The translations under genes and the position numbers were made by a program. A DNA stretch of 64,000 nt from Phaeosaccion multiseriatum (Eukaryota > Protista > Ochrophyta, other classes): NCBI GenBank assembly GCA_965112735.1, contig OZ218954.1, positions 3,534,001-3,598,000 of the forward strand, read 5' to 3'. Position 1 is the stretch's first letter, and every line of letters begins with the position of its first letter. Of the stretch, positions 1 through 64,000 are shown one piece after another. The notes beneath the pieces were generated by a model. That model did not search any database and was not told where the DNA came from. It saw nothing but the letters and a program-made list of their open reading frames with translations.

Positions 1-48
1 CCTCTCCCTTGTGTATTGAATACCCAACACCTCTACCTGTGATCCCAG

Positions 49-344
49 GTAACGCGTGTCGTATGCTCGGCATCGACCCTACAAGAGGAAGGGCAGCGCT
101 CAAGGACGTAGCCAAGGTAGGGAGGGGATGGCAGTTTCGTGGCAGTGGATGGGGAAGTGAAGTGATGGTGGGGAGGAGAGGGATGGCAGTAGATGGGGAA
201 ATATATACAGGCCTCCATCCACCTCCCCATCCATACGCCTCTTCTGTAACCGCTCTTCCACCGCCCCCCCCCCTTCTGGTACCGTTCTCTCCTCCTACCC
301 AGAACCGGAGGAGTCGAGTGCGTCGCTTGCGCGCACATTTATAA
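49..344 (+). CDS. 3' end (last two exons, ~49-116 and 303-344) of an unidentified gene starting upstream of the window
   Basis: cccag acceptor at ~48, AAG|GTAGGG donor at 117, pyrimidine tract and cccag acceptor at 302, stop TAA ending at 344. Peptide GNACRMLGIDPTRGRAALKDVAK|NRRSRVRRLRAHL; no recognisable family. Confidence 0.4.
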
Positions 345-555
345 CGTTTGTAGTGCATGCCGATCGATCGCTGGGGAGATGGCAACTGATGCCGGCACAC
401 ACACTACAGGCGGCTGGATCGATAGATGGCAGCCGATGGCGGCATTTTGACGGGGCCGATCCATGGCATCGCGACTGCTTTGGTCACCAGAACACACGTC
501 ACACATAAGTGAGAACGGAGTTCAGCTGTGTTGGATGGAGGATGTAAATACTCAG

Positions 556-1080
556 GATTTGAATCACATTAATACAAGTGTTTCTTCTACTCGTACATGT
601 ATCGCTTCTTGAGAGGCATGATTTGAATCACATTAATACAACTAGTGTTTCTTCTACTCGTACATGTATCGCTTCTTGAGAGGCATGATTTGAATCACAT
701 TAATACAAGTGTTTCTTCTACTCGTACATGTATCGCTTCTTGAGAGGCATGATTTGAATCACATTAATACAAGTGTTTCTTCTTCTACTCGTACATGTAT
801 CGCTTCTTGAGAGGCATGATTTGAATCACATTAATACAAGTGTTTCTTCTTCTACTCGTACATGTATCGCTTCTTGAGAGGCATGATTTGAATCACATTA
901 ATACTAGTGTTTCTTCTACTCGTACATGTATCGCTTCTTGAGAGGCATGATTTGAATCACATTAATACAAGTGTTTCTTCTTCTACTCGTACATGTATCG
1001 CTTCTTGAGAGGCATGATTTGAATCACATTAATACAAGTGTTTCTTCTACTCGTACATGTATCGCTTCTTGAGAGGCATG
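556..1080. repeat. AT-rich minisatellite, 8 copies of a 64/67-bp unit
   Basis: Unit GATTTGAATCACATTAATACAAGTGTTTCTTCTACTCGTACATGTATCGCTTCTTGAGAGGCAT starts at 556, 620, 687, 751, 818, 885, 949 and 1016; no spacers. Confidence 0.95.
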
Positions 1081-1259
1081 CAGCCACGACAAGCGTGCTG
1101 AGTGAACTCTCTGCTATGTCGCCCCTTCCCAACCACTCCCCTGCTGTATCACCAACTGCTGCTGCTGCCTGTTGCCTCTGCTGCTTCCTGCTGCTATTCC
1201 TGCTGGAGTCTATTGTTGCTGCTGAGCACATGCGTGTGTGCGTGTGCGCGCGTGTCTAT

Positions 1260-1290
<31 letters not shown>

Positions 1291-1721
1291 CGTATGTGTG
1301 TGTGTGGGCCGGCCCATGCCCCGCCCCCAGTGAAGTGAATGTTTCCTTCCCATGTACAAGTGAGTAAGTAGCCTGCCTGCGTGATAGCAGGGCTCCTCTC
1401 CTCTCCTTTCCTCCCCTCTCCTCCCCTCTCCTCCCCCCTCCTCTCCTCTCCTCACCTCTCCTCTGCTCGTCTCTCTTCTCCTCTCCTCTCGTCGCCTAAG
1501 TCCGTCCTCAAGCCACACCGCAACGTCTATCACAGCGATCCATCCTTTCAGCCGTCAGTCCCAGTCTCACTCCTTAGCCCCAACAACAAATGTCGAGAGC
1601 CGAGCCGAGAACCGATATCTGCCTCCCGTCTCTACCCTTCCACCCTTGTGACGTCCCTTCCTTCAAGCCATCCGGCGGTCTATTGTCTGTCGACCATCCA
1701 TTGCCATCCATCACCGGTGTG

Positions 1722-4700
1722 TTAATAACTGCGAGCGGAACCAGCCGCCCCTTCCTCCCCCAGGCCTCGAGCAACTTTAACTTCGACTAGGCTACTGTCC
1801 AGGCCCCGGCCTGTGAGCACGTCCACCCAACGCCGGTTCACAGTTGTCTTCACAGCAGTGGATGAAGAGGGGCAGCTGCTACTATTGCTGCTGTCGCTGC
1901 CCTCATTACTGGCGCTGCTTAAACTGCTGCTGCTACCACCGCTACTACCACTTGTACCACCAACATGTGAACCACTGTCCGGAATTATGGCTGTGAAGGC
2001 GTATAAGGCAGCGAGAATGACTTCCGTGACGCTGTCATTGAAGAAGATCTGATCCACCTGCCCGATGATCTTCATCTGATTCGGTTGGCAGGGAAGGGGC
2101 GCGACAGACAGAGAGAGGAAGGGGCGGAGGGAGAGGCGGGGGGAGAAAGAGAGACACACAGAGAAAAAGAAACAGGGAGAGTGAGAGACGAAGGCGAATA
2201 GAACCGAGAGAGAGGGGGGGGGGGGGACAGAGACAGACAAGACGGACAAGAGAAAGTGACAGTGAGTGAGTGAGTAAGTGTGAGAGAGAGAAGGGAACAA
2301 GAAAGAGGCCGACAAGACAATGAGTGGGGGAGAGAGAGAGAGAGAGACAAGAGCAAGAGACAAGAAAGACACGAGAGAGAGACAGAGAGAGACAAGAGAG
2401 AGAGCATACCTTCTTGGCGACCCCGGGGCCCAAGAGGCCCGGCACATCGGCAAAGTTGGAGTGTTGAGAGCCTTTGAGGCTGAGGTGAAGGCACAGGGCA
2501 CTCTTGCCGCTCTCTACCATCTGCCGGGATCCCTCTGCTCTCGTCAAGAGGGGCGAGGGGAGCGGGGTAGGGAGGAGAGCGGGAGAGGGGGGTTGATTTA
2601 CACCCGGGTGGTACGGTTACCCGAGAAGGGAGGGGAGGCAGAGAGTGAGTGAGTGAGTGAGTGAGTGAGTGAGTGAGAAGCGGCTGGGCACGGAGCCAGC
2701 ATCGTGGGCTCTCTAACTACCCCACAGAGGTCCCTCGTCTGCCCTCCCTCTCCTCTCGCCCCCCCTCTGTACCACCCTCTGAACCGATCTGTTCTGTTCT
2801 GCTCTGCAACAACACCAATACAAGTACCACCACCGCCAAGGCAAACAAGCGTGTACTGAGAGCCGTTACAACCAACACACGTACCAACCCACTCCATTTC
2901 CGCGTCGAGGTTCTTCTTCCACTGCCACGCCTCATTGGAGATGACCACTTGAGGCGTCCTTGCCTTGTGCAGCACCTTCTCCCCCACCCCAGCCACAGAG
3001 ACCCCCGGGCACGTCACCGCCCTCGCTTCCCTCGTCGGAGACAACGACCGCGCCGCTTGGGCAGCGGCGGAGGCAGCGGTTTCCGACCAATCATCACTCG
3101 TGCTCTGAGGGAGTAGCTCAGCCTCTGCCTCTGACTCGTCTGTAGGGGTGGTGGAGGAGGAGGGGGAGGAGGAGGAGGACGAGGGGGGTGTGGTCTCCAT
3201 TCTCGGCAGAGGGAAGAACCAGGGATCGAGCGACACCACGACTCGGAGGCGGCTCCTGTGGAGGAGCTTGCTCGATCGCTCGATGAGCTGGGCCATGTGT
3301 AGCACTGTCGTGTGTGGGGGAGGGAGAGGGAGAGGGAGAGGGAGAGGAAGAGGGGGAGGGAGGGAGAGTTGAATGAGCAAGTGAGACTACACAAAACGTG
3401 CAAGATTGACAACGCACTCATCGCATCGCTGTATGCGGTGTGTCGCTACCAGCGATCACACACACAAGCAGAAAGCGCATACACCCGTCTGAATGCCCCA
3501 TATGCCCATACATGCCAACCATATGCCTACCCTATACAAGCGATCACACACACAAGCAGAAAGCGCATGCACCCGTCTGAATGCCCCATATGCCCATACA
3601 TGCCAACCATATGCCTACCCTATACAAGCGATCACACACACAAACAGAAAGCTCATACACCCGTCTGAATGCCCCATATGCCCATACATGCCAAACATAT
3701 GCCTACCCTATACAAGCGATCACACACACAAGCAGAAAGCGCATACACCCGTCTGAATGCCCCATATGCCCATATATGCCAACCATATGCCTACCCTATA
3801 TTAATACCCACCCACCTGTGGTCCCTCCGAAGCTGTGCCCCACCAAACTAATGCTATCGAGGTCCAGCGCCGCCCCGCCACAGCCCACCGCCTTGAGACT
3901 CTGCAGGTCTGTTTCCTTGTGAGCCTCGAGGTCAAGTGCTGCCCAAGAGTCACTGAGAGAGGCCTTGTGGATCACGCGGTTGCCGAGGATGTCCAGGTGG
4001 TCGAGTAGGAGAGACACCTGTTGTTGATGGGGTATTGTAGTTGTGCGCCATTTGTGAGTGTTGGTGTTGGTGTTGTGATTGTTGTGTGTTTGTAAGTGGA
4101 GGGCTCGTTAGGCTGGAGCGTGAGAGGGGGGAGGGTTGGGAATAAAGTGCAGGTCATCGTAGTAGGACAGCGAGGGAGAACAAGTACTTACGTAACAAAA
4201 ATGGCAGTGAATGGGAAAACGACTGACACGTTAAGAAGTAGAAAGTGGGCGCTCTGTCTGTCTATCTGCCTACCTGTCGGTCTGTGTGTCTATCTGCCTA
4301 CCTGTCGGTCTGTCTGTCTATCTGCCTACCTGTCGGTCTGTGTGTCTATCTGCCTACCTGTCGGTCTGTGTGTCTATCTGCCTACCTGTCGGTCTGTCTG
4401 TCTATCTGCCTACCTGCCGGTCTGTCTGTCTATCTGCCTACCTGTCGGTCTGTCTGTCTATCTGCCTACCTGTCGGTCTGTGTGTCTATCTGCCTACCTG
4501 TCGGTCTGTGTGTCTATCTGCCTACCTGTCGGTCTGTGTGTCTATCTGCCTACCTGTCGGTCTGTCTGTCTATCTGCTTCACTTCCAATCACTGACCTCT
4601 CTGATCCTCCGGCTGAGCTGCGACTGCCGGAAGGGAAGCTCCTCATCTCCCGGGGGCGGGCGGTCGTACCCCCGGGATCGCTCCCCCCCGGGAAAGACCG

Positions 4701-7700
4701 AGACCGCTGCGGTGCCGTCATTGCTCTCAGGGCAAAGGACCACAAAGCCGTGACTGGCCAGCTCGGCAGCGTAGCTGGCGGAGGAGGAGGAGGAGGAGGA
4801 GGAGGGAGCAGGAGGAGGAGGAGGAGAAGAAAGAAGGAGGAGGAAGAAGAAGAAGAGGAGGAGGAGGAGGAGGAGGAGGAGGAGGAGGAGGAGGAGGAGG
4901 AGGAGGAGGAGGAGGACGAGGAGGACGAGGAGGAGGAGGAGGAGGGGGAGGAGGAGGAGGGGGGAAGTGTAAGCTGGGACAAGCGTGCGTTGGAGGATGG
5001 CAGTGGACGGGGAAGGCACCCATTCAGACACACCCACACTCACATCCATCCCCCCCCCCCTGCCTGCATACACACACCTGCTGTATATGTTTTTGCTTCC
5101 CATAAGACCATGGTACAGAATCACCACGGGAAAGCCGGCGCCGCCAGCTGTGTCACTCCCCGGCGGGGCGTAACAGTTGCTACTACGCCTGCTGGATGAC
5201 CAACTGCTGCTGCTGCTGCTGCTGCCACTCCATCTCCTCCTGGCCACAGGGAAGAGAGGCTTGCCACTCCTGTCGAGGTATGCTGTGCAGAGGGAGAGGG
5301 GCGACGAGGCGGTGAGGTGGGAGTGAAGCGGACAGGGCAAAGCTCCAGCCTTGCTCTCTCTCTCTCTCTGTGTGTGTGCGTCGCTCGTTCTCTGTCTCTC
5401 TCTCTCATCTCCCTTCGCCCTCTCCCCCCCGCCACCCCGCTGCCTCCTTTACTCACCCCCGTCATAGGCCGAGTAGCGAAGGCGTGCAAAGTGCTGCCAC
5501 AGCATGAAGGGGAAGTTCACGGCCTTGGCGAATCCCGCAGAGTACTTGTATCGGTGGGACACGTACCTGGAGGAGGATGGCAGTGCATGGCAGTAGACGG
5601 CAGCGGATGGCAAGTTGTGTTTGTGAGTGACGAGACAAGCAAGCAAAGGAAAAAGGAAATAATGATAGGGTATTGCTACGTGCCGATCCCCCGTCTCTCC
5701 TCTCCTCTTGTTCCGATGCAAGCACACACACCACCAACCCCTCCTCCTTCGACGACAACGACCACCCTCTCGCTCCTCTCCCTCCCACCCTCCCCTCTTG
5801 TTCAGCTGTAATCACAGGTCTGCTCGTTCCCTTCTCCTCTGCCCCCCTATTCTTCGGATGCAAGCACATCCCATCCCCCTCTCCTTCCTCCTCCTCTCAT
5901 CTCCCTCTCTCCTCTTGTTCACATACGCCCGTGAAAGAAACCGTCTACGTACTTTGCCTTTAGAAGCGTTCGCCGTCGGAACTCCAGCACATCCGCCACC
6001 ACCGCCAGCAGCAGCAACACAAAGCAGCCCACGAGCGCAAACTTCGCCCTCGTCAGATCGTCCATAGAAGGAGGACCAGCACCAGCACCAGCAGTTGGTG
6101 ATACAGCACCGTCATCATGACCTTCAGCACCATCCGCATCAAACGGGGAGGCTGAGTCCTCCTCCTCCTCGTTCTCCACCTCCTCCTCCTCGTCTTCCAT
6201 CGCCACAAGTACAGAGAGGGTCCTGTACTCTGTCGTTATCGATAGATGCGCCCCCTCGACATCCACCGAGGGGGGGGGTGGGCAGAACTCCACCGCAGCT
6301 GAGGGGCAGTCCCGCATCCCGACGTAAGGGGAATAATTGTACTCTATCTTCTCTACATCGGGAGAGGGCTCCACTCCTCCTCCTCCTCCTCCGCCTCCTC
6401 CTCCTCCTCCTCCTCCTTCTCCCCCTCTTGTTGCTTGTTCTTCTTCTCCTCCTCCTGCTGCTGCCCCTCCGTCTTCTCGTTCATCGCCAGCCCCGCCGGA
6501 AACATCCTCCTCGCCCCCACCACTCCCACTCTTGGTTGGGTACCCCAACCCCACCCCGATATCCTCCTCCCGTCCACTGCCATCCTCACTTGCAGAAGAG
6601 TAGTCCAGCACCGTTCCTCCTGCTCCTCCTCCTACCATCCACTGCCATCCTTCTTCGCCTCCTTCTACCATCCACTCCCATCCTCTTTCCCCAAGTACCC
6701 GCCTTAGCCCACTCTGTGCGGACTGAGCAAGATCATTTGTTGCGCTCCCCACTCGTGAGGCACTCCATTGGCTCCCCAGAGACGCTACCACCTCTCCCCA
6801 AATGGCGTCGGTAGGTATGTAGAGTGCCACCAGCAGGGCAGAGGCCAGACTGGAGAGAAGGGTGTGGCGATAGGCCAGCCGCTGCGTGAGGCGGGGCGTC
6901 CAGTGGCCGTTGCTAAATGGTTGAGGGAGGGAGGGAGGGAGGGAGGGAAGGAAGGAGGGGGGGAGGGACGGAGGGAAGGAGGGAGGGAAGAAGGGAAGGA
7001 GGGAGGGAGGGAGGGAGGGAAGGAGGGAGGGAGGGAGGGAAGGAAGGGGGGAGGGAAGAAGGGAAGGAAGGAGGGAAGAAGGGAAGGAGGGAGGGAGGGG
7101 GGGGAGCGAGGGAGGGAGTGAAGGAGGGAGAAAAGGGGGGAGGAAGGGAGAGACGGAAAATGGGAGGGTGAAGGCGGGGGGGGGCAGCGGGGATCAATCC
7201 TGAGGGGGTGCGTGAAGAGCAAAAACTACTGGCCACCGCATGGAACACTTGCAATTTTTCGGCTGTGAGCCACCATCGAGTTCAGTTCAGGTCAGTTCAA
7301 TAGACCTTCACCAATGTACTGATCCCTCGATTCAAAATATCGATCCACAATATCGACCCTAAAGTCAGATATCACATGCTGAGCAACCGAGGCACACCCC
7401 TAATTCGTCTAGGATAATACACTGAAACTTAAAAGTCTTTCTCTTACCTTGTGGGCTCGCTCCTGGTGACTCCCAAGGGGTAGCGCCGCGCTTTGGCCAC
7501 ATCTCTAAGGGGGACGTATCGGGGGAGGGGGGAAGGATAGCGAGAGAGAGAGAGAGAGGATGACGGAGGGGGAGGGAGGACGAAAGGGGCGAGTGCCGAG
7601 GGAAAGAGGGAAGATGACCGGAGAGAGAGGGAGAAGGAGGATGAAGGGAGAAAGGGTGGGGTAGAGGCACGGAGTGACAGAGGAAGCGGGGGTGGGGGGA

Positions 7701-9634
7701 GAGAGGGGGAGAAGAAAGATGAAGGGAGAGTACATGCATGAGAGGAGGAAACGGCAGAAACGCACAGAGAGAGCTCACAGTCTCTCTGTCTCTATCTCTA
7801 TCTCAAGGTTTCCACTCACTCATGCTCTATCGGGTAGAAGGCCTGCACCATGCACTCGAGCAGGCCGTGCTTGCCACTCTCTTTATCCGGGTCGCCGTCG
7901 CCAAACAGGCCACCATCCCCGCAGGCCCTCTCCTACGTCAACGAAAGGGAAGGGAAGACACGACGTTGGGGTATAGGTGCAGAAGGAAGGCAGCAGGTTT
8001 GAGTTTGAGGTTGGATTTATTGACCTCGATCAAAGGAAGGGAAGAGGAAGACAGCCCGAGAGGAAGAGAGCGACAGAGAGCGAGAGAGGGAGGGGTGGGG
8101 GGGGGGGCAGAGAGGGAGGAAGGGAGCGACACATGGAAGAGTGAGAGTGAGAGAGCGCAGCCCGTACGTAACACTTACTAAGCAGCACATGTAATCTTAC
8201 GTAAGTCTTACCTTCCGATGCCGATCGCTGTTGGGAAGCACGGTACGAACGTGCTCGGTGACTGTTCCTACGGCAAAGCGCCCTCGTGTATCCACGGGTA
8301 GGAGTTTCGGGAGAAGGAAGCAGAACATCAGCGACAGGCATACGAGGACCAGCATCATGCCACCCAGTGCCATCTCGACACCGGCGCCGCCATCTGCGAC
8401 TCTGTTGCTGGATGACCAACTGCTGGTGCTGATACCCTGCCATAGGTTGCAAAGGCCCGTGGTGAGGCCGGTGGTGGTGCTGCGGATGACTCTCCACAGA
8501 TCGAGAAGGCTGCTGGTGCTGAAGCTTTCCCATAGGTCCAGAAGGACCTTGGTAACGATACCGGATGACCAACTGCTGCTGAGCCTGCTGCTGATGTCCT
8601 GCCATAACTCGGTAAGGCCAGCGGTAACACTGCCGCTGCTGATGCTGCCGCTGCTGATACTGCTCCTCATGCTCCGCCATAAGTCAAGAGGGCTGATGTA
8701 ACTGTTGATGCCTTGGCATAAGTCACGAAGGACAAAACTGACGACGGCCGCATACACAGGTAGCAGTTGAAAGCGCCATAGGTCTAGGGCAAGGTGGAGG
8801 GAGAGGGTGATGAGAAGCGCCGTGCTGGCGGAGGATAAGCAGAAGGGGCCGAGCGCACAGCTAGCACTGCTTGGGGGAGTCGGGGAGGGGAGGGGAGGGG
8901 AGGGAGGGAGAGACCGGGGGGGGGGAGGGCAGGCAGGGAGGGAGGGAGGGAGGGAGGGAGGGAGGGAGAGAGGAGGGAGGGGAGGGGGCGGTGGAGAGTG
9001 AGTGAGGGGGGTGGGAGTGATGGAGGGGAGTGAGAAGGACATGGGTTAGAGGGAAGAGGTCAGTCAAAGCAGGGAGAGGCTTGGGTGAGAGTGATGCCTG
9101 CCTCCACCGTGGCGGTGGGTTCACTTTCTCAAAGGGGTCAAGCCACGGAGGACAGCGCCGGGCGGGGGGCAGGAATGATATATCTCTTTTCTTCGGCCCT
9201 CCGCTCCGCTCCCAGTGGCGGGTAGGTAGGTGGTAACTCGAGGCCTTCCACCTAATATCATGTCTATGTCCTCCCTCCTTTTCTCTCCTTCTCTCGTCGC
9301 CTCTCTGCTTCACTGACCTGCTTAGCTTGATGGTGTGACACGTGGGTGAGCGGAGCGCCTCCCGGACCTGCCTAAACGCTTCTCCGCCCGCGGCAATGGA
9401 TGGAAAGGTGCTGAGGGCGCACACCACCGTACAGAGCACGAGTAGGGCCTCCAAGTGCGACCACAAGAGCGTGCGAAGAGGGTTCGGTAGACGTCGAGGA
9501 GGGAGTGCGGGGAAATGGTCGGCCGTGCCGCCCAGTCCCCTCCCGCCTGCCACTACTGGAATATCTTGTTTGCTACTCCGGCGCCGCTGAAGCTTAAGGC
9601 GGCGGGTGCCATTTCCCCCTGCACCCATGCCCAT
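1722..9634 (-). CDS. Platelet-activating-factor acetylhydrolase (PAF-AH II / PLA2G7-like) alpha/beta hydrolase with N-terminal hydrophobic segments, ~11 exons
   Basis: Ordered exon motifs on the minus strand: PVDTRGRFAVGT (~8290), MVQAFYP (~7840), FPVVILYHGLMGSKNIYS (~5100), ELASHGFVVLCPESNDGTA (~4740), nucleophile elbow LVGHSFGG (~3835), VVSLDPWFFP (~3225), KGSQHSNFADVP (~2460). GT-AG boundaries seen. Start codon uncertain. Confidence 0.85.
3451..3800. repeat. Intronic minisatellite, 4 x 88 bp
   Basis: Unit AGCGATCACACACACAAGCAGAAAGCGCATACACCCGTCTGAATGCCCCATATGCCC... at 3451, 3539, 3627 and 3715. Confidence 0.92.
4254..4577. repeat. Intronic minisatellite, ~11 x 28 bp
   Basis: Unit TCTATCTGCCTACCTGTCGGTCTGT(G/C)TG repeated in tandem. 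Confidence 0.92.
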
Positions 9635-10040
9635 TCACCCCCCCTGCCCCTCCCCGAGGAGAGAGCAATCAAGGCTGCGCAACGAGCGTCAAGCGTCACA
9701 CAGGGAAACAGGAGCCGTTCGGATTTTGCTGGGCCGCCCAGTGCGCTGGCGGCAAGAAGCGACTATCCTGCGTTAGCTAGGAGTGGTTTATCAACACGCT
9801 TTGGTATTCCTATCCTCCACTGTTTGAAGGGGGGAAGAGAGAGGTGTAAATATTGTTTGGGTGGATTTTTGGGGTGGTTGATCGTTAGTCCATATTTTCA
9901 CAGATGGCTTGGCGCACCAACAGTCCTACATCCGTTTTGAGACGGACCACACCCCCCAAAAAAAAAGAGGCGAGAGAGGCGTCTTCCCCGTGCCTCTTCC
10001 GCTCTCGACTCCGCGCGGAACCCCCCAACGTCACGCAATC

Positions 10041-12021
10041 ATGCCACGCACGCGCAAGGCTCCGCGCTTCTCTTTTGGTACGTATTGACGAATTCTGCCC
10101 CCTGGCAGAAGAGTGGGAAATTAGGGAAGGAGGAAAGGGATGGAGAGTGATGAGGTTGGGTAGTGTAGGATTCAGGCGGCGATTGACAGATCGGGGGCTG
10201 TTGGGATGGCATGTCCCCCAAACCACTCCCCCCCTCACCCGTCATCCCCCACCCCCCCCCATCCCCCCGCCCGATCCCCATCCCCCCGCCCCCACCCCCG
10301 CCCTCTCATGTGGACCCTCTTGCCCCCCTCTCCCCTCCTACTCCTACCCCCCTTCCCCCCCGCTCTCTACCTCGCAAGGAACCTCCTTCGAGCACAAGTA
10401 CTGGCTCAACCACGAGTGCTGCGGCCTTGTGTGCGCCATGTTGGTGTGGGCGCTGCTCCTCTACTCATGGCTCACCATCACACTCATCGTTCTGCGCCCT
10501 TACCCCATGGCCCAGTGCCTGTCCCCGTACAAGGCGGTGAACATCGTGGGCTTCACTCTCCTGTCGGGTATGGCCGTGTGGGCACACCTTCGGACGATGC
10601 TCACTGATCCAGGGAGCGTTCCGCGGGTAAGGTAGCACACCACTTGGAAGTGAAACAGGACCCACAACCCCCCCATATTCTCTCATCGCCACCGCTTCTT
10701 GCTCTGCATCGCTGTGACCCTATCTGTGACCCCATCTGTTGACCCTATCTCTCTCCATCCCTGTCTCCTCCTCTTTCGATAGGACGCGGAGCCCATTCGA
10801 GAGGCGGGGGATGATGACGAGGACGAGGAGGAAGGTCTCGACGAACGCTCTCAACTAAACCGGAGAAGCAACAAGGGAGGGGGGAGCGGAGTAGGAGACG
10901 GAGGAAACAATGTAGGTGCCTTGGCACCAGCAGCAGGAGGGGCAGGAGTAGCGGGAGGGGTGGGGCAGAGCGGTGCTTTTCATGGAGGAGAAGGCGAAGG
11001 AGAGGGGGGATTGAGCCTGCTGGGCGGGGTGGGTGGGACCGGAATCAACCCTGGATGGAGGCAGCAGCAGCGGCAGCGGGCGAGGAGGAAGAACAACGTG
11101 CCCATACGCCTTTGCAGAAGGTGTGACGCATTCAAACCCCCCCGGGCTCACCACTGCAGCATCTGTGGACGCTGCATTATTAAGATGGACGTAAGTGCAG
11201 TGCTGGATGGATTATTGGCGGTGTAGATTGCCATGTTTGTTCCTCACCCCCTCACCCCCTCACCCCCTCACCCTCACCACACCCCTCCCCCCTCGCTCTC
11301 CACCCCTCGCCCGTGACACTCCACAGCACCACTGCCCGTGGGTCAACAACTGCGTGGGGCTGCTGAATCACAAGTTGTTCATCCTCTTCATATCATACGT
11401 CGCCATCTTGAGTTCCTATGCCCTCATTCTCCTCGCGCTCAAGTTCACACTACTGAGAAGCAGTGAGGTAAGCGCAGGCGTGCGTTTCCGTTTCACGGTG
11501 CCCTGTCTGTTTCAGTTACAGTTTCAGATTCGGTTTCGACTCATTTACTTGCTTGCAATGGGGTTAGAGTGCCCCCTCCCGCATTGAACACCTTCCCCTT
11601 CAGCGAGGAACGCGCTGGATCCTTAAAGGCCTCTCCCATATTATTTTGAAGCCCCTTGCTCCTTGACTCCCTCTCCTTCCCTTTTCCCTCCCCTCCATCC
11701 CCCCTCTCCCTCTCTCCCTCCCTCCAACCCTCTCTCTCCCCCTCTCCCCAGCCCGCGGAATGTCGCTTCACTGGTATCAAGGAAGCCAACAGCGTGTTCC
11801 TGTGCATGGTCCTCAGTGGCATCTCCCTCCTCTTCGGCCTGTTCACCGTGTGCATGCTCTTCGATCAGTGCTCCACCATCTCCACCGGATCGACGAAGAT
11901 TGACCGGCTCAAGGTAAGATAGACGGACTCATAGTAGAGGGTTTAATGATGAGCCCTTTTGCCCTCGAGACAGGGCTTGGCTTGGTTTGTTTGCCGTGTC
12001 CGTGTCTTTTGTGTGTGGGGG

Positions 12022-12108
<87 letters not shown>

Positions 12109-13034
12109 TGTGATTGTCTATGTATGTGTGTACTGTCCTTCCCAGCATGTGCTGTGCGTGCCCTGCCTGCCTCCTCACCACGCACCACTGCTGTTCATCC
12201 CCTTCCCGCCCCCAATCCCACCATATCGCCCCTACGCCCCCTTGTTGATGCTCGCGCACTCACTCACACACGCACTCACCCATGCACCTACCCACCCACG
12301 CACCTACCCACCTACACGCGCGCACAACCCACACGCACACCCACACACACCCACACACACCCACAGGGTGAAGTCCACGAGACCAACGCGGACGTGAGCG
12401 AGTTGTGCGGGGTGAGCAAGTCCCGATGGACCGCGAGAGCCGCGTGGTTCCTCCCCTTCCCAGCCACCTTTCCTGACGGGGTTGTGGAGCGCGTTCTAGG
12501 CTACTGCCGCTCCGCCAAGTCCTCCTCTTCCCCCTCCTCCTCCTCCTCCTCCTCTTCATCCATGATCATGATGGAAGAAGGAGGGACAGGAGGAGGAGGC
12601 TGGGCCAGCAGCCATGGTAAACTCGCGGCGGCGGAGGCGGGGGGAGGGGGAGGGGCTGGGCGCAGTAGCAGCGAGCGCAGTAGCGACGACGAGGAGGCAT
12701 CAGCAGCCTTCCTTGATGGGGGCTGGTCACAAGGAAGGCTGCTCCCTCCCCCAAGGAGCAGCAGCAGCGCACGCAGGAGGCTCTCCCCAGCCATGCAGCA
12801 ACGTCAGCAGTTGGTGGTACAGCAGCGTGGAGGGGGTCGGGGAGGGGGGGCGGTGGAGATGGCACCCATGCCGTCGTCGACAGGTGTGAGTGCTGGAGGG
12901 GGGGGCGGGGTAGGGAGCAACGTGCGGCCGGCGCACGGTCAGGTCGGAGCAGAGGCAGGGGAGGGGGAGGGGGCGACGGATGATGATGCGACGTCTGCGA
13001 CCTCGGCTCTAATCCCCTCCAGCCACACGCAGCA

Positions 13035-13065
<31 letters not shown>

Positions 13066-13086
13066 GGTGGCAGCAACGGGGTGTAG
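10041..13086 (+). CDS. DHHC-type S-palmitoyltransferase (ZDHHC3/7-like), ~6 exons
   Basis: MPRTRKAPRFSFG|TSFEHKYWLNHECCGLVCAM, TM helices, MLTDPGSVP, CRRCDAFKPPRAHHCSICGRCIIKMD|HHCPWVNNCVG (DHHC split by an intron), TGSTKIDRLK, WFLP; low-complexity C-terminal tail. Confidence 0.92.
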
Positions 13087-13196
13087 CGGTGCAATGAGTG
13101 CGTGAAAGAAGCCGCCCTTTAACACAATAATTTTGTGCTTCTCTACCATCTATGTGCATGAGGCTTGTAAATGGCTTTGCCTTGGATGGTTTTTAA

Positions 13197-13287
13197 TCAA
13201 CCCCTGATACACTATCGCCCACATTCTCGACAGCGCGCTATCGGGCCGGTAGCGGATAGCAATTGCGGATAGTGTATCAGGGGTTGA
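13197..13287. mobile_element. 91-bp MITE with 20-bp TIRs, flanked by TTAA
   Basis: TTAA|TCAACCCCTGATACACTATC ... GATAGTGTATCAGGGGTTGA|TTAA. TTAA target duplication is typical of the piggyBac and Kolobok superfamilies. Confidence 0.75.
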
Positions 13288-13610
13288 TTAATGGATTAAT
13301 CGCCAAACGGCCTAAAAGTAAAGTAAGCAGTTCGGGTTTCCGCTTGGTTTTCCTTGGGTTGGGTTTGGGGCTGTGGCTCACACACACAGAGCAAAGAATA
13401 ACAGGGGACTGCCTCGCTGGCACTTGCGGGGAAGATAATAGAACTCGGGAGGATCAGTACGACCGCACCGAAGGAGGAGGGAGTGGCGGGCAGCAGTGAG
13501 GGAGAGCGGAGGCAGAAAGAGCGAAAGGAAAAGCCTGCTGAGTGAGCTTCCGAAGCTTGAGGCTTCTTCTGGGGCGACTACAGCGCTTACTGTGTGTGTG
13601 TGGCTGAGCC

Positions 13611-16369
13611 ATGGCTCCCAACAAGCGTACGAAGGGACAGGATCGCGACAAGTACTACTACCTGGCTAAAGACCAAGGCTACCGAGCGCGATCGGCGTTC
13701 AAGCTCATTGAGGTACGTGGAATTGCACAGCCTCTTCACAGGGAAGGAAGGGCACAGATGGAGCTATACAGGGAGGACAGAGAGATGGAGAAAGGGAGAG
13801 AGAAGAGAGAGAGGGCGAGAAGGCGTATAAGGACGGCAAGAGGTGGGGAGGGAGAGAGAGAAGGGGGGGGGCCAAGGTGGAGGGAGGTGTGCAATCTCTC
13901 CCGATGAAGGCAGCAACAGATAAAGCTCTCTCCATATATCCTCGCTCTCTGAAAGACCCGCGTCTAACAAAGGTGGGGGAGGAAAAGACAGCAAAAGACC
14001 CTGCTAAAGGCAGCCACCCCCGTCCCCCTCTCGACTCCTGGCGAATGAGAGATAGAGAGAGAGAGGGAGAGAGAGAAAGAGAGAGATCACAGGAATCTTC
14101 TCGCCCTCGCGCTCATCAATGCCCCCCCCCTCCACCCCGCACACGCTCCAGATCAACAAAAAGTTCGACTTTCTAAGCAAGGCCAAGGTCTGCCTCGATC
14201 TGTGCGCCGCCCCTGGAGGATGGTGTCAAGTGGCAGAGAAGGCAATGCCCAAGGGCAGCATCGTTCTGGGTATCGATCTGCTCCCCATCCGGCCCATACA
14301 CAATGTCAAGACCATTGTGAGCGACATTACCACGGAGGAGTGTCGTGCCCTTGTGAAGCGGGAGCTCCAGACGTGGAAGGCCGATGTCGTGCTCTGTGAT
14401 GGAGCCCCCAACGTGGGCAGTGCCTACGCCAAGGACGCCTTTGTACAGAACGAGCTCGCACTCGCAGCCCTCAAGGTGGCGACTCAGCACCTGAGCCGAG
14501 GGGGCACGTTTGTGACCAAGGTGTATCGCTCTCGTGACTACAACGCACTCCTATGGGCCATTCAGCAGTTCTTTGACGAGCACCACACCGTCAAGCCCGC
14601 TTCCTCTCGGCAGCAATCCGCGGAGATCTTCCTGGTGGGGCTCAACTACAAGGCGCCAGCTGTGATTGACCCGCGTATGCTGGACCCGTCCACTGTGTTT
14701 GACACGCAGTACGCGGACGACGCAGCGGCGCACAGCGGCGTCAACATCTTCCACAAGAAGTTTGAGCAGCACAACAAGAGGCAGAGACAGGGCTATGACG
14801 AGACGTTGGGAATGGACCTCAGCAGGAAGGGCTCCGTCACGGCGTTCATCGACGCAGCAGATCCGATTCGTATGCTCACGGACTACCATGTGTTTCTCTT
14901 CACATCGGCGTGTGAGGCCATGTTTGGGGGTCATGCGGATACGACACCCAACATCAAGGAGGCGTGTGCCGACTTACGCGTGCTGGGGAAGGGGGAGTTT
15001 AAGCAGCTGCTCAAGTGGAGGCTAAAGATGGTAGCTCATGCCAAGACCGCGAGGGGGGAGGACGAGGGAGAGGAAGAGGAGGGGGAGGAGGAGGAGGAGG
15101 AGGAGGAGAAGGTGCCCTTGACGGAGGAGGAGAAAGAGGCGGCGGTGCAGGACGAGATTCGGGAACTGCGCCTCAAGCAACTGGCGGAGAAGAAGAAGGT
15201 CAAGAAGAAGGATAGGTTGAAGGCGGCCAAGCTGCGGCAGAGAGTGGCCCTCGGCATGGAGGCCAAGGGCATGGAGCTCAATGCAGAGGAGGAGAAGAGC
15301 ATCTTTAGTCTGGCGAATCTGGGCAAGGGTGGTAACTTTGACGTGGACGCGCTGCGGGAGATGAATGTGGACGATGTGGACGCGCTCAACGCGAGGTTGA
15401 CGGCCATGCAGCAGAGGGAGGGGTGGGACGACGAAGGAGAGAGGGAGGAGGAGGAGGAGGAGGAGGAGGAGAGTGAAGGTAGTGTGGTAGACTCTGATGT
15501 GGACAGCGATTTGGAGGATGCTTTGCGGTTGGAAGAGGAGCTGGAGCAGGCCTATGAGACGTACCTGACTGCCAAGGACGACGGGAGGATGAAGGGCACG
15601 AAGCTGGGGAAGCGCACCAAGCAGGCCAAGAGGGCCATGGCGGCGGAGGAGGAGATGGATGATACCATGCTGTACGACGGCGATCAGAAGCGCTACTTGG
15701 AGATACTAGCTGCTCCTAGAGGCTCGGACGCGGACGATTCAGACAGCTCGGCAGGTGGTGGTAGTGAGGATGACGACGACGATCGGGAGGGGTACGGCTT
15801 CCCGGCCAAGGTCAGCAAGACTAAAGGAAGTGGTGGTGGTATCAATAGTAGTAACGAGGGTTTGCTGACGGACTTGGTGCCCCAGGGGGAGAAGAGGAGT
15901 CATCAGGTGGATCGGTGGTTCAGTGGCGACATGTTTGACGGCGTGGAGGATGAGTTTGATGGAGCGGCAGACGCGGCAAGGAGGAGGGAGGAGGAGGTGG
16001 AGGCGGAGGAGCAGGAGGAGAGGAAGGCAAGCAAGAAGAAGAGCAAGGCGAAGGCGAGGAAGAGCAAGTTGCAGCAGGAGGAAGATGAGGAGGATGAGGA
16101 AGAGGAGGAGGACGAGGAGGATGATGATGACGACGACGACGAGGAGGAGGAGGAGGAGGATGCGCCTTCCTCGAAGAAGCGAAAGGACAATGCAGGGGGG
16201 CGGAGAGTGGATAAGGAGGAGGAGGGTGGGGGCAGAAGGAGCAAGAAGGAGCGCCGCGCGGCGGAGAAGGCCAAGCAGAAAGCCGAGCGCAACAAGCACC
16301 AGAACGGCGGAAGGTGCGGACTTGCGGGCATGTGGGACGTGCGGGTGTTTGTGCGTGTGTGTGTGTGTG

Positions 16370-16407
<38 letters not shown>

Positions 16408-18298
16408 TGTGTGTGTGTATGTCCGTGTGCTGCGTGCATGGATTTGCGTGCGTCCCTGCCTGCCTCCTTGCTTGTCTGTATTGTCGGCCTGCTTGCCTGC
16501 CTGCCTTCCTGTCTTCTCACCGTCCCCCAACCCTCCCTACCCATACACCTGCAGATCTGAAGCCGCGGCTGGCACTGGCGTGAGCGACGACGATGAAGAC
16601 ATGACCGAAGCCGCCCGAGACACGCTCTTGGTAAGTCAATGAGGCAGGCAGGCATATGGGCAGGCAGGGAAGGGAGGTACGATACGCTTTCGGGCAAGCA
16701 GCTTGCTCGCTCCGAGGGCGGGCACACCGCTGCTGAGCGGCCTAACGTACCTACCTACTGTATTAGGTAGTTGCAGTAGTAGCTGCAGCAGCAGCAGCAG
16801 CAGCATCAACAGCATGCGAGTTTCAGCGAAGTTGTCGCCCTCTCACCATGCGCTGTCTCCTCCTGTTACCCCCGCCCCTGCTGCGCGTCTTCCTCCAACC
16901 AACCCCACTACCATCCGTAGGCCATCCCCAAGACCGACAAGGAGCTGCGTAAGGAGAAGAGAAAGAAGGCCAACGACCGAAAGGACCGGAGGGAGAATCG
17001 CCGCCGTAAGGCGCTTGACGAAGACCACAAGGAGATGGAGGTGGTGGCCACAACAAGCGCGGTGGATGATGAGCTCATGGGCATGGAGCCCAAGCAAAGG
17101 GCGAGGGTGATGAAGCACAGGGAGCTGATTCGGGCGGGGATGGGGGCGGCGATCAATGGTGATGACGGGGATGATGGTGACGATGAAGGGGAGGGAGGAG
17201 GAGGAAGAGGAGGAGGTGGTGGTGGTGGTGGTGGTGGTGGTGGAAGGAAGAGGAAGAGAGTTGGGGGGGAGCAAGAAGAGAGCTTCGAGGTGGTGCAGCA
17301 GGCGACGGGAATTGCGAGCATGCTGCGAGGAGGAGGGGGAGGAGGACGGGGGGTGGGAGGAGGGGTGGGAGGCAAGGGAGGGGTGAGCGGTCTCGAAGTG
17401 ATGGACGAGAGGACCTGGGACAGCGACGAGGAGGACTACGATGATCGGTGAGTGTTTGCGTCTGAGAGAGAGGGAGAGAGGAAAGGGGGGGGGATGGAGA
17501 GAGAGAGAGGGGCGGGAGGAAGAGAGGGAGAGAGGAGAAAGAGAACGAGTAAGACGGAGAGAGCAGGTCAGCGCGTTGTGTGTGTTTGATGGTGAGGGAG
17601 GGAAGGATGAGGAGAAAAAGAAGCGTGAGCTGAGTGAATGACTGAGTGAGTGTGAGTGACTATGTGAGGGAGGGAGGGAGGGAGTGAGTGAAGGGCAAGG
17701 AAGGGGAGGGAAGGCAAGTGAGAGGATTGCATGGGCCTCCCTCTGAAAGTGACACGGTAAAGCAAGGCAAGGCCCCTGTCATGTCTGGTGCTAAACGAAC
17801 CCTTTCGCCACCACCCCCCCACCCCCGTACACACCACATTATCGTCCTCACCCCTTGGTAAATTCCACTCCACTCCACTCCACTCCACTCCACTACCCTA
17901 CTCTGTCCTACCCAACCCAACCCTACCCAACCTTACCCTACCCTACCCTACCCTACCCTCAACTCCACTCCAACAGAGACAAGGCCAAGCAAATGGCCCT
18001 GGGGATGATGATGATGAGGACGCACAGAGCCAAGCACGTGGTGGACGCCGCCTACAACCGTTACGCCTTCAACGACGACAAGAACCTTCCCGACTGGTTC
18101 CAGGACGATGAGGTGAGAGCACACACCCCAAGCCCATACGCCTCCATATACCCTGTGCCACATTGTAGCTTTAGTAGAGCCGTACACCCCACACCTAACC
18201 TTACGTATTCCATACGTACCCTATGCCATATCATGCCCATAAAGGAGTGAGAAGGAAGGACGGGACTCTAACAACACTCTAACAAAGCTCTGTTCATG

Positions 18299-18329
<31 letters not shown>

Positions 18330-18763
18330 TCCTCTCCCCTCCCGCCCCCCCCCCAGGCCAAGCACAACCGACCGCAGGTCCCCATCCCGGCCGGTGTGAT
18401 GAAGCTCATGGAGGAGAAGTTCCTCTCGCTGGCCACCAAGCCAATCAAGAAGGTAACAAGCTCACCAAGCCGTGCCCCCCCCCCTTGACCGTTGCCTTGG
18501 GCTGGTTCGTTGCTGCTTCAACTCACCCCTCTCACCCCTCTTGGCCCCTTCCCCTCCCTCTCGTCATACTTACGTACCGTTACGTACTGCCTACCCTACA
18601 CCCGCTTTTACTCTACTCCACTACCCAAGGTGGCCGAGGCCCGTGCTCGCAAGCGCAACAGAGCGGCGGTGAAGCTCAAGACGGCCAAGAAGAAGGCCAT
18701 GGCCCTGGCCAACAACCCCGACATGAGCGAGAGGGAGAAGGCCAAGGCCGTGGCGCAGGTGCG

Positions 18764-18816
<53 letters not shown>

Positions 18817-19184
18817 TGTGTATGTGTGTGTGTGTGTGTGGCGGGACAGACTCAAAATCGATGTGACCTTCTCCCTACTAATCTCTCTCCTCACTCCCTC
18901 CCTCCCCTCCCTCCCTCTTCCTCCGTCCCCTGCCCTCCCTCCCCCAGGCGCTGAGGCGAGGCGCCGCCGAGGACAAGCCCACCAAGACATACGTTGTTGC
19001 TCGCAAGAGAAACGATGGCAAGCCTGGTGCCGGCGGCACCGCGGGAGGCAAGAGCAAGGTCAAGTTTGTGGATAAGCGTATGAAGAGTGACCAGAAGGGT
19101 ATGAAGAGGGCAGACAAGAGAGCCAAGAGTGGAGGGAAGCTCAAGAAGGGGGTGAGCAAGAGCAGCAGGCGCCAGCGAAAGTAG
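13611..19184 (+). CDS. SPB1: Pre-rRNA 2'-O-ribose methyltransferase Spb1/FTSJ3, ~8 exons
   Basis: DKYYYLAKDQGYRARSAFKLIE|INKKFDFL, LDLCAAPGGW, VLCDGAPNVG, FVTKVYRS, KPASSRQQSAEIF; C-terminal DAAYNRYAFND..LPDWFQDDE, KPIKK|VAEARARK, KFVDKRMKSD; stop TAG at 19182-19184. Confidence 0.96.
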
Positions 19185-19487
19185 TAGTACGATAGATCGA
19201 TAGATGGATGGTACATGGGATGGCCGTAAGAAGGGAGGTGGGAAGAGAGGTGGTGGCAGCAAATGGCAGATGGCTGGCCCCTGGGAAGGGGTGGAGCGAT
19301 GGTCGGGGTGAGCAAGAGCAGCAGGTCGAACAACAAGGTATGGGATGGCACACGTGCTTTGGTGGCATTGGCATGGGATGGCAGCGGATGGATGGATGGC
19401 GCACCTTTAGTGAGGAAATCTGAAAGACGGGTGGGGAGGGAGGGATGGGCGATGGGAGTACAGACCAGGCCCAGCGGCCGGTACCAC

Positions 19488-19640
19488 GATATATGCTTAC
19501 ATATACCCCACCCGAGCCCGAGCCAGAGCCTAAGCACACTGTGGGAGCGAAAATTATAGAAAAGCAACTCTCTCTCTCTTTTGAAAGACTTTGGACCAGC
19601 AGCAGAGGGGAGAGCCTAACGTCCCCTCGTACATCCAATC
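19488..19640. repeat. ~150-bp direct repeat R, copy 1 of 4 (others at ~23072-23236, ~26236-26400, ~29391-29570), bounding the ankyrin-gene array
   Basis: Shared core GAGCCTAAGCACACTGTGGGAGCGAAAAT(T/A)ATAGAAAAGCAAC...GAAAGACTTTGGA(C/G)CAGCAGCAGAGGGGAGAGCCTAAC(G/C)TCCCCTCG...CCAATC. Confidence 0.85.
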
Positions 19641-19681
19641 CATTCCTCCCTCCGTCCACCAAGCCTAGTAAGTACTTCGTA

Positions 19682-20246
19682 CTGTGATTTCGCGGTTGAG
19701 TGGCACTTTTTACGCCCAATTACGCCCCATTAATTTTTTTTTACGTGATTATTTTAAGACGACATTAAGGCGAATTAAGATAAAAGGGCGTCAAAGTGCG
19801 TCAAAGGGCGTCAAAGGGCGTCAAATAGGGGGCTAAAGCGTCGTCAAACGTTCGGCCCTGGAAGAGGTTACAGTGTGCGCCGGTCATAATCAATAATCAG
19901 GCCGGCTGGCGCCAATAATCAGTAATCAGGCCGGCGAGCGCCCGTCATAATCAGTAATCAGGCCGGCTGGCGCCGGTCATAATCAGTAATCAGACCCGGC
20001 TGGCGCCGGCCATAATCAGTAATCAGGCCCGGCTGGCGCCATAATCAGTAATCAGGCCGGCTGGCGCCGGCAGTAATCAGTAATCAGGCCAGCTGCGCCG
20101 GCCGTAATCAGTAATCTGATAACCTCTTCCAGGGCCGAAAACGTCGTCAAACCTCGTAAAAAAAGTCGTCATTTGGCGTAAAAAAAAATTAATGGGGCGT
20201 AAAAGCAATTGGGCGTAAAAAGTGCCACTCAACCGCGAAATCACAG
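19682..20246. mobile_element. Non-autonomous TIR DNA transposon (MITE) with TA target duplication, Tc1/mariner-like
   Basis: Perfect 40-bp TIR CTGTGATTTCGCGGTTGAGTGGCACTTTTTACGCCCAATT (19682-19721 / 20207-20246), imperfect extension to ~70 bp, TA on both sides; subterminal AAAGGGCGTC repeats; no transposase ORF. Confidence 0.88.
19851..20139. mobile_element. Second TIR element nested inside the TA-MITE, filled with ~8 x ~31-bp tandem repeats
   Basis: 20-bp TIR TTCGGCCCTGGAAGAGGTTA / TAACCTCTTCCAGGGCCGAA, flanked by direct AACG; internal unit CATAATCAGTAATCAGGCCGGCTGGCGCCGG. Confidence 0.75.
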
Positions 20247-20797
20247 TAAATTTTTTTTTTTTTTTTGAATTTGTCTTCTGCTGTGTTTGTTGCCACAGAG
20301 CCTCCTACGCCCGCCGCTAGACCTCAACAGGAGAGGCGCACAGCTCCTGCTCCGGACCGCCGCTCTCGCCCAGCACGCTCTTCACCAGAGCTCAGTCACC
20401 TACAGGGGGGGGGGGATCCCGGCCTCATTGTTCGTGGGCACACGGACGCCACCTGCATCAGTCAGGGCATAGGCCAGCGGGGCACTCGACCAGTGCACCT
20501 TTCTGCCGCTGCCCACGGATCTCGGCGCTCCAACGCAGCCAGAGGCACGTCGGGCCGCGGACGCCACGGCTCGCGCCGCACCAGCGCCTACGTAGCCTTC
20601 ACGGCTCTTCTCGGAAGCGGGTCTTCTACTCTAGCGCGGTGTGTGAGACACAAGCGGCAAAGGTGGGCTGAATCACAGATACACAAGTAACCTGCCCTCC
20701 AAGTGGCGTAACCTGAGACACAAGCGGCGAAGGTGGGCTAAATCACAGATACACAAATCGCCTGCCCCCCATCTCACGCGGCGTAGCCTGTATAGGT

Positions 20798-22834
20798 ATG
20801 AACGATTTTGAGGAGGCGCTGGAGCGCATTCAAGAGTGGCGAGATCGGAGCGAGGGGGGGGTAGGCATTGACGAGCTTTCGCTTTTGCTGGCAGCCGTGC
20901 TTTCCACGGTCGACTTTAAGTCGCGCGCTGAGAGAGAAGGGCCATGGAAGACGAAGGGCCACACCCCCCTTCACGCGCTCGCGATGAGAGATGACGCCAT
21001 GGAGGTGCAGATGATGCGGGGAAGCGTGAAGCTGTTGAAGGATTGCGGGCTGGACATTAATGCGCAAAGAGGAGAAGAGAACTCGCGTGACGAGGGAGAG
21101 ACTCCACTGACCCTAGCGGCGTTGTATGGGCACTTTGGGTTGGTGCAGGCGCTCGTCGAGGAGGGCGCAGATGTGAACAAAAGTGATAACGAGTCCATTG
21201 TGCCCTTGGCTCAAGCTGCGGGTGGCATATTCGGGGATTCAACTTATCCCACGATCGTGGCTTACCTTTTGAAGCATGAGGCCACGGTGAAGGACAGCTT
21301 TGCCTTGAGCAGTGCCGCAGCAGCTGGTTGTCCGGAGTCAGTGAGCATGCTACTCAAGGCCGGGGCCGAGGTAGAGGAAAGACAATGGGATACCACACCA
21401 GTCCAGTCCTGCTGTGCGGGGCTGGGCTGGGGCAGCACCAGCGACAGATTGGAGGCCCTGTCCTTGCTGCTAGAGGCAGGAGCTGATTTGAACGTAAAGG
21501 ACGAGGTCGGTCGCAAGTCTCTCATGCACAGGGCCGCTTCTGCCGGGCACGGTGAACTCATCGACGACCTCTTCCGTCGAGGGCTGGCGGTGGACGCGAA
21601 GGACTCTGATCAGCGCACTCCTCTGCACTTCGCTGCTATGCACGGCAGCTCCACCTGTATGAAGGCGCTCATCCGCCTCGGTGCCTCCCTCGACGCTGTT
21701 GATTCCGATAAGAACACGCCACTCCACTTGGCTCTGCAACACGAGATGATGGACATGGCGGCCGAGCTGATCGACGCAGGATCCAACGTGAACGCCAAGC
21801 GAGACGGCAACATGGCACCCCTTCACCTGGCAGCGGCACGGGGCAGCATGAGGCTTGCGTACCTCCTGTTGGAGGCTGGGGCTGAGGTCGATGCTCTCAC
21901 TGACGGTGGGAGCAGCCCCTTGATGGTGTGCATATCTATGGCAAAGGACAACAACGTTTCAGCTCTGCTTCCGCGTGGATGGTTGTACCGGTCGAGGGAA
22001 GGCAGGAGGAAGGTGACGGCACTGCTACTAGAAGTGGGCGCTGCAGTCAGCAAGCCAGTCATGGCCTTGGTGGGCGAGAGCGATTGTGGGGATGTCGTTG
22101 CCGCATCTTTGAGCGAAGAGCGAGGGGCCCGACATGCTTCTGATCGTGTTTGCAGTACGGTGGCTCGGCATTTCTCCGGCTCTGCCTACTCTGAGGCCGC
22201 CAAGGAGGGCCGTGTGGTGAGAGTGCGCTTGGCAGACAGGGCGACGGGGGAGAGGAAGGAGACGCAGTACACACTGAGCATACCCCTGATGGAGCTGCTG
22301 ATGGGCAAGACGGGCGGCAGGCGACGAGAAGGAGGACTCTCTGACGCCTCGGACAGAGACGACACGGCCACAGGCAGTTTTCGCACCATGCTGGACCCGG
22401 CGGGGCGTGGCTTCATGGGCATCAAGGGCAAGGCCAAGGACGAGGTGGAGGTGACATTTGACGGAGTGGACTTTACCGAGGAGGGCTTTGCAGCTGTGGT
22501 GCAGTTCGTCACGACGGGTAGCGTCAAGAGCCTGCTTACCCGAGGGAGCCATGGGCCGATGAGCAGTAGCAGCAGCTCCGAGACGGTCGGCGGCGGTGAC
22601 GGAAGAGACGATGGGAGTAGAAGTGAGGCAGCAGGAGGGAGGAAGAGGCACCGCGTGAAGCTGTTTGACGAGGTGAAGGCTCAGCAGGCTGTGCAGGCAG
22701 CGGGCTTCTTCTGCATCGAGGCCATGTCGAGGGAGGTGAAGGCGCTCATCACTCTGTACGGCTTCGAGCTGGCCAAGGGGGGGGAGGAAGAGGAGCCACC
22801 GAGGAAGCGAAGCAGAGAAGGCCTCCAATCGTAG
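20798..22834 (+). CDS. Intronless ankyrin-repeat (~10 repeats) protein with C-terminal BTB/POZ-like domain and NLS-like tail, copy 1 (678 aa)
   Basis: TPLTLAA/TPLHFAA/TPLHLAL/APLHLAA...GADVN ankyrin consensus; BTB-like FRTML...GF...EVTFDGVD..EGFAAVVQFVTTG....QAAGFFCIEAMSREV; tail PPRKRSR. Ankyrin call is firm; BTB call is by-eye motif recognition. Confidence 0.88.
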   Translation: MNDFEEALERIQEWRDRSEGGVGIDELSLLLAAVLSTVDFKSRAEREGPWKTKGHTPLHALAMRDDAMEVQMMRGSVKLLKDCGLDINAQRGEENSRDEGETPLTLAALYGHFGLVQALVEEGADVNKSDNESIVPLAQAAGGIFGDSTYPTIVAYLLKHEATVKDSFALSSAAAAGCPESVSMLLKAGAEVEERQWDTTPVQSCCAGLGWGSTSDRLEALSLLLEAGADLNVKDEVGRKSLMHRAASAGHGELIDDLFRRGLAVDAKDSDQRTPLHFAAMHGSSTCMKALIRLGASLDAVDSDKNTPLHLALQHEMMDMAAELIDAGSNVNAKRDGNMAPLHLAAARGSMRLAYLLLEAGAEVDALTDGGSSPLMVCISMAKDNNVSALLPRGWLYRSREGRRKVTALLLEVGAAVSKPVMALVGESDCGDVVAASLSEERGARHASDRVCSTVARHFSGSAYSEAAKEGRVVRVRLADRATGERKETQYTLSIPLMELLMGKTGGRRREGGLSDASDRDDTATGSFRTMLDPAGRGFMGIKGKAKDEVEVTFDGVDFTEEGFAAVVQFVTTGSVKSLLTRGSHGPMSSSSSSETVGGGDGRDDGSRSEAAGGRKRHRVKLFDEVKAQQAVQAAGFFCIEAMSREVKALITLYGFELAKGGEEEEPPRKRSREGLQS

Positions 22835-23236
22835 CTCTGTGACCCTTTCCTCTCCAGCCGAGAGGAGTAGGGGAGCAGTGCTTTCCAGCCCTGACAGCCA
22901 ACACCATCAATGCTGTAACTGTATTCTGAGACGCCATCCAGGAGGACGGGTGACTGACTGAGCTGTTTGTTTTCGTGGTGCAAGCAAACGAATCAGGCCC
23001 GACAAGAGAAATACATTCATCACGAAGCCGTCCGAAGAGGAAGGGCAAGAGAGAAGAGGAAGAGGTCCATTGATATGTATGCGTGCGTACGCTTACGTAT
23101 ACCCCACCCAACCCCGAGCCCGAGCCTAAGCACACTGTGGGAGCGAAAATAATAGAAAAGCAACTCGAGACCCCCTTCGAAAGACTTTGGAGCAGCAGCA
23201 GAGGGGAGAGCCTAACCTCCCCTCGCACCTCCAATC

Positions 23237-23345
23237 TCAACCCCTGATACACTACACTATCCGCTATCCGCTATCGCCGGCGCCAGCCGGCGCGCTATCC
23301 CGCGGGTGCCATGTAGCGCGGTAGCTGCCCAAAAGTAAAAAAACT
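23237..23345. mobile_element. Transposon left-end fragment related to the 13197 TTAA-MITE, heading array unit 2 (same at 26401 for unit 3)
   Basis: TCAACCCCTGATACACTA (18 nt identical to the 13197 TIR) immediately after repeat R, followed by CTATCCGC and GCGCGCTATC motifs also present in that MITE. No matching right TIR seen; right boundary uncertain. Confidence 0.6.
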
Positions 23346-23961
23346 CTTTGACCCACCAATTTTTTTTTTTTGAATTTGTCTTGGTAGTAAGTACTAGTAT
23401 CTTCCTCCGGCAACGGCAGCTCCCCCACCACTACCTCTGTCCCCCCCTCTGCTGTGTTTGTTGCCACAGAGCCTCCTACGCCCGCCGCTAGACCTCAACA
23501 GGAGAGGCGCACAGCTCCTGCTCCGGACCGCCGCTCTCGCCCAGCACGCTCTTCACCAGAGCTCAGTCACCCCTAAGGGGGGGTGGATAAATTGTTCGTG
23601 GGCACACGGACGCCACCTGCATCAGTCAGGGCATAGGCCAGCGGGGCACTCGACCAGTGCACCTTTCTGCCGCTGCCCACGGATCTCGGCGCTCCAACGC
23701 AGCCAGAGGCACGTCGGGCCGCGGACGCCACGGCTCGCGCCGCACCAGCGCCTACGTAGCCTTCACGGCTCTTCTCGGAAGCGGGTCTTCTACTCTAGCG
23801 CGGTGTGTGAGACACAAGCGGCAAAGGTGGGCTGAATCACAGATACACAAGTAACCTGCCCTCCAAGTGGCGTAACCTGAGACACAAGCGGCAAAGGTGG
23901 GCTAAATCACAGATACACAAATCGCCTGCCCCCCATCTCACGCGGCGTAACCTGTATAGGT

Positions 23962-25998
23962 ATGAACGATTTTGAGGAGGCGCTGGAGCGCATTCAAGAG
24001 TGGCGAGATCGGAGCGAGGGGGGGGTAGGCATTGACGAGCTTTCGCTTTTGCTGGCAGCCGTGCTTTCCACGGTCGACTTTAAGTCGCGCGCTGAGAGAG
24101 AAGGGCCATGGAAGACGAAGGGCCACACCCCCCTTCACGCGCTCGCGATGAGAGATGAAGCCATGGAGGTGCAGATGCGGGGAAGCGTGAAGCTGTTGAA
24201 GGATTGCGGGCTGGACATTAATGCGCAAATAGGAGAAGAGTATGACGAGGGAGAGACTCCACTGACCCTAGCGGCGATGTATGGGCACTTTGGGTTGGTG
24301 CAGGGGCTCGTCGAGGAGGGCGCAGATGTGAACAAAAGTGATAACGAGTCCAATGTGCCCTTGGCTCAAGCTGCGGGTGGTGGCAAGTCCGGGGATTCAG
24401 CTTATCCCACGATCGTGGCTTACCTTTTGAAGCATGAGGCCACGGTGAAGGACAGCTTTGCCTTGCACCGCGCCGCACTATCCGGTTGTCCGGAGTCAGT
24501 GAGCATACTACTCAAGGCCGGGGCCGAGGTAGAGGAAAGACAATGGGATACCACACCAGTCCAGTTCTGCTGTGTGGGGCGGGGCAGGGGCAGCACCAGC
24601 GATAGATTGGAGGCCCTGTCCTTGCTGCTAGAGGCAGGAGCTGATTTGAACGTGAAGGACCAGTTCGGCTGCTCTCTCATGCACAAGGCCGCTTCTGCCG
24701 GGCACGGTGAACTCATCGACGACCTCTTCCGTCGAGGGCTGGCGGTGGACGCGAAGGACTCTGATCAGCGCACTCCTCTGCACTTCGCTGTTAGGAACGG
24801 TAATTCCTCAAGTGTGAAGGCGCTCATCCGCCTCGGTGCCCCCCTCGACGCTGTTGATTCCGATAAGAGCACGCCACTCCACTTGGCTCTGCAGTTCAAA
24901 AAAATGGACATTGCGGCCGAGCTGATCGACGAAGGAGCTAATGTGAACGCCAAGCGAGACGGCAACATTGCACCCCTTCATCTGGCAGCGGCACGGGGCA
25001 GCATGAGGCTTGCGTACCTCCTGTTGGAGGCTGGGGCTGAGATCGATGCTCTCACTGACGGTGGGAGCAGCCCCTTGATGGTGTGCATATCTATGGCAAA
25101 GGACAACAACGTTTCAGCTCTGCTTCGGCGTGGATGGTTGTACCGGCCGAGGGAAGGCAGGAGGAAGGTGACGGCACTGCTACTAGAAGTGGGCGCTGCA
25201 GTCAGCAAGCCAGTCATGGCCTTGGTGGGCGAGAGCGATTGTGGGGATGTCGTTGCCGCATCTTTGAGCGAAGAACGAGGGGCCCGACATGCTTCTGATC
25301 GTGTTTGCAATACTATAGCTGGACACATCTCCAGCTCTGCCTACTCTGAGGCCGCCAAGGAGGGCCGTGTGGTGAGAGTGCGCTTGGTAGACAGGACGAC
25401 AGGGAAGAGGAAGGAGACGCAGTACACACTGAGCATACCTCTGATGGAGCTGCTGATGGGCAAGGCGAGAGGGAGGCGACGAGAAGAGGGAGGGAGCTCT
25501 GACGACTCGGACAGAGACGACACGGCCACAGGCAGTTTTCGCACCATGCTGGACCCGGCGGGGCGTGGCTTCATGGGCATCAAGGGCAAGGCCAAGGACG
25601 AGGTGGAGATGACGTTTGACGGAGTGGACTTTACCGAGGAGGGCTTTGCAGCTGTGGTGCAGTTCGTCACGACGGGTAGCGTCAAGAGCCTGCTTACCCG
25701 AGGGCGCCATGGGCAGATGAGCAGTAGCACCAGCTCCGAGACGGCCGGTGGCGGCGGCGACAGAAGAGGTGGTGGGAGTAATAGTGAGGAAGCATTAGGA
25801 GAGAGGAAGAGGGAGCGCGTGAAGCTGTTTGACGATCTGAGAGCGGAGCAGGCTCTGCAGGCAGCGGACTTCTTCTGTATCGAGGCCATGTCGAGGGAGG
25901 TGAAGGCGCTCATGACTCTGTACGGCTTCGAGCTGGGCAAGGGGGGGGAGGAAGGGGAGCCACCGAGGAAGCGAAGCAGAGAAGGCCTCCAATCGTAG
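23962..25998 (+). CDS. Intronless ANK-BTB protein, copy 2 (678 aa)
   Basis: Same architecture as copy 1; open ORF; tail PPRKRSR. Confidence 0.88.
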   Translation: MNDFEEALERIQEWRDRSEGGVGIDELSLLLAAVLSTVDFKSRAEREGPWKTKGHTPLHALAMRDEAMEVQMRGSVKLLKDCGLDINAQIGEEYDEGETPLTLAAMYGHFGLVQGLVEEGADVNKSDNESNVPLAQAAGGGKSGDSAYPTIVAYLLKHEATVKDSFALHRAALSGCPESVSILLKAGAEVEERQWDTTPVQFCCVGRGRGSTSDRLEALSLLLEAGADLNVKDQFGCSLMHKAASAGHGELIDDLFRRGLAVDAKDSDQRTPLHFAVRNGNSSSVKALIRLGAPLDAVDSDKSTPLHLALQFKKMDIAAELIDEGANVNAKRDGNIAPLHLAAARGSMRLAYLLLEAGAEIDALTDGGSSPLMVCISMAKDNNVSALLRRGWLYRPREGRRKVTALLLEVGAAVSKPVMALVGESDCGDVVAASLSEERGARHASDRVCNTIAGHISSSAYSEAAKEGRVVRVRLVDRTTGKRKETQYTLSIPLMELLMGKARGRRREEGGSSDDSDRDDTATGSFRTMLDPAGRGFMGIKGKAKDEVEMTFDGVDFTEEGFAAVVQFVTTGSVKSLLTRGRHGQMSSSTSSETAGGGGDRRGGGSNSEEALGERKRERVKLFDDLRAEQALQAADFFCIEAMSREVKALMTLYGFELGKGGEEGEPPRKRSREGLQS

Positions 25999-27125
25999 CT
26001 CTGTGACCCTTTCCTCTCCAGCCGAGAGGAGTAGGGGAGCAGTGCTTTCCAGCCCTGACAGCCAACACCATCAATACTGTAACTGTATTTTGAGACGCCA
26101 TCCAGAAGGACCGGTGACTGACTGAGAGGTTTGTTTTCCTGATTCAAACAAACGAATCAGGCCCGACAAGAGAAATGCATTCATCATGAACCCGTCCGAA
26201 GAGGAAGGGCAAGAGAGAAGAGGAAGAGGTCCATTGATATGCATGCGTGCGTACGCTTACGTATACCCCACCCAACCCCGAGCCCGAGCCTAAGCACACT
26301 GTGGGAGCGAAAATAATAGAAAAGCAACTCGAGACCCCCTTCGAAAGACTTTGGAGCAGCAGCAGAGGGGAGAGCCTAACCTCCCCTCGCACCTCCAATC
26401 TCAACCCCTGATACACTACACTATCCGCTATCCGCTATCGCCGGCGCCAGCCGGCGCGCTATCCCCCGGGTGCCCAAGTAGCGCGGTAGCTGCCTAAAAG
26501 TAAAAAAACTCTTTCACCCCCCCATTTTTTTTTTTGAATTTGTCTTGGTAGTAAGTACTAGTATCTTCCTCCGGCAACGGCAGCTCCCCCACCACTACCT
26601 CTGTCCCCCCCTCTGCTGTGTTTGTTGCCACAGAGCCTCCTACGCCCGCCGCTAGACCTCAACAGGAGAGGCGCACAGCTCCTGCTCCGGACCGCCGCTC
26701 TCGCCCAGCACGCTCTTCACCAGAGCTCAGTCACCCCTAAGGGGGGGTGGATAAATTGTTCGTGGGCACACGGACGCCACCTGCATCAGTCAGGGCATAG
26801 GCCAGCGGGGCACTCGACCAGTGCACCTTTCTGCCGCTGCCCACGGATCTCGGCGCTCCAACGCAGCCAGAGGCACGTCGGGCCGCGGACGCCACGGCTC
26901 GCGCCGCACCAGCGCCTACGTAGCCTTCACGGCTCTTCTCGGAAGCGGGTCTTCTACTCTAGCGCGGTGTGTGAGACACAAGCGGCAAAGGTGGGCTGAA
27001 TCACAGATACACAAGTAACCTGCCCTCCAAGTGGCGTAACCTGAGACACAAGCGGCAAAGGTGGGCTAAATCACAGATACACAAATCGCCTGCCCCCCAT
27101 CTCACGCGGCGTAACCTGTATAGGT

Positions 27126-29153
27126 ATGAACGATTTTGAGGAGGCGCTGGAGCGCATTCAAGAGTGGCGAGATCGGAGCGAGGGGGGGGTAGGCATTGAC
27201 GAGCTTTCGCTTTTGCTGGCAGCCGTGCTTTCCACGGTCGACTTTAAGTCGCGCGCTGAGAGAGAAGGGCCATGGAAGACGAAGGGCCACACCCCCCTTC
27301 ACGCGCTCGCGATGAGAGATGAAGCCATGGAGGTGCAGATGCGGGGAAGCGTGAAGCTGTTGAAGGATTGCGGGCTGGACATTAATGCGCAAATAGGAGA
27401 AGAGTATGACGAGGGAGAGACTCCACTGACCCTAGCGGCGATGTATGGGCACTTTGGGTTGGTGCAGGGGCTCGTCGAGGAGGGCGCAGATGTGAACAAA
27501 AGTGATAACGAGTCCAATGTGCCCTTGGCTCAAGCTGCGGGTGGTGGCAAGTCCGGGGATTCAGCTTATCCCACGATCGTGGCTTACCTTTTGAAGCATG
27601 AGGCCACGGTGAAGGACAGCTTTGCCTTGCACCGCGCCGCACTATCCGGTTGTCCGGAGTCAGTGAGCATACTACTCAAGGCCGGGGCCGAGGTAGAGGA
27701 AAGACAATGGGATACCACACCAGTCCAGTTCTGCTGTGCGGGGCGGGGCAGGGGCAGCACCAGCGATAGATTGGAGGCCCTGTCCTTGCTGCTAGAGGCA
27801 GGAGCTGATTTGAACGTAAAGGACGAGGTCCGTCACAAGTCTCTCATGCACAGCGCCGCTTCTGCCGGGCACGGTGAACTCATCGACGACCTCTTCCGTC
27901 GAGGGCTGGCGGTGGACGCGAAGGACTCTGATCAGCGCACTCCTCTGCACTTCGCTGTTAGGAACGGTAATTCCTCAAGTGTGAAGGCGCTCATCCGCCT
28001 CGGTGCCCCCCTCGACGCTGTTGATTCCGATAAGAGCACGCCACTCCACTTGGCTCTGCAGTTCAAAAAAATGGACATTGCGGCCGAGCTGATCGACGCA
28101 GGAGCTAATGTGAACGCCAAGGGAGACGGCAACATTGCACCCCTTCATCTGGCAGCGGCATGGGGCAGCATGAGGCTTGTGTACCTTCTGTTGGAGGCTG
28201 GGGCTGAGATCGATGCTCTCACTGACGGTGGGAGCAGCCCCTTGATGGTGTGCATATCTATGGCAAAGGACAACAACGTTTCAGCTCTGGTTCGGCGTGG
28301 AGGGTTGTACCGGTTGAAAAAAGGCAGGAGGAAGGTGACGGCACTGCTACTAGAAGTGGGCGCTGCAGTCAGCAAGCCAGTCATGGCCTTGGTGGGCGAG
28401 AGCGATTGTGGGGATGTCGTTGCCGCATCTTTGAGCGAAGAACGAGGGGCCCGACATGCTTCTGATCGTGTTTGCAATACTATAGCTGGACACATCTCCA
28501 GCTCTGCCTACTCTGAGGCCGCCAAGGAGGGCCGTGTGGTGAGAGTGCGCTTGGTAGACAGGACGACAGGGAAGAGGAAGGAGACGCAGTACACACTGAG
28601 CATACCTCTGATGGAGCTGCTGATGGGCAAGGCGAGAGGGAGGCGACGAGAAGAGGGAGGGAGCTCTGACGACTCGGACAGAGACGACACGGCCACAGGC
28701 AGTTTTCGCACCATGCTGGACCCGGCGGGGCGTGGCTTCATGGGCATCAAGGGCAAGGCCAAGGACGAGGTGGAGGTGACATTTGACGGAGTGGACTTTA
28801 CCGAGGAGGGCTTTGCAGCTGTGGTGCAGTTCGTCACGACGGGTAGCGTCAAGAGCCTGCTTACCCGAGGGAGCCATGGGCCGATGAGCAGCAGCAGCAG
28901 CTCCGAGACGGTCGGCGGCGGTGACCGAAGAGACGATGGAAGTGAGGCAGCAGGAGGGAGGAAGAGGCACCGCGGGAAGCTGTTTGACGAGGTGAAGGCG
29001 AAGCAGGCTCTGCAGGCAGCGGGCTTCTTCTGCATCGAGGCCATGTCGAGGGAGGTGAAGGCGCTCATGACTCTGTACGGCTTCGAGCTGGCCAAGGGGG
29101 GGGAGGAAGAGGAGCCACCGAGGAAGCGAAGCAGAGAAGGCCTCCAATCGTAG
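27126..29153 (+). CDS. Intronless ANK-BTB protein, copy 3 (675 aa)
   Basis: Same architecture; N-terminal half close to copy 2, BTB loop and C-terminus close to copy 1. Confidence 0.88.
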   Translation: MNDFEEALERIQEWRDRSEGGVGIDELSLLLAAVLSTVDFKSRAEREGPWKTKGHTPLHALAMRDEAMEVQMRGSVKLLKDCGLDINAQIGEEYDEGETPLTLAAMYGHFGLVQGLVEEGADVNKSDNESNVPLAQAAGGGKSGDSAYPTIVAYLLKHEATVKDSFALHRAALSGCPESVSILLKAGAEVEERQWDTTPVQFCCAGRGRGSTSDRLEALSLLLEAGADLNVKDEVRHKSLMHSAASAGHGELIDDLFRRGLAVDAKDSDQRTPLHFAVRNGNSSSVKALIRLGAPLDAVDSDKSTPLHLALQFKKMDIAAELIDAGANVNAKGDGNIAPLHLAAAWGSMRLVYLLLEAGAEIDALTDGGSSPLMVCISMAKDNNVSALVRRGGLYRLKKGRRKVTALLLEVGAAVSKPVMALVGESDCGDVVAASLSEERGARHASDRVCNTIAGHISSSAYSEAAKEGRVVRVRLVDRTTGKRKETQYTLSIPLMELLMGKARGRRREEGGSSDDSDRDDTATGSFRTMLDPAGRGFMGIKGKAKDEVEVTFDGVDFTEEGFAAVVQFVTTGSVKSLLTRGSHGPMSSSSSSETVGGGDRRDDGSEAAGGRKRHRGKLFDEVKAKQALQAAGFFCIEAMSREVKALMTLYGFELAKGGEEEEPPRKRSREGLQS

Positions 29154-29843
29154 CTCTGTGACCCTTTCCTCTCCAGCCGAGAGGAGTAGGGGAGCAGTGC
29201 TTTCCAGCCCTGACAGCCAACACCATCAATGCTGTAACTGTATTTTGAGACGCCATCCAGGAGGACGGGTGACTGACTGAGCTGTTTGTTTTCGTGGTGC
29301 AAGCAAACGAATCAGGCCCGACAAGAGAAATGCATTCATCACGAACCCGTCCGAAGAGGAAGGGCAAGAGAGAAGAGGAAGAGGTCCATTGATATGTATG
29401 CGTGCGTACGCTTACGAATACCACACCCAACCCCGAGCCCCCTTCGAAAGACTTTGGACCAGCAGCGAGCCTAAGCACACTGTGGGAGCGAAAATAATAG
29501 AAAAGCAACAACGAAAGACTTTGGACCAGCAGCAGAGGGGAGAGCCTAACGTCCCCTCGCACCTCCAATCCCTTGCTTCCTCCCTCCCTCCCTCCCTCCC
29601 TCCCTCCCTCCCTCCCTCCCTCCCTCCCTCCCTCCCTCCCTTCCTCCCTCCCTTCCTCCCTCTCTCCCGCTCTCCATCAATCCCTCCATACATCCAAGTA
29701 AATCGCAAGAGCACAGCAAACGCTGACACGAGCACACAAAGGACAACAACAAGAAGAAGAGAAGACGCTTAAAACAAAAACAAAACACAGGAGCAGAAAA
29801 GCAGGCTCCTCCTCCTCCTCCTCCTCCTCCTCTCTTGACCACC

Positions 29844-32800
29844 TCATCCCCCCAGCGTAACCTGGAAAAGCCGAATGGATTCTCCGTCAAAGATGGGCAA
29901 CTCCTGATTCCGCACAAAAATCACCCCCCACATAAAGGCTGTGAACCACATCGAAGTGTAGTGGTTGGGTTGATACTTGCGAATGACAATGGGGTGGGGC
30001 ACCGGTAGGAGCCCCACCATGGTAGTGTTGCGTAAGAACTCAACGACGGTGGCCTCGTCTACTGTGGTGCCGGCGCTACAGAGATCGTCGATCTGCGGTA
30101 CGAGGTACTGAAGGAGACGCATAATGGTGTTGAGAGGGAGCTCGGCCTGCACCTGTTGGTGATACAGCAGCAGTTTTCGTTTTGGTGATGTGTCGGGAGG
30201 AGGAGGAGGAGGAGGGCACGGAAGGAGGAGGACCATCAGAACATGCAGCAGTAGCAGCAGCAGCAGCGCTTGGTGATATCTCTATCTCTCTCTATCTCTC
30301 TATCTCCCTCTCCACCTCTCTCTCTTATCTCTCCCTCTATCCCTCTCTCTCCCTCTCTCTGTACTTCTCACACTATCTCTCTCTACCGACACCAACCTGA
30401 CTGAGCCACTCCTCGGTGGGCATGAAGCGTGGTAGTGGCATGGGCGGCTCTACAGAGCCTGCTGCGGCAGTCTGTGATGGAGCTGCTGCATCCTCTGCAC
30501 AGAGACGGAAGAAGAGAGGAGAAGAGGAGAACGAGGAGGGGAGGAGAAGAGGAGGGGGCAGCAGCCAGGGTGAAGGTGAGGGTGAGGGTGAGGGTGAGGG
30601 TGGAGGGGTGAGGGGTGAGGGTGAGGGTGGAGGGGTGAGGGGTGAGGGTGGGGGATGAGGGTGAAGGTGAGGATGAGGTGTGAGGGTGAGGGGTGAAGGG
30701 TGAAGGGTGAGGGTGAGGGCGAGGGTGAGGAGGGTGAGGATGAGGAGGGTGAGCGTGAGTAGGGTAACGGCGAGGAGGTGCAAGGTGAGGGTGAGGGTGA
30801 GAGTGAGGAGGGTCAGGACCAGGGCTGCGCTCCTTACCTTCCGCGCCATCGGCCCCAGCTGCAGCTCCTGCTGCTCCTTCTCCTGCTGGTGGCGGCGGCA
30901 TACTTCTTTCCCCCCCATCTCCTCCTCCTCCTCCTCCTCCGGATGCTGCTGCTGCTGATGCTGATGCCTCACCCGCTGCTACTGCTGCTCGCGCCTGAGC
31001 CACTGCTGTGGCGTGCTCCTGAGCCGCAGAGATGGCCTCGGGAAGAGAGAGAGAGTAGAGACGCTGGAACACCTCCTTGCGGCGGATTATCGCATACACG
31101 AGGTGAGGGTTTCCGATGTACTGCACAAGGAGAGAGAGGGAGAGAGAGAGGGGGGGCAAAGAGAGAGACAGGGGGGGGGGGGGGAGGGGAAGAGGTGACG
31201 TACGGACAGGAAATTGCAAATACGGACCCATTTACTGACTCAATGACGTAAAAAGCCCAAATGGGTTACGTGGGCTCACTCACTGACTCGCTGACTCAAG
31301 GGCTGACTGACGGCCTGCCTGCTTGATGCTTGACGGGCTCAATTGACTCACTCACTCACTCACTCACTCACTCACTCACTCACTCACTCACTCACTCAGA
31401 GAGACTTAGTTGCTGACTGACCTGATACTGTATGATGTTGTTGAACACCTCCATGAGCAGCGAAACGTACACAAGGTTGTTCTCGGAGGCGTACAGAAAG
31501 CGGGGGGAGGTGTAAAGCTCAAACAGGGACACCAGCTTCATCGATGCCACCAGACTGCGTGGGAGGGTGGTTGGATGGGTGTTAGGTGGGTAGGGAGGGG
31601 AGGACCGGAGAGACGGGGGAGGGGGGGGGGGTGAGAGGGGGCGAGAAAGACGAAGGAGAGCCCCACAAACACCGCAAATAAAACAACAAAAATCCCTGGC
31701 ACGATACCATATTCGGCACAATGCCCTTTTACAACCAACAAACCCCTCCCTCCCTCCTTCTCCTCTCCCTCTGTATCACCAACTCCCTCACCTCATGGAC
31801 TTGCAGTAAGGAGAGATGTTGCAAATGACAGTGAGGAAACAGTGGTACAGAGAGCCAAGGCGCTCGTTGCCGGATACAACAAGCTTGTGCAAGGTGAGGA
31901 TGAGGAGGTCGGCCTGAGAGCCCGTGAAGAGGGGGAGATCTACCGCCAGCCGAGAGTTGTAGGGCTACAGTAAGAGAGAGGGGAGGGGAGAGGAGGAAGG
32001 GGATGGAGAAAGGAGGGGAGGGGGGGGGGAGGGGCGGGGAGGGAGGAGAGGGGGGGGTGGGAGAGAGAGAGCAAGAAAGACAGAGGGAAAGAAAGACAGT
32101 GAGAAAGAGAGGGCGAGAGGGACAGAGAGACAGGGAGAAGCAGAGAGACACAGAGTGAGAGAGAGTTAACGTTAGATTTGGCAGAGACAAGATAACATAA
32201 CATTAGATAAGATGATACGGCGCTACGTAATAGTCCTTACCTTATTGAGAGACACCCCGAAGTTCCTCTCCCCGGAGAGCTTAAGGAGGATGAATGTGTT
32301 GATGTGAATGAGGCCCCCCTTGGACACATCTTTGCGGTTGGCGAGCAGAAGGTAGCAGATGGGCACCACCAGGCTGCTCACGTCACACGACTGAGAGGGT
32401 GTCAGGACAGAGGATGTCAGAGAGTGCCAGGACGGGGAGGGGGTGTCAGGACAGTGGATGGGTGTCAGGACAGTGTCAGAAGAGAGGGAGAGAAGACATA
32501 CGAAATCTTAGGTACGCACCTTGAGCAAGTAGCTCGTGAAGACAGGATTCTCCTCCAGAATCTTCCACAGCAACACCAGGAGCTCCTGATAGCTGCTCAC
32601 CTGAGGGAGTTAGTGATACAAAGAAGGGAGCAACGGAGGGAGGGAGCGCAGGAAAAGACTAGTCAGGCGCAGTTCACTGAAGTCCATTTCACCCTTACCC
32701 ATATACCTAAGCCGTCATGCCCTCCCCCTCCCTCCCTCCCTACCCCCTTCCTGCCTCTCTCTCCCCTTGACTCAATCCCTCCCTCCCTCCCTCCCTCCCT

Positions 32801-35230
32801 CCATCTGTATCACCAACCCGCGTACCTGCATGATCCCCCCGGGAATGTAGGTACTCTTGGCCTCGTGAACGTTGTTGAGCATACGATTCAATCCTGTGAA
32901 TACAAAGTCAAAGTCCGAGGGCCCTGCCAGACCCGTCACGAGCATCCTCTTGTACACATTCACGCCACCCCCACCCCCACCCCCAGCAGTTGGTGATACG
33001 GCTATAGCATCTCCGTCGCCACCCCCTCCCCCCCTTCCCCGGGAACCCGCAGGAGCCTTCACTCGGTAGTCCCTCTCTTCTCGCTTCCCAGCTGCTCCTC
33101 CTCCCTCTCTTGCGCCTCCCCCCCCTTCCTCCCCTGTTCTGCCTTCTCCTCCTCCTCCTCCTCCTCCTTCTCCTCCTCCTGCTGCTGATTGCTGATGGGA
33201 CAGGTGTGATCCACTGCCACTGTCCAGCAACGCCACCAGCACCTGCAAATGCAAGCACCACATGGGCGGAGGAGAGGTAGGCAGGCAGACAGGCATATGG
33301 ACAAAGGAGAGGCAGGCAGGCGTACGGGGAAGGAGGTATGCACAAGCATACGGGCACATGTCAGTCAGATTTAAACCCCCACTCGCCAATCTTGGGAGCC
33401 AGAGCCAGAGCCAGCACCACCACCACCACCAGCAGCAGCAGCAGCGGCAGCAGCAGCAGTAGCGCCTAATCGCAAACTGAAACACTGCAGGATGTAACTG
33501 AACCTGAAACTGCAAGGTTCTGCACTGACCTGGGCTGCCATCTCCATCTGCTTGGTGGGTGCGTCGCTAACCATGCTGCTTCCGAAGGGCACTCCCCACC
33601 CCACGGGGTCGAAGGCGAGGGAGCAGTTCAGCAGAGACACAAACAGCTCAGGGGCGAAGGGTACGGAGGGGCGGGTCAGCTCTCGGCTGAAGCGGCTGTG
33701 GAGAAGGAGGGGGGGCATGGGGCAAGAGGAGGAGGGGAGGAGGAGGAGGAGGAGGAGGAGTGAGTGGAGTAGAAGTATGAGAAAGAGAGAAAGAGAGAGA
33801 GAGAGAGCTGGCATTGAGACAAAACACAGAGAAAGAGGAGTGGAGGAGAGAGGAAGGAAAGGGACGGCAGACCCGAGAGTGCCCACCCACCCCGCCCATC
33901 CACTCCACCCACCAACCCCCCTATACACATATATACATTCACACCCACACATACACACACACACAAGCACGGACGTACCCAGCGCCGGGGTTGAAGTGCT
34001 CATTGGACTGAAAGAGGGGCTCGCACAGCAGCGTGAGGAGGAGCCGGAGAACCTCACAGCGGTTACGTTCGAGGTGCCTCCCGTAGTGGATCTTCACGTC
34101 ACCGACCACCTGAAGGAGTTGGTGACACAGACGGAGGGAGGGAGAGAAAGAGAAAGGAAGGATTGTAGCGATGAGGGAGGTGTGTGTATGGTACACATGA
34201 GCTGTGGTGTTCTATGCTTGAAAGTCGATGCCCTAGTTCGCTCAACAAGAAAAGAGTTCAGCATTAGCGGAGGCAGACGGAAACAACCACATCCGCCACC
34301 GACAGACAGACAGAGAGAGAGAGAGATAAGGTCATGCGGCTTCGCTTCCTCTCTCTCCCTTCTCCCGAGCCTCTCTTCACTCACCTGCAGTCCCTTCTCC
34401 CAGCAGAGCTCTGGGAACTGTAGATCCAGCCCCAGGCGAGAGACGGGAGTGGCCGCTCCTGCGACAGCACGTGCCGCCTCCTCCTCCTCCCCACCACCAC
34501 CAGTAGCAGTGCTAGCCCCATCTTCGGTAAAGGACCCTGCTCTGAACCAGCGCTGCCTTGCTCGGGTCACTCTCTGCGCCGTGAAGGGGGAGACCTGGAC
34601 CGTGAAGGCTGGCAAGAAGAGAAGCTGCATCACCGCGTCGACCAGCACGCTGCCCAGAGGCACCACGCTCCCTGAGGTGTCTTCCTCGTCGCTCGGCTTC
34701 CAGAACAGCCGCTCGAGGAAAGGGTCCACCTCCTCTCCCTCCTCCCAGCCTTCTTCCTCCTCCCAAGAATCCCCTTCCTCTCCTCCCCCTCCTCCCCCGC
34801 TCTCCTCGGATGCCCCGTCCGCCCCCCCTCCTCCCTCCCCTTGCTCCTCCCCCCCCCCCCCCTCCTCCTCCCCATTCGCGTAGAGCGGTCGCCGCCTGTT
34901 ATATCCCTCCAGCAGGAAGGGCATGATTCGAGTGGTGATGCGTATACAGCACAGCGCGTCTTCAAAGCCCCGCCCCGCATGCTCCACTGGGGACTCCAGC
35001 ACGCTGCACAGCTTCGCCACGCAGCGATTGAACAGCGCCGCCACGTTGCCGGGCCTTGTCTTCCTTAAATTGCGTATGTGGGCAGGGGAGATCATCTCAA
35101 ACACCTCCTGCGCAGAGGCGTTGACGTTCCACAACTGGTTCCAGAAGTCATCGTCGGCAGGCGACACGTCGTGTGTATTGAGAGCTTCAAGCGCCTCTCG
35201 GAACTTCACCTTGCTCGCCCCGGCACCCAT
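29844..35230 (-). CDS. HID1: HID1 (dymeclin/HID-1 family Golgi trafficking protein), multi-exon
   Basis: N-terminus MGAGASKVKFREAL...DDDFWNQLW (myristoylation-type MGxxxSK), IRNLRKTRPGNVAALF, RIMPFLLE, LKLSGERNFGVSLNK, NNIIQYQ|YIGNPHLVYAIIR; C-terminus GLLPVPHPIVIRKYQPN...WGVIFVRN...FDGESIRLF. Confidence 0.92.
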
Positions 35231-35607
35231 CTTGGCCCCTCCCTCCCCTACTGTTTTGGTGTCTTTGTCTTTCTTTTTCTTGACCTTCACTTGTTCCCTC
35301 TTGTGGAAGAAAAAAGAGAGGCCTCGGCAAGTTGCTCTCTGTGTAGAGAAAGGCGCTGCCGGCGACAAGCAGATAGAGTGACAGCACACACAGCCTTCCA
35401 GACCAAGCGACAGCACACACAGACCTTGTATGGAGAGAGAGGGTTTAGAAAAAGGGGGCGGGAGACGTGAGTGCCAACTCGCTGTCCCTGTTGGTTTCCG
35501 ATACTCGTATTCTCCAACTTTGTTGCGCGCGCAAAATCCCCCTTCCCTTGTAGTGGCACGTCTAGGGCTGCACTTCCTGCTTCAGAGCTCTCTAATCACA
35601 CGCAACC

Positions 35608-37392
35608 ATGGGATTGAAGCGGTCGACGCAGAAGAGGAGGCTGCTACTCAGTCTGGCGGTGCTCTTTGTGGGCAGCCGGAGCTGGACTGGAACGGGGCCT
35701 CTCTTTGCCGCAGGCCAAAACCTGGTGGACGGGGAATGTGTCACAGACTTTGACCCCGACGCAGACGTGGACTACTTCCCGGATAAGACCTACCCGGACC
35801 TCGCCGAACTGTTCAACGTCACGTACTTTGGCCACTACAAGATTGTGGAGGACTACCACTCCAACTCGAGGATTGTGCTCTGGCAGTGTGGCACGAGCGA
35901 GCCCAGCGCGGCGGCAAGCGCCAACTTCTCAACGTCGGTCCCCATCTCCGGCGCTCTGATGGACTCTTCTGTAGCTCTCCCGCTGCTGAACATGGTAAGT
36001 GAGTAAGGTGACTGATGGGGGGAGAACTGATGGATCGGAGCCAACCGCAAGGGTCAGGCGCTGCGGCTGGTAGCTATCCAGTTGCTTGCCTTCTTCTTCT
36101 TCTTCTTCTTCTTCTTCTTCTTCTTCTTCTCCTTCCCCTCCTTCCCCTCCTCCTCCTCTCCTCCTCCTCCTCCTCCTCAATTTGACTGAACTCATCACAC
36201 ACACACCTTGCATGTCCTGCCCTGTTGTTCTCTGCCTCCCTCTCCCCACCACCACCACCACCACCACCACCACCACCACCGTTATTATTACTCCACCACC
36301 ACCGTACTTCCTTCCCTTTCCCCTCCCTATCCCCCTGTCCCTTTCCCCTCTTCCTTTCAGCTCGGCGAGAGGACCTCCCTCAAAGCATACATCGGAAACC
36401 TCCTATTCGTCACCGACCCATGCGTCAAGCAGCTAGAGGCCGATGGGGAGGTGGTGGAACCCTATTTCTCCGTAGAAAATGACACGTGCTTCTTCAGCAG
36501 GCTAGACAACGACATGATTGAGGACGTTGGGGTGGATGTGTCCTTCACTTCCAGCCCGTAAGTAGGAGGAGGAGGAGGAGGAGGAGGAGGAGGAGGGTTG
36601 GATTATGCGCTTCCTTGTCTCTCACTCCACTTCGCCCCATCCGTTGCCATCCATCCCTCCTGCCTCCCTCCATCCCCGCCACAAACACAGGATCACCACG
36701 AACCCCTGCGGAGACGACCTCAGTCCGACCGAGCCCCTTCTGAACCGCGTGTCCTACTCCGAGCGTTTCGAGGCTGGGGAGTACGCGAGTCTCAAGGCGG
36801 TGGAATGGCTCAAGTACTTCTCTTACTTCTACAACAAGGAGGCGAGGGCGGAGGAGGTGTATGGAGGCATTGAGCAGCGCTGGGAGTGCACCTCGGTACG
36901 TGTGTGTGTGTGTATGTGTATGGTGTCTGCATTTAGTGTGTTTCTGTTTCACCAACTGGGGCGCTGTATCACCAACTGCTCTGCTATGTCGCCAACTGCT
37001 GTGTGTGCTGGTAGTGCAAGTACGCGCAGGGGCGCAGACCCAAGAGGGGGCGGGCCGATAGGGACTGAGAGGGACTTGATTCTCTGACTCACTAACTGCC
37101 CGTACCCACCCACCCACCCACCCACCCACCTACCCACAGAGCAACGCTCTTCTCTGTAACGGACAGGCCAAGGACATCAAGCAAGTAGCCTGGCTGGGAT
37201 ACTACAACTGGAACGACACCGTGGACGGCAACTGGAACCCACCAGAGGAGGACACGTACTACCACGAGGCCATCACCGCCTCGGGAGGAGAGATGGTCCC
37301 GTGTACCGCCACGGTTTCCTCGAGCTTCGGCGGCGGGTAAGTTACTCTTTTTATTGTTGTTTTTGTTGTTGCTGTTGGTTGCTTTGCGTGTG

Positions 37393-37436
<44 letters not shown>

Positions 37437-38474
37437 ATCTTCCGTCTGACCTTCCCCTCTTAACCCTCCACTGCCGTCTCCCCTCTTGTCCTCCCCTCCC
37501 CCCATCAGATACATGTCCGACGACGAGATGGTGGAGTGCTACGCCAAGGCTGACGTGTGTATCTTCGCAGTCACCGATTGGGACTCCATGTGGGCCGAGA
37601 AGGAGCACGTCCTCAGGAAGCTTCGCTGCATCAAGCTCCGCACGGTGAGAGTGTGTGTGCGTGTGGGTGGGGTGCGTGGGTGGGTGAGAAGAGAGAGAGA
37701 GTGTGTAGGGCGAGTGTGCTTGCGTGTTTGTCGGTGTTATGGGTGTGTAGGTGTGCACCGGAAGCGAAGAGCGAAGCACCGCTCAGAACGACGGCGGGCT
37801 TTCCTTGTGTTCTCCCTCTCATCCCTCCTCCTCCTCCTCCTCGTCTTCCTCCTCCTCCTCCTCCCCCCCCCCTCTCCAGGCGTTTGATGTTGTCGGTAAC
37901 TCCGCTACGGACTGGTTCGAGTCCCGAAAGGCAAACCCCGACGTTCTCTTGGAGGTAAGAGGGAGGGAGAGGGAGAGAGATGGCAGCAGATGGGAACATA
38001 GTGCACCTTACACCACCGTACATGCGTAATGGCACCCCACTCCAAAACAATGCACGTCACTTTGACCAAAGAGGGACTACAGAGCGAGTCATATGCCCGT
38101 CCACTGCCATCCCTCTTCCCTTCTCCCCATCCGCTGCCATCCTTTTTCACTCCCCTTCCCATCCACTGCCATAAAGCCCCTGTCTCCTCACCCCACCCCC
38201 TCCCCTCTCGCCTTCCCTTCCCCTTTCTATTGTATAATATGCATATCTATCCATCTATGTATACTCCCAGGACATGGTGATGGCACTGCACCGCGACAAT
38301 GACATTTTCAACATTGGTGACCACGAGCGTGTGTACCTCCGTCGAGTCATGGGGGGACGTAAGAACCCCGCCGAGGAGGTGGGGATCTTCGATGGAGAGT
38401 GTGCGGATGTTGATCAGGAGTGGGTGACCAGGGCCAACGCGTGTACTCTACGGGAGGACTTGTGCGAGAGTTAA
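35608..38474 (+). CDS. CBA1: CBA1-like cobalamin acquisition protein (periplasmic-binding-protein fold), ~7 exons, N-terminal signal peptide
   Basis: CVTDFDPDADVDYFPDK, FNVTYFGHYKIV, VLWQCGT, EWLKYFSYFYNKE, DWFESRKANPDVLLE|DMV match the algal CBA1 / ABC substrate-binding-like family pattern as I recall it. Confidence 0.72.
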
Positions 38475-39344
38475 AAAGGAAGGGAGGAGGGAATGGCAGC
38501 AGACACCGGAATAGTATGTGTAGCGTAGGGTAGTGTAGCGTAGGGTAGTGTAGCGTAGAATAGACGAGGACAGGGGAGAGGAGGAGGGAGAAGAGGCAGC
38601 GCTCGAAGGAGGTGGGCGGGCGCCCTCGTGTGGAGGCAGTGTAAGATACACATCATTTTCGTATGTCAAGGAATACCCCCCCGGGCCCCGGCCCCCGAGC
38701 CGCCCCCCCCCCACCAACGGGAGATTATCAAACGGACAGACTTACACGTAATAAGAGACGGTGGCAGCGGCATGGCAACCGCGAAAGTAGAGCAGTAGTA
38801 GGATCCTTTGCAAGCCTGGGAGCCGAAGAGACGCCGCTGGAAGTAGAGGGGGGGGGGTTTCTCTCCCTTTTCTTGGTTCCCGCCTTTTTCTTCTCCCGCT
38901 CTTCCCCCACCTCTCTCGAGAGAAGAGCGGCACCGGCACAGCATCCAGCCACGGAGCAGCAGTACCAAGGCCCTTAGCAAGTCTGGGAGCCACAGACACG
39001 CCGCTGGGAGTGGAGGTTGGCGCGATAAGGCGGCGGAGTATCGCTCCCCTCTCTTCTGTGCTAAGCTCAAATAGCCTCAACGCACACACCTAGAGAGACC
39101 ATACGGCTGGAGAAACTTCGTGGGATGCTCCTATTCCAAGTGATCTCAGCCCTAGTATGCCCTGTCAGAGCCGCACGTCAACGGGAGGACAATGTAAGAC
39201 AAAAGTGCATTGCAAGTGTGGGAAGCGCGTGGGGAAGGGGGCTAGGAGGAGGAGGATGGACAGCACGGACCGTGGACAAACTATGGGAATGCACCATCGC
39301 GAGTGAGGTCTGACCGAACCGCTGCCGTAGAGGGAAGAGGGCTT

Positions 39345-39824
39345 ATGAAGGAGTGGATCGAGGGTGAGAGGGAGGATGGGAGGGCGGACAGAGAGGAAGA
39401 GGCAGCTGGACGGAAGGCAAAACGGGAAGGGGTCCCCCTGAATCACCGGGATGCATGTTTGAAGGGCCTTTTTGCCAGCTTTGGGCTGAACAAGGAGAGT
39501 TTTAGCCTTCCCTCGAAAGAAAAGCGCTCAAAGGTCGGTCAGTCTGTGGAGGAAGGAGGGATGACTCACGCAGGAGCTGACTCGTGCTACCGGCTCATGA
39601 CCAAGTGCGTCCAAAGTGTGTCGTCAATCATCTTCGGTGGTGCCTCGGCCGAGGAGGGGGTCGACGGCTTCGCACTTCGCCACCTGAAGCGGCGGAGAGC
39701 TCGAGGAGGTGGAGGTGCCGATGTGCTTGAGGAGTCTATGCGTGAGATGTTGGAGCATGCTTCCAAAAGGCAGAAGAAGAGGAAGAGGGCAGGTAGTTCT
39801 TCCGCAGCTGAGAACGAGACGTAG
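39345..39824 (+). CDS. Hypothetical protein (~159 aa from the first ATG), possibly one exon of an unrecognised gene
   Basis: Open frame with non-repetitive, protein-like composition and a basic cluster (KRQKKRKR); no recognised family. Confidence 0.3.
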   Translation: MKEWIEGEREDGRADREEEAAGRKAKREGVPLNHRDACLKGLFASFGLNKESFSLPSKEKRSKVGQSVEEGGMTHAGADSCYRLMTKCVQSVSSIIFGGASAEEGVDGFALRHLKRRRARGGGGADVLEESMREMLEHASKRQKKRKRAGSSSAAENET

Positions 39825-40058
39825 CTTGTTGCGAAAGTGTATAGAATCCAAGGCTTTGAAGAGAGAGGAGTACCGCTCCAATGCGTACCACTCTCCCGCA
39901 TTAGTTTGTTGCGAAAGTGTATAGAATCCAAGGCTTTGAAGACAGAGGAGTACCGCTCCAATAGTTACAACTCTCCCGCATTAGTTTGTTGCGAAAGTGT
40001 ATAGAATCCAAGGCTTTGAAGACAGAGGAGTACCGCTCCAATAGTTACAACTCTCCCC
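39822..40058. repeat. Minisatellite, 3 x 80 bp
   Basis: Unit TAGTTTGTTGCGAAAGTGTATAGAATCCAAGGCTTTGAAGACAGAGGAGTACCGCTCCAATAG... at 39822, 39902 and 39982. Confidence 0.92.
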
Positions 40059-40242
40059 CAATAACAAAACGAAGAGAGATCTGAGCTTTTCTAGAGTGTC
40101 GTCATTCAGCTTGAAGCGGCAGTACAACAAGTCAACCACCGCGGGCACGCTTCCTCCTCTGCCTCCCGCCTTGAAGCTGAACTTGAACTTTCGCTCATGA
40201 CTACCATCGGCTACCATCTACTATCGTAGTACTGCACTGCCA

Positions 40243-43200
40243 TCATGAGGTGAGGTGAAGTAGTCTAAAAGAGGGCTGCCGCAGCATCGCCCTCTGAATG
40301 TCCGTCAGACTCAACTGCGCCGTCTCCACCACAAACGCCTTCACAAAAAACACCCCGCCCAAGCTCACAACCGCAAACAAGACAAACAGCCCGCCCCAGC
40401 CCAGCGCACTCTTGGCCAAGGGAAGGAGGAGGGTGACGGCCCCGTTGACGGCAAAGAGGAGAGTGATGGCTTGAGCCGCCGCTTGCTGTCTGTACTTGGG
40501 GGGGAAGATTTCGCCCATGAGTACCCAAGTTACAGGTCCGGGCCCGAGCTCGTAGGATGCCACGACCAGATAGAAGCCTGGTTGCGTACGTGACCATACG
40601 CGTGACCATACGTAAGGAAGGGGGGGGTGGGGGGGGGCAGAGGGGGGTGATGATATGGCAGGCTCTTTCCCTAACCCTAACCCTACCTTATTCCTTTCCA
40701 CTTCCCCCCAGCCCCTCACCTGCCATGACGGCCCACGCCACGGTTTCCGTATTCTGCATACTCCCAAAGAGACACGCGATGCCCATGACACCCATCCCGC
40801 AAGTCATGCCAGTCATACCGAGGAGGAGGAGCGTCTTACGGCCGAAACGGTCGATGGTGAAGGCCACGATGAAAGTGACGAGCAGCTTGAGTGTACCCAG
40901 CAAAGCCAGGCCAGTGTTGACGGAGATGATTCCTAATTGTAAGTGGGATAGTTGTACATGTATGTCCGTTTTCTGATTTTCAGCTGGTTCAATGGTTAGA
41001 CGTTATACTCACAGGTGTCGCCAAAGGCCCCCTCGACTCACCTATGTCACTGAAGAGCAGGGCGGCGTAGTAGAGGAGAGCCAGCATGCCGCTGAGCACA
41101 CTCACCACAACTACCCCCGTGCTCACGTAGAGGGACATTCGCACAGACTTAATCTGCCACAGGTTCGTATGTCTGCCATGTGGGGGGTTGTTGCCCATAT
41201 GACTACTGCTGCTGCTGCTGCTGCTGCTGATGCTGCTGCCAATACAACTGCTGCTGTCGCCTTTACCACCACCGCCGCCGCCACCACCACCACCTTGTTG
41301 ATCTTCTGCTTCTCCTCGCTCCCCGCTTGTTGTGTCGGAAGTTCGAGGAAACGAAGGTGTGTTTTGTGGGTGCAGGAATCCTTCCTCTTCCTCCTCCCCT
41401 TTGTCTGGGGCGGTTTCGTCCTTCGATGTCACACGAGCGGAGAGGAGTAAGTAGGAGGGGGGCGAGGGGGAAAGGGGTGAAGGGGAGTAGGGAGAGGGGG
41501 GGGGAGCATAAGAAAAGGAAGGAAGGAAGGAAGGAAGGAAGGAAGGAAGGAAGGAAGGAAGGAAGGAAGAAAGGAAGGAAGGAAGGAAGGAAGGAAGGAA
41601 GGAAGGAAGGAAGGAAGGAAGGAAGGAAGGAAGGAAGGAAGGAAGGAAGGAAGGAAGGAAGGAAGGAAGGAAGGAAGGAAGGAAGGAAGGAAGGAAGGAA
41701 GGAAGGAAGGAAGGAAGGAAGGAAGGAAGGAAGGAAGAAGCCAACCATCAGTTCACTCAGTCAGTCGAGCATCGAAATTCGCAAATCACTCACCTCAGTG
41801 CCGCCGTTGCTGCTATTGCTGCTATTGCTACCATTTTCACCACCATTCTCACTGCTACCCTCTCTGCTACTCCTGCTACTACTACCACTACTAGGCGTGT
41901 TGGTACTAGTGCCGTCGCCAAGCTCCTCATCGAAGTACAGCGCGTCCTTGAGATCCTGGGGCATAGCGAGGGAGAGGGGAGAGGCGAGATGAGGGAGGGC
42001 GGGGACAGGGGGAGCGAGAGAACATCTCAGACCAAGGCAAAGCAAAGTAAGGACCGACAGACAGACAGGCAGACCCGACGCCGCGCGCAACTGTGCGCTA
42101 CCTCACCCCATCCCCTGCCATCCCACCCCACCTCACTCCGTTCACTGCCATCCCATCCCACCCCACTCCATCCGATGCCATCCCATCCCACCCCACCCCA
42201 CTCCATCCACTGCCATCCTCAATCCAAGAGGCCCACCCTTGAGGCGGGTAGGTGCGTGCGTGTGTGCGTGCTTGGGTGGGTGCGTGGGTGCGTTCTTACC
42301 TTCTCAAGTGCTCTCACGTCATCCCACGTGGCGCTTGCGTTGAGGAAGCTCAGCGCCTTCATGATCCTTCTGTTGCTCTCCGTCACCCTGTCAGTGGGGA
42401 CCACGGACCCCCGGAAACCACCTGAACTTGCACCGTATGGAGATGACGGCGCCGATTGCCCTTGTGGTTGCTGCTGTTGTCTCGTCGGGTGGAGCACCCT
42501 GCTTGCCTCCGCTTTGAGAATCAAGCTGGACGGAGCCTGAGGGCGTGAGTGGTGCATGTAGTAGGAGTTTAGAAGCGGGTAGGATGGAATGGTAGGGGAT
42601 GGGTAGATTTATGTATCCACTCTGCTCTATATCACCAACGGCTCACCTGTGGGAGATACTTTAGCCCCACGAGGCCGATGAGGGAAGTCACGGCCATGCC
42701 AAAGTACGCCAGGGCAGGATGGTTGAGTGCGAGGCCTGCAGCAGCAGTTGGTGGTACAGCAGAATGCGAGCAAGCACGGCAACATAAGAGATCGAGATGA
42801 CGAGAGCCACATATCCGCACCCACCCAGTGAAGAGGCAAGAGAGGAGCCAAATCAATGAGGGTGACACGGGGTATCGATTGGCAGCCCAACCAATGAAGA
42901 GGAAGAAAGAGAGAGACGGACAGAAAGAGCAGGGGGAAATAAGAGAGAGAGGGGAAGTAGAAAGAGCAAATCAGAAGAGAAGAGAAAGAGAAGAGAGAGA
43001 AGAGACAGAGAAAAGAACGCGTCCCTCCCTCTCTCCCTCCCTCCCTTCCGCCACCCCCTTCCTCACCTCCGACGTAGCCCACTAGTAAGCCCACAACGAT
43101 AGCCACCTCCTCCATTGAGTTGAGCATGCCTCGAATGGAGGGAGGGGCCAGTTCGCCTACATAGGTGGGTATGAAGTGCAGGACAATGCCCATACCCGCC

Positions 43201-44226
43201 CCTGCGATGAGCCTGTGTTGCAAGGAAGTAAGTCAATGAGTTACTCATGGTTCTTTAGACCTGTAGAGTACCATCGCATCCTTTCGGTGAGGTGAGAGAT
43301 TCGATTCGATCACGGTGGATGGCAGTCACATCCTTTCCTTTCCGATGGGCCAAGGGGGATGGGAGCAGAGGATGGCAGTGGATGACACACCTGAACATGG
43401 CGAAGACGATAAGTGTAGATGCGTAATACCAATTCGCCGTCGCCATGAGGCCCTCCAGTAGTGCCCCCATGAACAGAAGGAGGGCTCCAAGCTGGAGGTC
43501 TCCACGGGCCCCCAGGCCACTTGAGAGTCACACAACACACGTGCGCATGAAGCAAAAACACACGCACACGGACACACGCACACACGCGTGCACAAACATA
43601 CGTACGAGGGAGGGAGGGAGGGAGGGAGAGAGAGAGAGAGAGATTGCGTTGGTGATTCAGAGCCCCGAGGGAAGGGACTTCGCTTTTGGATTTGGCGCGG
43701 CAGGAGCAAGCAGCCCAGTAGCAGAAGCAGCAGGTGCGTTCAGCTCTTCCTTCCCTCCTTTCTCTCTCCTCTTCCCTCTCCCCTTGCTTGCCCTGTTTGA
43801 GAGTGGCACTTACGTCTCTGTCCTTCCCGTGACATGCGCGCCAATGACAGCCCCGAACGACACTAGCGACACGATGAGACCGCGCAGCGCTGTGCTGTCC
43901 GAGAGGAGCTTGAAGGCACCCCCCACCCCGTCCTCCCCCTTGTCGTCGATCCACAACAGGACGCAGGAGGTTACCCCAATGTCGTAACCAAAGGCGAAGG
44001 AGAGGATATGGACGGTCAGGACCAGCTGCACCACCCGAAGCCACTTGACTCCATCCCAACTATGTCTTGTGTGTCCTTTCCGTCTCGCTCTCTTATTCGG
44101 TCCATCACCAATTGTTACGCTTCGCACGGCCCCAGCTGCTGCCACGGGCCCCTCGCCTTGCTCCAGCGACCCTGACGGGGGGGAATTGGCGGGAAGCAGA
44201 GGCTCCCGTCGCTCTGATGCGACCAT
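40243..44226 (-). CDS. MFS sugar porter family transporter, multi-exon
   Basis: FAFGYDIGV, RLIAGAGMG..PTYVGELAPPSIRGMLNS, IDRFGRKTLLL, GPGPVTWVLMGEIFPPKYR, VETAQLSLTDI; N-terminal dileucine-like ERREPLL. Confidence 0.92.
41517..41737. repeat. (GGAA)n intronic microsatellite
   Basis: ~220 bp of near-pure GGAA in a sugar-transporter intron. Confidence 0.95.
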
Positions 44227-44513
44227 CGCAGCTGCCACGTAACCTCCTTGTCCTACTGAAATCAATCAAGCTATTAGGGGAATCGGGGAAGACCTTCCTT
44301 CCTTCCGCCCAGAGACATCATGTACTCGGAGAGAGAAAGCTTCCATCTTCAGGCGTGGTTATTATTGTTCAGTGATGAATGGATGCGCAAGACGGAGGAG
44401 AGGGGAGGGTGAGAGAGAAGGGCCAAAGGAAAGAAGAGAAGAAGGCGAACAGTTACGTTCATTGCCTTAGGAAAAAAAAATCTCGCTCTCTTCTCTATCT
44501 TCCCCGAGTGACC

Positions 44514-46218
44514 ATGACGTTCTCTAGCCCCACCCGGCGCCTACGGACGGGAGGCTTGAGTAAAACAGGCACCTTATCCGAGACGCTTCAGTTTAAGAGC
44601 ACGACGGAGATCATTCGAGCGAAGGAGCGGCAGGGCAAGGAAGGCGAAGGGGGCGGGACGGATCACGAGGATAACCTTAAGGATCCCGCACTAGGAGTGC
44701 TTGCAGGGGTTGACGACGTGAGTGCTCTGTTTAGGATGAAATGGAGAGAGCCTGTGGAGCGGGCCAGCGTAAGGAGCCCCATACGTCAAATCTCCTCCTC
44801 TTGCCTTGCTCCTTGTTTTGCTTTTTTCTATCCCTTGGACACTGGCTTGGCTAAGTTCGCAGTCAATGCTGTGCAGAAGGAGTCGTCTCCAGATCCTTAC
44901 CCTGACTCTTACCCTGACCCTGACCCCGACCCTGCCCCCCTGTCTCCCTCCCCACTCAGTTTGTCCTGACTACCAAAAAGGCGGGGAACAGCATCATCAA
45001 CGAAGTCTCCATCGTTAAGCCACGTCGGAAAAATCCTATCGTATACCTGGTGAGTGAGCATTTCCCCACCTCCAGGTCTCTCCCCTGCCCCAGGTCTTCC
45101 TTCCCCTGGCCCTTTGGGTCAAGTCTCGCCTTACCTACCCTGTGACCCTCGCTCCCTCCCTCCCTCCCTCCCTCTCTCCTCCCTCTCGCCCGCTATCCCT
45201 CGCTCTCTTCTCTCTTCTCTCGTCTGCCCTTTGCCTTGCTCTGCCTTACCGTGGGTCCCTAAAATCTTTTCTAAAAGGATGTCCTCATCGCGGGTGACTA
45301 CGTCGGACGGTTGACGATGGAGGTCAGTTTCAGCTTCCGTTTTCATTCCTTGGGTAGCGCTGTCCTCCTCTCTGCCCCACCATCTTGCCTTTCCCCGGAC
45401 TTCTCTCAAAAGCAAACGCTCTCAATATCTTTCTCTTCCTCCCTCCGTCCATGATTACGTAAATCTTAGGTTTCCTCCCCTTCCCCACACCCTCTCTCTC
45501 GGTTCTCGCCCACGCCCCTCCCTCCTCCCTCCCCCCCTCCTCTGCGGTGCAGCTGCGAGCAGATATTGTACCCCGCACGGCGGAGAACTTCCGAGTGCTC
45601 TTTACAGGGGAGAAAGGCTTCTCCAGAGAAGGCGTTAAGCTCAGCTACGAAGGATCCACCATTCACAGGGTAATCAAGGTGAGTGAGTGAGTGAGTGAGT
45701 GAGTGAGTGAGGGAGGGAGGGAGGGAGGGAGGGAGGGAGGGAGGGAGGGACGGAGTGAGGGTGTCAAACTCAGCTCCGAAGGATCCGCCATTTACATCCA
45801 TTCACAGGGTGACTAGGACGGGGTGGGGATGCCTCCTCTGTACTTCACTACATGACACGAGTTCGATCAGTCCATACAAGAGAGGCAGTAGGAGAGGGAG
45901 AAACTCGTTTGGCTTTGCGATTGGCTTTCTCAGTTCACTTGCTTGCCTTAACAGACTCCCCCTCTCACCATCTCTCCCTGCCTGCTCCCTCCCTCCCTTC
46001 CTCCCCTCCCTCCTCCCGTGTATCACCAACAGGACAACATGATCCAGTTAGGAGACATCGCCGCAAATGACGGGTCCGGCAAGCTCAGCGCAGTGGAGGG
46101 GCAGGGGCCCTTTGAGGATGAGAATTTCCTCCTCAGACATGTAGGCCCTGGAGTGCTGTCCTGCTCCAACAGCGGACCGAACAGCAACACCTCGCAGGTG
46201 AAGTATGGGGTGGGTAGG

Positions 46219-46281
<63 letters not shown>

Positions 46282-47692
46282 TGTGTGTGTGTGTGTGTAT
46301 GTGTGTGAGTGAGTGTGTATTCGTGTGTGTCAGTGCGTGTGTGAATGTGTGCGTGAGTGTGAGTTTGTGTATGTGTGTGTTTGCGTGTGTGTATATGTGC
46401 GTGGGTACCCCTGCAGGAGCTCGCCCGCAGCTCCAGGGTCTCCTCCGGGGAGGAAGGGAAGAGAAAGGAAAAGAGGCTATGGAGGGAGAGGGGAGCGAGA
46501 GGGAGAGGGAGACAGGGGTAGAGGTTGTCGCTAGAGGACCTTGCTCGTTAGTATCCATCTATCGCGTCGTACAGAGGCTCCACCTTTCTCATATCTCCTG
46601 ACTGTTTTCAATCTATTCCACCAACCGTTGTACTTGCTTGCTTGTACGACAACTGTGATGATTGATGACCATGATGGATGGTTTCCAGTTCTGCATTACC
46701 ACGGTCGTGACTCGGTGGCGGGACGAGAGGCATATGGTGTTCGGCTGCCTGGTGGATCAGGTACGGTTGGCAGGAATGGATGGCAGTGAATGGGGTGGGT
46801 GAGTGGATGGCAGTGGATGGGTTTAGAGGGGTGGGGTAGAGGCGGGGGGTATGACAGTGGGAGGGGATGGCAGTGGATGGGGAGGGATGGGTGCAGGGGT
46901 GGAGTGGAGGAAGTACCTCCAAACCATTGCGCATCTGTTTGGGAATATAATTGAGGCTGGAATTTCGAATCGACATCGAGGGTCGACATTGAGGATCGAC
47001 ATTGAGGATCGGCACTTTGTTTGGCTGTGGACACCTGTTGTGTAGGCCCCGATGACTGCCATCCATCGGAATCTAACGATGATTGGACGTACACAACACT
47101 GACTTACGACGCACACGCAAACACAACACATACGCATACGCACACACATGCATGCACACACGGCACCAACAGGAGAGCTACAATTTGCTGTACCGCATCG
47201 AATCCCTCGGCACCGACACCACGGCTCCGGCCACCACCATCTCGGTAAGTAAGACCACGCCAGCCAGGCGGGTAGGTAGGTAGGTAGGTAGGTAGGTAGG
47301 TAGGTAGGTAGGTAGGTAGGTAGGTAGGTGGGTAGGTAGGTAGGTAGGTAGGTAGGTAGGTAGGCAGACAGGCAGACAGGCAGAAGTTAGTCAGGCGAGC
47401 GGGTGGGCAGGCAGGTAGGCAGATAGGCAGGCAGGTAGGCAGGCAGGTAGGCAGGCAGGCAAGCAGGCAGGCAAGCAAATCACCGAAAAGCGCAAGGAGT
47501 GCTGGTGGAATGAAGGTGGAAGAAGGATGAAATGAAAGAAGGGGCAAAGAAAATGAGGATGGAGTAAGGGTGCTTCGTAGTGGGGGGTGGTGTGCTGTGG
47601 TACCATGGAAGGCATTTGCTCCATCCCTTCTCATCTCTCCACCTGCTCTCTCCATGCCCTTTCAGATAGCCGAAAGCGGCCAGCTGATGTGA
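44514..47692 (+). CDS. Cyclophilin-type peptidyl-prolyl isomerase domain protein with N-terminal extension, ~8 exons
   Basis: NPIVYL|[15 protein letters not shown]|[33 protein letters not shown]|DNMIQLGD...[29 protein letters not shown]|[15 protein letters not shown]...IAESGQLM*. Confidence 0.9.
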
Positions 47693-49046
47693 TGGCACGA
47701 TTCGATTTGACGCAGAGCTGCCTGGCCTTCCGCAGCCGTTCGCTCAGTCGATCAGTCGATGAGTCGATCAGTCTCTCACTCACAGAGCACTCTACGCGTC
47801 AACCCCGAGTTGGCACAGCAAAGCCAGCGCTGTGTTCGCTTATAAGCGAGGCGTGGTGGAGAGAGTGAGTGTGTGTGTGAGAGAGGGAGACAGAGATACA
47901 CACACATTCACGGAGAGAGAGAGAGACGGAGAGATAAAGACAGAGAGAGACGGACAGAGACAGAGACCGCCAGAGAGAAATAGAGAGAGAGTGCTGTGGG
48001 CATACACCTTCGTGCAGCAGCAAGCAGCTCTCGGCCGTGGGGGCTCTCGCGCAGCTGCTCCTTCGGGCTGCTGCTGCTCTCCCTGGATGCAATTGCTTGA
48101 GTCAAGGCTCAGGGCGATTGCTTAGGGCAAGGCTCAGGGCTTGTGTGCTTGAGTCAAGGCTCAGCACCTCAGCACCGGGGACAGCACAGGACCGGCCCAG
48201 TCCAGCCAAATGACACGCCACATAAGGATGACGGGGGGGGACGGGGTTGGAGCCCGCCAGCCCGCCACCTGCCTTCGGAGCTTGGCAGTACCGGTTTCCG
48301 CCACACCTATATATCACCAGTTGCTGCTGCTGTGCTGCTTGTGAATGGGCTGCCGGCTGCCCGCCCGAGCCGCTGCGGCGCAGTAGAGACAGCCCAGGAA
48401 CATGCGTGACTGCTGGTAGGGGGCCTGGGTGGATCGGGCCTGCATCCGTATGCACTCTCCTGACACCAAGCACTTCTGGGCTGCTCACGCGTTGTGGGGA
48501 ATGCCTGGTGGGTGGGATGTCTGCCGACGCGCGATAAACTTCGGTGAAAGCCACAGAAGGGTTTTGCGGCTCTTTCCAGAGGGCCTTGTACCGGAGTAAC
48601 CAGCTTGGAGGGGAGAGAGGGTGAAAGAGCGAAAGAAAGAGAGGAGAGAGGAGAGCGAGAGAGGGAGAAAGAGGGAGAGAAAGGGAGAGAGAGCAGGAGA
48701 GAGAGAAAGAGCGAGGGAGAGCTTCAATTGGAGCAGTGGGACTGTGTGGTTGTTCAGGAGGGGCAATTGTCGATTGCCTCCATCTGTGACTCCGCCTCCG
48801 TATGCATATCGCACGAGCCCCTAGCGCCGTCCCAAGTGGGTCATCGCACCCCACTCATTGGCAGCACTTCTAACATACACAATGTAATAAATGTATACAG
48901 GTAATGGCATGCACACATTTAATCGCATGCAATGATGGGCGTTTCTCAGGGGGGGGGCTAACTATTAGATGTACTAAAGTCATGTGTACGTCAATGGCGC
49001 AATGATGGGTACTGCTCAGGGCGGGCTAAGCATACGATGTGCAATA

Positions 49047-49249
49047 CTCATGTATACAGTTAATGGCATGTTGGAAAAAAAAAGAAATGGTTGAAGCCGT
49101 CCAACCTGCTAACCTCTCATGTATACAGTTAATGGCATGTTGGGAAAAATAGAAATGGTCGAAGCCGTCCAACCTGCTAACCTCTCATGTATACAGTTAA
49201 TGGCATGTTGGGAAAAAAAGAAATGGTCGAAGCCGTCCAACCTGCTAAC
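49047..49249. repeat. Minisatellite, 3 x 68-69 bp, just beyond the stop codon of ANK-BTB copy 4
   Basis: Unit CTCATGTATACAGTTAATGGCATGTTGG(A)nGAAATGGTYGAAGCCGTCCAACCTGCTAAC at 49047, 49116 and 49184. Confidence 0.92.
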
Positions 49250-49288
49250 GTTAACCTTTGCAAGGGCTTGACTTATGCGATGTTTCCC

Positions 49289-51258
49289 TCATTTAGCCAG
49301 CTCGAAGCCGTACAGAGTCATGAGCGCCTTCACCTCCCTCGACATGGCCTCCATACAGAAGAAGTCCGCTGCCTGCAGAGCCTGCTGCGCTCTTACCTCG
49401 TCAAACAGCATTTCGTGCTTCCTCTTTCTCTTTCCGACTGCCCCCCCACTACTCCCTCTGTCTCCTCCGCTATCACTGCCACCGCCCGTCTCAGAAGTTG
49501 TGCTGCTGCTATTGATGCCGGACCTACTCTCTGTGCTCAGCAGCCCACGACGCCCTCGGGTAAGCAGGCTCTTGACGCTACCCGTCGTGACGAACTGCAC
49601 CACAGCCGCAAAGCCCTCCTCGGTAAAGTCCACTCCGTCAAACGTCACCTCCACCTCGTCCTTGGCCTTGCCCTTGATACCCATGAAGCCACGCCCCGCC
49701 GGGTCCAGCATGGTGGGGAGACTGCCTGACGCCGTGTCATGCCTGTCCGAGCCGTCAGAGCTCCCTCCCTCCCCGTCAGTTTTGTTCATCAGCAGTTCCA
49801 TCAGGGGTATGCTCAGTGTGTACGGCGTCTCCCTGCTCTTCCCCGTTGTCCTGTCTACCAAGCGCACTCGCACCACACGGCCCTCCTTGGCGGCCTCAGT
49901 ATAGGCAGAGCCGGAAGAGATGTGTCCAGCTATGGTGTTGCAAACGCGGTCAGAGGCAGATAGTGCCGCTCGATCTTTACTCCAGGACGCGGTGATGACA
50001 TCCCCACAATCGCTCTCTCCAGCCAAGGCCATGACTGGCTTGGTGACGGCAGCGCCCATCTCCAGCAGGAGTGCCGCCACCTTCTCCCTATCTTTCTGTG
50101 CGCCTTTCAGACCGTGCCTCTCAAGCACTCCTAGGCAGTGGGCGTTCATGCACACCATCAAGGGGCTGCTCCTCGTGGAGGTCAGCGCATCGACCTCAGC
50201 CCCAGCCTCCAACAGGAGGTACGCAAGCCTCACGCTGCCCAATGCCGCTGCCAGATGAAGGGGTGTAATGTTGCCGTCTCGCTTGGCGTTCACATTGGCT
50301 CCTGCGTCGATCAGCTCGGCCGCAATGTCCATTCTCTCGAACTTCAGGGCACTGTGGAGCGGCGTGTTCTTACTGGAATCAAAAGCATCGAGGGAGGCTC
50401 CGAGGCGGATGAGCGCCTTCACACAGGTGGACATGCCCTTCATAGCAGCGAAGTGCAGAGGAGTGCGCTGATCAGAGGCCTTCGCGTCCACCTCCAGCCC
50501 TCGACGGAAGAGGACGTCGATAAGTTCACTGTGACCGGCAGCAGCGGCCTTGTGCATGAGAGAGCAGCCGAACTGGTCCTTCACGTTCAAATCAGCTCCT
50601 GCCTCTAGCAGCAAGGACAGGGCCTCCAATCTCCCGTCTGTGCTGCCAGAACTTCCCTCACAGCAGTGCTGGGCTGGTGTGGTACTATCGCGTCTTTCGT
50701 CTACCTCGGCCCCGGCCTTGAGAAGCATGCTCACTGACTCGGCACAACCGGCTTTTGCGGCACTCCACAAGGCGAGACTGTCCTTCACCCTGGCCTCATG
50801 CTTCAAAAGGTACGACACGATCGTGGGGTGACTTGTACCTCCGGACTTGCCACCCGCAGCTTGAGCCAAGGGCACAAAGGACTCGTAATTACGTTTGTTC
50901 ACATCTGCGCCTTCCTCCACGAGCCCCTGCACCAACCCGAAGTGCCCATGCAACGCCGCTTGGGACAGCGGAAAGTCTCTCTCACCCAACCCTCCTCCTC
51001 CTCCTCTTCCCCCATTAACGTCCAGCCCGTAATCCTTCAACAGCTTTACGCTTCCCCTCATCTGCACCCCCTTGTCCTCCATGGCCTCTTTCTCCGCGAG
51101 CGCGTGAAGAGGTTTAGGGTGTTTCTTCAGCGATTTAAAGTCGACTGAGGAGAGCACGGCTGCCAGCACGAGCGATAGCTCGTCTACGCCAACGCCCCTC
51201 CCCCCCTCGCTGCTGCTCCCATCAACCCACTCTTAATGCGCTGCAGCGCCACATTCAT
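49289..51258 (-). pseudogene. ANK-BTB copy 4 with a 1-nt frameshift near the 5' end and no C-terminal NLS; could still be expressed from the internal ATG at 51082
   Basis: Homologous start MNVALQRI at 51258. CGCATTAAGAGTGG versus CGCATTCAAGAGTGG in copies 1-3 (missing C, ~51235). Downstream frame is intact to ...GFELAK*. Confidence 0.7.
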
Positions 51259-51779
51259 CGCCTCCGTATGGCGCTCCTTCGCCACTTTCATCGCCTCCCT
51301 ATACCTACAATAATTCATCGTGTAATTCATGTAGAGGAGAAGGAGGAAAGAAAGAGGGGAAAAGGGAAGGGTACAGGGTAGGGTATAGAAGTAGAAGGAG
51401 CAGTAGCTTATAGCAAGTCGTTTTCTTAAAGTACCCTTGCTTATAGTAGGGGGGGGGGGGTCTACAACTGGGAGGGGAGGGATTCGGGAGGGGAGAACCA
51501 AAAAAAAATGTTACGTGGCTCCATTACGTAAGAGTTGGTCGTCTGAGCATTTTTTATCCCTTTTGTGAGAAGAGAGAAGAGACAAGTAAAAAAACGCTTT
51601 GCTGCACAGATTGCCTTAGGAAGTGGACGGAAAGAAACGGCACTGGCCCTATTCAGCAAGGCGCTAGAAATCAACCCTTTTTGAGCGTCCACTTTCTTCT
51701 GTGCCTTTTGCGCTGGGCAATAGAGGAGCAATCGAATTGGTGTCCATCCCACGCGGCAGCACAGCACCACCGCTCCGTC

Positions 51780-52603
51780 ATGGCGACTGTCAATGGCATG
51801 AGCAACGCCCTGAAGCTGTCGAAGAACTACGGTCCCAGAGCAGCAGTAGATCTCTACCGGAAGAGCGTGCGTGTGCTGCCTCGGGTGTTGTCCATCTATT
51901 GCCTGAACGACATTTCGGTCCCAGAGGTAAGAAGTCGAGGTACCTACCCAGTGGGCTGAGTATGTCATTGTATGGGGGGTTTCGGGGCGTACCTTGTAGG
52001 CAGGCTGATTGCAGAGCCACCCTTGGGCCTCGCTGCCGGAAAAATGACTTGGGTCAGTTATCATCATGGGCCTTTGGGCCTTGCCCTCCCCTTTATCACA
52101 TGTCTGCACGCGCCAAGACTCACCCCGCTGCTTCTCCCGTGGACCTTCCTCCGTGTCTGTCTTCCTTCTGCTGTCTCAAATTGCCACCGTTCCTCCGTCT
52201 CCCTCAAACCCCTCCTCCCTCGACCCCCCCCTCTCCCCGGCTTTCCCCTCCCTCCCACCCCACCCCTACTCCACAACCAACAACCAACAACACACACATA
52301 CGCAAACAACACAAACAAACAAACAACCTATCAACCAACCACCACCAACAACAGGGCCGGAGAGCTCTCGCCAACCTCTTCCGAGCCAACGCCAACGTCA
52401 AGGACAAGGGCATTCAGCACCACATGATTGTGAAAGGCTACATGGAGCTGGAAGAGACACTTATGCAGTATAAACAAAAGTCGCACCTCATGTACCTGCT
52501 TGGGGAGCCCGCGGCGGACAGCAGTCTGCGGCTGCCCCAGGGCAAGGAGGACTTCTCACAAAAGTTCGTCAAGGGCAGACGACTGACTCGCGAGCTGTCT
52601 TGA
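51780..52603 (+). CDS. NDUFA6: NADH:ubiquinone oxidoreductase subunit A6 (B14, LYR family), exons 51780-51926 and 52355-52603
   Basis: AVDLYRKSVRVLP..IYCL..ISVPE|GRRALANLFRANANVKD...MIVKGYMELEETLMQYKQKSHLM...FSQKFVKG. Confidence 0.88.
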
Positions 52604-53369
52604 GATGGGCAGGCATATGGGCAGATGTATGACAGGCATATGGACAGGCTGCCCAAGGGCAAGGAGGGCTTTGCAGAGGAGCTTGTCAAGGGCGGACGAC
52701 TGACTTGAGATGAGCAGGCATATGGGCGGGCAGGCAGGCATACGGGCGCTAGGGGCAGACGTGAGCTGGTGAAGATAGACGGGCAGGCAGGCGTATGCGC
52801 GGGCAGGTAGTCATGTGGGTAGACGCTCCTGAGCTCGGGAGAAAGTAGCCAAGCCACGGGTAGGCAGGCGTATGGGCAGCAGCGTCGCGCATGGGCATAC
52901 GCGAGGCATAAAGGCAACAGGGAGGCGTGTGGGCAGCAGGGAGGCATATGGGCAGCAGGGAGGCAGGCAGGCGTATGTGCGTCCCCATGGAGGAGGCAGT
53001 TTATAGGAGGTAGTGATGATTGATGTAGGTACGGTAATAGTAATGTAAAGCAACTTTAGACCTCGGCTCGATGCTGTCTTTCATTTCACTCTTTTGTTTC
53101 CCCCTCTGCTGCTCGCGACGACGGCTCTCCCCCCGTGAGGGAAAAGGACTTACCACTCCTGCGGCGTGCGTTGTCCGTTCTTCAGGTGACGGACGGACGG
53201 ACACACAGACAGATGGACAGCCAACCAAACAGACGCGTTGTCTCCGAGGGTGGGCTCTATCTAGACGGAGGCCGGGGTGGCACTCGACACAGCACTACTC
53301 AAGAGGCTGGAGAGGGGAGAGGGGACACTATACACACATCGTGTATGTGCAGGACAGAGCATCTCGCCC

Positions 53370-53418
<49 letters not shown>

Positions 53419-53432
53419 GCTGTCTGTCTGTG

Positions 53433-53465
<33 letters not shown>

Positions 53466-53863
53466 TTCTCTCTTTCTTTCTACTACGTCGTACTGGTAAT
53501 ATTTATATTATGTACGTAGTACAAAGCTCCCACCAACAGGGAGAGGGAGGGGGGGGCATCTGAGACCGTTACTTCCCACTCGCAGCAGCAGCAGCAGCAG
53601 CAGTAGCAGCAATTGGTGATACAGCAGCACCCTTGGCCCCACTGACAAACGCCCTGTTCGAGTAGAGCACAAGACGCCGTGCGGTCCAGCGCATCCGCGG
53701 CACGACATAAAATATGGCGATAATATCGATATCAATGTCGATATCAATGAGCTCTATTCCATTTCTTGGGGTCTCTGAGACTCTGAGAGACTGCCCACCG
53801 CCCACCCTTTACGTCTCCGGTCTCTGGACCAGAGGGATCCGCTTCCCCCTTTCACCCGTCCTT

Positions 53864-54071
53864 CTAAGGCTGTTGGTCATCCGCAGCGGCTTGCGGGGTG
53901 ATGCCTGCGTCGGAGTAAGGCGTGCACTTTCGCTCCTTGGCGGCCAGTCGCCCCGTCTCCGTTATGACCGTGACCTGTGGCATACACACATTAGCAACCA
54001 ACATACAAGCACCGCAGTTGGTGATACAGCACCGGCATCGGGAGGGGGAGCAAGGGAGGGACACGAGAGAG

Positions 54072-54131
<60 letters not shown>

Positions 54132-57100
54132 GAGAAGGATGAGTGCTCCCTCCCTCTCCGCCGGGCTATGGGCCAAGTCCATCCCTCCTTTCTTCTCGCC
54201 CTCCTCCAGTCTCTCCTTCACTGACTTACCTCGTCTCCGACAATCTCGAGTGCCTCTGGGGGCCCTCCCATCATGGCGGTCATTCCCGTGTCTACCCGCC
54301 ACACAAGCCCATCAGCAGCGCTGTTGATGCCCAGCTATAAAAAAGAGAAGAGAAGAGGAGGAGAGAGGAGAAGGAGGAGGGGGAGGAGAAGGGGGGGAGC
54401 AGGAGGAGGAGGAGGAGGAGGGGGAGGAGGGGGAGGAGGAGGAAGAGGAGGAGGAGGGAGACGAGGAGGAGGGAGACGAGGAGGAGGGAGACGACGACGA
54501 GGAGGAGGAGGAGGAGGAGCAGGAGGAGGAGGAGGAGGAGGAGGAGGAGGAGGAGGAGGAGGAGGAGGAGGAGAAGAGAGTATGCAAAACTCGTCAGTAT
54601 CATCCCTCGGCGCACGGTAGTGTATCTCTCTCTCAGCTGCAGAGGCCAAAAGCTCTCTACCGCCTTTCTTTTTTTAAAAATAGCCTCCAAATGTGACTCT
54701 CTTGTCCGTCTGTAAAAGCTGTAACGTCAGGTGTAACGTCAGATGTAACGTCAGGTGCCGTCCTTCCCCCTTACCCTCTGTGGCGTGTGTCCCACGATCA
54801 TCCTCTCGCAGCCCGTGCGTTTCAACACCTCCACCAGCTGAGAGCGGTGCTCCACTCCAAGGTCACGGGAGTCCGGGGTGCTGAGGGTAGGGGACCAAGG
54901 GAAGGAGGGAGGGAGAGAGGGAGGGTGGGAGGGAGGGATAGAGGGAGGGAGAGAGGGAGGGAGGGAGGGAGGGAGGGAGGGAGGGAGGGAGGGAGGGAGG
55001 GAGGCAGGGGAGGAGGAAGGGAGGGAGGGAGCGGGGGAGTGAGAGGGCGGGGGGAGGGATAAGACAAGAGAGTGAGAGGGTGGGGAATAGTAAGAAGTAC
55101 GTATTGGGAGTGTGGGCATGGGGCATCGTACAATGCCGCTAGACGTGGGTACGGGGGGGGCTACTTTGGTTTAGGTTACGTCCTTCCGAAACCGAGCTGT
55201 CCAAAACATACACACACACCTTGCACCCTCTCTCTCTGTGCTCTCTCTGTGCTCTCTCTCTCTCTCTCTCTCACTCACTCCCATCCGCTCACCATCCATC
55301 CACACGCCCACCCTACCCACCTGTAAACCCTGCTCCACACAAGGCTCTCCCCCCCGAGGAGTATCTCGGGGGGTCTGGTGAGGCCGACGAGCCACTCCCA
55401 AGCCATGGTGTTCATCTCCTCCATGCTGTGCTCGTCGAGGTGATCAGGAAGCAGGCCTGCATGCACCAGCAGGTTGGGGCCCACCTGAGCACAGTCGAAT
55501 CCGAGCCGCCATTTGAGGACGGGGCAGTCGTTATAGACAGAGAGAGAGTGTGTGTGTATGTGCATGTGAGTGTGTATGTGTGCCCGCGCGTGTGTGTGTA
55601 TGTGCGTGCGTAGCAGGGACGCTTGCTCGCTGACTTACTGACCTTCAGCACTGCGCTGTGTCCGGACAGGAGCTTTCCCACAGGGCCCTGTGTGAGAGAG
55701 GGAGATACATAAAGGGAAGAGAAGCGTAATATGCATTAAAATATTCCGTGGAACATTAAAAAGGAGCGGAATCAGGGACGGAATCAGAATAAGGCTAGCG
55801 AGAGGGCTGGCATGGCCAGGACACTCTCTCGCTGCTCACCCACTCACCAACTCGCTCGGCACTCCCTCCCTCCCCTGCGCAGTCCCTCCCCCCTCCCCTC
55901 CCCCTCTCCCTCCTTCCCTACCTCTCTCCCTCCCTCATTCCTTCATTCCCTCCCTCCCTCCCTCCGTCCGTCCGTCCGTCCCTCCCTCCCTGCCCGCCAC
56001 CCTCCTCCCCCCCTCCCTCACTCACCCTTGGGTTCATGGCTGCCACTCTGCACTTCATCCAGTCTTCGTACCCTCCGAGCTTCTCTTCATACCATTTATC
56101 GCCGAAGGTCGAGTCAAGTTCCTGAAGGGAGAGGAGCAAGGTGTGTGTGTGTGTGTGTGTGTGTGTGAGTGTATGTGCGCGCGTGAGTGTACTCTCCCTC
56201 CCTCTGTCTCCCCTCCCTCCCTCACTCACTCACTCACCGGTCTGAGCTGTTCAAAGGGCGGGAAAGCATCATGAGTGGCCATGGAGTGGTCACCCCTGCG
56301 GGATTAGGGACAACGGAGGGAGGGGAGGGAGGGGGGAAGGTAGGAAGGGTAGGAGGAGGGCAGGGAGGGAGAGGGGACAGAAAGAGGGGGAGAGAGAGGA
56401 GAGAGAGACATAGAGTCAGAGAGAGAAATGAGATTTTCGGAGAGGAGAAGAGCCAAACACACTCGTCAGGGCACACCCACGTAAGGTCACGTAAGACCGG
56501 CGCTACGTTGGGAGAGAGGGTATACTTTCGTTCACAAATGTCAAATATCAATCCTCCTCAAGTCTGCAAGAGGCAGAGAGTCTGCTGCAAACGCGCTCCG
56601 GAACCCCTCCCGTCAGTTCCTCCGTCAATCTCCCAATACATTCATCCACCCGCGGAATAATAATCTTCATTTCCACTGGTCGGGGAGGGAAGTGGAAGGT
56701 GTATTCTTTGTGTTCCGTGTGTTCCGTTCCGTCTACTTACAGAGCGTTCATAACCTGATGAGGGATTGATAGATTGGAAGGCACGCGGAAGGGAGGAGGG
56801 AGGAGTTGATGATTCAAAAGTGATTGAGTCATTGGCATATGACAACAAGAAGGGAGGACTGACTTATTCATTGGGACATATACACTAGAGGAATACTAGA
56901 GGAATGAGGGATTGAGTCACAAGTGATTGATTCATTGGACCATGGCGCCTCGGCCCCCACCCCTGTGCCCTGTGCCTTCTGCTGCCATCTGCTGCCATCT
57001 GCTACCCCTCCACCCACCACCTCTCTGTGCCTCCCTCCACTCTCATCCTCTCCCTCCCTCTCTGTCTCTCTCGTCCTCTCTCTCTCTCCCCCCTCCTCCC

Positions 57101-59956
57101 TCCCTCCCTCCTCCTCCCTCTCTCACTCACCTCGTGGTTTCCGAGCAAGGTGTGCACGGAACCTCCCGCCTTTTCTGCCTGTAAGGCGAGTACGTAGAGC
57201 CATTCCTCAATGTCAAGGTCCCTGTCTCCTCGATCGAATATGTCCCCACACTGATGAGGCAAACACGCGCAGGTAAGGTGAGCCAGAGATGAGGCACAGA
57301 GAGAGGAGGAGCGGGGGAGGGGTAGCCCTTTCAATTCTGTAACGACCATGCAACGACCATGCAAAGTCATGCACACAAAGTCATACACACGCCCACACAG
57401 GGACACCCACACCCACACACACACATACACCCACACACACACATACACCCACCCACCCGCACACACGCACACACACACACCCTCACCCACACAAACACCC
57501 TCCCCCACGCCCACACTCACACTCGCACACACATACACACATACATACACACACGCACCTGCACCAGCACCGCATCCCCCCCTGCCCAATTGTCGCTTTC
57601 GTCGATGAGATTCGACATTTTAAGGCACTTTTGCAGTGCGTCTAGAGGGGGTGAGGGACAGGCAACGACAGTCAGAGCAGCGGTGGGAGGAGGAGGAGGA
57701 GGAGGAAGAAGAAGAAGAAGAAGAAGAAGAAGAAGAAGAAGAAGAAGAAGAAGAAGAAGAAGAAGAACAGGAGGAACAGGAGCAGGAGCAGGAGCGAGAA
57801 GATGAGGAACAGGAGGCGGAGGAACAGGAGCATGAGCAGGAGCAAGAAGAGGAGGGAGGAGAGGAAGAAGAGGAGCAGGAGGCGGCGGCGGAAGGGGGCA
57901 GGAGGAGGAGGAGGAGGAGGAGGAGGAGGAGGAGGAGGAGGAGGAGGAGGAGGAGGACAGACACACACGGGATATCTCCCCCTCGCTATGTCAAAACAGA
58001 GTATCATCTCTCCCCCCCCCGTACTCGACTTACAGGGTACGGACGTCTACCTGTCCCCCTGTGTTCCCTCTCTGTGTCTCCCTTCTCTTTTCTCTCTGTG
58101 TGTCCCTCTCTCTCTTTTCTCTCTCCCTCTCTCTCTCTCTCTCTGCCCCTCTCAATCTGTTCTCTCCCCCCCTCTCTTCTCTCTCTCTGCCCCTCTTCTC
58201 GCTCCGTGTCCCCCTCTCTTCTCTCTCTCTGTCTCAAGATTTCACCCTCTCTCTCTCTGTCTCCCTCTCCCTCTCCGTCTCACCCTCTCACACTCCCTAC
58301 CCTTCTCTCTCCACCCTGGGGGTAGGAGTACCAGCAAACCTCACCTCTGTCTCCGTGAATGTCGCCGAACACGACAAGCCTGTTGGGCATCGGCACCTCC
58401 GTTGGCGGTAAGCGATACTTACCGTACGAGCTCACACGTCGCCCATCCATTCCTAAGTAGAGGTGGGTATGCGAGCACGTGTGCGTGGGTGGGGGCGGCG
58501 GTACAAAGTGAGAGGGAGAGAAGATAGAGAGGAGAGGAAGAAGGGATCATGTCCAGATTTGGCTTGCGGGCCACTCTCTCCCCTCCGTGTTGCAAGCCAA
58601 AGCCGGACATACACGTAGAGAGAGAGAGATTTACCCTCCAGTCTTCGCTATCCCACCCCGCTCCAACGTCCAATACCCTCGACCAAAAGGTTGCCACAGG
58701 GCACATTGCCCCCTCTTTCTGACACTCCCCATTCCTCCCCCCCTCCCAGGCTCACTTCCTCCCTCCGTCCGTCCTACGTCACCCCCTCCCTCCCTCACAA
58801 GCGTTGTTGTCTCACCTCCTACTGGCGGGTCTGCCTGAGACACGGAAGACAAGTGTGCCTTCAGAGAGGAGCCACCTACCCCGCGGCGACCGTAGCCCCT
58901 GCTGCCACCATTTTTCATGCCCATATGACTCCCACTGCTACTGGTGGTGGTGGTGGTGCTGCTGCTGCGAATTCTATCAAAGCCGGTGCCGGTGCTGAAA
59001 CGGCGCCTGCTGCTGCCGCAACCGTGCTGCTGCTGCCCTCCGGCACAGGGGGGTGTTCTGCTTGTACAGTACATGACACTGCAACAGGGGGAGAGGGGAG
59101 AAGGGGGGGAGGGGGGCTTGGCTTCCAGCAGCAGCGGCTTCTAGGGAGAGACACTATTGCTGCGTCGAAGGGCGATTCTCTTGCCTCCTGCCCCAGATGG
59201 ATTGTGCTCGCAGTTTGAATAGAATCGACCCCACTCCATCCTCGCCACTCACGCGCTCACTCACATCCTAACTAGGTCACGCACTCACTATATCACGCAC
59301 TCACTCTCCCACTCACTCACTCACTCACTCCCCCACTCACTCACTCACTCAGCTCACACTCGCTCAACACACTCACTCCATTCACGCACGTACCTTGTAG
59401 CCATTGAGCTCGACGATGACACTGCTGATGACGATGTGGAGAAGAGGGAAGAGGGTGAGACGAATGCCAGCCCTCGCCGCCGCTGCTGCTGCTGCTGCTG
59501 CTGTTGCGGCCTGCGCTTTACGGAGTTGGCTCCTCCTGGTTTTTTTCTTCCTGCATGCTCCTCACGGGCCCCGGCCACGGCCGACAGAGCAGCAGCACGT
59601 ATCAGCCCATACGGCTTGACTAAGCTCTGCTGAGATGCCTGCTGATGCTCCTGCTGTTGCTGTTGCCCATGGATGCCTGCGGGATGGGGGTGGGGCAAAG
59701 GCTGATGCTGATGAAGGTGCTGCTGCTGTTGGTGCTGAAAGCGTGCGGGCGTTCCTCGGCCGCTGAAGAGGCTGCTCCCGGTGAGGATCGCCGCTCGCCC
59801 CGCTGCAGCGACAAAGGTGTGCAGGAGGCTGGGGCGAACGACAGAGAGGGCCCGCATGCTCTTCACACGAGGTGATTTGAGTGAGGAGGAGAATTGCCAT
59901 CCTGTGACTCCGGTGAACCATCTCCTCCACCACGCACGCGCAGCAGCCGAATCCAT
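53864..59956 (-). CDS. Shewanella-like protein phosphatase (SLP, calcineurin-like metallophosphoesterase), multi-exon, long low-complexity N-terminus
   Basis: RLVVFGDIHGD, NWAGGDAVLVQ|CGDIFDRG, LLGNHE, LLVHAGL, SLVWSRVY, RMIVGHTPQ, VWRVDTGM in order. Start is either 59956 or ~59857. Confidence 0.9.
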
Positions 59957-60004
59957 CCGCGAATCCGCTGGAAATCACAGATGTCATTTTTTTGAATTAA
60001 AAAA

Positions 60005-60043
<39 letters not shown>

Positions 60044-60062
60044 AGGGTCTTATTATCATAGC

Positions 60063-62126
60063 ATGGTGGGAATTAAGGAGGCGCTGAAGCTCATTCAAGA
60101 GTGGGTTGATGGGAGCAGCAGTAAGGGGAAGGGCGTTGGTGTGGGGGAACTTTCGCTTTGCTTGGCAGCCGTGCTGACCACCATCGACTTTGAGTCCCTG
60201 AAGACGAAGAAGGGCCAAACCCCTCTACACGCTCTTGGTGAACTGGATAGGAGTGCCATAGAGGGCAGGAATCTGCAGATGCGGGGAAGCGTGAAGCTAC
60301 TGAAGGACTGCGGGCTGGACATTGATGCGAGAGAAAGAGAATACGAAATGGATGGAGAAGTAGAGCTAGATAGGGGTGATGGCATGACCCCGCTGGTCCA
60401 AGTTGTATGCAACGGGCACTTCGATTTGGTGCAGGGGCTTGTGGAGCAGGGGGCAGATGTGAACAAGTGTGTTTATGGAGGCTTTTTTCCCTTGACAGCA
60501 GCTGCTGGTGGTAGAGACAATTGGGGCTGCTCGTACAGCTGTGACCCCATGATCATATCGTACCTGATGGAGCATGGGGCCAGGGTGGAGGACAGTAAGG
60601 CCTTGGACAGTGCCGCAGCAGCTGGTTGTCCTGAGTCTGTGGGGATACTACTCAAGGCTGGGGCCGAGGTGAATGAGCAACACGTATGGGAAACACCAGC
60701 CCAGTGTTGCTGTGGGGGGCAGGGCAACGGCAGCACTAGCGAGAGATTGAAGGCCCTGTACTTGCTGCTGGAGGCAGGAGCTGATTTGAACGTGAAGGAC
60801 AGATATGGTCTGTCTCTCTTGCACAAAGCCGCTTCTGCTGGTTACAGTGAACTCATCGACGAGCTCGTCCGTCGAGGGCTGGAGGTGGACACGAAGGACT
60901 CTGGTCAGCTTACTCCTCTGCACTTCGCTACTACGGACGGAAATTCCTCAAGTGTGAAGGCGCTCATCCGCCTCGGTGCCTCCCTCGACGCTGTTGATTC
61001 CAATAAGAACACGCCGCTCCACAGTGCTCTGCAGTACGGGAAGGAGGACATTGCTGCCGAGCTGATCGACGCAGGAGCCAACGTGAACGCCAAGCGAGAC
61101 GGCAACATTGCACCCCTTCACCTGGCAGCGGTATGGGGCAACATGAGGCTTACGTACCTCCTGTTGGAGGCTGGGGCTGAGGTCGACGCGCTGACCAACA
61201 CGGGAAGCAGCTCCTTGATGGTGTGCATGGCTCCTGAGAAGGACGACAACGTTTCAAACCTGTTCCGGTACGACGGTCCACCGAGAGAGTCCAAGGAACA
61301 GAGGGAGAAGGTGGCGGGGCTCCTGCTGGAGATGGGCGCTGCGGTCAGCAAGTCAGTCATGGCTCTGGTGGGCGAGAGCGATTGTGGGGACGTCATTGGG
61401 GCGCATTTCAGTAAGGAAAGGGACGCACGAGATACTTCTGATCGTGTTTGCAATACCATAGCTGGACACATCTCTTCCGGCTCTGCCTACTCTGAGGCCG
61501 CCAAGGAGGGCCGTGTGGTGAGAGTGCGTTTGGTAGACAGGACAACGGGGAAGAGAAAGGAGACGCAGTACACACTGAGTATACCCCTGATGGAGCTGCT
61601 GATGGACAAGACTGAGGGAGAGGGAGGGAGCTCTGACGGCTCGGACAGGCATGACACGGCTGCAGGCAGTCTCCCCACCATGCTGGACCCGTCGGGGCGT
61701 GGCTTCATGGGCATCAAGGGCAAGGCCAAAGACGAGGTGGAGGTAACGGTTGACGGAGTGGACTTTACTGAGGATGGCTTTGCAGCTGTGGTGCAGTTCG
61801 TCACGACGGGTAGCGTCAAGAGCCTGCTTACCCGAGGGCGCCATGGGCAGATGAGCAGTAGCACCAGCTCCGAGACGGCCGGTGGCGGCGGCGACAGAAG
61901 AGGTGGTGGGAGTAATAGTGAGGAAGCATTAGGAGAGAGGAAGAGTGAGCGTGTGAAGCTGTTTGACGATGTGAGAGCGGAGCAGGCTCTGCAGGCAGCG
62001 GGCTTCTTCTGCATCGAGGCCATGTCGAGGGAGGTGAAGGCGCTCATGACTCTCTACGGCTTTGAGCTGGGCAAGGAGACGGACGACGAGCCGCGGAGGA
62101 AGCGAAGCAGAGGAGTAGATCCTTAA
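60063..62126 (+). CDS. Intronless ANK-BTB protein, copy 5 (687 aa), the most divergent N-terminal repeats
   Basis: Same ankyrin array, BTB-like C-terminus and basic tail PRRKRSR. Confidence 0.88.
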   Translation: MVGIKEALKLIQEWVDGSSSKGKGVGVGELSLCLAAVLTTIDFESLKTKKGQTPLHALGELDRSAIEGRNLQMRGSVKLLKDCGLDIDAREREYEMDGEVELDRGDGMTPLVQVVCNGHFDLVQGLVEQGADVNKCVYGGFFPLTAAAGGRDNWGCSYSCDPMIISYLMEHGARVEDSKALDSAAAAGCPESVGILLKAGAEVNEQHVWETPAQCCCGGQGNGSTSERLKALYLLLEAGADLNVKDRYGLSLLHKAASAGYSELIDELVRRGLEVDTKDSGQLTPLHFATTDGNSSSVKALIRLGASLDAVDSNKNTPLHSALQYGKEDIAAELIDAGANVNAKRDGNIAPLHLAAVWGNMRLTYLLLEAGAEVDALTNTGSSSLMVCMAPEKDDNVSNLFRYDGPPRESKEQREKVAGLLLEMGAAVSKSVMALVGESDCGDVIGAHFSKERDARDTSDRVCNTIAGHISSGSAYSEAAKEGRVVRVRLVDRTTGKRKETQYTLSIPLMELLMDKTEGEGGSSDGSDRHDTAAGSLPTMLDPSGRGFMGIKGKAKDEVEVTVDGVDFTEDGFAAVVQFVTTGSVKSLLTRGRHGQMSSSTSSETAGGGGDRRGGGSNSEEALGERKSERVKLFDDVRAEQALQAAGFFCIEAMSREVKALMTLYGFELGKETDDEPRRKRSRGVDP

Positions 62127-62256
62127 GGGCACAGTTGTGGTGGTATTAAATGTATGATGTTTCTCCGTCCACAGTTCAGAGCTTCCCCCGTCTTGTTGGT
62201 AGATGTCAATTATTATGTATCACGCCCACGGATCACGTCGTCTTCTTCTTCTTCTT

Positions 62257-63475
62257 CCTCCTCCTCCTCCTCCTCCTCCTCCTCCTCCTCCTCCTCCTCC
62301 TCCTCCTCCTCCTCCTCCTCCTCCTCCTCCTCCTCCTCCTCCTCCTCCTCCTCCTCCTCCTCCTCCTCCTCCTCCTCCTCCTCCTCCTCCTCCTCCTCCT
62401 CCTCCTCCTCCTCCTCCTCCTCCTCCTCCTCCTCCTCCTCCTCCTCCTCCTCCTCCTCCTCCTCCTCCTCCTCCTCCTCCTCCTCCTCCTCCTCCTCCTC
62501 CTCCTCCTCCTCCTCCTCCTCCTCCTCCTCCTCCTCCTCCTCCTCCTCCTCCTCCTCCTCCTCCTCCTCCTCCTCCTCCTCCTCCTCCTCCTCCTCCTCC
62601 TCCTCCTCCTCCTCCTCCTCCTCCTCCTCCTCCTCCTCCTCCTCCTCCTCCTCCTCCTCCTCCTCCTCCTCCTCCTCCTCCTCCTCCTCCTCCTCCTCCT
62701 CCTCCTCCTCCTCCTCCTCCTCCTCCTCCTCCTCCTCCTCCTCCTCCTCCTCCTCCTCCTCCTCCTCCTCCTCCTCCTCCTCCTCCTCCTCCTCCTCCTC
62801 CTCCTCCTCCTCCTCCTCCTCCTCCTCCTCCTCCTCCTCCTCCTCCTCCTCCTCCTCCTCCTCCTCCTCCTCCTCCTCCTCCTCCTCCTCCTCCTCCTCC
62901 TCCTCCTCCTCCTCCTCCTCCTCCTCCTCCTCCTCCTCCTCCTCCTCCTCCTCCTCCTCCTCCTCCTCCTCCTCCTCCTCCTCCTCCTCCTCCTCCTCCT
63001 CCTCCTCCTCCTCCTCCTCCTCCTCCTCCTCCTCCTCCTCCTCCTCCTCCTCCTCCTCCTCCTCCTCCTCCTCCTCCTCCTCCTCCTCCTCCTCCTCCTC
63101 CTCCTCCTCCTCCTCCTCCTCCTCCTCCTCCTCCTCCTCCTCCTCCTCCTCCTCCTCCTCCTCCTCCTCCTCCTCCTCCTCCTCCTCCTCCTCCTCCTCC
63201 TCCTCCTCCTCCTCCTCCTCCTCCTCCTCCTCCTCCTCCTCCTCCTCCTCCTCCTCCTCCTCCTCCTCCTCCTCCTCCTCCTCCTCCTCCTCCTCCTCCT
63301 CCTCCTCCTCCTCCTCCTCCTCCTCCTCCTCCTCCTCCTCCTCCTCCTCCTCCTCCTCCTCCTCCTCCTCCTCCTCCTCCTCCTCCTCCTCCTCCTCCTC
63401 CTCCTCCTCCTCCTCCTCCTCCTCCTCCTCCTCCTCCTCCTCCTCCTCCTCCTCCTCCTCCTCCTCCTCCTCCTC
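62257..63475. repeat. Apparently pure (CCT)n tract of ~1.2 kb (~400 units)
   Basis: Uninterrupted CCT/GGA trinucleotide run preceded by a short (TCT)n. Confidence 0.95.
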
Positions 63476-64000
63476 GCTGACTTCGCTACTGCCGGTACGC
63501 ATTCTTACGCACCAGCCACAAGAAGGGAGGATTTAAGAAGGAGTCCTCTCGCTCTCTCAAGAGAGAATAGACAGCGCGGGCTGAGCAACAACCAGCCAAA
63601 TCGATAGATACTAGTACCTAAGGTGAAGGACACTTCAGCTGCTCTCGCCCAGCCGCGTTATACACATCCATCAAGCCGCGAAGGAGGCACACCCAGCCAA
63701 GAGAGGGCAAAATAGGGGGAACAAGAGCAGCCAGGGACGGGGGGTGTCTGCACGGCTGGGAGGGTGAGTGAGACTTCCTTACACCATAGCCAAATCATGA
63801 TCCACGGATCACATCATGCATCAGCCAGCCACATCCATGACTTTTCGTGATTTCGCGACGCTGGTACCTAGCTAGTGCTCGGCGGAGCAGTGGCACCCCG
63901 CCCCCAGTGACAAAACGTCATAAGCGTCACGTTCTTGGTTGGTCGTCGCCAGCTGGCTCTGATTCCCACCTCCCACACGTACAGTGGTAGAGCTGACCCT

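Follow-up and report, generated by a model that had tools for sequence, protein, structure and literature searches.

A 64-kb stretch of genomic DNA (hereafter the window) from an ochrophyte alga, a relative of the brown and yellow-green algae, contains exactly five collinear ankyrin-BTB paralogues, each present as a long open reading frame (ORF). They belong to a lineage-specific, clustered family whose members exchange variable segments. We lean, with moderate confidence, toward an account in which these genes form part of a large lineage-specific family that joins a variable binding face to a constant BTB output module. Purifying selection would preserve the ankyrin scaffold and the BTB core, the canonical face for ligands, made up of the beta-turn tips and the exposed positions of helix 1, would change at or above the neutral rate, and ectopic gene conversion between tandem, inverted and distant copies would reshuffle the variable patches. 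Most likely, the outcome would be a set of adaptors with differing binding specificities and one common output module, with a BTB domain that dimerizes and possibly docks a ligase of the Cullin-3 type, in the manner of SPOP-like MATH-BTB proteins. The direct support for this account consists of the family itself, the register of its variation, the BTB-fold model of a relative, the rate contrast and the conversion tracts.

Three of the copies form a tandem array, one is inverted and one is distal (Table 1). Each protein consists of a helical cap, some ten ankyrin repeats, a very divergent BTB-fold domain interrupted by two disordered inserts, and a short basic tail. Across the three array units, ~380 nt of upstream sequence and the first 200 nt of coding sequence are 100% identical, and divergence in the remaining coding sequence is blockwise and amounts to 5-13% per 100 nt. 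Copy 4 is damaged at both ends. Its likely former ATG lies at 51258, and a 1-nt loss near 51231 creates a frameshift leading to an in-frame TAA at 51235-51233; at the 3′ end, homology stops directly after GFELAK and the acidic/basic tail is absent. Copy 4 is probably a pseudogene or a truncated variant.

Table 1. Features of the ankyrin-BTB copies in the window, with conversion tracts
Feature	Position	Strand	Basis
Tandem array, three 3164-bp units, one ankyrin-BTB gene per unit	20420..29400	+	Offset-3164 identity profile, three-unit alignment, repeat families D2-D9
Copy 1, intact intronless ORF, 678 aa	20798..22834	+	
Copy 1, ankyrin repeats	20963..21931	+	
Copy 1, predicted BTB-fold region	22208..22771	+	
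Copy 1, basic tail PPRKRSR	22796..22816	+	
Copy 2, intact ORF, 678 aa	23962..25998	+	
Copy 2, ankyrin repeats	24127..25086	+	
Copy 2, predicted BTB-fold region	25363..25935	+	
Copy 2, basic tail	25960..25980	+	
Copy 2, gene-conversion tract, beta-turn and helix-1 tip of repeat 6	24610..24687	+	Permutation p = 0.0005
Copy 2, gene-conversion tract, disordered linker inside BTB region	25648..25806	+	Permutation p = 0.0005
Copy 3, intact ORF, 675 aa	27126..29153	+	
Copy 3, ankyrin repeats	27291..28253	+	
Copy 3, predicted BTB-fold region	28530..29090	+	
Copy 3, basic tail	29115..29135	+	
Copy 4, inverted (open frame 51169-49289)	49289..51258	-	Sequence reading, tblastn
Copy 4, ankyrin repeats	50150..51115	-	
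Copy 4, predicted BTB-fold region	49298..49882	-	
Copy 5, intact ORF, 687 aa, most divergent of the five	60063..62126	+	
Copy 5, ankyrin repeats	60219..61226	+	
Copy 5, predicted BTB-fold region	61509..62069	+	
Copy 5, basic tail PRRKRSR	62091..62111	+	

A preliminary description of this DNA had called the family five-membered. The five ORFs lie where it placed them, and tblastn of the window turned up neither a further copy nor a fragment. The family as a whole, however, was undercounted. The summed word depth of the BTB part is ~50x the single-copy level, which points to dozens of family copies in the genome. The sequencing runs in which family sequence was found are genomic DNA, since they also cover intergenic DNA, and there was no RNA run among them.

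As modeled, the C-terminal domain is a very divergent BTB/POZ fold. The Pfam BTB profile (PF00651) gave no match at E ≤ 0.1 in the full proteins and none at E ≤ 10 in nine C-terminal domains, a profile search of PDB sequences returned neither BTB chains nor any match to a solved BTB structure, and similarity to known eukaryotic BTB-ankyrin proteins was not detected in the BTB part. The fold was transferred to the algal proteins from an AlphaFold model of the compact homologue P0122 (pLDDT 71, pTM 0.68), which shares 34-37% identity with the window copies over the BTB domain. A BTB/POZ core has three strands and five helices in the order B1-B2-A1-A2-B3-A3-A4-A5, and the P0122 model superposes on solved BTB domains, with a VIA-align Z of 10.5 against the KEAP1 BTB domain (rmsd 2.6 Å, 113 residues) and Z ≥ 8 for 166 chains. 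With Foldseek, the top 50 PDB matches are all BTB/POZ, Skp1 or KCTD chains except for two 6sga chains (trypanosome mitoribosome assemblosome) at ranks 42 and 48, the top Swiss-Prot matches are all BTB domains, and the BFVD matches are overwhelmingly BTB-fold, with a few low-ranking exceptions such as a DUF262 protein. The C-terminus of the window protein itself is modeled at pLDDT < 50; its strand and helix order agrees with the P0122 model, and the ESM features of copy 5 residues 468-675 lie nearest to BTB clusters (score 0.90). The C-terminal BTB fold first proposed from sequence is supported by the homologue's model and by language-model features of the window protein.

Cullin-3 adaptors make contact through a phi-x-E motif located between A2 and B3, and their BTB domain is followed by a 3-box/BACK helix pair; in those of the SPOP type, BTB is flanked by an N-terminal substrate module and a basic signal at the C-terminus. 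By alignment inspection, as distinct from residue-level structural alignment, a phi-x-E contact was not evident between A2 and B3 of the algal proteins, and the equivalent loop holds a family-specific invariant L-x-P-x3-G-F that has no acidic residue. The proteins stop 10-25 residues past the last BTB helix, leaving no room for a 3-box. Both features would suit a possible, if doubtful, alternative in which the BTB fold serves as a dimerization or oligomerization module without a cullin, in nuclear scaffolds or regulators like the BTB-zinc-finger or plant NPR1-type BTB-ankyrin proteins; the algal proteins would then not be adaptors of a ubiquitin ligase. Among the structural neighbors of the P0122 model are many BTB-ZF domains, which act by dimerization, and the first helix of the model aligns from KEAP1 residue 61, which we take to belong to the N-terminal BTB part contributing to the dimer interface. 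Basic patches resembling nuclear localization signals occur in the tail and the linker, and they suggest that the proteins may be nuclear, as this alternative would also have it. Set against it, the domain order is that of SPOP-type Cullin-3 adaptors, and S. pombe BTB-ankyrin proteins bind a Cul3 homologue (PMC1257465). Cullin-3 or another partner might engage the algal BTB domain.

Pfam Ank_2 matches all five copies (E = 8e-42 to 2e-60), the tandem 33-residue repeats fit the ANK profile (TPLH, helix-turn-helix, GADVN loop) and ten could be placed in register; the matches and the register confirm the ankyrin scaffold described earlier. An AlphaFold full-length model of a window protein is confident over the ankyrin residues 100-390. 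The repeats are irregular and mutually dissimilar within one protein, and three carry inserts. All of the peptide strings quoted in the preliminary description were found in the copies it assigned them to, in both the alignment and the repeat register table. Sorted by register, the mean number of extra amino-acid states is 0.7-1.4 at repeat positions 33, 2, 3, 5, 13 and 14 and 0-0.67 at positions 17-32; positions 1, 4, 10 and 16 are variable too. The proposed match to the positions randomized in DARPin libraries holds, with 2, 3, 5, 13 and 14 the most variable and 33 less so. That these positions differ in nearly every copy was an overstatement, as several hotspots in copy 2 are the same as in copy 3 or copy 4. 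We infer that the copies may differ in their ligands.

The ankyrin scaffold and the BTB region are under purifying selection; the binding face changes far faster than the remainder, at a rate that equals or exceeds the neutral one. With a shared synonymous rate, the DARPin positions, chosen a priori, have omega 1.74, helix 2 and the loop 0.23, and the BTB region 0.36; equality of the DARPin positions with the framework is rejected (p = 2e-23), as is omega = 1 (p = 1.3e-4). Across models, omega at the binding positions ranges from 1.0 to 1.9. Models with the shared rate give 1.5-1.9 (p from 1e-4 to 0.065), and the excess is also obtained on 3-taxon star trees. Sharing the synonymous rate with interleaved codons only yields 1.5-1.64 (p 0.011-0.065), where the interleaved codons themselves have omega 0.6-0.7 and helix 2 ~0.2. 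When the binding-face codons are given their own rate, with a multiplier of 1.5-1.8, omega is 1.0-1.2 and not significant, and the fit equals that of the omega = 1.7 model. Pairwise Nei-Gojobori estimates at the binding positions are 0.57-2.1 and never significantly above 1.

Codon site models give a similarly divided answer. The comparison of M2a with M1a is strongly significant (LRT 21-65), high-posterior sites are enriched 6.7-fold at DARPin positions (p = 8e-7), and the BTB region, used as an internal control, gives no site-model signal. However, when a null with strong rate variation among sites was simulated, 1/5 runs attained the observed LRT, and the test is not robust because rate heterogeneity can mimic its signal. 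The ankyrin-region changes between copies 2 and 3 had been described as almost all amino-acid-changing, and the region does hold 14 nonsynonymous and 2 synonymous changes, but the ratio is not significantly above the neutral expectation (binomial, p ~0.23) and about half of the changes fall in one gene-conversion tract. Of the diversifying family first proposed, what stands is a binding face at omega ≥ 1 on a scaffold and BTB domain under purifying selection; omega rises significantly above 1 only if the synonymous rate is shared. Diversifying selection at the binding face is plausible, not proven.

We keep as a tentative alternative, and a somewhat improbable one, that this is an ordinary young multigene family, in which exposed ankyrin positions are unconstrained and drift neutrally and conversion from many divergent paralogues spreads old differences patchwise, with neither selection for diversity nor a repertoire function. 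The equal fit of the own-rate model, the pairwise estimates, the nonsignificant excess between copies 2 and 3 with its single tract, the simulated null and the decay of one copy in five are all in keeping with drift. It sits less well with the ligand face, where omega is at or above 1, since exposed residues in functional proteins usually show values well below 1. Nor would a raised synonymous rate restricted to codons interleaved 1-10 codons apart have an obvious mutational cause; block-wise conversion cannot yield such a pattern because neighboring codons in the same blocks are less elevated.

Gene conversion does account for part of the variation pattern. The repeat 6 tract of copy 2 is the same as in the inverted copy 4 over 19 polymorphic sites in a row, and its linker tract is the same as in the distal copy 5 over 36 such sites; in both, copy 3 follows copy 1. 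The preliminary description did not include this contribution.

Outside the alga, relatives of the C-terminal domain are few. Among 1.84 billion representative proteins, we found only four divergent paralogues, all in one metagenome assembly. The gene for P0121 sits on an 11.8-kb contig of ten tightly packed genes, including one for a glutaredoxin, and adjoins a gene for the late transcription factor Pox_VLTF3, a core gene of the Nucleocytoviricota; P0122 is encoded on a contig of 15 densely packed genes, one of them for a RING protein. These contigs appear giant-virus-like, a context that was absent from the preliminary description. Copy 2 aligns collinearly with P0121 across 624 columns (32% identity, E = 2e-59). 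Together with the intronless state of the algal copies, although the adjoining Spb1 gene has at least six exons, these relatives would suit an origin in, or exchange with, giant viruses, where a viral host-manipulating adaptor family entered via endogenized viruses, multiplied, and persists as relics or domesticated genes. We regard this as unlikely. The copies lie amid ordinary intron-bearing host genes rather than viral genes, their GC3 (0.67-0.71) is in line with that of host genes, and purifying selection acts on scaffold and BTB in the host. Viruses frequently capture host genes, so transfer could run either way, and searches of IMG/VR and of JGI metagenome contigs gave no relatives.

Returning to a host family of adaptors, its fast-changing binding face may mark a variable recognition system, and we speculate that it could play a role in conflict with viruses. 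A bolder version, to which we give very little credence, is that a single ankyrin-BTB adaptor family is common to the alga and its giant viruses, with the host copies acting as a germline innate recognition repertoire and the viral copies redirecting the same ligase machinery. If so, selection would have diversified the binding faces of dozens of host copies and gene conversion would have reshuffled them, in an arms race with the same module on both sides and as a natural counterpart of a DARPin library.

A close parallel in architecture is with the MATH-BTB (SPOP-like) expansions of nematodes and grasses, which are likewise lineage-specific and clustered, place a substrate module N-terminal to BTB and a basic signal after it, and confine fast change to the substrate-binding surface while BTB is conserved. 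The algal recognition module, in contrast, is an ankyrin solenoid rather than MATH, the BTB domain escapes Pfam, and with no 3-box or evident phi-x-E its Cullin-3 docking is putative. In fungal NOD-like receptors with ankyrin repeats, the scaffold is conserved, variation lies on the concave face (inner helices and beta-hairpins), and concerted evolution or recombination shuffles variants (PMC4986451). The algal family resembles them in all three respects. The fungal receptors, however, carry NACHT/NB-ARC and effector domains and have highly similar repeats inside one gene, whereas the algal repeats are dissimilar, the variation lies between paralogues and the output is a BTB fold. S. pombe Btb1-3, ABTB1 and plant NPR1/BOP also combine ankyrin repeats with BTB, but these are conserved genes of single-copy type, few in number, whose domains come in other orders or whose BTB is doubled. 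DARPins share the most variable positions with the algal proteins; the algal repeats differ in being irregular and in varying at positions 1, 4, 10 and 16 as well, and a differing ligand for each copy is putative. Finally, the ANK/PRANC F-box-like and BTB-Kelch families of poxviruses and giant viruses are also multicopy and fast-evolving, and their ankyrin members have N-terminal ankyrins with a small C-terminal module of the cullin-ligase-adaptor type, but the algal module is a predicted BTB fold instead of an F-box, and the algal copies reside in cellular DNA among host genes.

An ORF scan and tblastn found exactly five long paralogous ORFs in the window, which has the composition of eukaryotic DNA (~58% G+C, microsatellites present). 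The tandem array holding copies 1 to 3 has a period of 3164 bp and spans ~20420 to ~29400.

Ankyrin-BTB copies in the window, with protein identity to copy 1
Copy	Coordinates	Strand	Status	Identity to copy 1
1	20798-22834	+	ORF, tandem array	
2	23962-25998	+	ORF, tandem array	89%
3	27126-29153	+	ORF, tandem array	91%
4	49289-51169	-	inverted, damaged	75%
5	60063-62126	+	31 kb past array	70%

Copy 4 is altered at both ends. At the 5′ end, a 1-nt loss near 51231 cuts off the likely former start codon (51258), and the frameshift brings a TAA in frame at 51235-51233. At the 3′ end, homology to the other copies ends directly after GFELAK, and therefore copy 4 lacks the acidic and basic tail. This end may have been lost by insertion or rearrangement at a minisatellite (49047-49249, three units of 68 nt, 96% matches), because the minisatellite starts exactly where the homology ends. 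A second minisatellite, of three 80-nt units with 96% matches, lies at 39822-40057. Beginning 130 nt past the stop codon of copy 5 is a perfect (TCC)n microsatellite (62256-63475, ~407 units, 1.2 kb, 100% matches), which yields four long spurious ORFs.

In the five proteins Pfam recognized ankyrin repeats only, with E-values down to 2e-60. Ten repeats are in register, including five canonical 33-mers; R4 is a 32-mer, R10, the last, is atypical, and R1, R3 and R5 carry inserts. The preliminary description held that the copies vary mostly at the positions randomised in DARPin libraries, and all of the peptide strings it quoted were found in the copies. Register counts bear this out: the mean number of extra amino-acid states is 0.7-1.4 at the six DARPin positions (33, 2, 3, 5, 13 and 14), against 0-0.67 across 17-32; positions 1, 4, 10 and 16 vary too. 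Fast-class sites (posterior > 0.5) are likewise enriched 6.7-fold at the DARPin positions (p = 8e-7).

Pairwise Nei-Gojobori omega was 0.5-1.0 over the whole gene and 0.3-0.7 in the C-terminal part. Values for the DARPin positions ranged from 0.57 to 2.1, none of them significantly above 1. In a partition test under a GY94/F3x4 likelihood model with a single tree and a single synonymous scale, the 52 DARPin-position codons had an omega of 1.74, compared with 0.68 for the rest of positions 1-16, 0.23 for positions 17-32 and 0.36 for the BTB region. The test rejected omega = 1 for the DARPin positions (p = 1.3e-4) and also a value shared with the framework (p = 2e-23). Three-taxon star trees, which are immune to discordant topologies, gave DARPin-position values of 1.6-1.8 (p = 5e-4 to 6e-3), and sharing the synonymous rate with the interleaved codons only gave 1.5-1.64 (p = 0.011-0.065). 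An equally good fit was obtained when the DARPin-position codons were given their own overall rate, which came to 1.5-1.8, with omega at 1.0-1.2 and not significant. Among site models, M2a was favored over M1a with an LRT of 65 for five taxa and 21-36 for the star trees, a signal restricted to the ankyrin region (LRT 0.5-3 in the BTB region). Across 14 simulations of a plain M1a null the LRT never exceeded 5.3; an M1a null with strong among-site rate variation attained 21.7 in one of five, and therefore the site-model result is unsafe taken alone. We read these results as a binding face that changes at five to eight times the pace of the scaffold, at a level equal to neutrality or higher. We consider diversifying selection the more plausible cause of the fast binding face, because it is not obvious what would raise the synonymous rate in interleaved codons only, while recognizing that five recombining sequences are unable to prove it.

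Copies 2 and 3 are identical across 183 consecutive polymorphic sites. They part at two tracts, where copy 3 goes with copy 1: in the repeat-6 tip, copy 2 agrees with the inverted copy 4 at 19 sites in a row, and in the BTB linker it agrees with the distal copy 5 at 36 in a row (permutation p = 0.0005 for each run). The excess of replacements reported between copies 2 and 3 stands at 14:2, but about half of it comes from the single repeat-6 conversion tract. The three array units show 100% identity over ~380 nt of upstream sequence and the first 200 nt of coding sequence (20420-20993, 23584-24157 and 26748-27321), which reflects either very recent homogenisation or constraint on the promoter and N-terminal cap. 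The remaining CDS is a blockwise mosaic with 5-13% difference per 100 nt. This pattern fits ectopic conversion by dispersed paralogues whose shared homology is limited to the CDS. If the variation were neutral drift plus gene conversion, this would be an ordinary young multigene family.

Pfam matched nothing in the last ~220 residues, even with the cutoff relaxed to E <= 10, and a profile search of PDB sequences with this region returned only chance matches to EF-hand kinases. A full-length AlphaFold model built from the five close paralogues was confident in the ankyrin part, with pLDDT < 50 at the C-terminus. Because of this, we modelled the compact C-terminal domain of P0122, a metagenome relative, with a nine-sequence alignment (pLDDT 71, pTM 0.68). 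The strands and helices of the model follow the BTB order, and its best Foldseek matches in the PDB, a viral library and Swiss-Prot were overwhelmingly BTB, KCTD or Skp1 domains. With VIA-align, the model matched the KEAP1 BTB domain at Z 10.5 (rmsd 2.6 Å over 113 residues), and 166 chains reached Z >= 8. BTB matches in the viral structure library were at fold level only and no nearer than cellular ones. Language-model features also placed P0122 (0.92) and copy 5 (0.90) nearest to BTB clusters. Going by the P0122 model and these features, the C-terminal domain belongs to a BTB subfamily missed by sequence profiles; the BTB assignment of the preliminary description therefore holds at the level of fold but not of profile recognition.

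Cul3 docking has a precedent in S. pombe, where BTB-ankyrin proteins bind the Cul3 homologue (PMC1257465). In the algal family, the loop that holds phi-x-E in Cullin-3 adaptors carries a family-specific invariant L-x-P-x3-G-F, and there is no room for a 3-box since the protein stops too soon past the last helix. For both reasons, Cullin-3 docking is a putative property of this divergent BTB domain. Two stretches of basic residues, PPRKRSR (tail) and RKRHR (A3-A4 linker), resemble nuclear localisation signals and could act as such.

When 1.84 billion representative proteins were searched exhaustively by profile, only four relatives came up, P0121-P0124 (E = 4e-14 to 2e-6), and each of them joins ankyrin repeats at its N-terminus to the C-terminal domain of the algal family. 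The alignment of copy 2 with P0121 is collinear, spans 624 columns and has 32% identity (E = 2e-59). All four are singletons from one ENA metagenome assembly, ERZ1426853, lie on dense contigs and are ~30-35% identical among themselves. The P0121 contig (11.8 kb) carries ten closely spaced genes in both orientations, among them a glutaredoxin and the giant-virus core gene Pox_VLTF3, and the P0122 contig (10.3 kb) has 15 genes, including a RING protein. Judged by these sequences, the contigs seem to represent a giant virus that has expanded the ankyrin-BTB family separately, and the family may be shared by the alga and giant viruses, with transfer in either direction. Scanning IMG/VR and JGI metagenome contigs with the C-terminal alignment yielded no confirmed relatives, a whole-protein search found generic ankyrin proteins only (~30% identity), and a word-based search with the C-terminal region had no match, its query probably swamped by low-complexity words. 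Copy 5 had no exact match on record in public assemblies.

Contigs from four sequencing runs were placed on 20300-26200. Intergenic DNA was also covered, and therefore the four runs are genomic. Summed word depth was ~110-145 per copy in intergenic parts versus 6000-7000 in the BTB part, a contrast that is only a rough sign of tens of segments at least 95% identical in the genome. Within the array, the intergenic spacer holds a short G+C-rich element at 23255-23451 (CTATCCGCTATCC...GCCGGCGCCAGCCGGCGCGC), a very high-copy repeat of the P. multiseriatum genome, with a summed word depth of ~82,000 in run X1 versus ~120 for single-copy DNA, many loose ends and small internal joints. Immediately upstream of the array (19877-20116), a related tandem repeat has a 32-nt unit.

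The ankyrin-BTB family is real, large and structurally coherent, and unusual in its BTB domain and viral relatives; the preliminary observation is confirmed, and its interpretation is borne out in part only. The nearest design is that of SPOP-type MATH-BTB expansions, which share the domain order and have fast substrate-binding surfaces. The ankyrin repeats of fungal NLRs are also close, with selected sites on the concave face and repeats that evolve in concert (PMC4986451). BTB-ankyrin combinations are widespread elsewhere, but without comparably large variable families, and the ankyrin families of poxviruses and giant viruses, with their C-terminal ligase-docking module, are viral analogues. 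A large family with a constant BTB output and a varied ankyrin face would be a new immune-receptor candidate in stramenopile algae, for which we know of no well-described innate immune receptors beyond the candidate LRR-ROCO and NB-ARC-TPR families. It would also serve as a natural test of the DARPin design principle. So far, the BTB subfamily is known only from P. multiseriatum and the giant-virus-like contigs, which points to host-virus gene exchange.

Immediately upstream of the array is a gene for Spb1, an AdoMet-dependent rRNA methyltransferase (13623-19151, at least 6 exons), with its closest matches in Tribonema minus (69% identity) and brown algae (65-67%), which places the source of the window among ochrophytes close to the Xanthophyceae/Phaeophyceae. 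The 2-kb ankyrin-BTB ORFs are intronless, in contrast to this neighbor. At 0.67-0.71, their GC3 is the same as in host exons, which rules out recent horizontal transfer as judged by composition. An endogenous giant virus is also ruled out for the window, because the copies sit among host genes that bear introns. Between the copies, an ORF on the minus strand (34094-35416) begins with a possible N-myristoylation signal (MGAGASK), continues with low-complexity inserts and a domain that looks conserved, and is probably an exon-bearing host gene.

What the first reader, a model, noticed from the sequence alone, without database searches (positions are those of the whole stretch)
24650..25840. Patchwork gene-conversion tracts shared between tandem and distant, inverted paralogues
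Seen: copy 2 carries AACGTGAAGGACCAGTTCGGCTGCTCTCTCATGCACAAGGCC (~24650-24690), identical to inverted copy 4 (~50547-50588), while its neighbours 1 and 3 carry a different, one-codon-longer variant. The copy 2 BTB loop (~25698-25835) is almost identical to copy 5 (~61831-61970), whereas copies 1 and 3 share another loop. GNSSSVK unites 2/3/5, STC(M/V)K unites 1/4, and SAAAAGCPES unites 1/5. No single tree explains these patterns. Inference: short-tract ectopic gene conversion shuffles individual variable ankyrin segments among paralogues and generates combinatorial specificity, as in chicken Ig or trypanosome VSG diversification.
Basis: partly seen in the sequence, partly recalled or inferred. 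Interest (0 to 1): 0.8.

Follow-up and report, generated by a model that had tools for sequence, protein, structure and literature searches.

The report
Ankyrin gene copies swap DNA patches
Five neighbouring copies of an intron-free ankyrin-repeat gene in a stramenopile alga have copied short stretches of DNA onto one another, a real but well-known way (gene conversion between gene copies) in which families of binding proteins get remixed.

Summary
Copy 2 (23962-25998) is almost identical to tandem copy 3. It carries a 90-base stretch identical to the inverted copy 4, 25 kb away. It also carries a 170-base stretch identical to copy 5, 36 kb away (about 270 bases counting the adjacent match to copy 5's sister gene). 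Both stretches have zero synonymous differences, against dS 0.2-0.6 in the flanks. Both pass permutation tests (p<1e-4). They place copy 2 differently in trees, and AU tests reject the flank topology (p=8e-6).

Across 17 subfamily genes on this chromosome, 31 such tracts of 56-650 bases were found, with partners up to 0.7 Mb apart. Ectopic (interlocus) gene conversion is therefore well supported.

Three parts of the reading are not supported. Nothing points to a programmed, antibody- or VSG-like system. Tracts are not confined to ankyrin segments; the longest lies in a disordered loop of a BTB-fold tail.

Public read contigs were too short to link the junctions, so an assembly artefact is unlikely but not formally excluded.

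Earlier follow-ups of this scan reached the same conclusion on other loci of this genome. This is a known kind of process in a new family.

The parts
20300..29410 (+). Tandem array of three 3164-bp units (c1, c2, c3 and two spacers). About 490 nt upstream of each start codon plus the first ~200 nt of CDS are 100% identical in all three units.
20798..22834 (+). c1: intron-free gene of 678 aa, with about 10 ankyrin repeats, a BTB-fold tail and a basic C-terminal patch. It differs from c2 and c3 in blocks (87-93% locally).
23962..25998 (+). c2: the mosaic copy of 678 aa. It is c3-like in backbone (97.4% nt overall) and holds two imported tracts.
27126..29153 (+). c3: 675 aa. It is identical to c2 over 23962-24574 (= 27126-27738), with one difference over 23962-24603, and nearly identical over 25154-25608.
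49289..51235 (-). c4: inverted paralogue. It has an in-frame TGA at 51233-51235 inside the conserved N-terminal leader, and the basic tail is missing. It is probably a truncated gene or pseudogene that still has a 597-626-codon open frame. It is the likely donor of the 90-nt tract.
60063..62126 (+). c5: 687 aa. It is sister to the next family gene just beyond the window (L006). It is the donor lineage of the c2 loop tract.
24604..24693 (+). Conversion tract 1 in c2, exactly identical to c4 50543-50632 (-). It spans the end of one ankyrin repeat and the hairpin and start of helix 1 of the next (residues 215-244). 19 consecutive polymorphic sites match, and there are 0 differences at 21 synonymous sites.
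50543..50632 (-). Partner of tract 1, in c4.
25542..25811 (+). Conversion tract 2 in c2. 25542-25643 is identical to L006, and 25642-25811 is identical to c5 61776-61945. It covers the end of a BTB helix and the disordered low-complexity loop (residues ~561-617). There are 0 differences at 41 synonymous sites. Elevated similarity continues to about 25842.
61776..61945 (+). Partner of tract 2, in c5.
25190..25313 (+). Older tract shared by c2 and c3 (c1: 25190-25274), identical to L004, a family gene 0.47 Mb away on the opposite strand.
24812..24894 (+). Tract in c2 and c3 identical to L010, a family gene 0.70 Mb away.
24994..25153 (+). Block in which c1=c2 and c3 is the odd copy (pattern 3|12). 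This points to exchange or point change within the array.

Best explanation
The five genes belong to a very large intron-free family of a stramenopile alga. Each has about 10 ankyrin repeats, a BTB-fold tail and a basic, NLS-like end.

The three tandem copies are young or recently homogenised; their flanks are 100% identical. Repair of DNA breaks by homologous recombination, using a non-allelic paralogue as template (interlocus gene conversion without crossover), has since pasted short stretches of other family members into them. In c2 these are a 90-nt patch from the inverted, probably defective c4, and a ~270-nt patch from the c5/L006 lineage.

The same process operates across the whole chromosomal cluster, with tracts of 56-650 nt and partners 3 kb to 0.7 Mb apart in either orientation. 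It acts on germ-line or clonal evolutionary time.

Shown: the tracts, their significance, their synonymous-site identity and the tree conflict. Inferred: the direction of transfer (c4 to c2, c5 lineage to c2), the repair mechanism, and that selection on the binding face of the ankyrin repeats retains the new combinations.
For: - Exact c2=c4 identity over 90 nt and c2=c5 identity over 170 nt, against background identities of 84% and 81.5%. The runs of matching polymorphic sites are 19 and 36; the permutation maxima were 18 and 14 (p<1e-4).
- dS is 0 inside both tracts, against 0.21-0.63 in the flanks. The identity is therefore shared descent of the DNA, not protein-level convergence.
- c4 and c5 are the best genome-wide matches of the two tracts.
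- PHI: 0 of 1000 permutations reached the observed value, for 4, 5 and 17 sequences.
- Segment trees give ((c2,c3),c1) at 95-100% support in three segments. In 25610-25850 they give (c1,c3) at 100/99 and (c2,(c5,L006)) at 99/97. AU tests agree.
- Both flanks of each tract return to the c2/c3 type, and c4 is inverted. This indicates a non-crossover patch rather than unequal crossing-over.
- Private point changes are only about 5 per copy in c2 and c3 (0.25%), whereas the blocks differ by 10-25%. At 86 of 131 variable sites, all states also occur in other paralogues.
- 31 significant tracts were found among 136 gene pairs.
- Direction: c5 and L006 stay sisters along the whole gene while c2 changes partner. 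c4 continues into a tract identical to L012 right after the shared patch.
- dN at a-priori DARPin-type positions is 0.52, against 0.19 in the framework.
Against: - The public read data are de Bruijn contigs of at most 855 nt. They match c2 without variant letters, including c2-specific 130-186-nt pieces. They cannot link the two sides of either tract, so the assembly itself is not independently verified.
- No orthologous array from another strain or species was found. Donor and acceptor are therefore inferred, and non-reciprocity is untested.
- 45 of 131 variable sites among c1-c3 carry a state seen nowhere else in the sampled family. Point mutation or unsampled donors therefore also contribute.
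- Pooled dN/dS at the predicted binding positions is about 1.0, not clearly above 1.
Confidence: 0.85

Rival explanations
1. The reverse reading, for part of the pattern. The array is old, and homogenising conversion or unequal crossing-over has made the flanks and much of the genes identical. The divergent blocks are old variation that escaped homogenisation, perhaps kept by selection ('islands of divergence').
For: Spacers and the 5' ends are 100% identical while the internal blocks differ. c2=c3 over 613 nt. 45 variable sites have states private to the array. An earlier follow-up on another locus of this genome reached this reading (s1-348064).
Against: This reading cannot explain why c2's two odd blocks are identical, synonymous sites included, to c4 and c5, which otherwise differ from c2 by 16-19%. 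It is also still gene conversion, only with a different acceptor. It may well hold for the blocks where c1 differs from c2 and c3.
Confidence: 0.25
2. Assembly, collapse or polishing artefact: reads of c4 or c5 were mis-placed on c2 while the tandem repeat was assembled or polished.
For: The array is a 3.2-kb tandem repeat with 100% identical spacers, a classic trouble spot. The read contigs available here could not bridge the junctions.
Against: - The window has no N, and the genome is in 22 contigs.
- The frames stay open.
- The c2-c5 similarity decays at its edges (97% over 251 nt), and c2 carries private changes inside and next to the tract.
- The same kind of mosaic occurs among single-copy, non-tandem family genes 0.5-0.7 Mb away.
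- Contigs from two studies match c2 with no alternative letter at the tract junctions (24603/24604, 24693/24694, 25641/25642 and 25811/25812), and 130-186-nt pieces match c2 only.
Confidence: 0.05
3. A programmed diversification system, as in chicken Ig pseudogene conversion or trypanosome VSG switching. Conversion would be induced and frequent in somatic or clonal cells, drawing on silent donors such as the defective c4.
For: c4 looks like a broken gene yet served as a partner. Replacement changes concentrate on predicted binding positions. A similar idea was raised for LRR and TPR receptors of the brown alga Ectocarpus (PMC3341825, abstract).
Against: - Exchange involves many intact genes in all directions.
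- Tract ends show no recurrent position beyond shared ancestry.
- Most tracts lie in the conserved C-terminal half, where homology is highest.
- No read-level heterogeneity was seen at the tracts (weak evidence).
- No single expression site is evident.
Confidence: 0.03
4. Independent convergent substitutions, driven by selection for the same peptide in c2 and c4 or c5.
For: The patch lies on the predicted binding face.
Against: There are zero synonymous differences at 21 and 41 synonymous sites, where about 5 and 12 are expected. Codon-level indels are shared.
Confidence: 0.01

Closest known systems
Interlocus (non-allelic) gene conversion in clustered recognition-gene families, such as plant NLR/R-gene clusters, MHC and KIR, and human segmental duplications (PMC3790853; general knowledge)
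   Same: Short patches are copied between paralogues, in either orientation, mostly on the same chromosome. The result is mosaic genes and conflicting trees. Replacement changes concentrate on the ligand-binding repeats.
   Different: The family here is ankyrin plus a BTB-fold tail, intron-free, in a stramenopile alga. No function, target or expression is known.
Exon shuffling in the LRR-ROCO and NB-ARC-TPR candidate receptors of the brown alga Ectocarpus (Zambounis et al., PMC3341825)
   Same: It concerns a related algal lineage. It is a repeat-protein family with high turnover, diversifying selection on the repeat domain, and paralogy obscured by exchange of repeat units.
   Different: In Ectocarpus each repeat is one exon and whole exons are shuffled. 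Here the genes have no introns, and tracts ignore repeat borders and extend into the non-repeat tail.
Chicken Ig pseudogene conversion and trypanosome VSG mosaic formation
   Same: Templated patches from paralogous donors, one of which (c4) looks defective, create new combinations.
   Different: Those systems are programmed and somatic or clonal, with a single expressed acceptor and silent donors. None of these features was found or could be tested here.
Ankyrin proteins with a small C-terminal E3-adaptor domain: ABTB1/2-type ANK-BTB proteins and poxvirus ANK/F-box-like host-range families (own knowledge)
   Same: The order of domains is the same: a variable ankyrin array followed by a small adaptor-type domain. 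They occur as multigene families.
   Different: The tail here has no Pfam BTB hit and no sequence relatives outside this genome. Only a moderate fold match exists. Cullin binding is untested.

Membership tests
Interlocus gene conversion tract | A stretch of sharply raised identity between two paralogues, bounded on both sides by their usual divergence, longer than chance allows | tested here: met
   c2-c4: 90 nt at 100%, against 84% background. c2-c5: 170 nt at 100%, against 81.5%. Permutation p<1e-4.
Interlocus gene conversion tract | The identity includes synonymous sites (shared descent, not selection) | tested here: met
   dS=0 in both tracts, against 0.21-0.63 in the flanks.
Interlocus gene conversion tract | The phylogeny of the tract conflicts with the phylogeny of the flanks | tested here: met
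   Segment trees and AU tests; PHI.
Interlocus gene conversion tract | No exchange of flanking markers (non-crossover) | tested here: met
   Both sides of each tract are c2/c3-type. c4 is inverted and the array is collinear.
Interlocus gene conversion tract | Non-reciprocal transfer: the donor is unchanged and the acceptor's ancestral state is lost | not testable with these tools
   This needs an orthologous array or a pre-event sequence. None was found.
Programmed conversion systems (chicken Ig, VSG) | One expressed acceptor fed by an array of silent donor copies | tested here: not met
   31 tracts among 17 mostly intact genes, with many partners and directions.
Programmed conversion systems (chicken Ig, VSG) | Events arise somatically or within clonal lineages at high rate | not testable with these tools
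   Only contigs of public runs were available. No alternative letters were seen at the tracts.
Ankyrin repeat proteins (Pfam Ank, Ank_2) | Significant matches to the ankyrin repeat models | tested here: met
   E 1e-42 to 1e-60, far above the gathering scores, in all five copies.
BTB/POZ domain | Match to the Pfam BTB sequence model (PF00651) | tested here: not met
   No BTB hit even at E<=10. No PDB sequence hit with a family profile.
BTB/POZ domain | BTB fold (three strands and five helices in the canonical order) | tested here: inconclusive
   AF2 model with a 44-sequence alignment: core pLDDT 70-82, mean 56. Foldseek found no match at E<=0.001. VIA-align's best hit was the KLHL26 BTB domain at Z 8.2, rmsd 3.8, 105 residues aligned, and about 35 of the top 50 rows are BTB, KCTD or Skp1. 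The atlas feature search also returned BTB families among the rows shown (best score 0.86). The evidence is coherent but of middling strength.
BTB/POZ domain | Binding to cullin-3 or oligomerisation | not testable with these tools
   Needs biochemistry.
DARPin-like variable binding face | Replacement changes concentrated at repeat positions 2, 3, 5, 13, 14 and 33 | tested here: met
   Pooled dN 0.52 at those positions, against 0.19 in the framework. dN/dS about 1.0 against 0.54, and 1.5-2 in close pairs with small counts.

The most novel reading that the evidence does not exclude
Conversion among these ankyrin-BTB genes may be frequent enough to act as a working diversity generator within clonal algal populations. 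Intact and broken copies such as c4 would serve as a donor library for a repertoire of cullin-type substrate receptors used in conflict with viruses or parasites. This would be the first such system based on ankyrin repeats.
Probability: 0.05. Interest if true: 0.8.

Novelty: new member of a known kind. Interest (0 to 1): 0.3.

Why it matters
The finding documents cleanly, with donors identified in cis, that a large lineage-restricted ankyrin-BTB family of an alga evolves by patchwise copying between paralogues over distances up to 0.7 Mb. Trees of this family are therefore unreliable, and tandem copies cannot be dated by their divergence. The family also becomes a reasonable candidate for a fast-evolving recognition repertoire. 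It does not reveal a new mechanism.

Tried and rejected
- The whole-protein word search returned only generic ankyrin proteins at 24-35% identity and not the family itself.
- The same search restricted to the tail (residues 418-678) found nothing.
- A scan of viral contigs with a tail profile found no relatives.
- The metagenome scan and the exact-protein look-up were also blank.
- Pfam at E<=10 and a profile search of PDB sequences gave no BTB hit.
- The first AF2 model, from a 28-sequence alignment, was unusable at pLDDT 36.
- Foldseek on the second model gave no significant match.
- Laying public runs gave only short de Bruijn contigs, which cannot link tract junctions. Depths did not scale with copy number, so they were not used.
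- One AU call (c1-3 with L004 in the N-terminal segment) was uninformative because of identical rows.
- The big representative-protein search was not run. The tail's identity is peripheral to the claim.
- Convergence was rejected on synonymous sites.
- Unequal crossing-over alone was rejected because both flanks of each tract are of the c2 type and c4 is inverted.

Full report
**What is there.** The window holds five open frames of one family: c1 20798-22834, c2 23962-25998 and c3 27126-29153 on the + strand, c4 49289-51169 on the - strand, and c5 60063-62126 on the + strand. All five carry strong ankyrin-repeat matches.

c1-c3 form a tandem array with a 3164-bp period, spanning about 20300-29410. 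The ~490 nt upstream of each start codon and the first ~200 nt of coding sequence are 100% identical in all three units. The two spacers are nearly identical.

c4 has an in-frame TGA at 51233-51235 inside the conserved N-terminal leader, and it lacks the basic C-terminal tail. It is probably truncated or a pseudogene.

The window is part of a 67-Mb genome in 22 contigs. The family is very large: 770 first-look candidates, with at least 65 scored matches. About 23 closer relatives lie mostly on the same contig, at 3.55-3.61 and 4.02-4.33 Mb.

Neighbouring genes are ordinary cellular genes. They include an Spb1 rRNA methyltransferase and a Dymeclin/Hid1 gene split into pieces. The Spb1 protein is closest to xanthophyte and brown-algal proteins (62-64% identity). 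The organism is therefore a stramenopile alga near those groups; I could not name it.

**Check of the observation.**
- The 42-mer occurs exactly twice, in c2 and, reverse-complemented, in c4.
- Site by site, the three tandem copies fall into blocks. c1 is the odd copy over 24159-24603, 24791-24981 and 25275-25505. c2 is the odd copy over 24654-24686 and 25609-25955. c3 is the odd copy over 24994-25153.
- In its first odd block, c2 equals c4 at every site, including a one-codon deletion. In its second, c2 equals c5, including two shared codon insertions.
- GNSSSVK in c2, c3 and c5 (and in L015, 0.77 Mb away) rests on the same derived nucleotides.
- STC(M/V)K and SAAAAGCPES are the majority state of the subfamily. 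They do not by themselves link c1 with c4 or c5.

**Is it more than chance?**
- In a GENECONV-style test on polymorphic sites, c2-c4 match over 19 consecutive sites (90 nt exact, 24604-24693 = 50632-50543). c2-c5 match over 36 consecutive sites (25642-25811 = 61776-61945). The largest values in 10,000 permutations were 18 and 14.
- The PHI statistic was reached by none of 1000 permutations, for 4, 5 or 17 sequences.
- Synonymous divergence is 0 in both tracts (0 of 21 and 0 of 41 synonymous sites), against 0.21-0.63 in the flanks of the same pairs. This rules out convergence at the protein level.
- Genome-wide, c4 and c5 are the best matches of the two c2 stretches.
- Trees of 17 subfamily genes give ((c2,c3),c1) with 95-100% support in three segments. 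In 25610-25850 they give (c1,c3) at 100/99 and (c2,(c5,L006)) at 99/97.
- AU tests reject c2+c3 in that segment (p=7.7e-6) and c2+c5+L006 in the N-terminal segment (p=2e-7). The sister of the whole array also changes, from c4 in the N-terminal segment to L004 further on (p=0.004).

**Scope.** Across the 17 genes, 31 exact tracts passed a pairwise permutation p<=0.001 in 136 pairs. They are 56-650 nt long.
- c2 is identical to L006 over 25542-25643, directly adjoining the c5 tract. The imported piece is therefore about 270 nt and comes from the c5/L006 lineage.
- c2 and c3 are identical to L004 (0.47 Mb away, opposite strand) over 25190-25313, and c1 over 25190-25274.
- c2 and c3 equal L010 (0.70 Mb away) over 24812-24894.
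- c4 equals L012 right after the stretch it shares with c2.
- No tract involved the two members on other contigs. These two are also the most diverged.
- 18 of the 31 tracts lie in the better-conserved C-terminal half. Exchange therefore follows homology rather than targeting variable ankyrin segments.

**Mechanism.**
- Each c2 tract is flanked on both sides by c2/c3-type sequence, and c4 is inverted. A crossover would have rearranged the region. These are therefore non-crossover patches, that is, interlocus gene conversion.
- c2 and c3 carry only about five private point changes each (0.25%), while the odd blocks differ by 10-25%. At 86 of 131 variable sites, all states recur in other paralogues. 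Most of the difference between the tandem copies was therefore imported, not mutated in place.
- The direction is inferred. c5 and L006 remain sisters along the whole gene while c2 switches partner. The c4 stretch is continuous with L012-like sequence.
- For the blocks where c1 differs from c2 and c3, the reverse reading remains possible: old variation that escaped homogenisation. It is still gene conversion.

**What the protein is.**
- Variability peaks at the hairpin and first-helix positions of each repeat. At the six positions randomised in designed ankyrin binders, pooled dN is 0.52, against 0.19 in the framework. dN/dS is about 1.0 against 0.54, and 1.5-2 in close pairs with small counts. 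This fits a fast-changing binding face but does not prove positive selection.
- The tail has no Pfam or PDB sequence match. It has no relatives in the word search, the viral contigs or the metagenome contigs.
- A model built with 44 family sequences has a core at pLDDT 70-82 and two disordered loops. Foldseek found nothing significant.
- The exhaustive structural search put a KLHL26 BTB domain first (Z 8.2, rmsd 3.8, 105 residues aligned). About 35 of the top 50 rows were BTB, KCTD or Skp1 domains. The atlas feature search also pointed to BTB.
The c2-c5 tract covers the end of a helix plus the disordered low-complexity loop.
- A role as a cullin-type substrate receptor is inference from this architecture.

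**Artefact check.** Public runs from two studies hold the region, but only as short de Bruijn contigs. These match c2 without alternative letters at the tract junctions, and they include 130-186-nt pieces specific to c2. They cannot link the two sides of a tract.

Several points argue against an artefact:
- There is no N in the window.
- The reading frames stay open.
- The c2-c5 similarity decays at its edges, and c2 carries private changes beside the tract.
- The same mosaicism occurs among non-tandem genes far away.

Spanning long reads remain the decisive test.

**Comparison and verdict.** This is interlocus gene conversion in a clustered, fast-evolving repeat-protein family. The process is well known from plant NLR clusters, MHC and human segmental duplications (PMC3790853). 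It resembles the exon shuffling described for candidate receptors of the brown alga Ectocarpus (PMC3341825).

The features that define programmed systems such as chicken Ig or VSG were either not met (one acceptor with silent donors) or could not be tested (somatic occurrence).

Earlier follow-ups of this scan reached the same conclusion on other loci of this same genome. I retested the kind of claim here, on this window's DNA. One earlier lead, relatives on giant-virus-like DNA, was not reproduced by my scan.

The novelty lies in the family and the organism.

Noticed in passing
window 62150-63607 and 54349-54576: A long triplet-periodic, strongly strand-skewed tract (GC skew -0.66). It is open in several frames on both strands. 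It is 84% reverse-complementary, at 3-nt steps, to a 225-nt stretch at 54.35 kb.
   Followed up: no
window 49289-51235 (-): c4 keeps a 597-626-codon open frame, yet it has a TGA in the N-terminal leader and no basic tail. It is a possibly defective copy that still exchanges sequence with intact genes.
   Followed up: partly
window 14119-16560 (+): The Spb1 rRNA methyltransferase open frame (813 aa) has FtsJ and DUF3381 but not the Spb1 C-terminal domain found in all its relatives. The gene probably continues past an intron. The ankyrin genes, by contrast, are intron-free.
   Followed up: no
window 30383-35416 (-): Dymeclin/Hid1-type matches are split over separate open frames. This is an ordinary multi-exon cellular gene lying between the array and c4.
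   Followed up: no
window 553-1080, 3359-3886, 4194-4669, 6868-7233, 41435-41900: Several tandem repeats, with periods of 64-67 bp, 88 bp, 28 bp (inside an ORF) and 8/12 bp. The 8/12-bp repeat recurs at two places 34 kb apart.
   Followed up: no
window 23300-24339 and 26004-26400: The run from the second study (X5) has no contig on the spacer or the first 380 nt of c2, although it covers 24340-26003. This could be low coverage or a strain difference in the array.
   Followed up: no
L004 and L007 (G000 C5 4.026 and 4.033 Mb): Two family genes 6.7 kb apart are identical over ~650 nt of their 5' halves but only ~84-97% identical further on. This is the same pattern of mosaic within fresh homogenisation as in c2 and c3.
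   Followed up: partly
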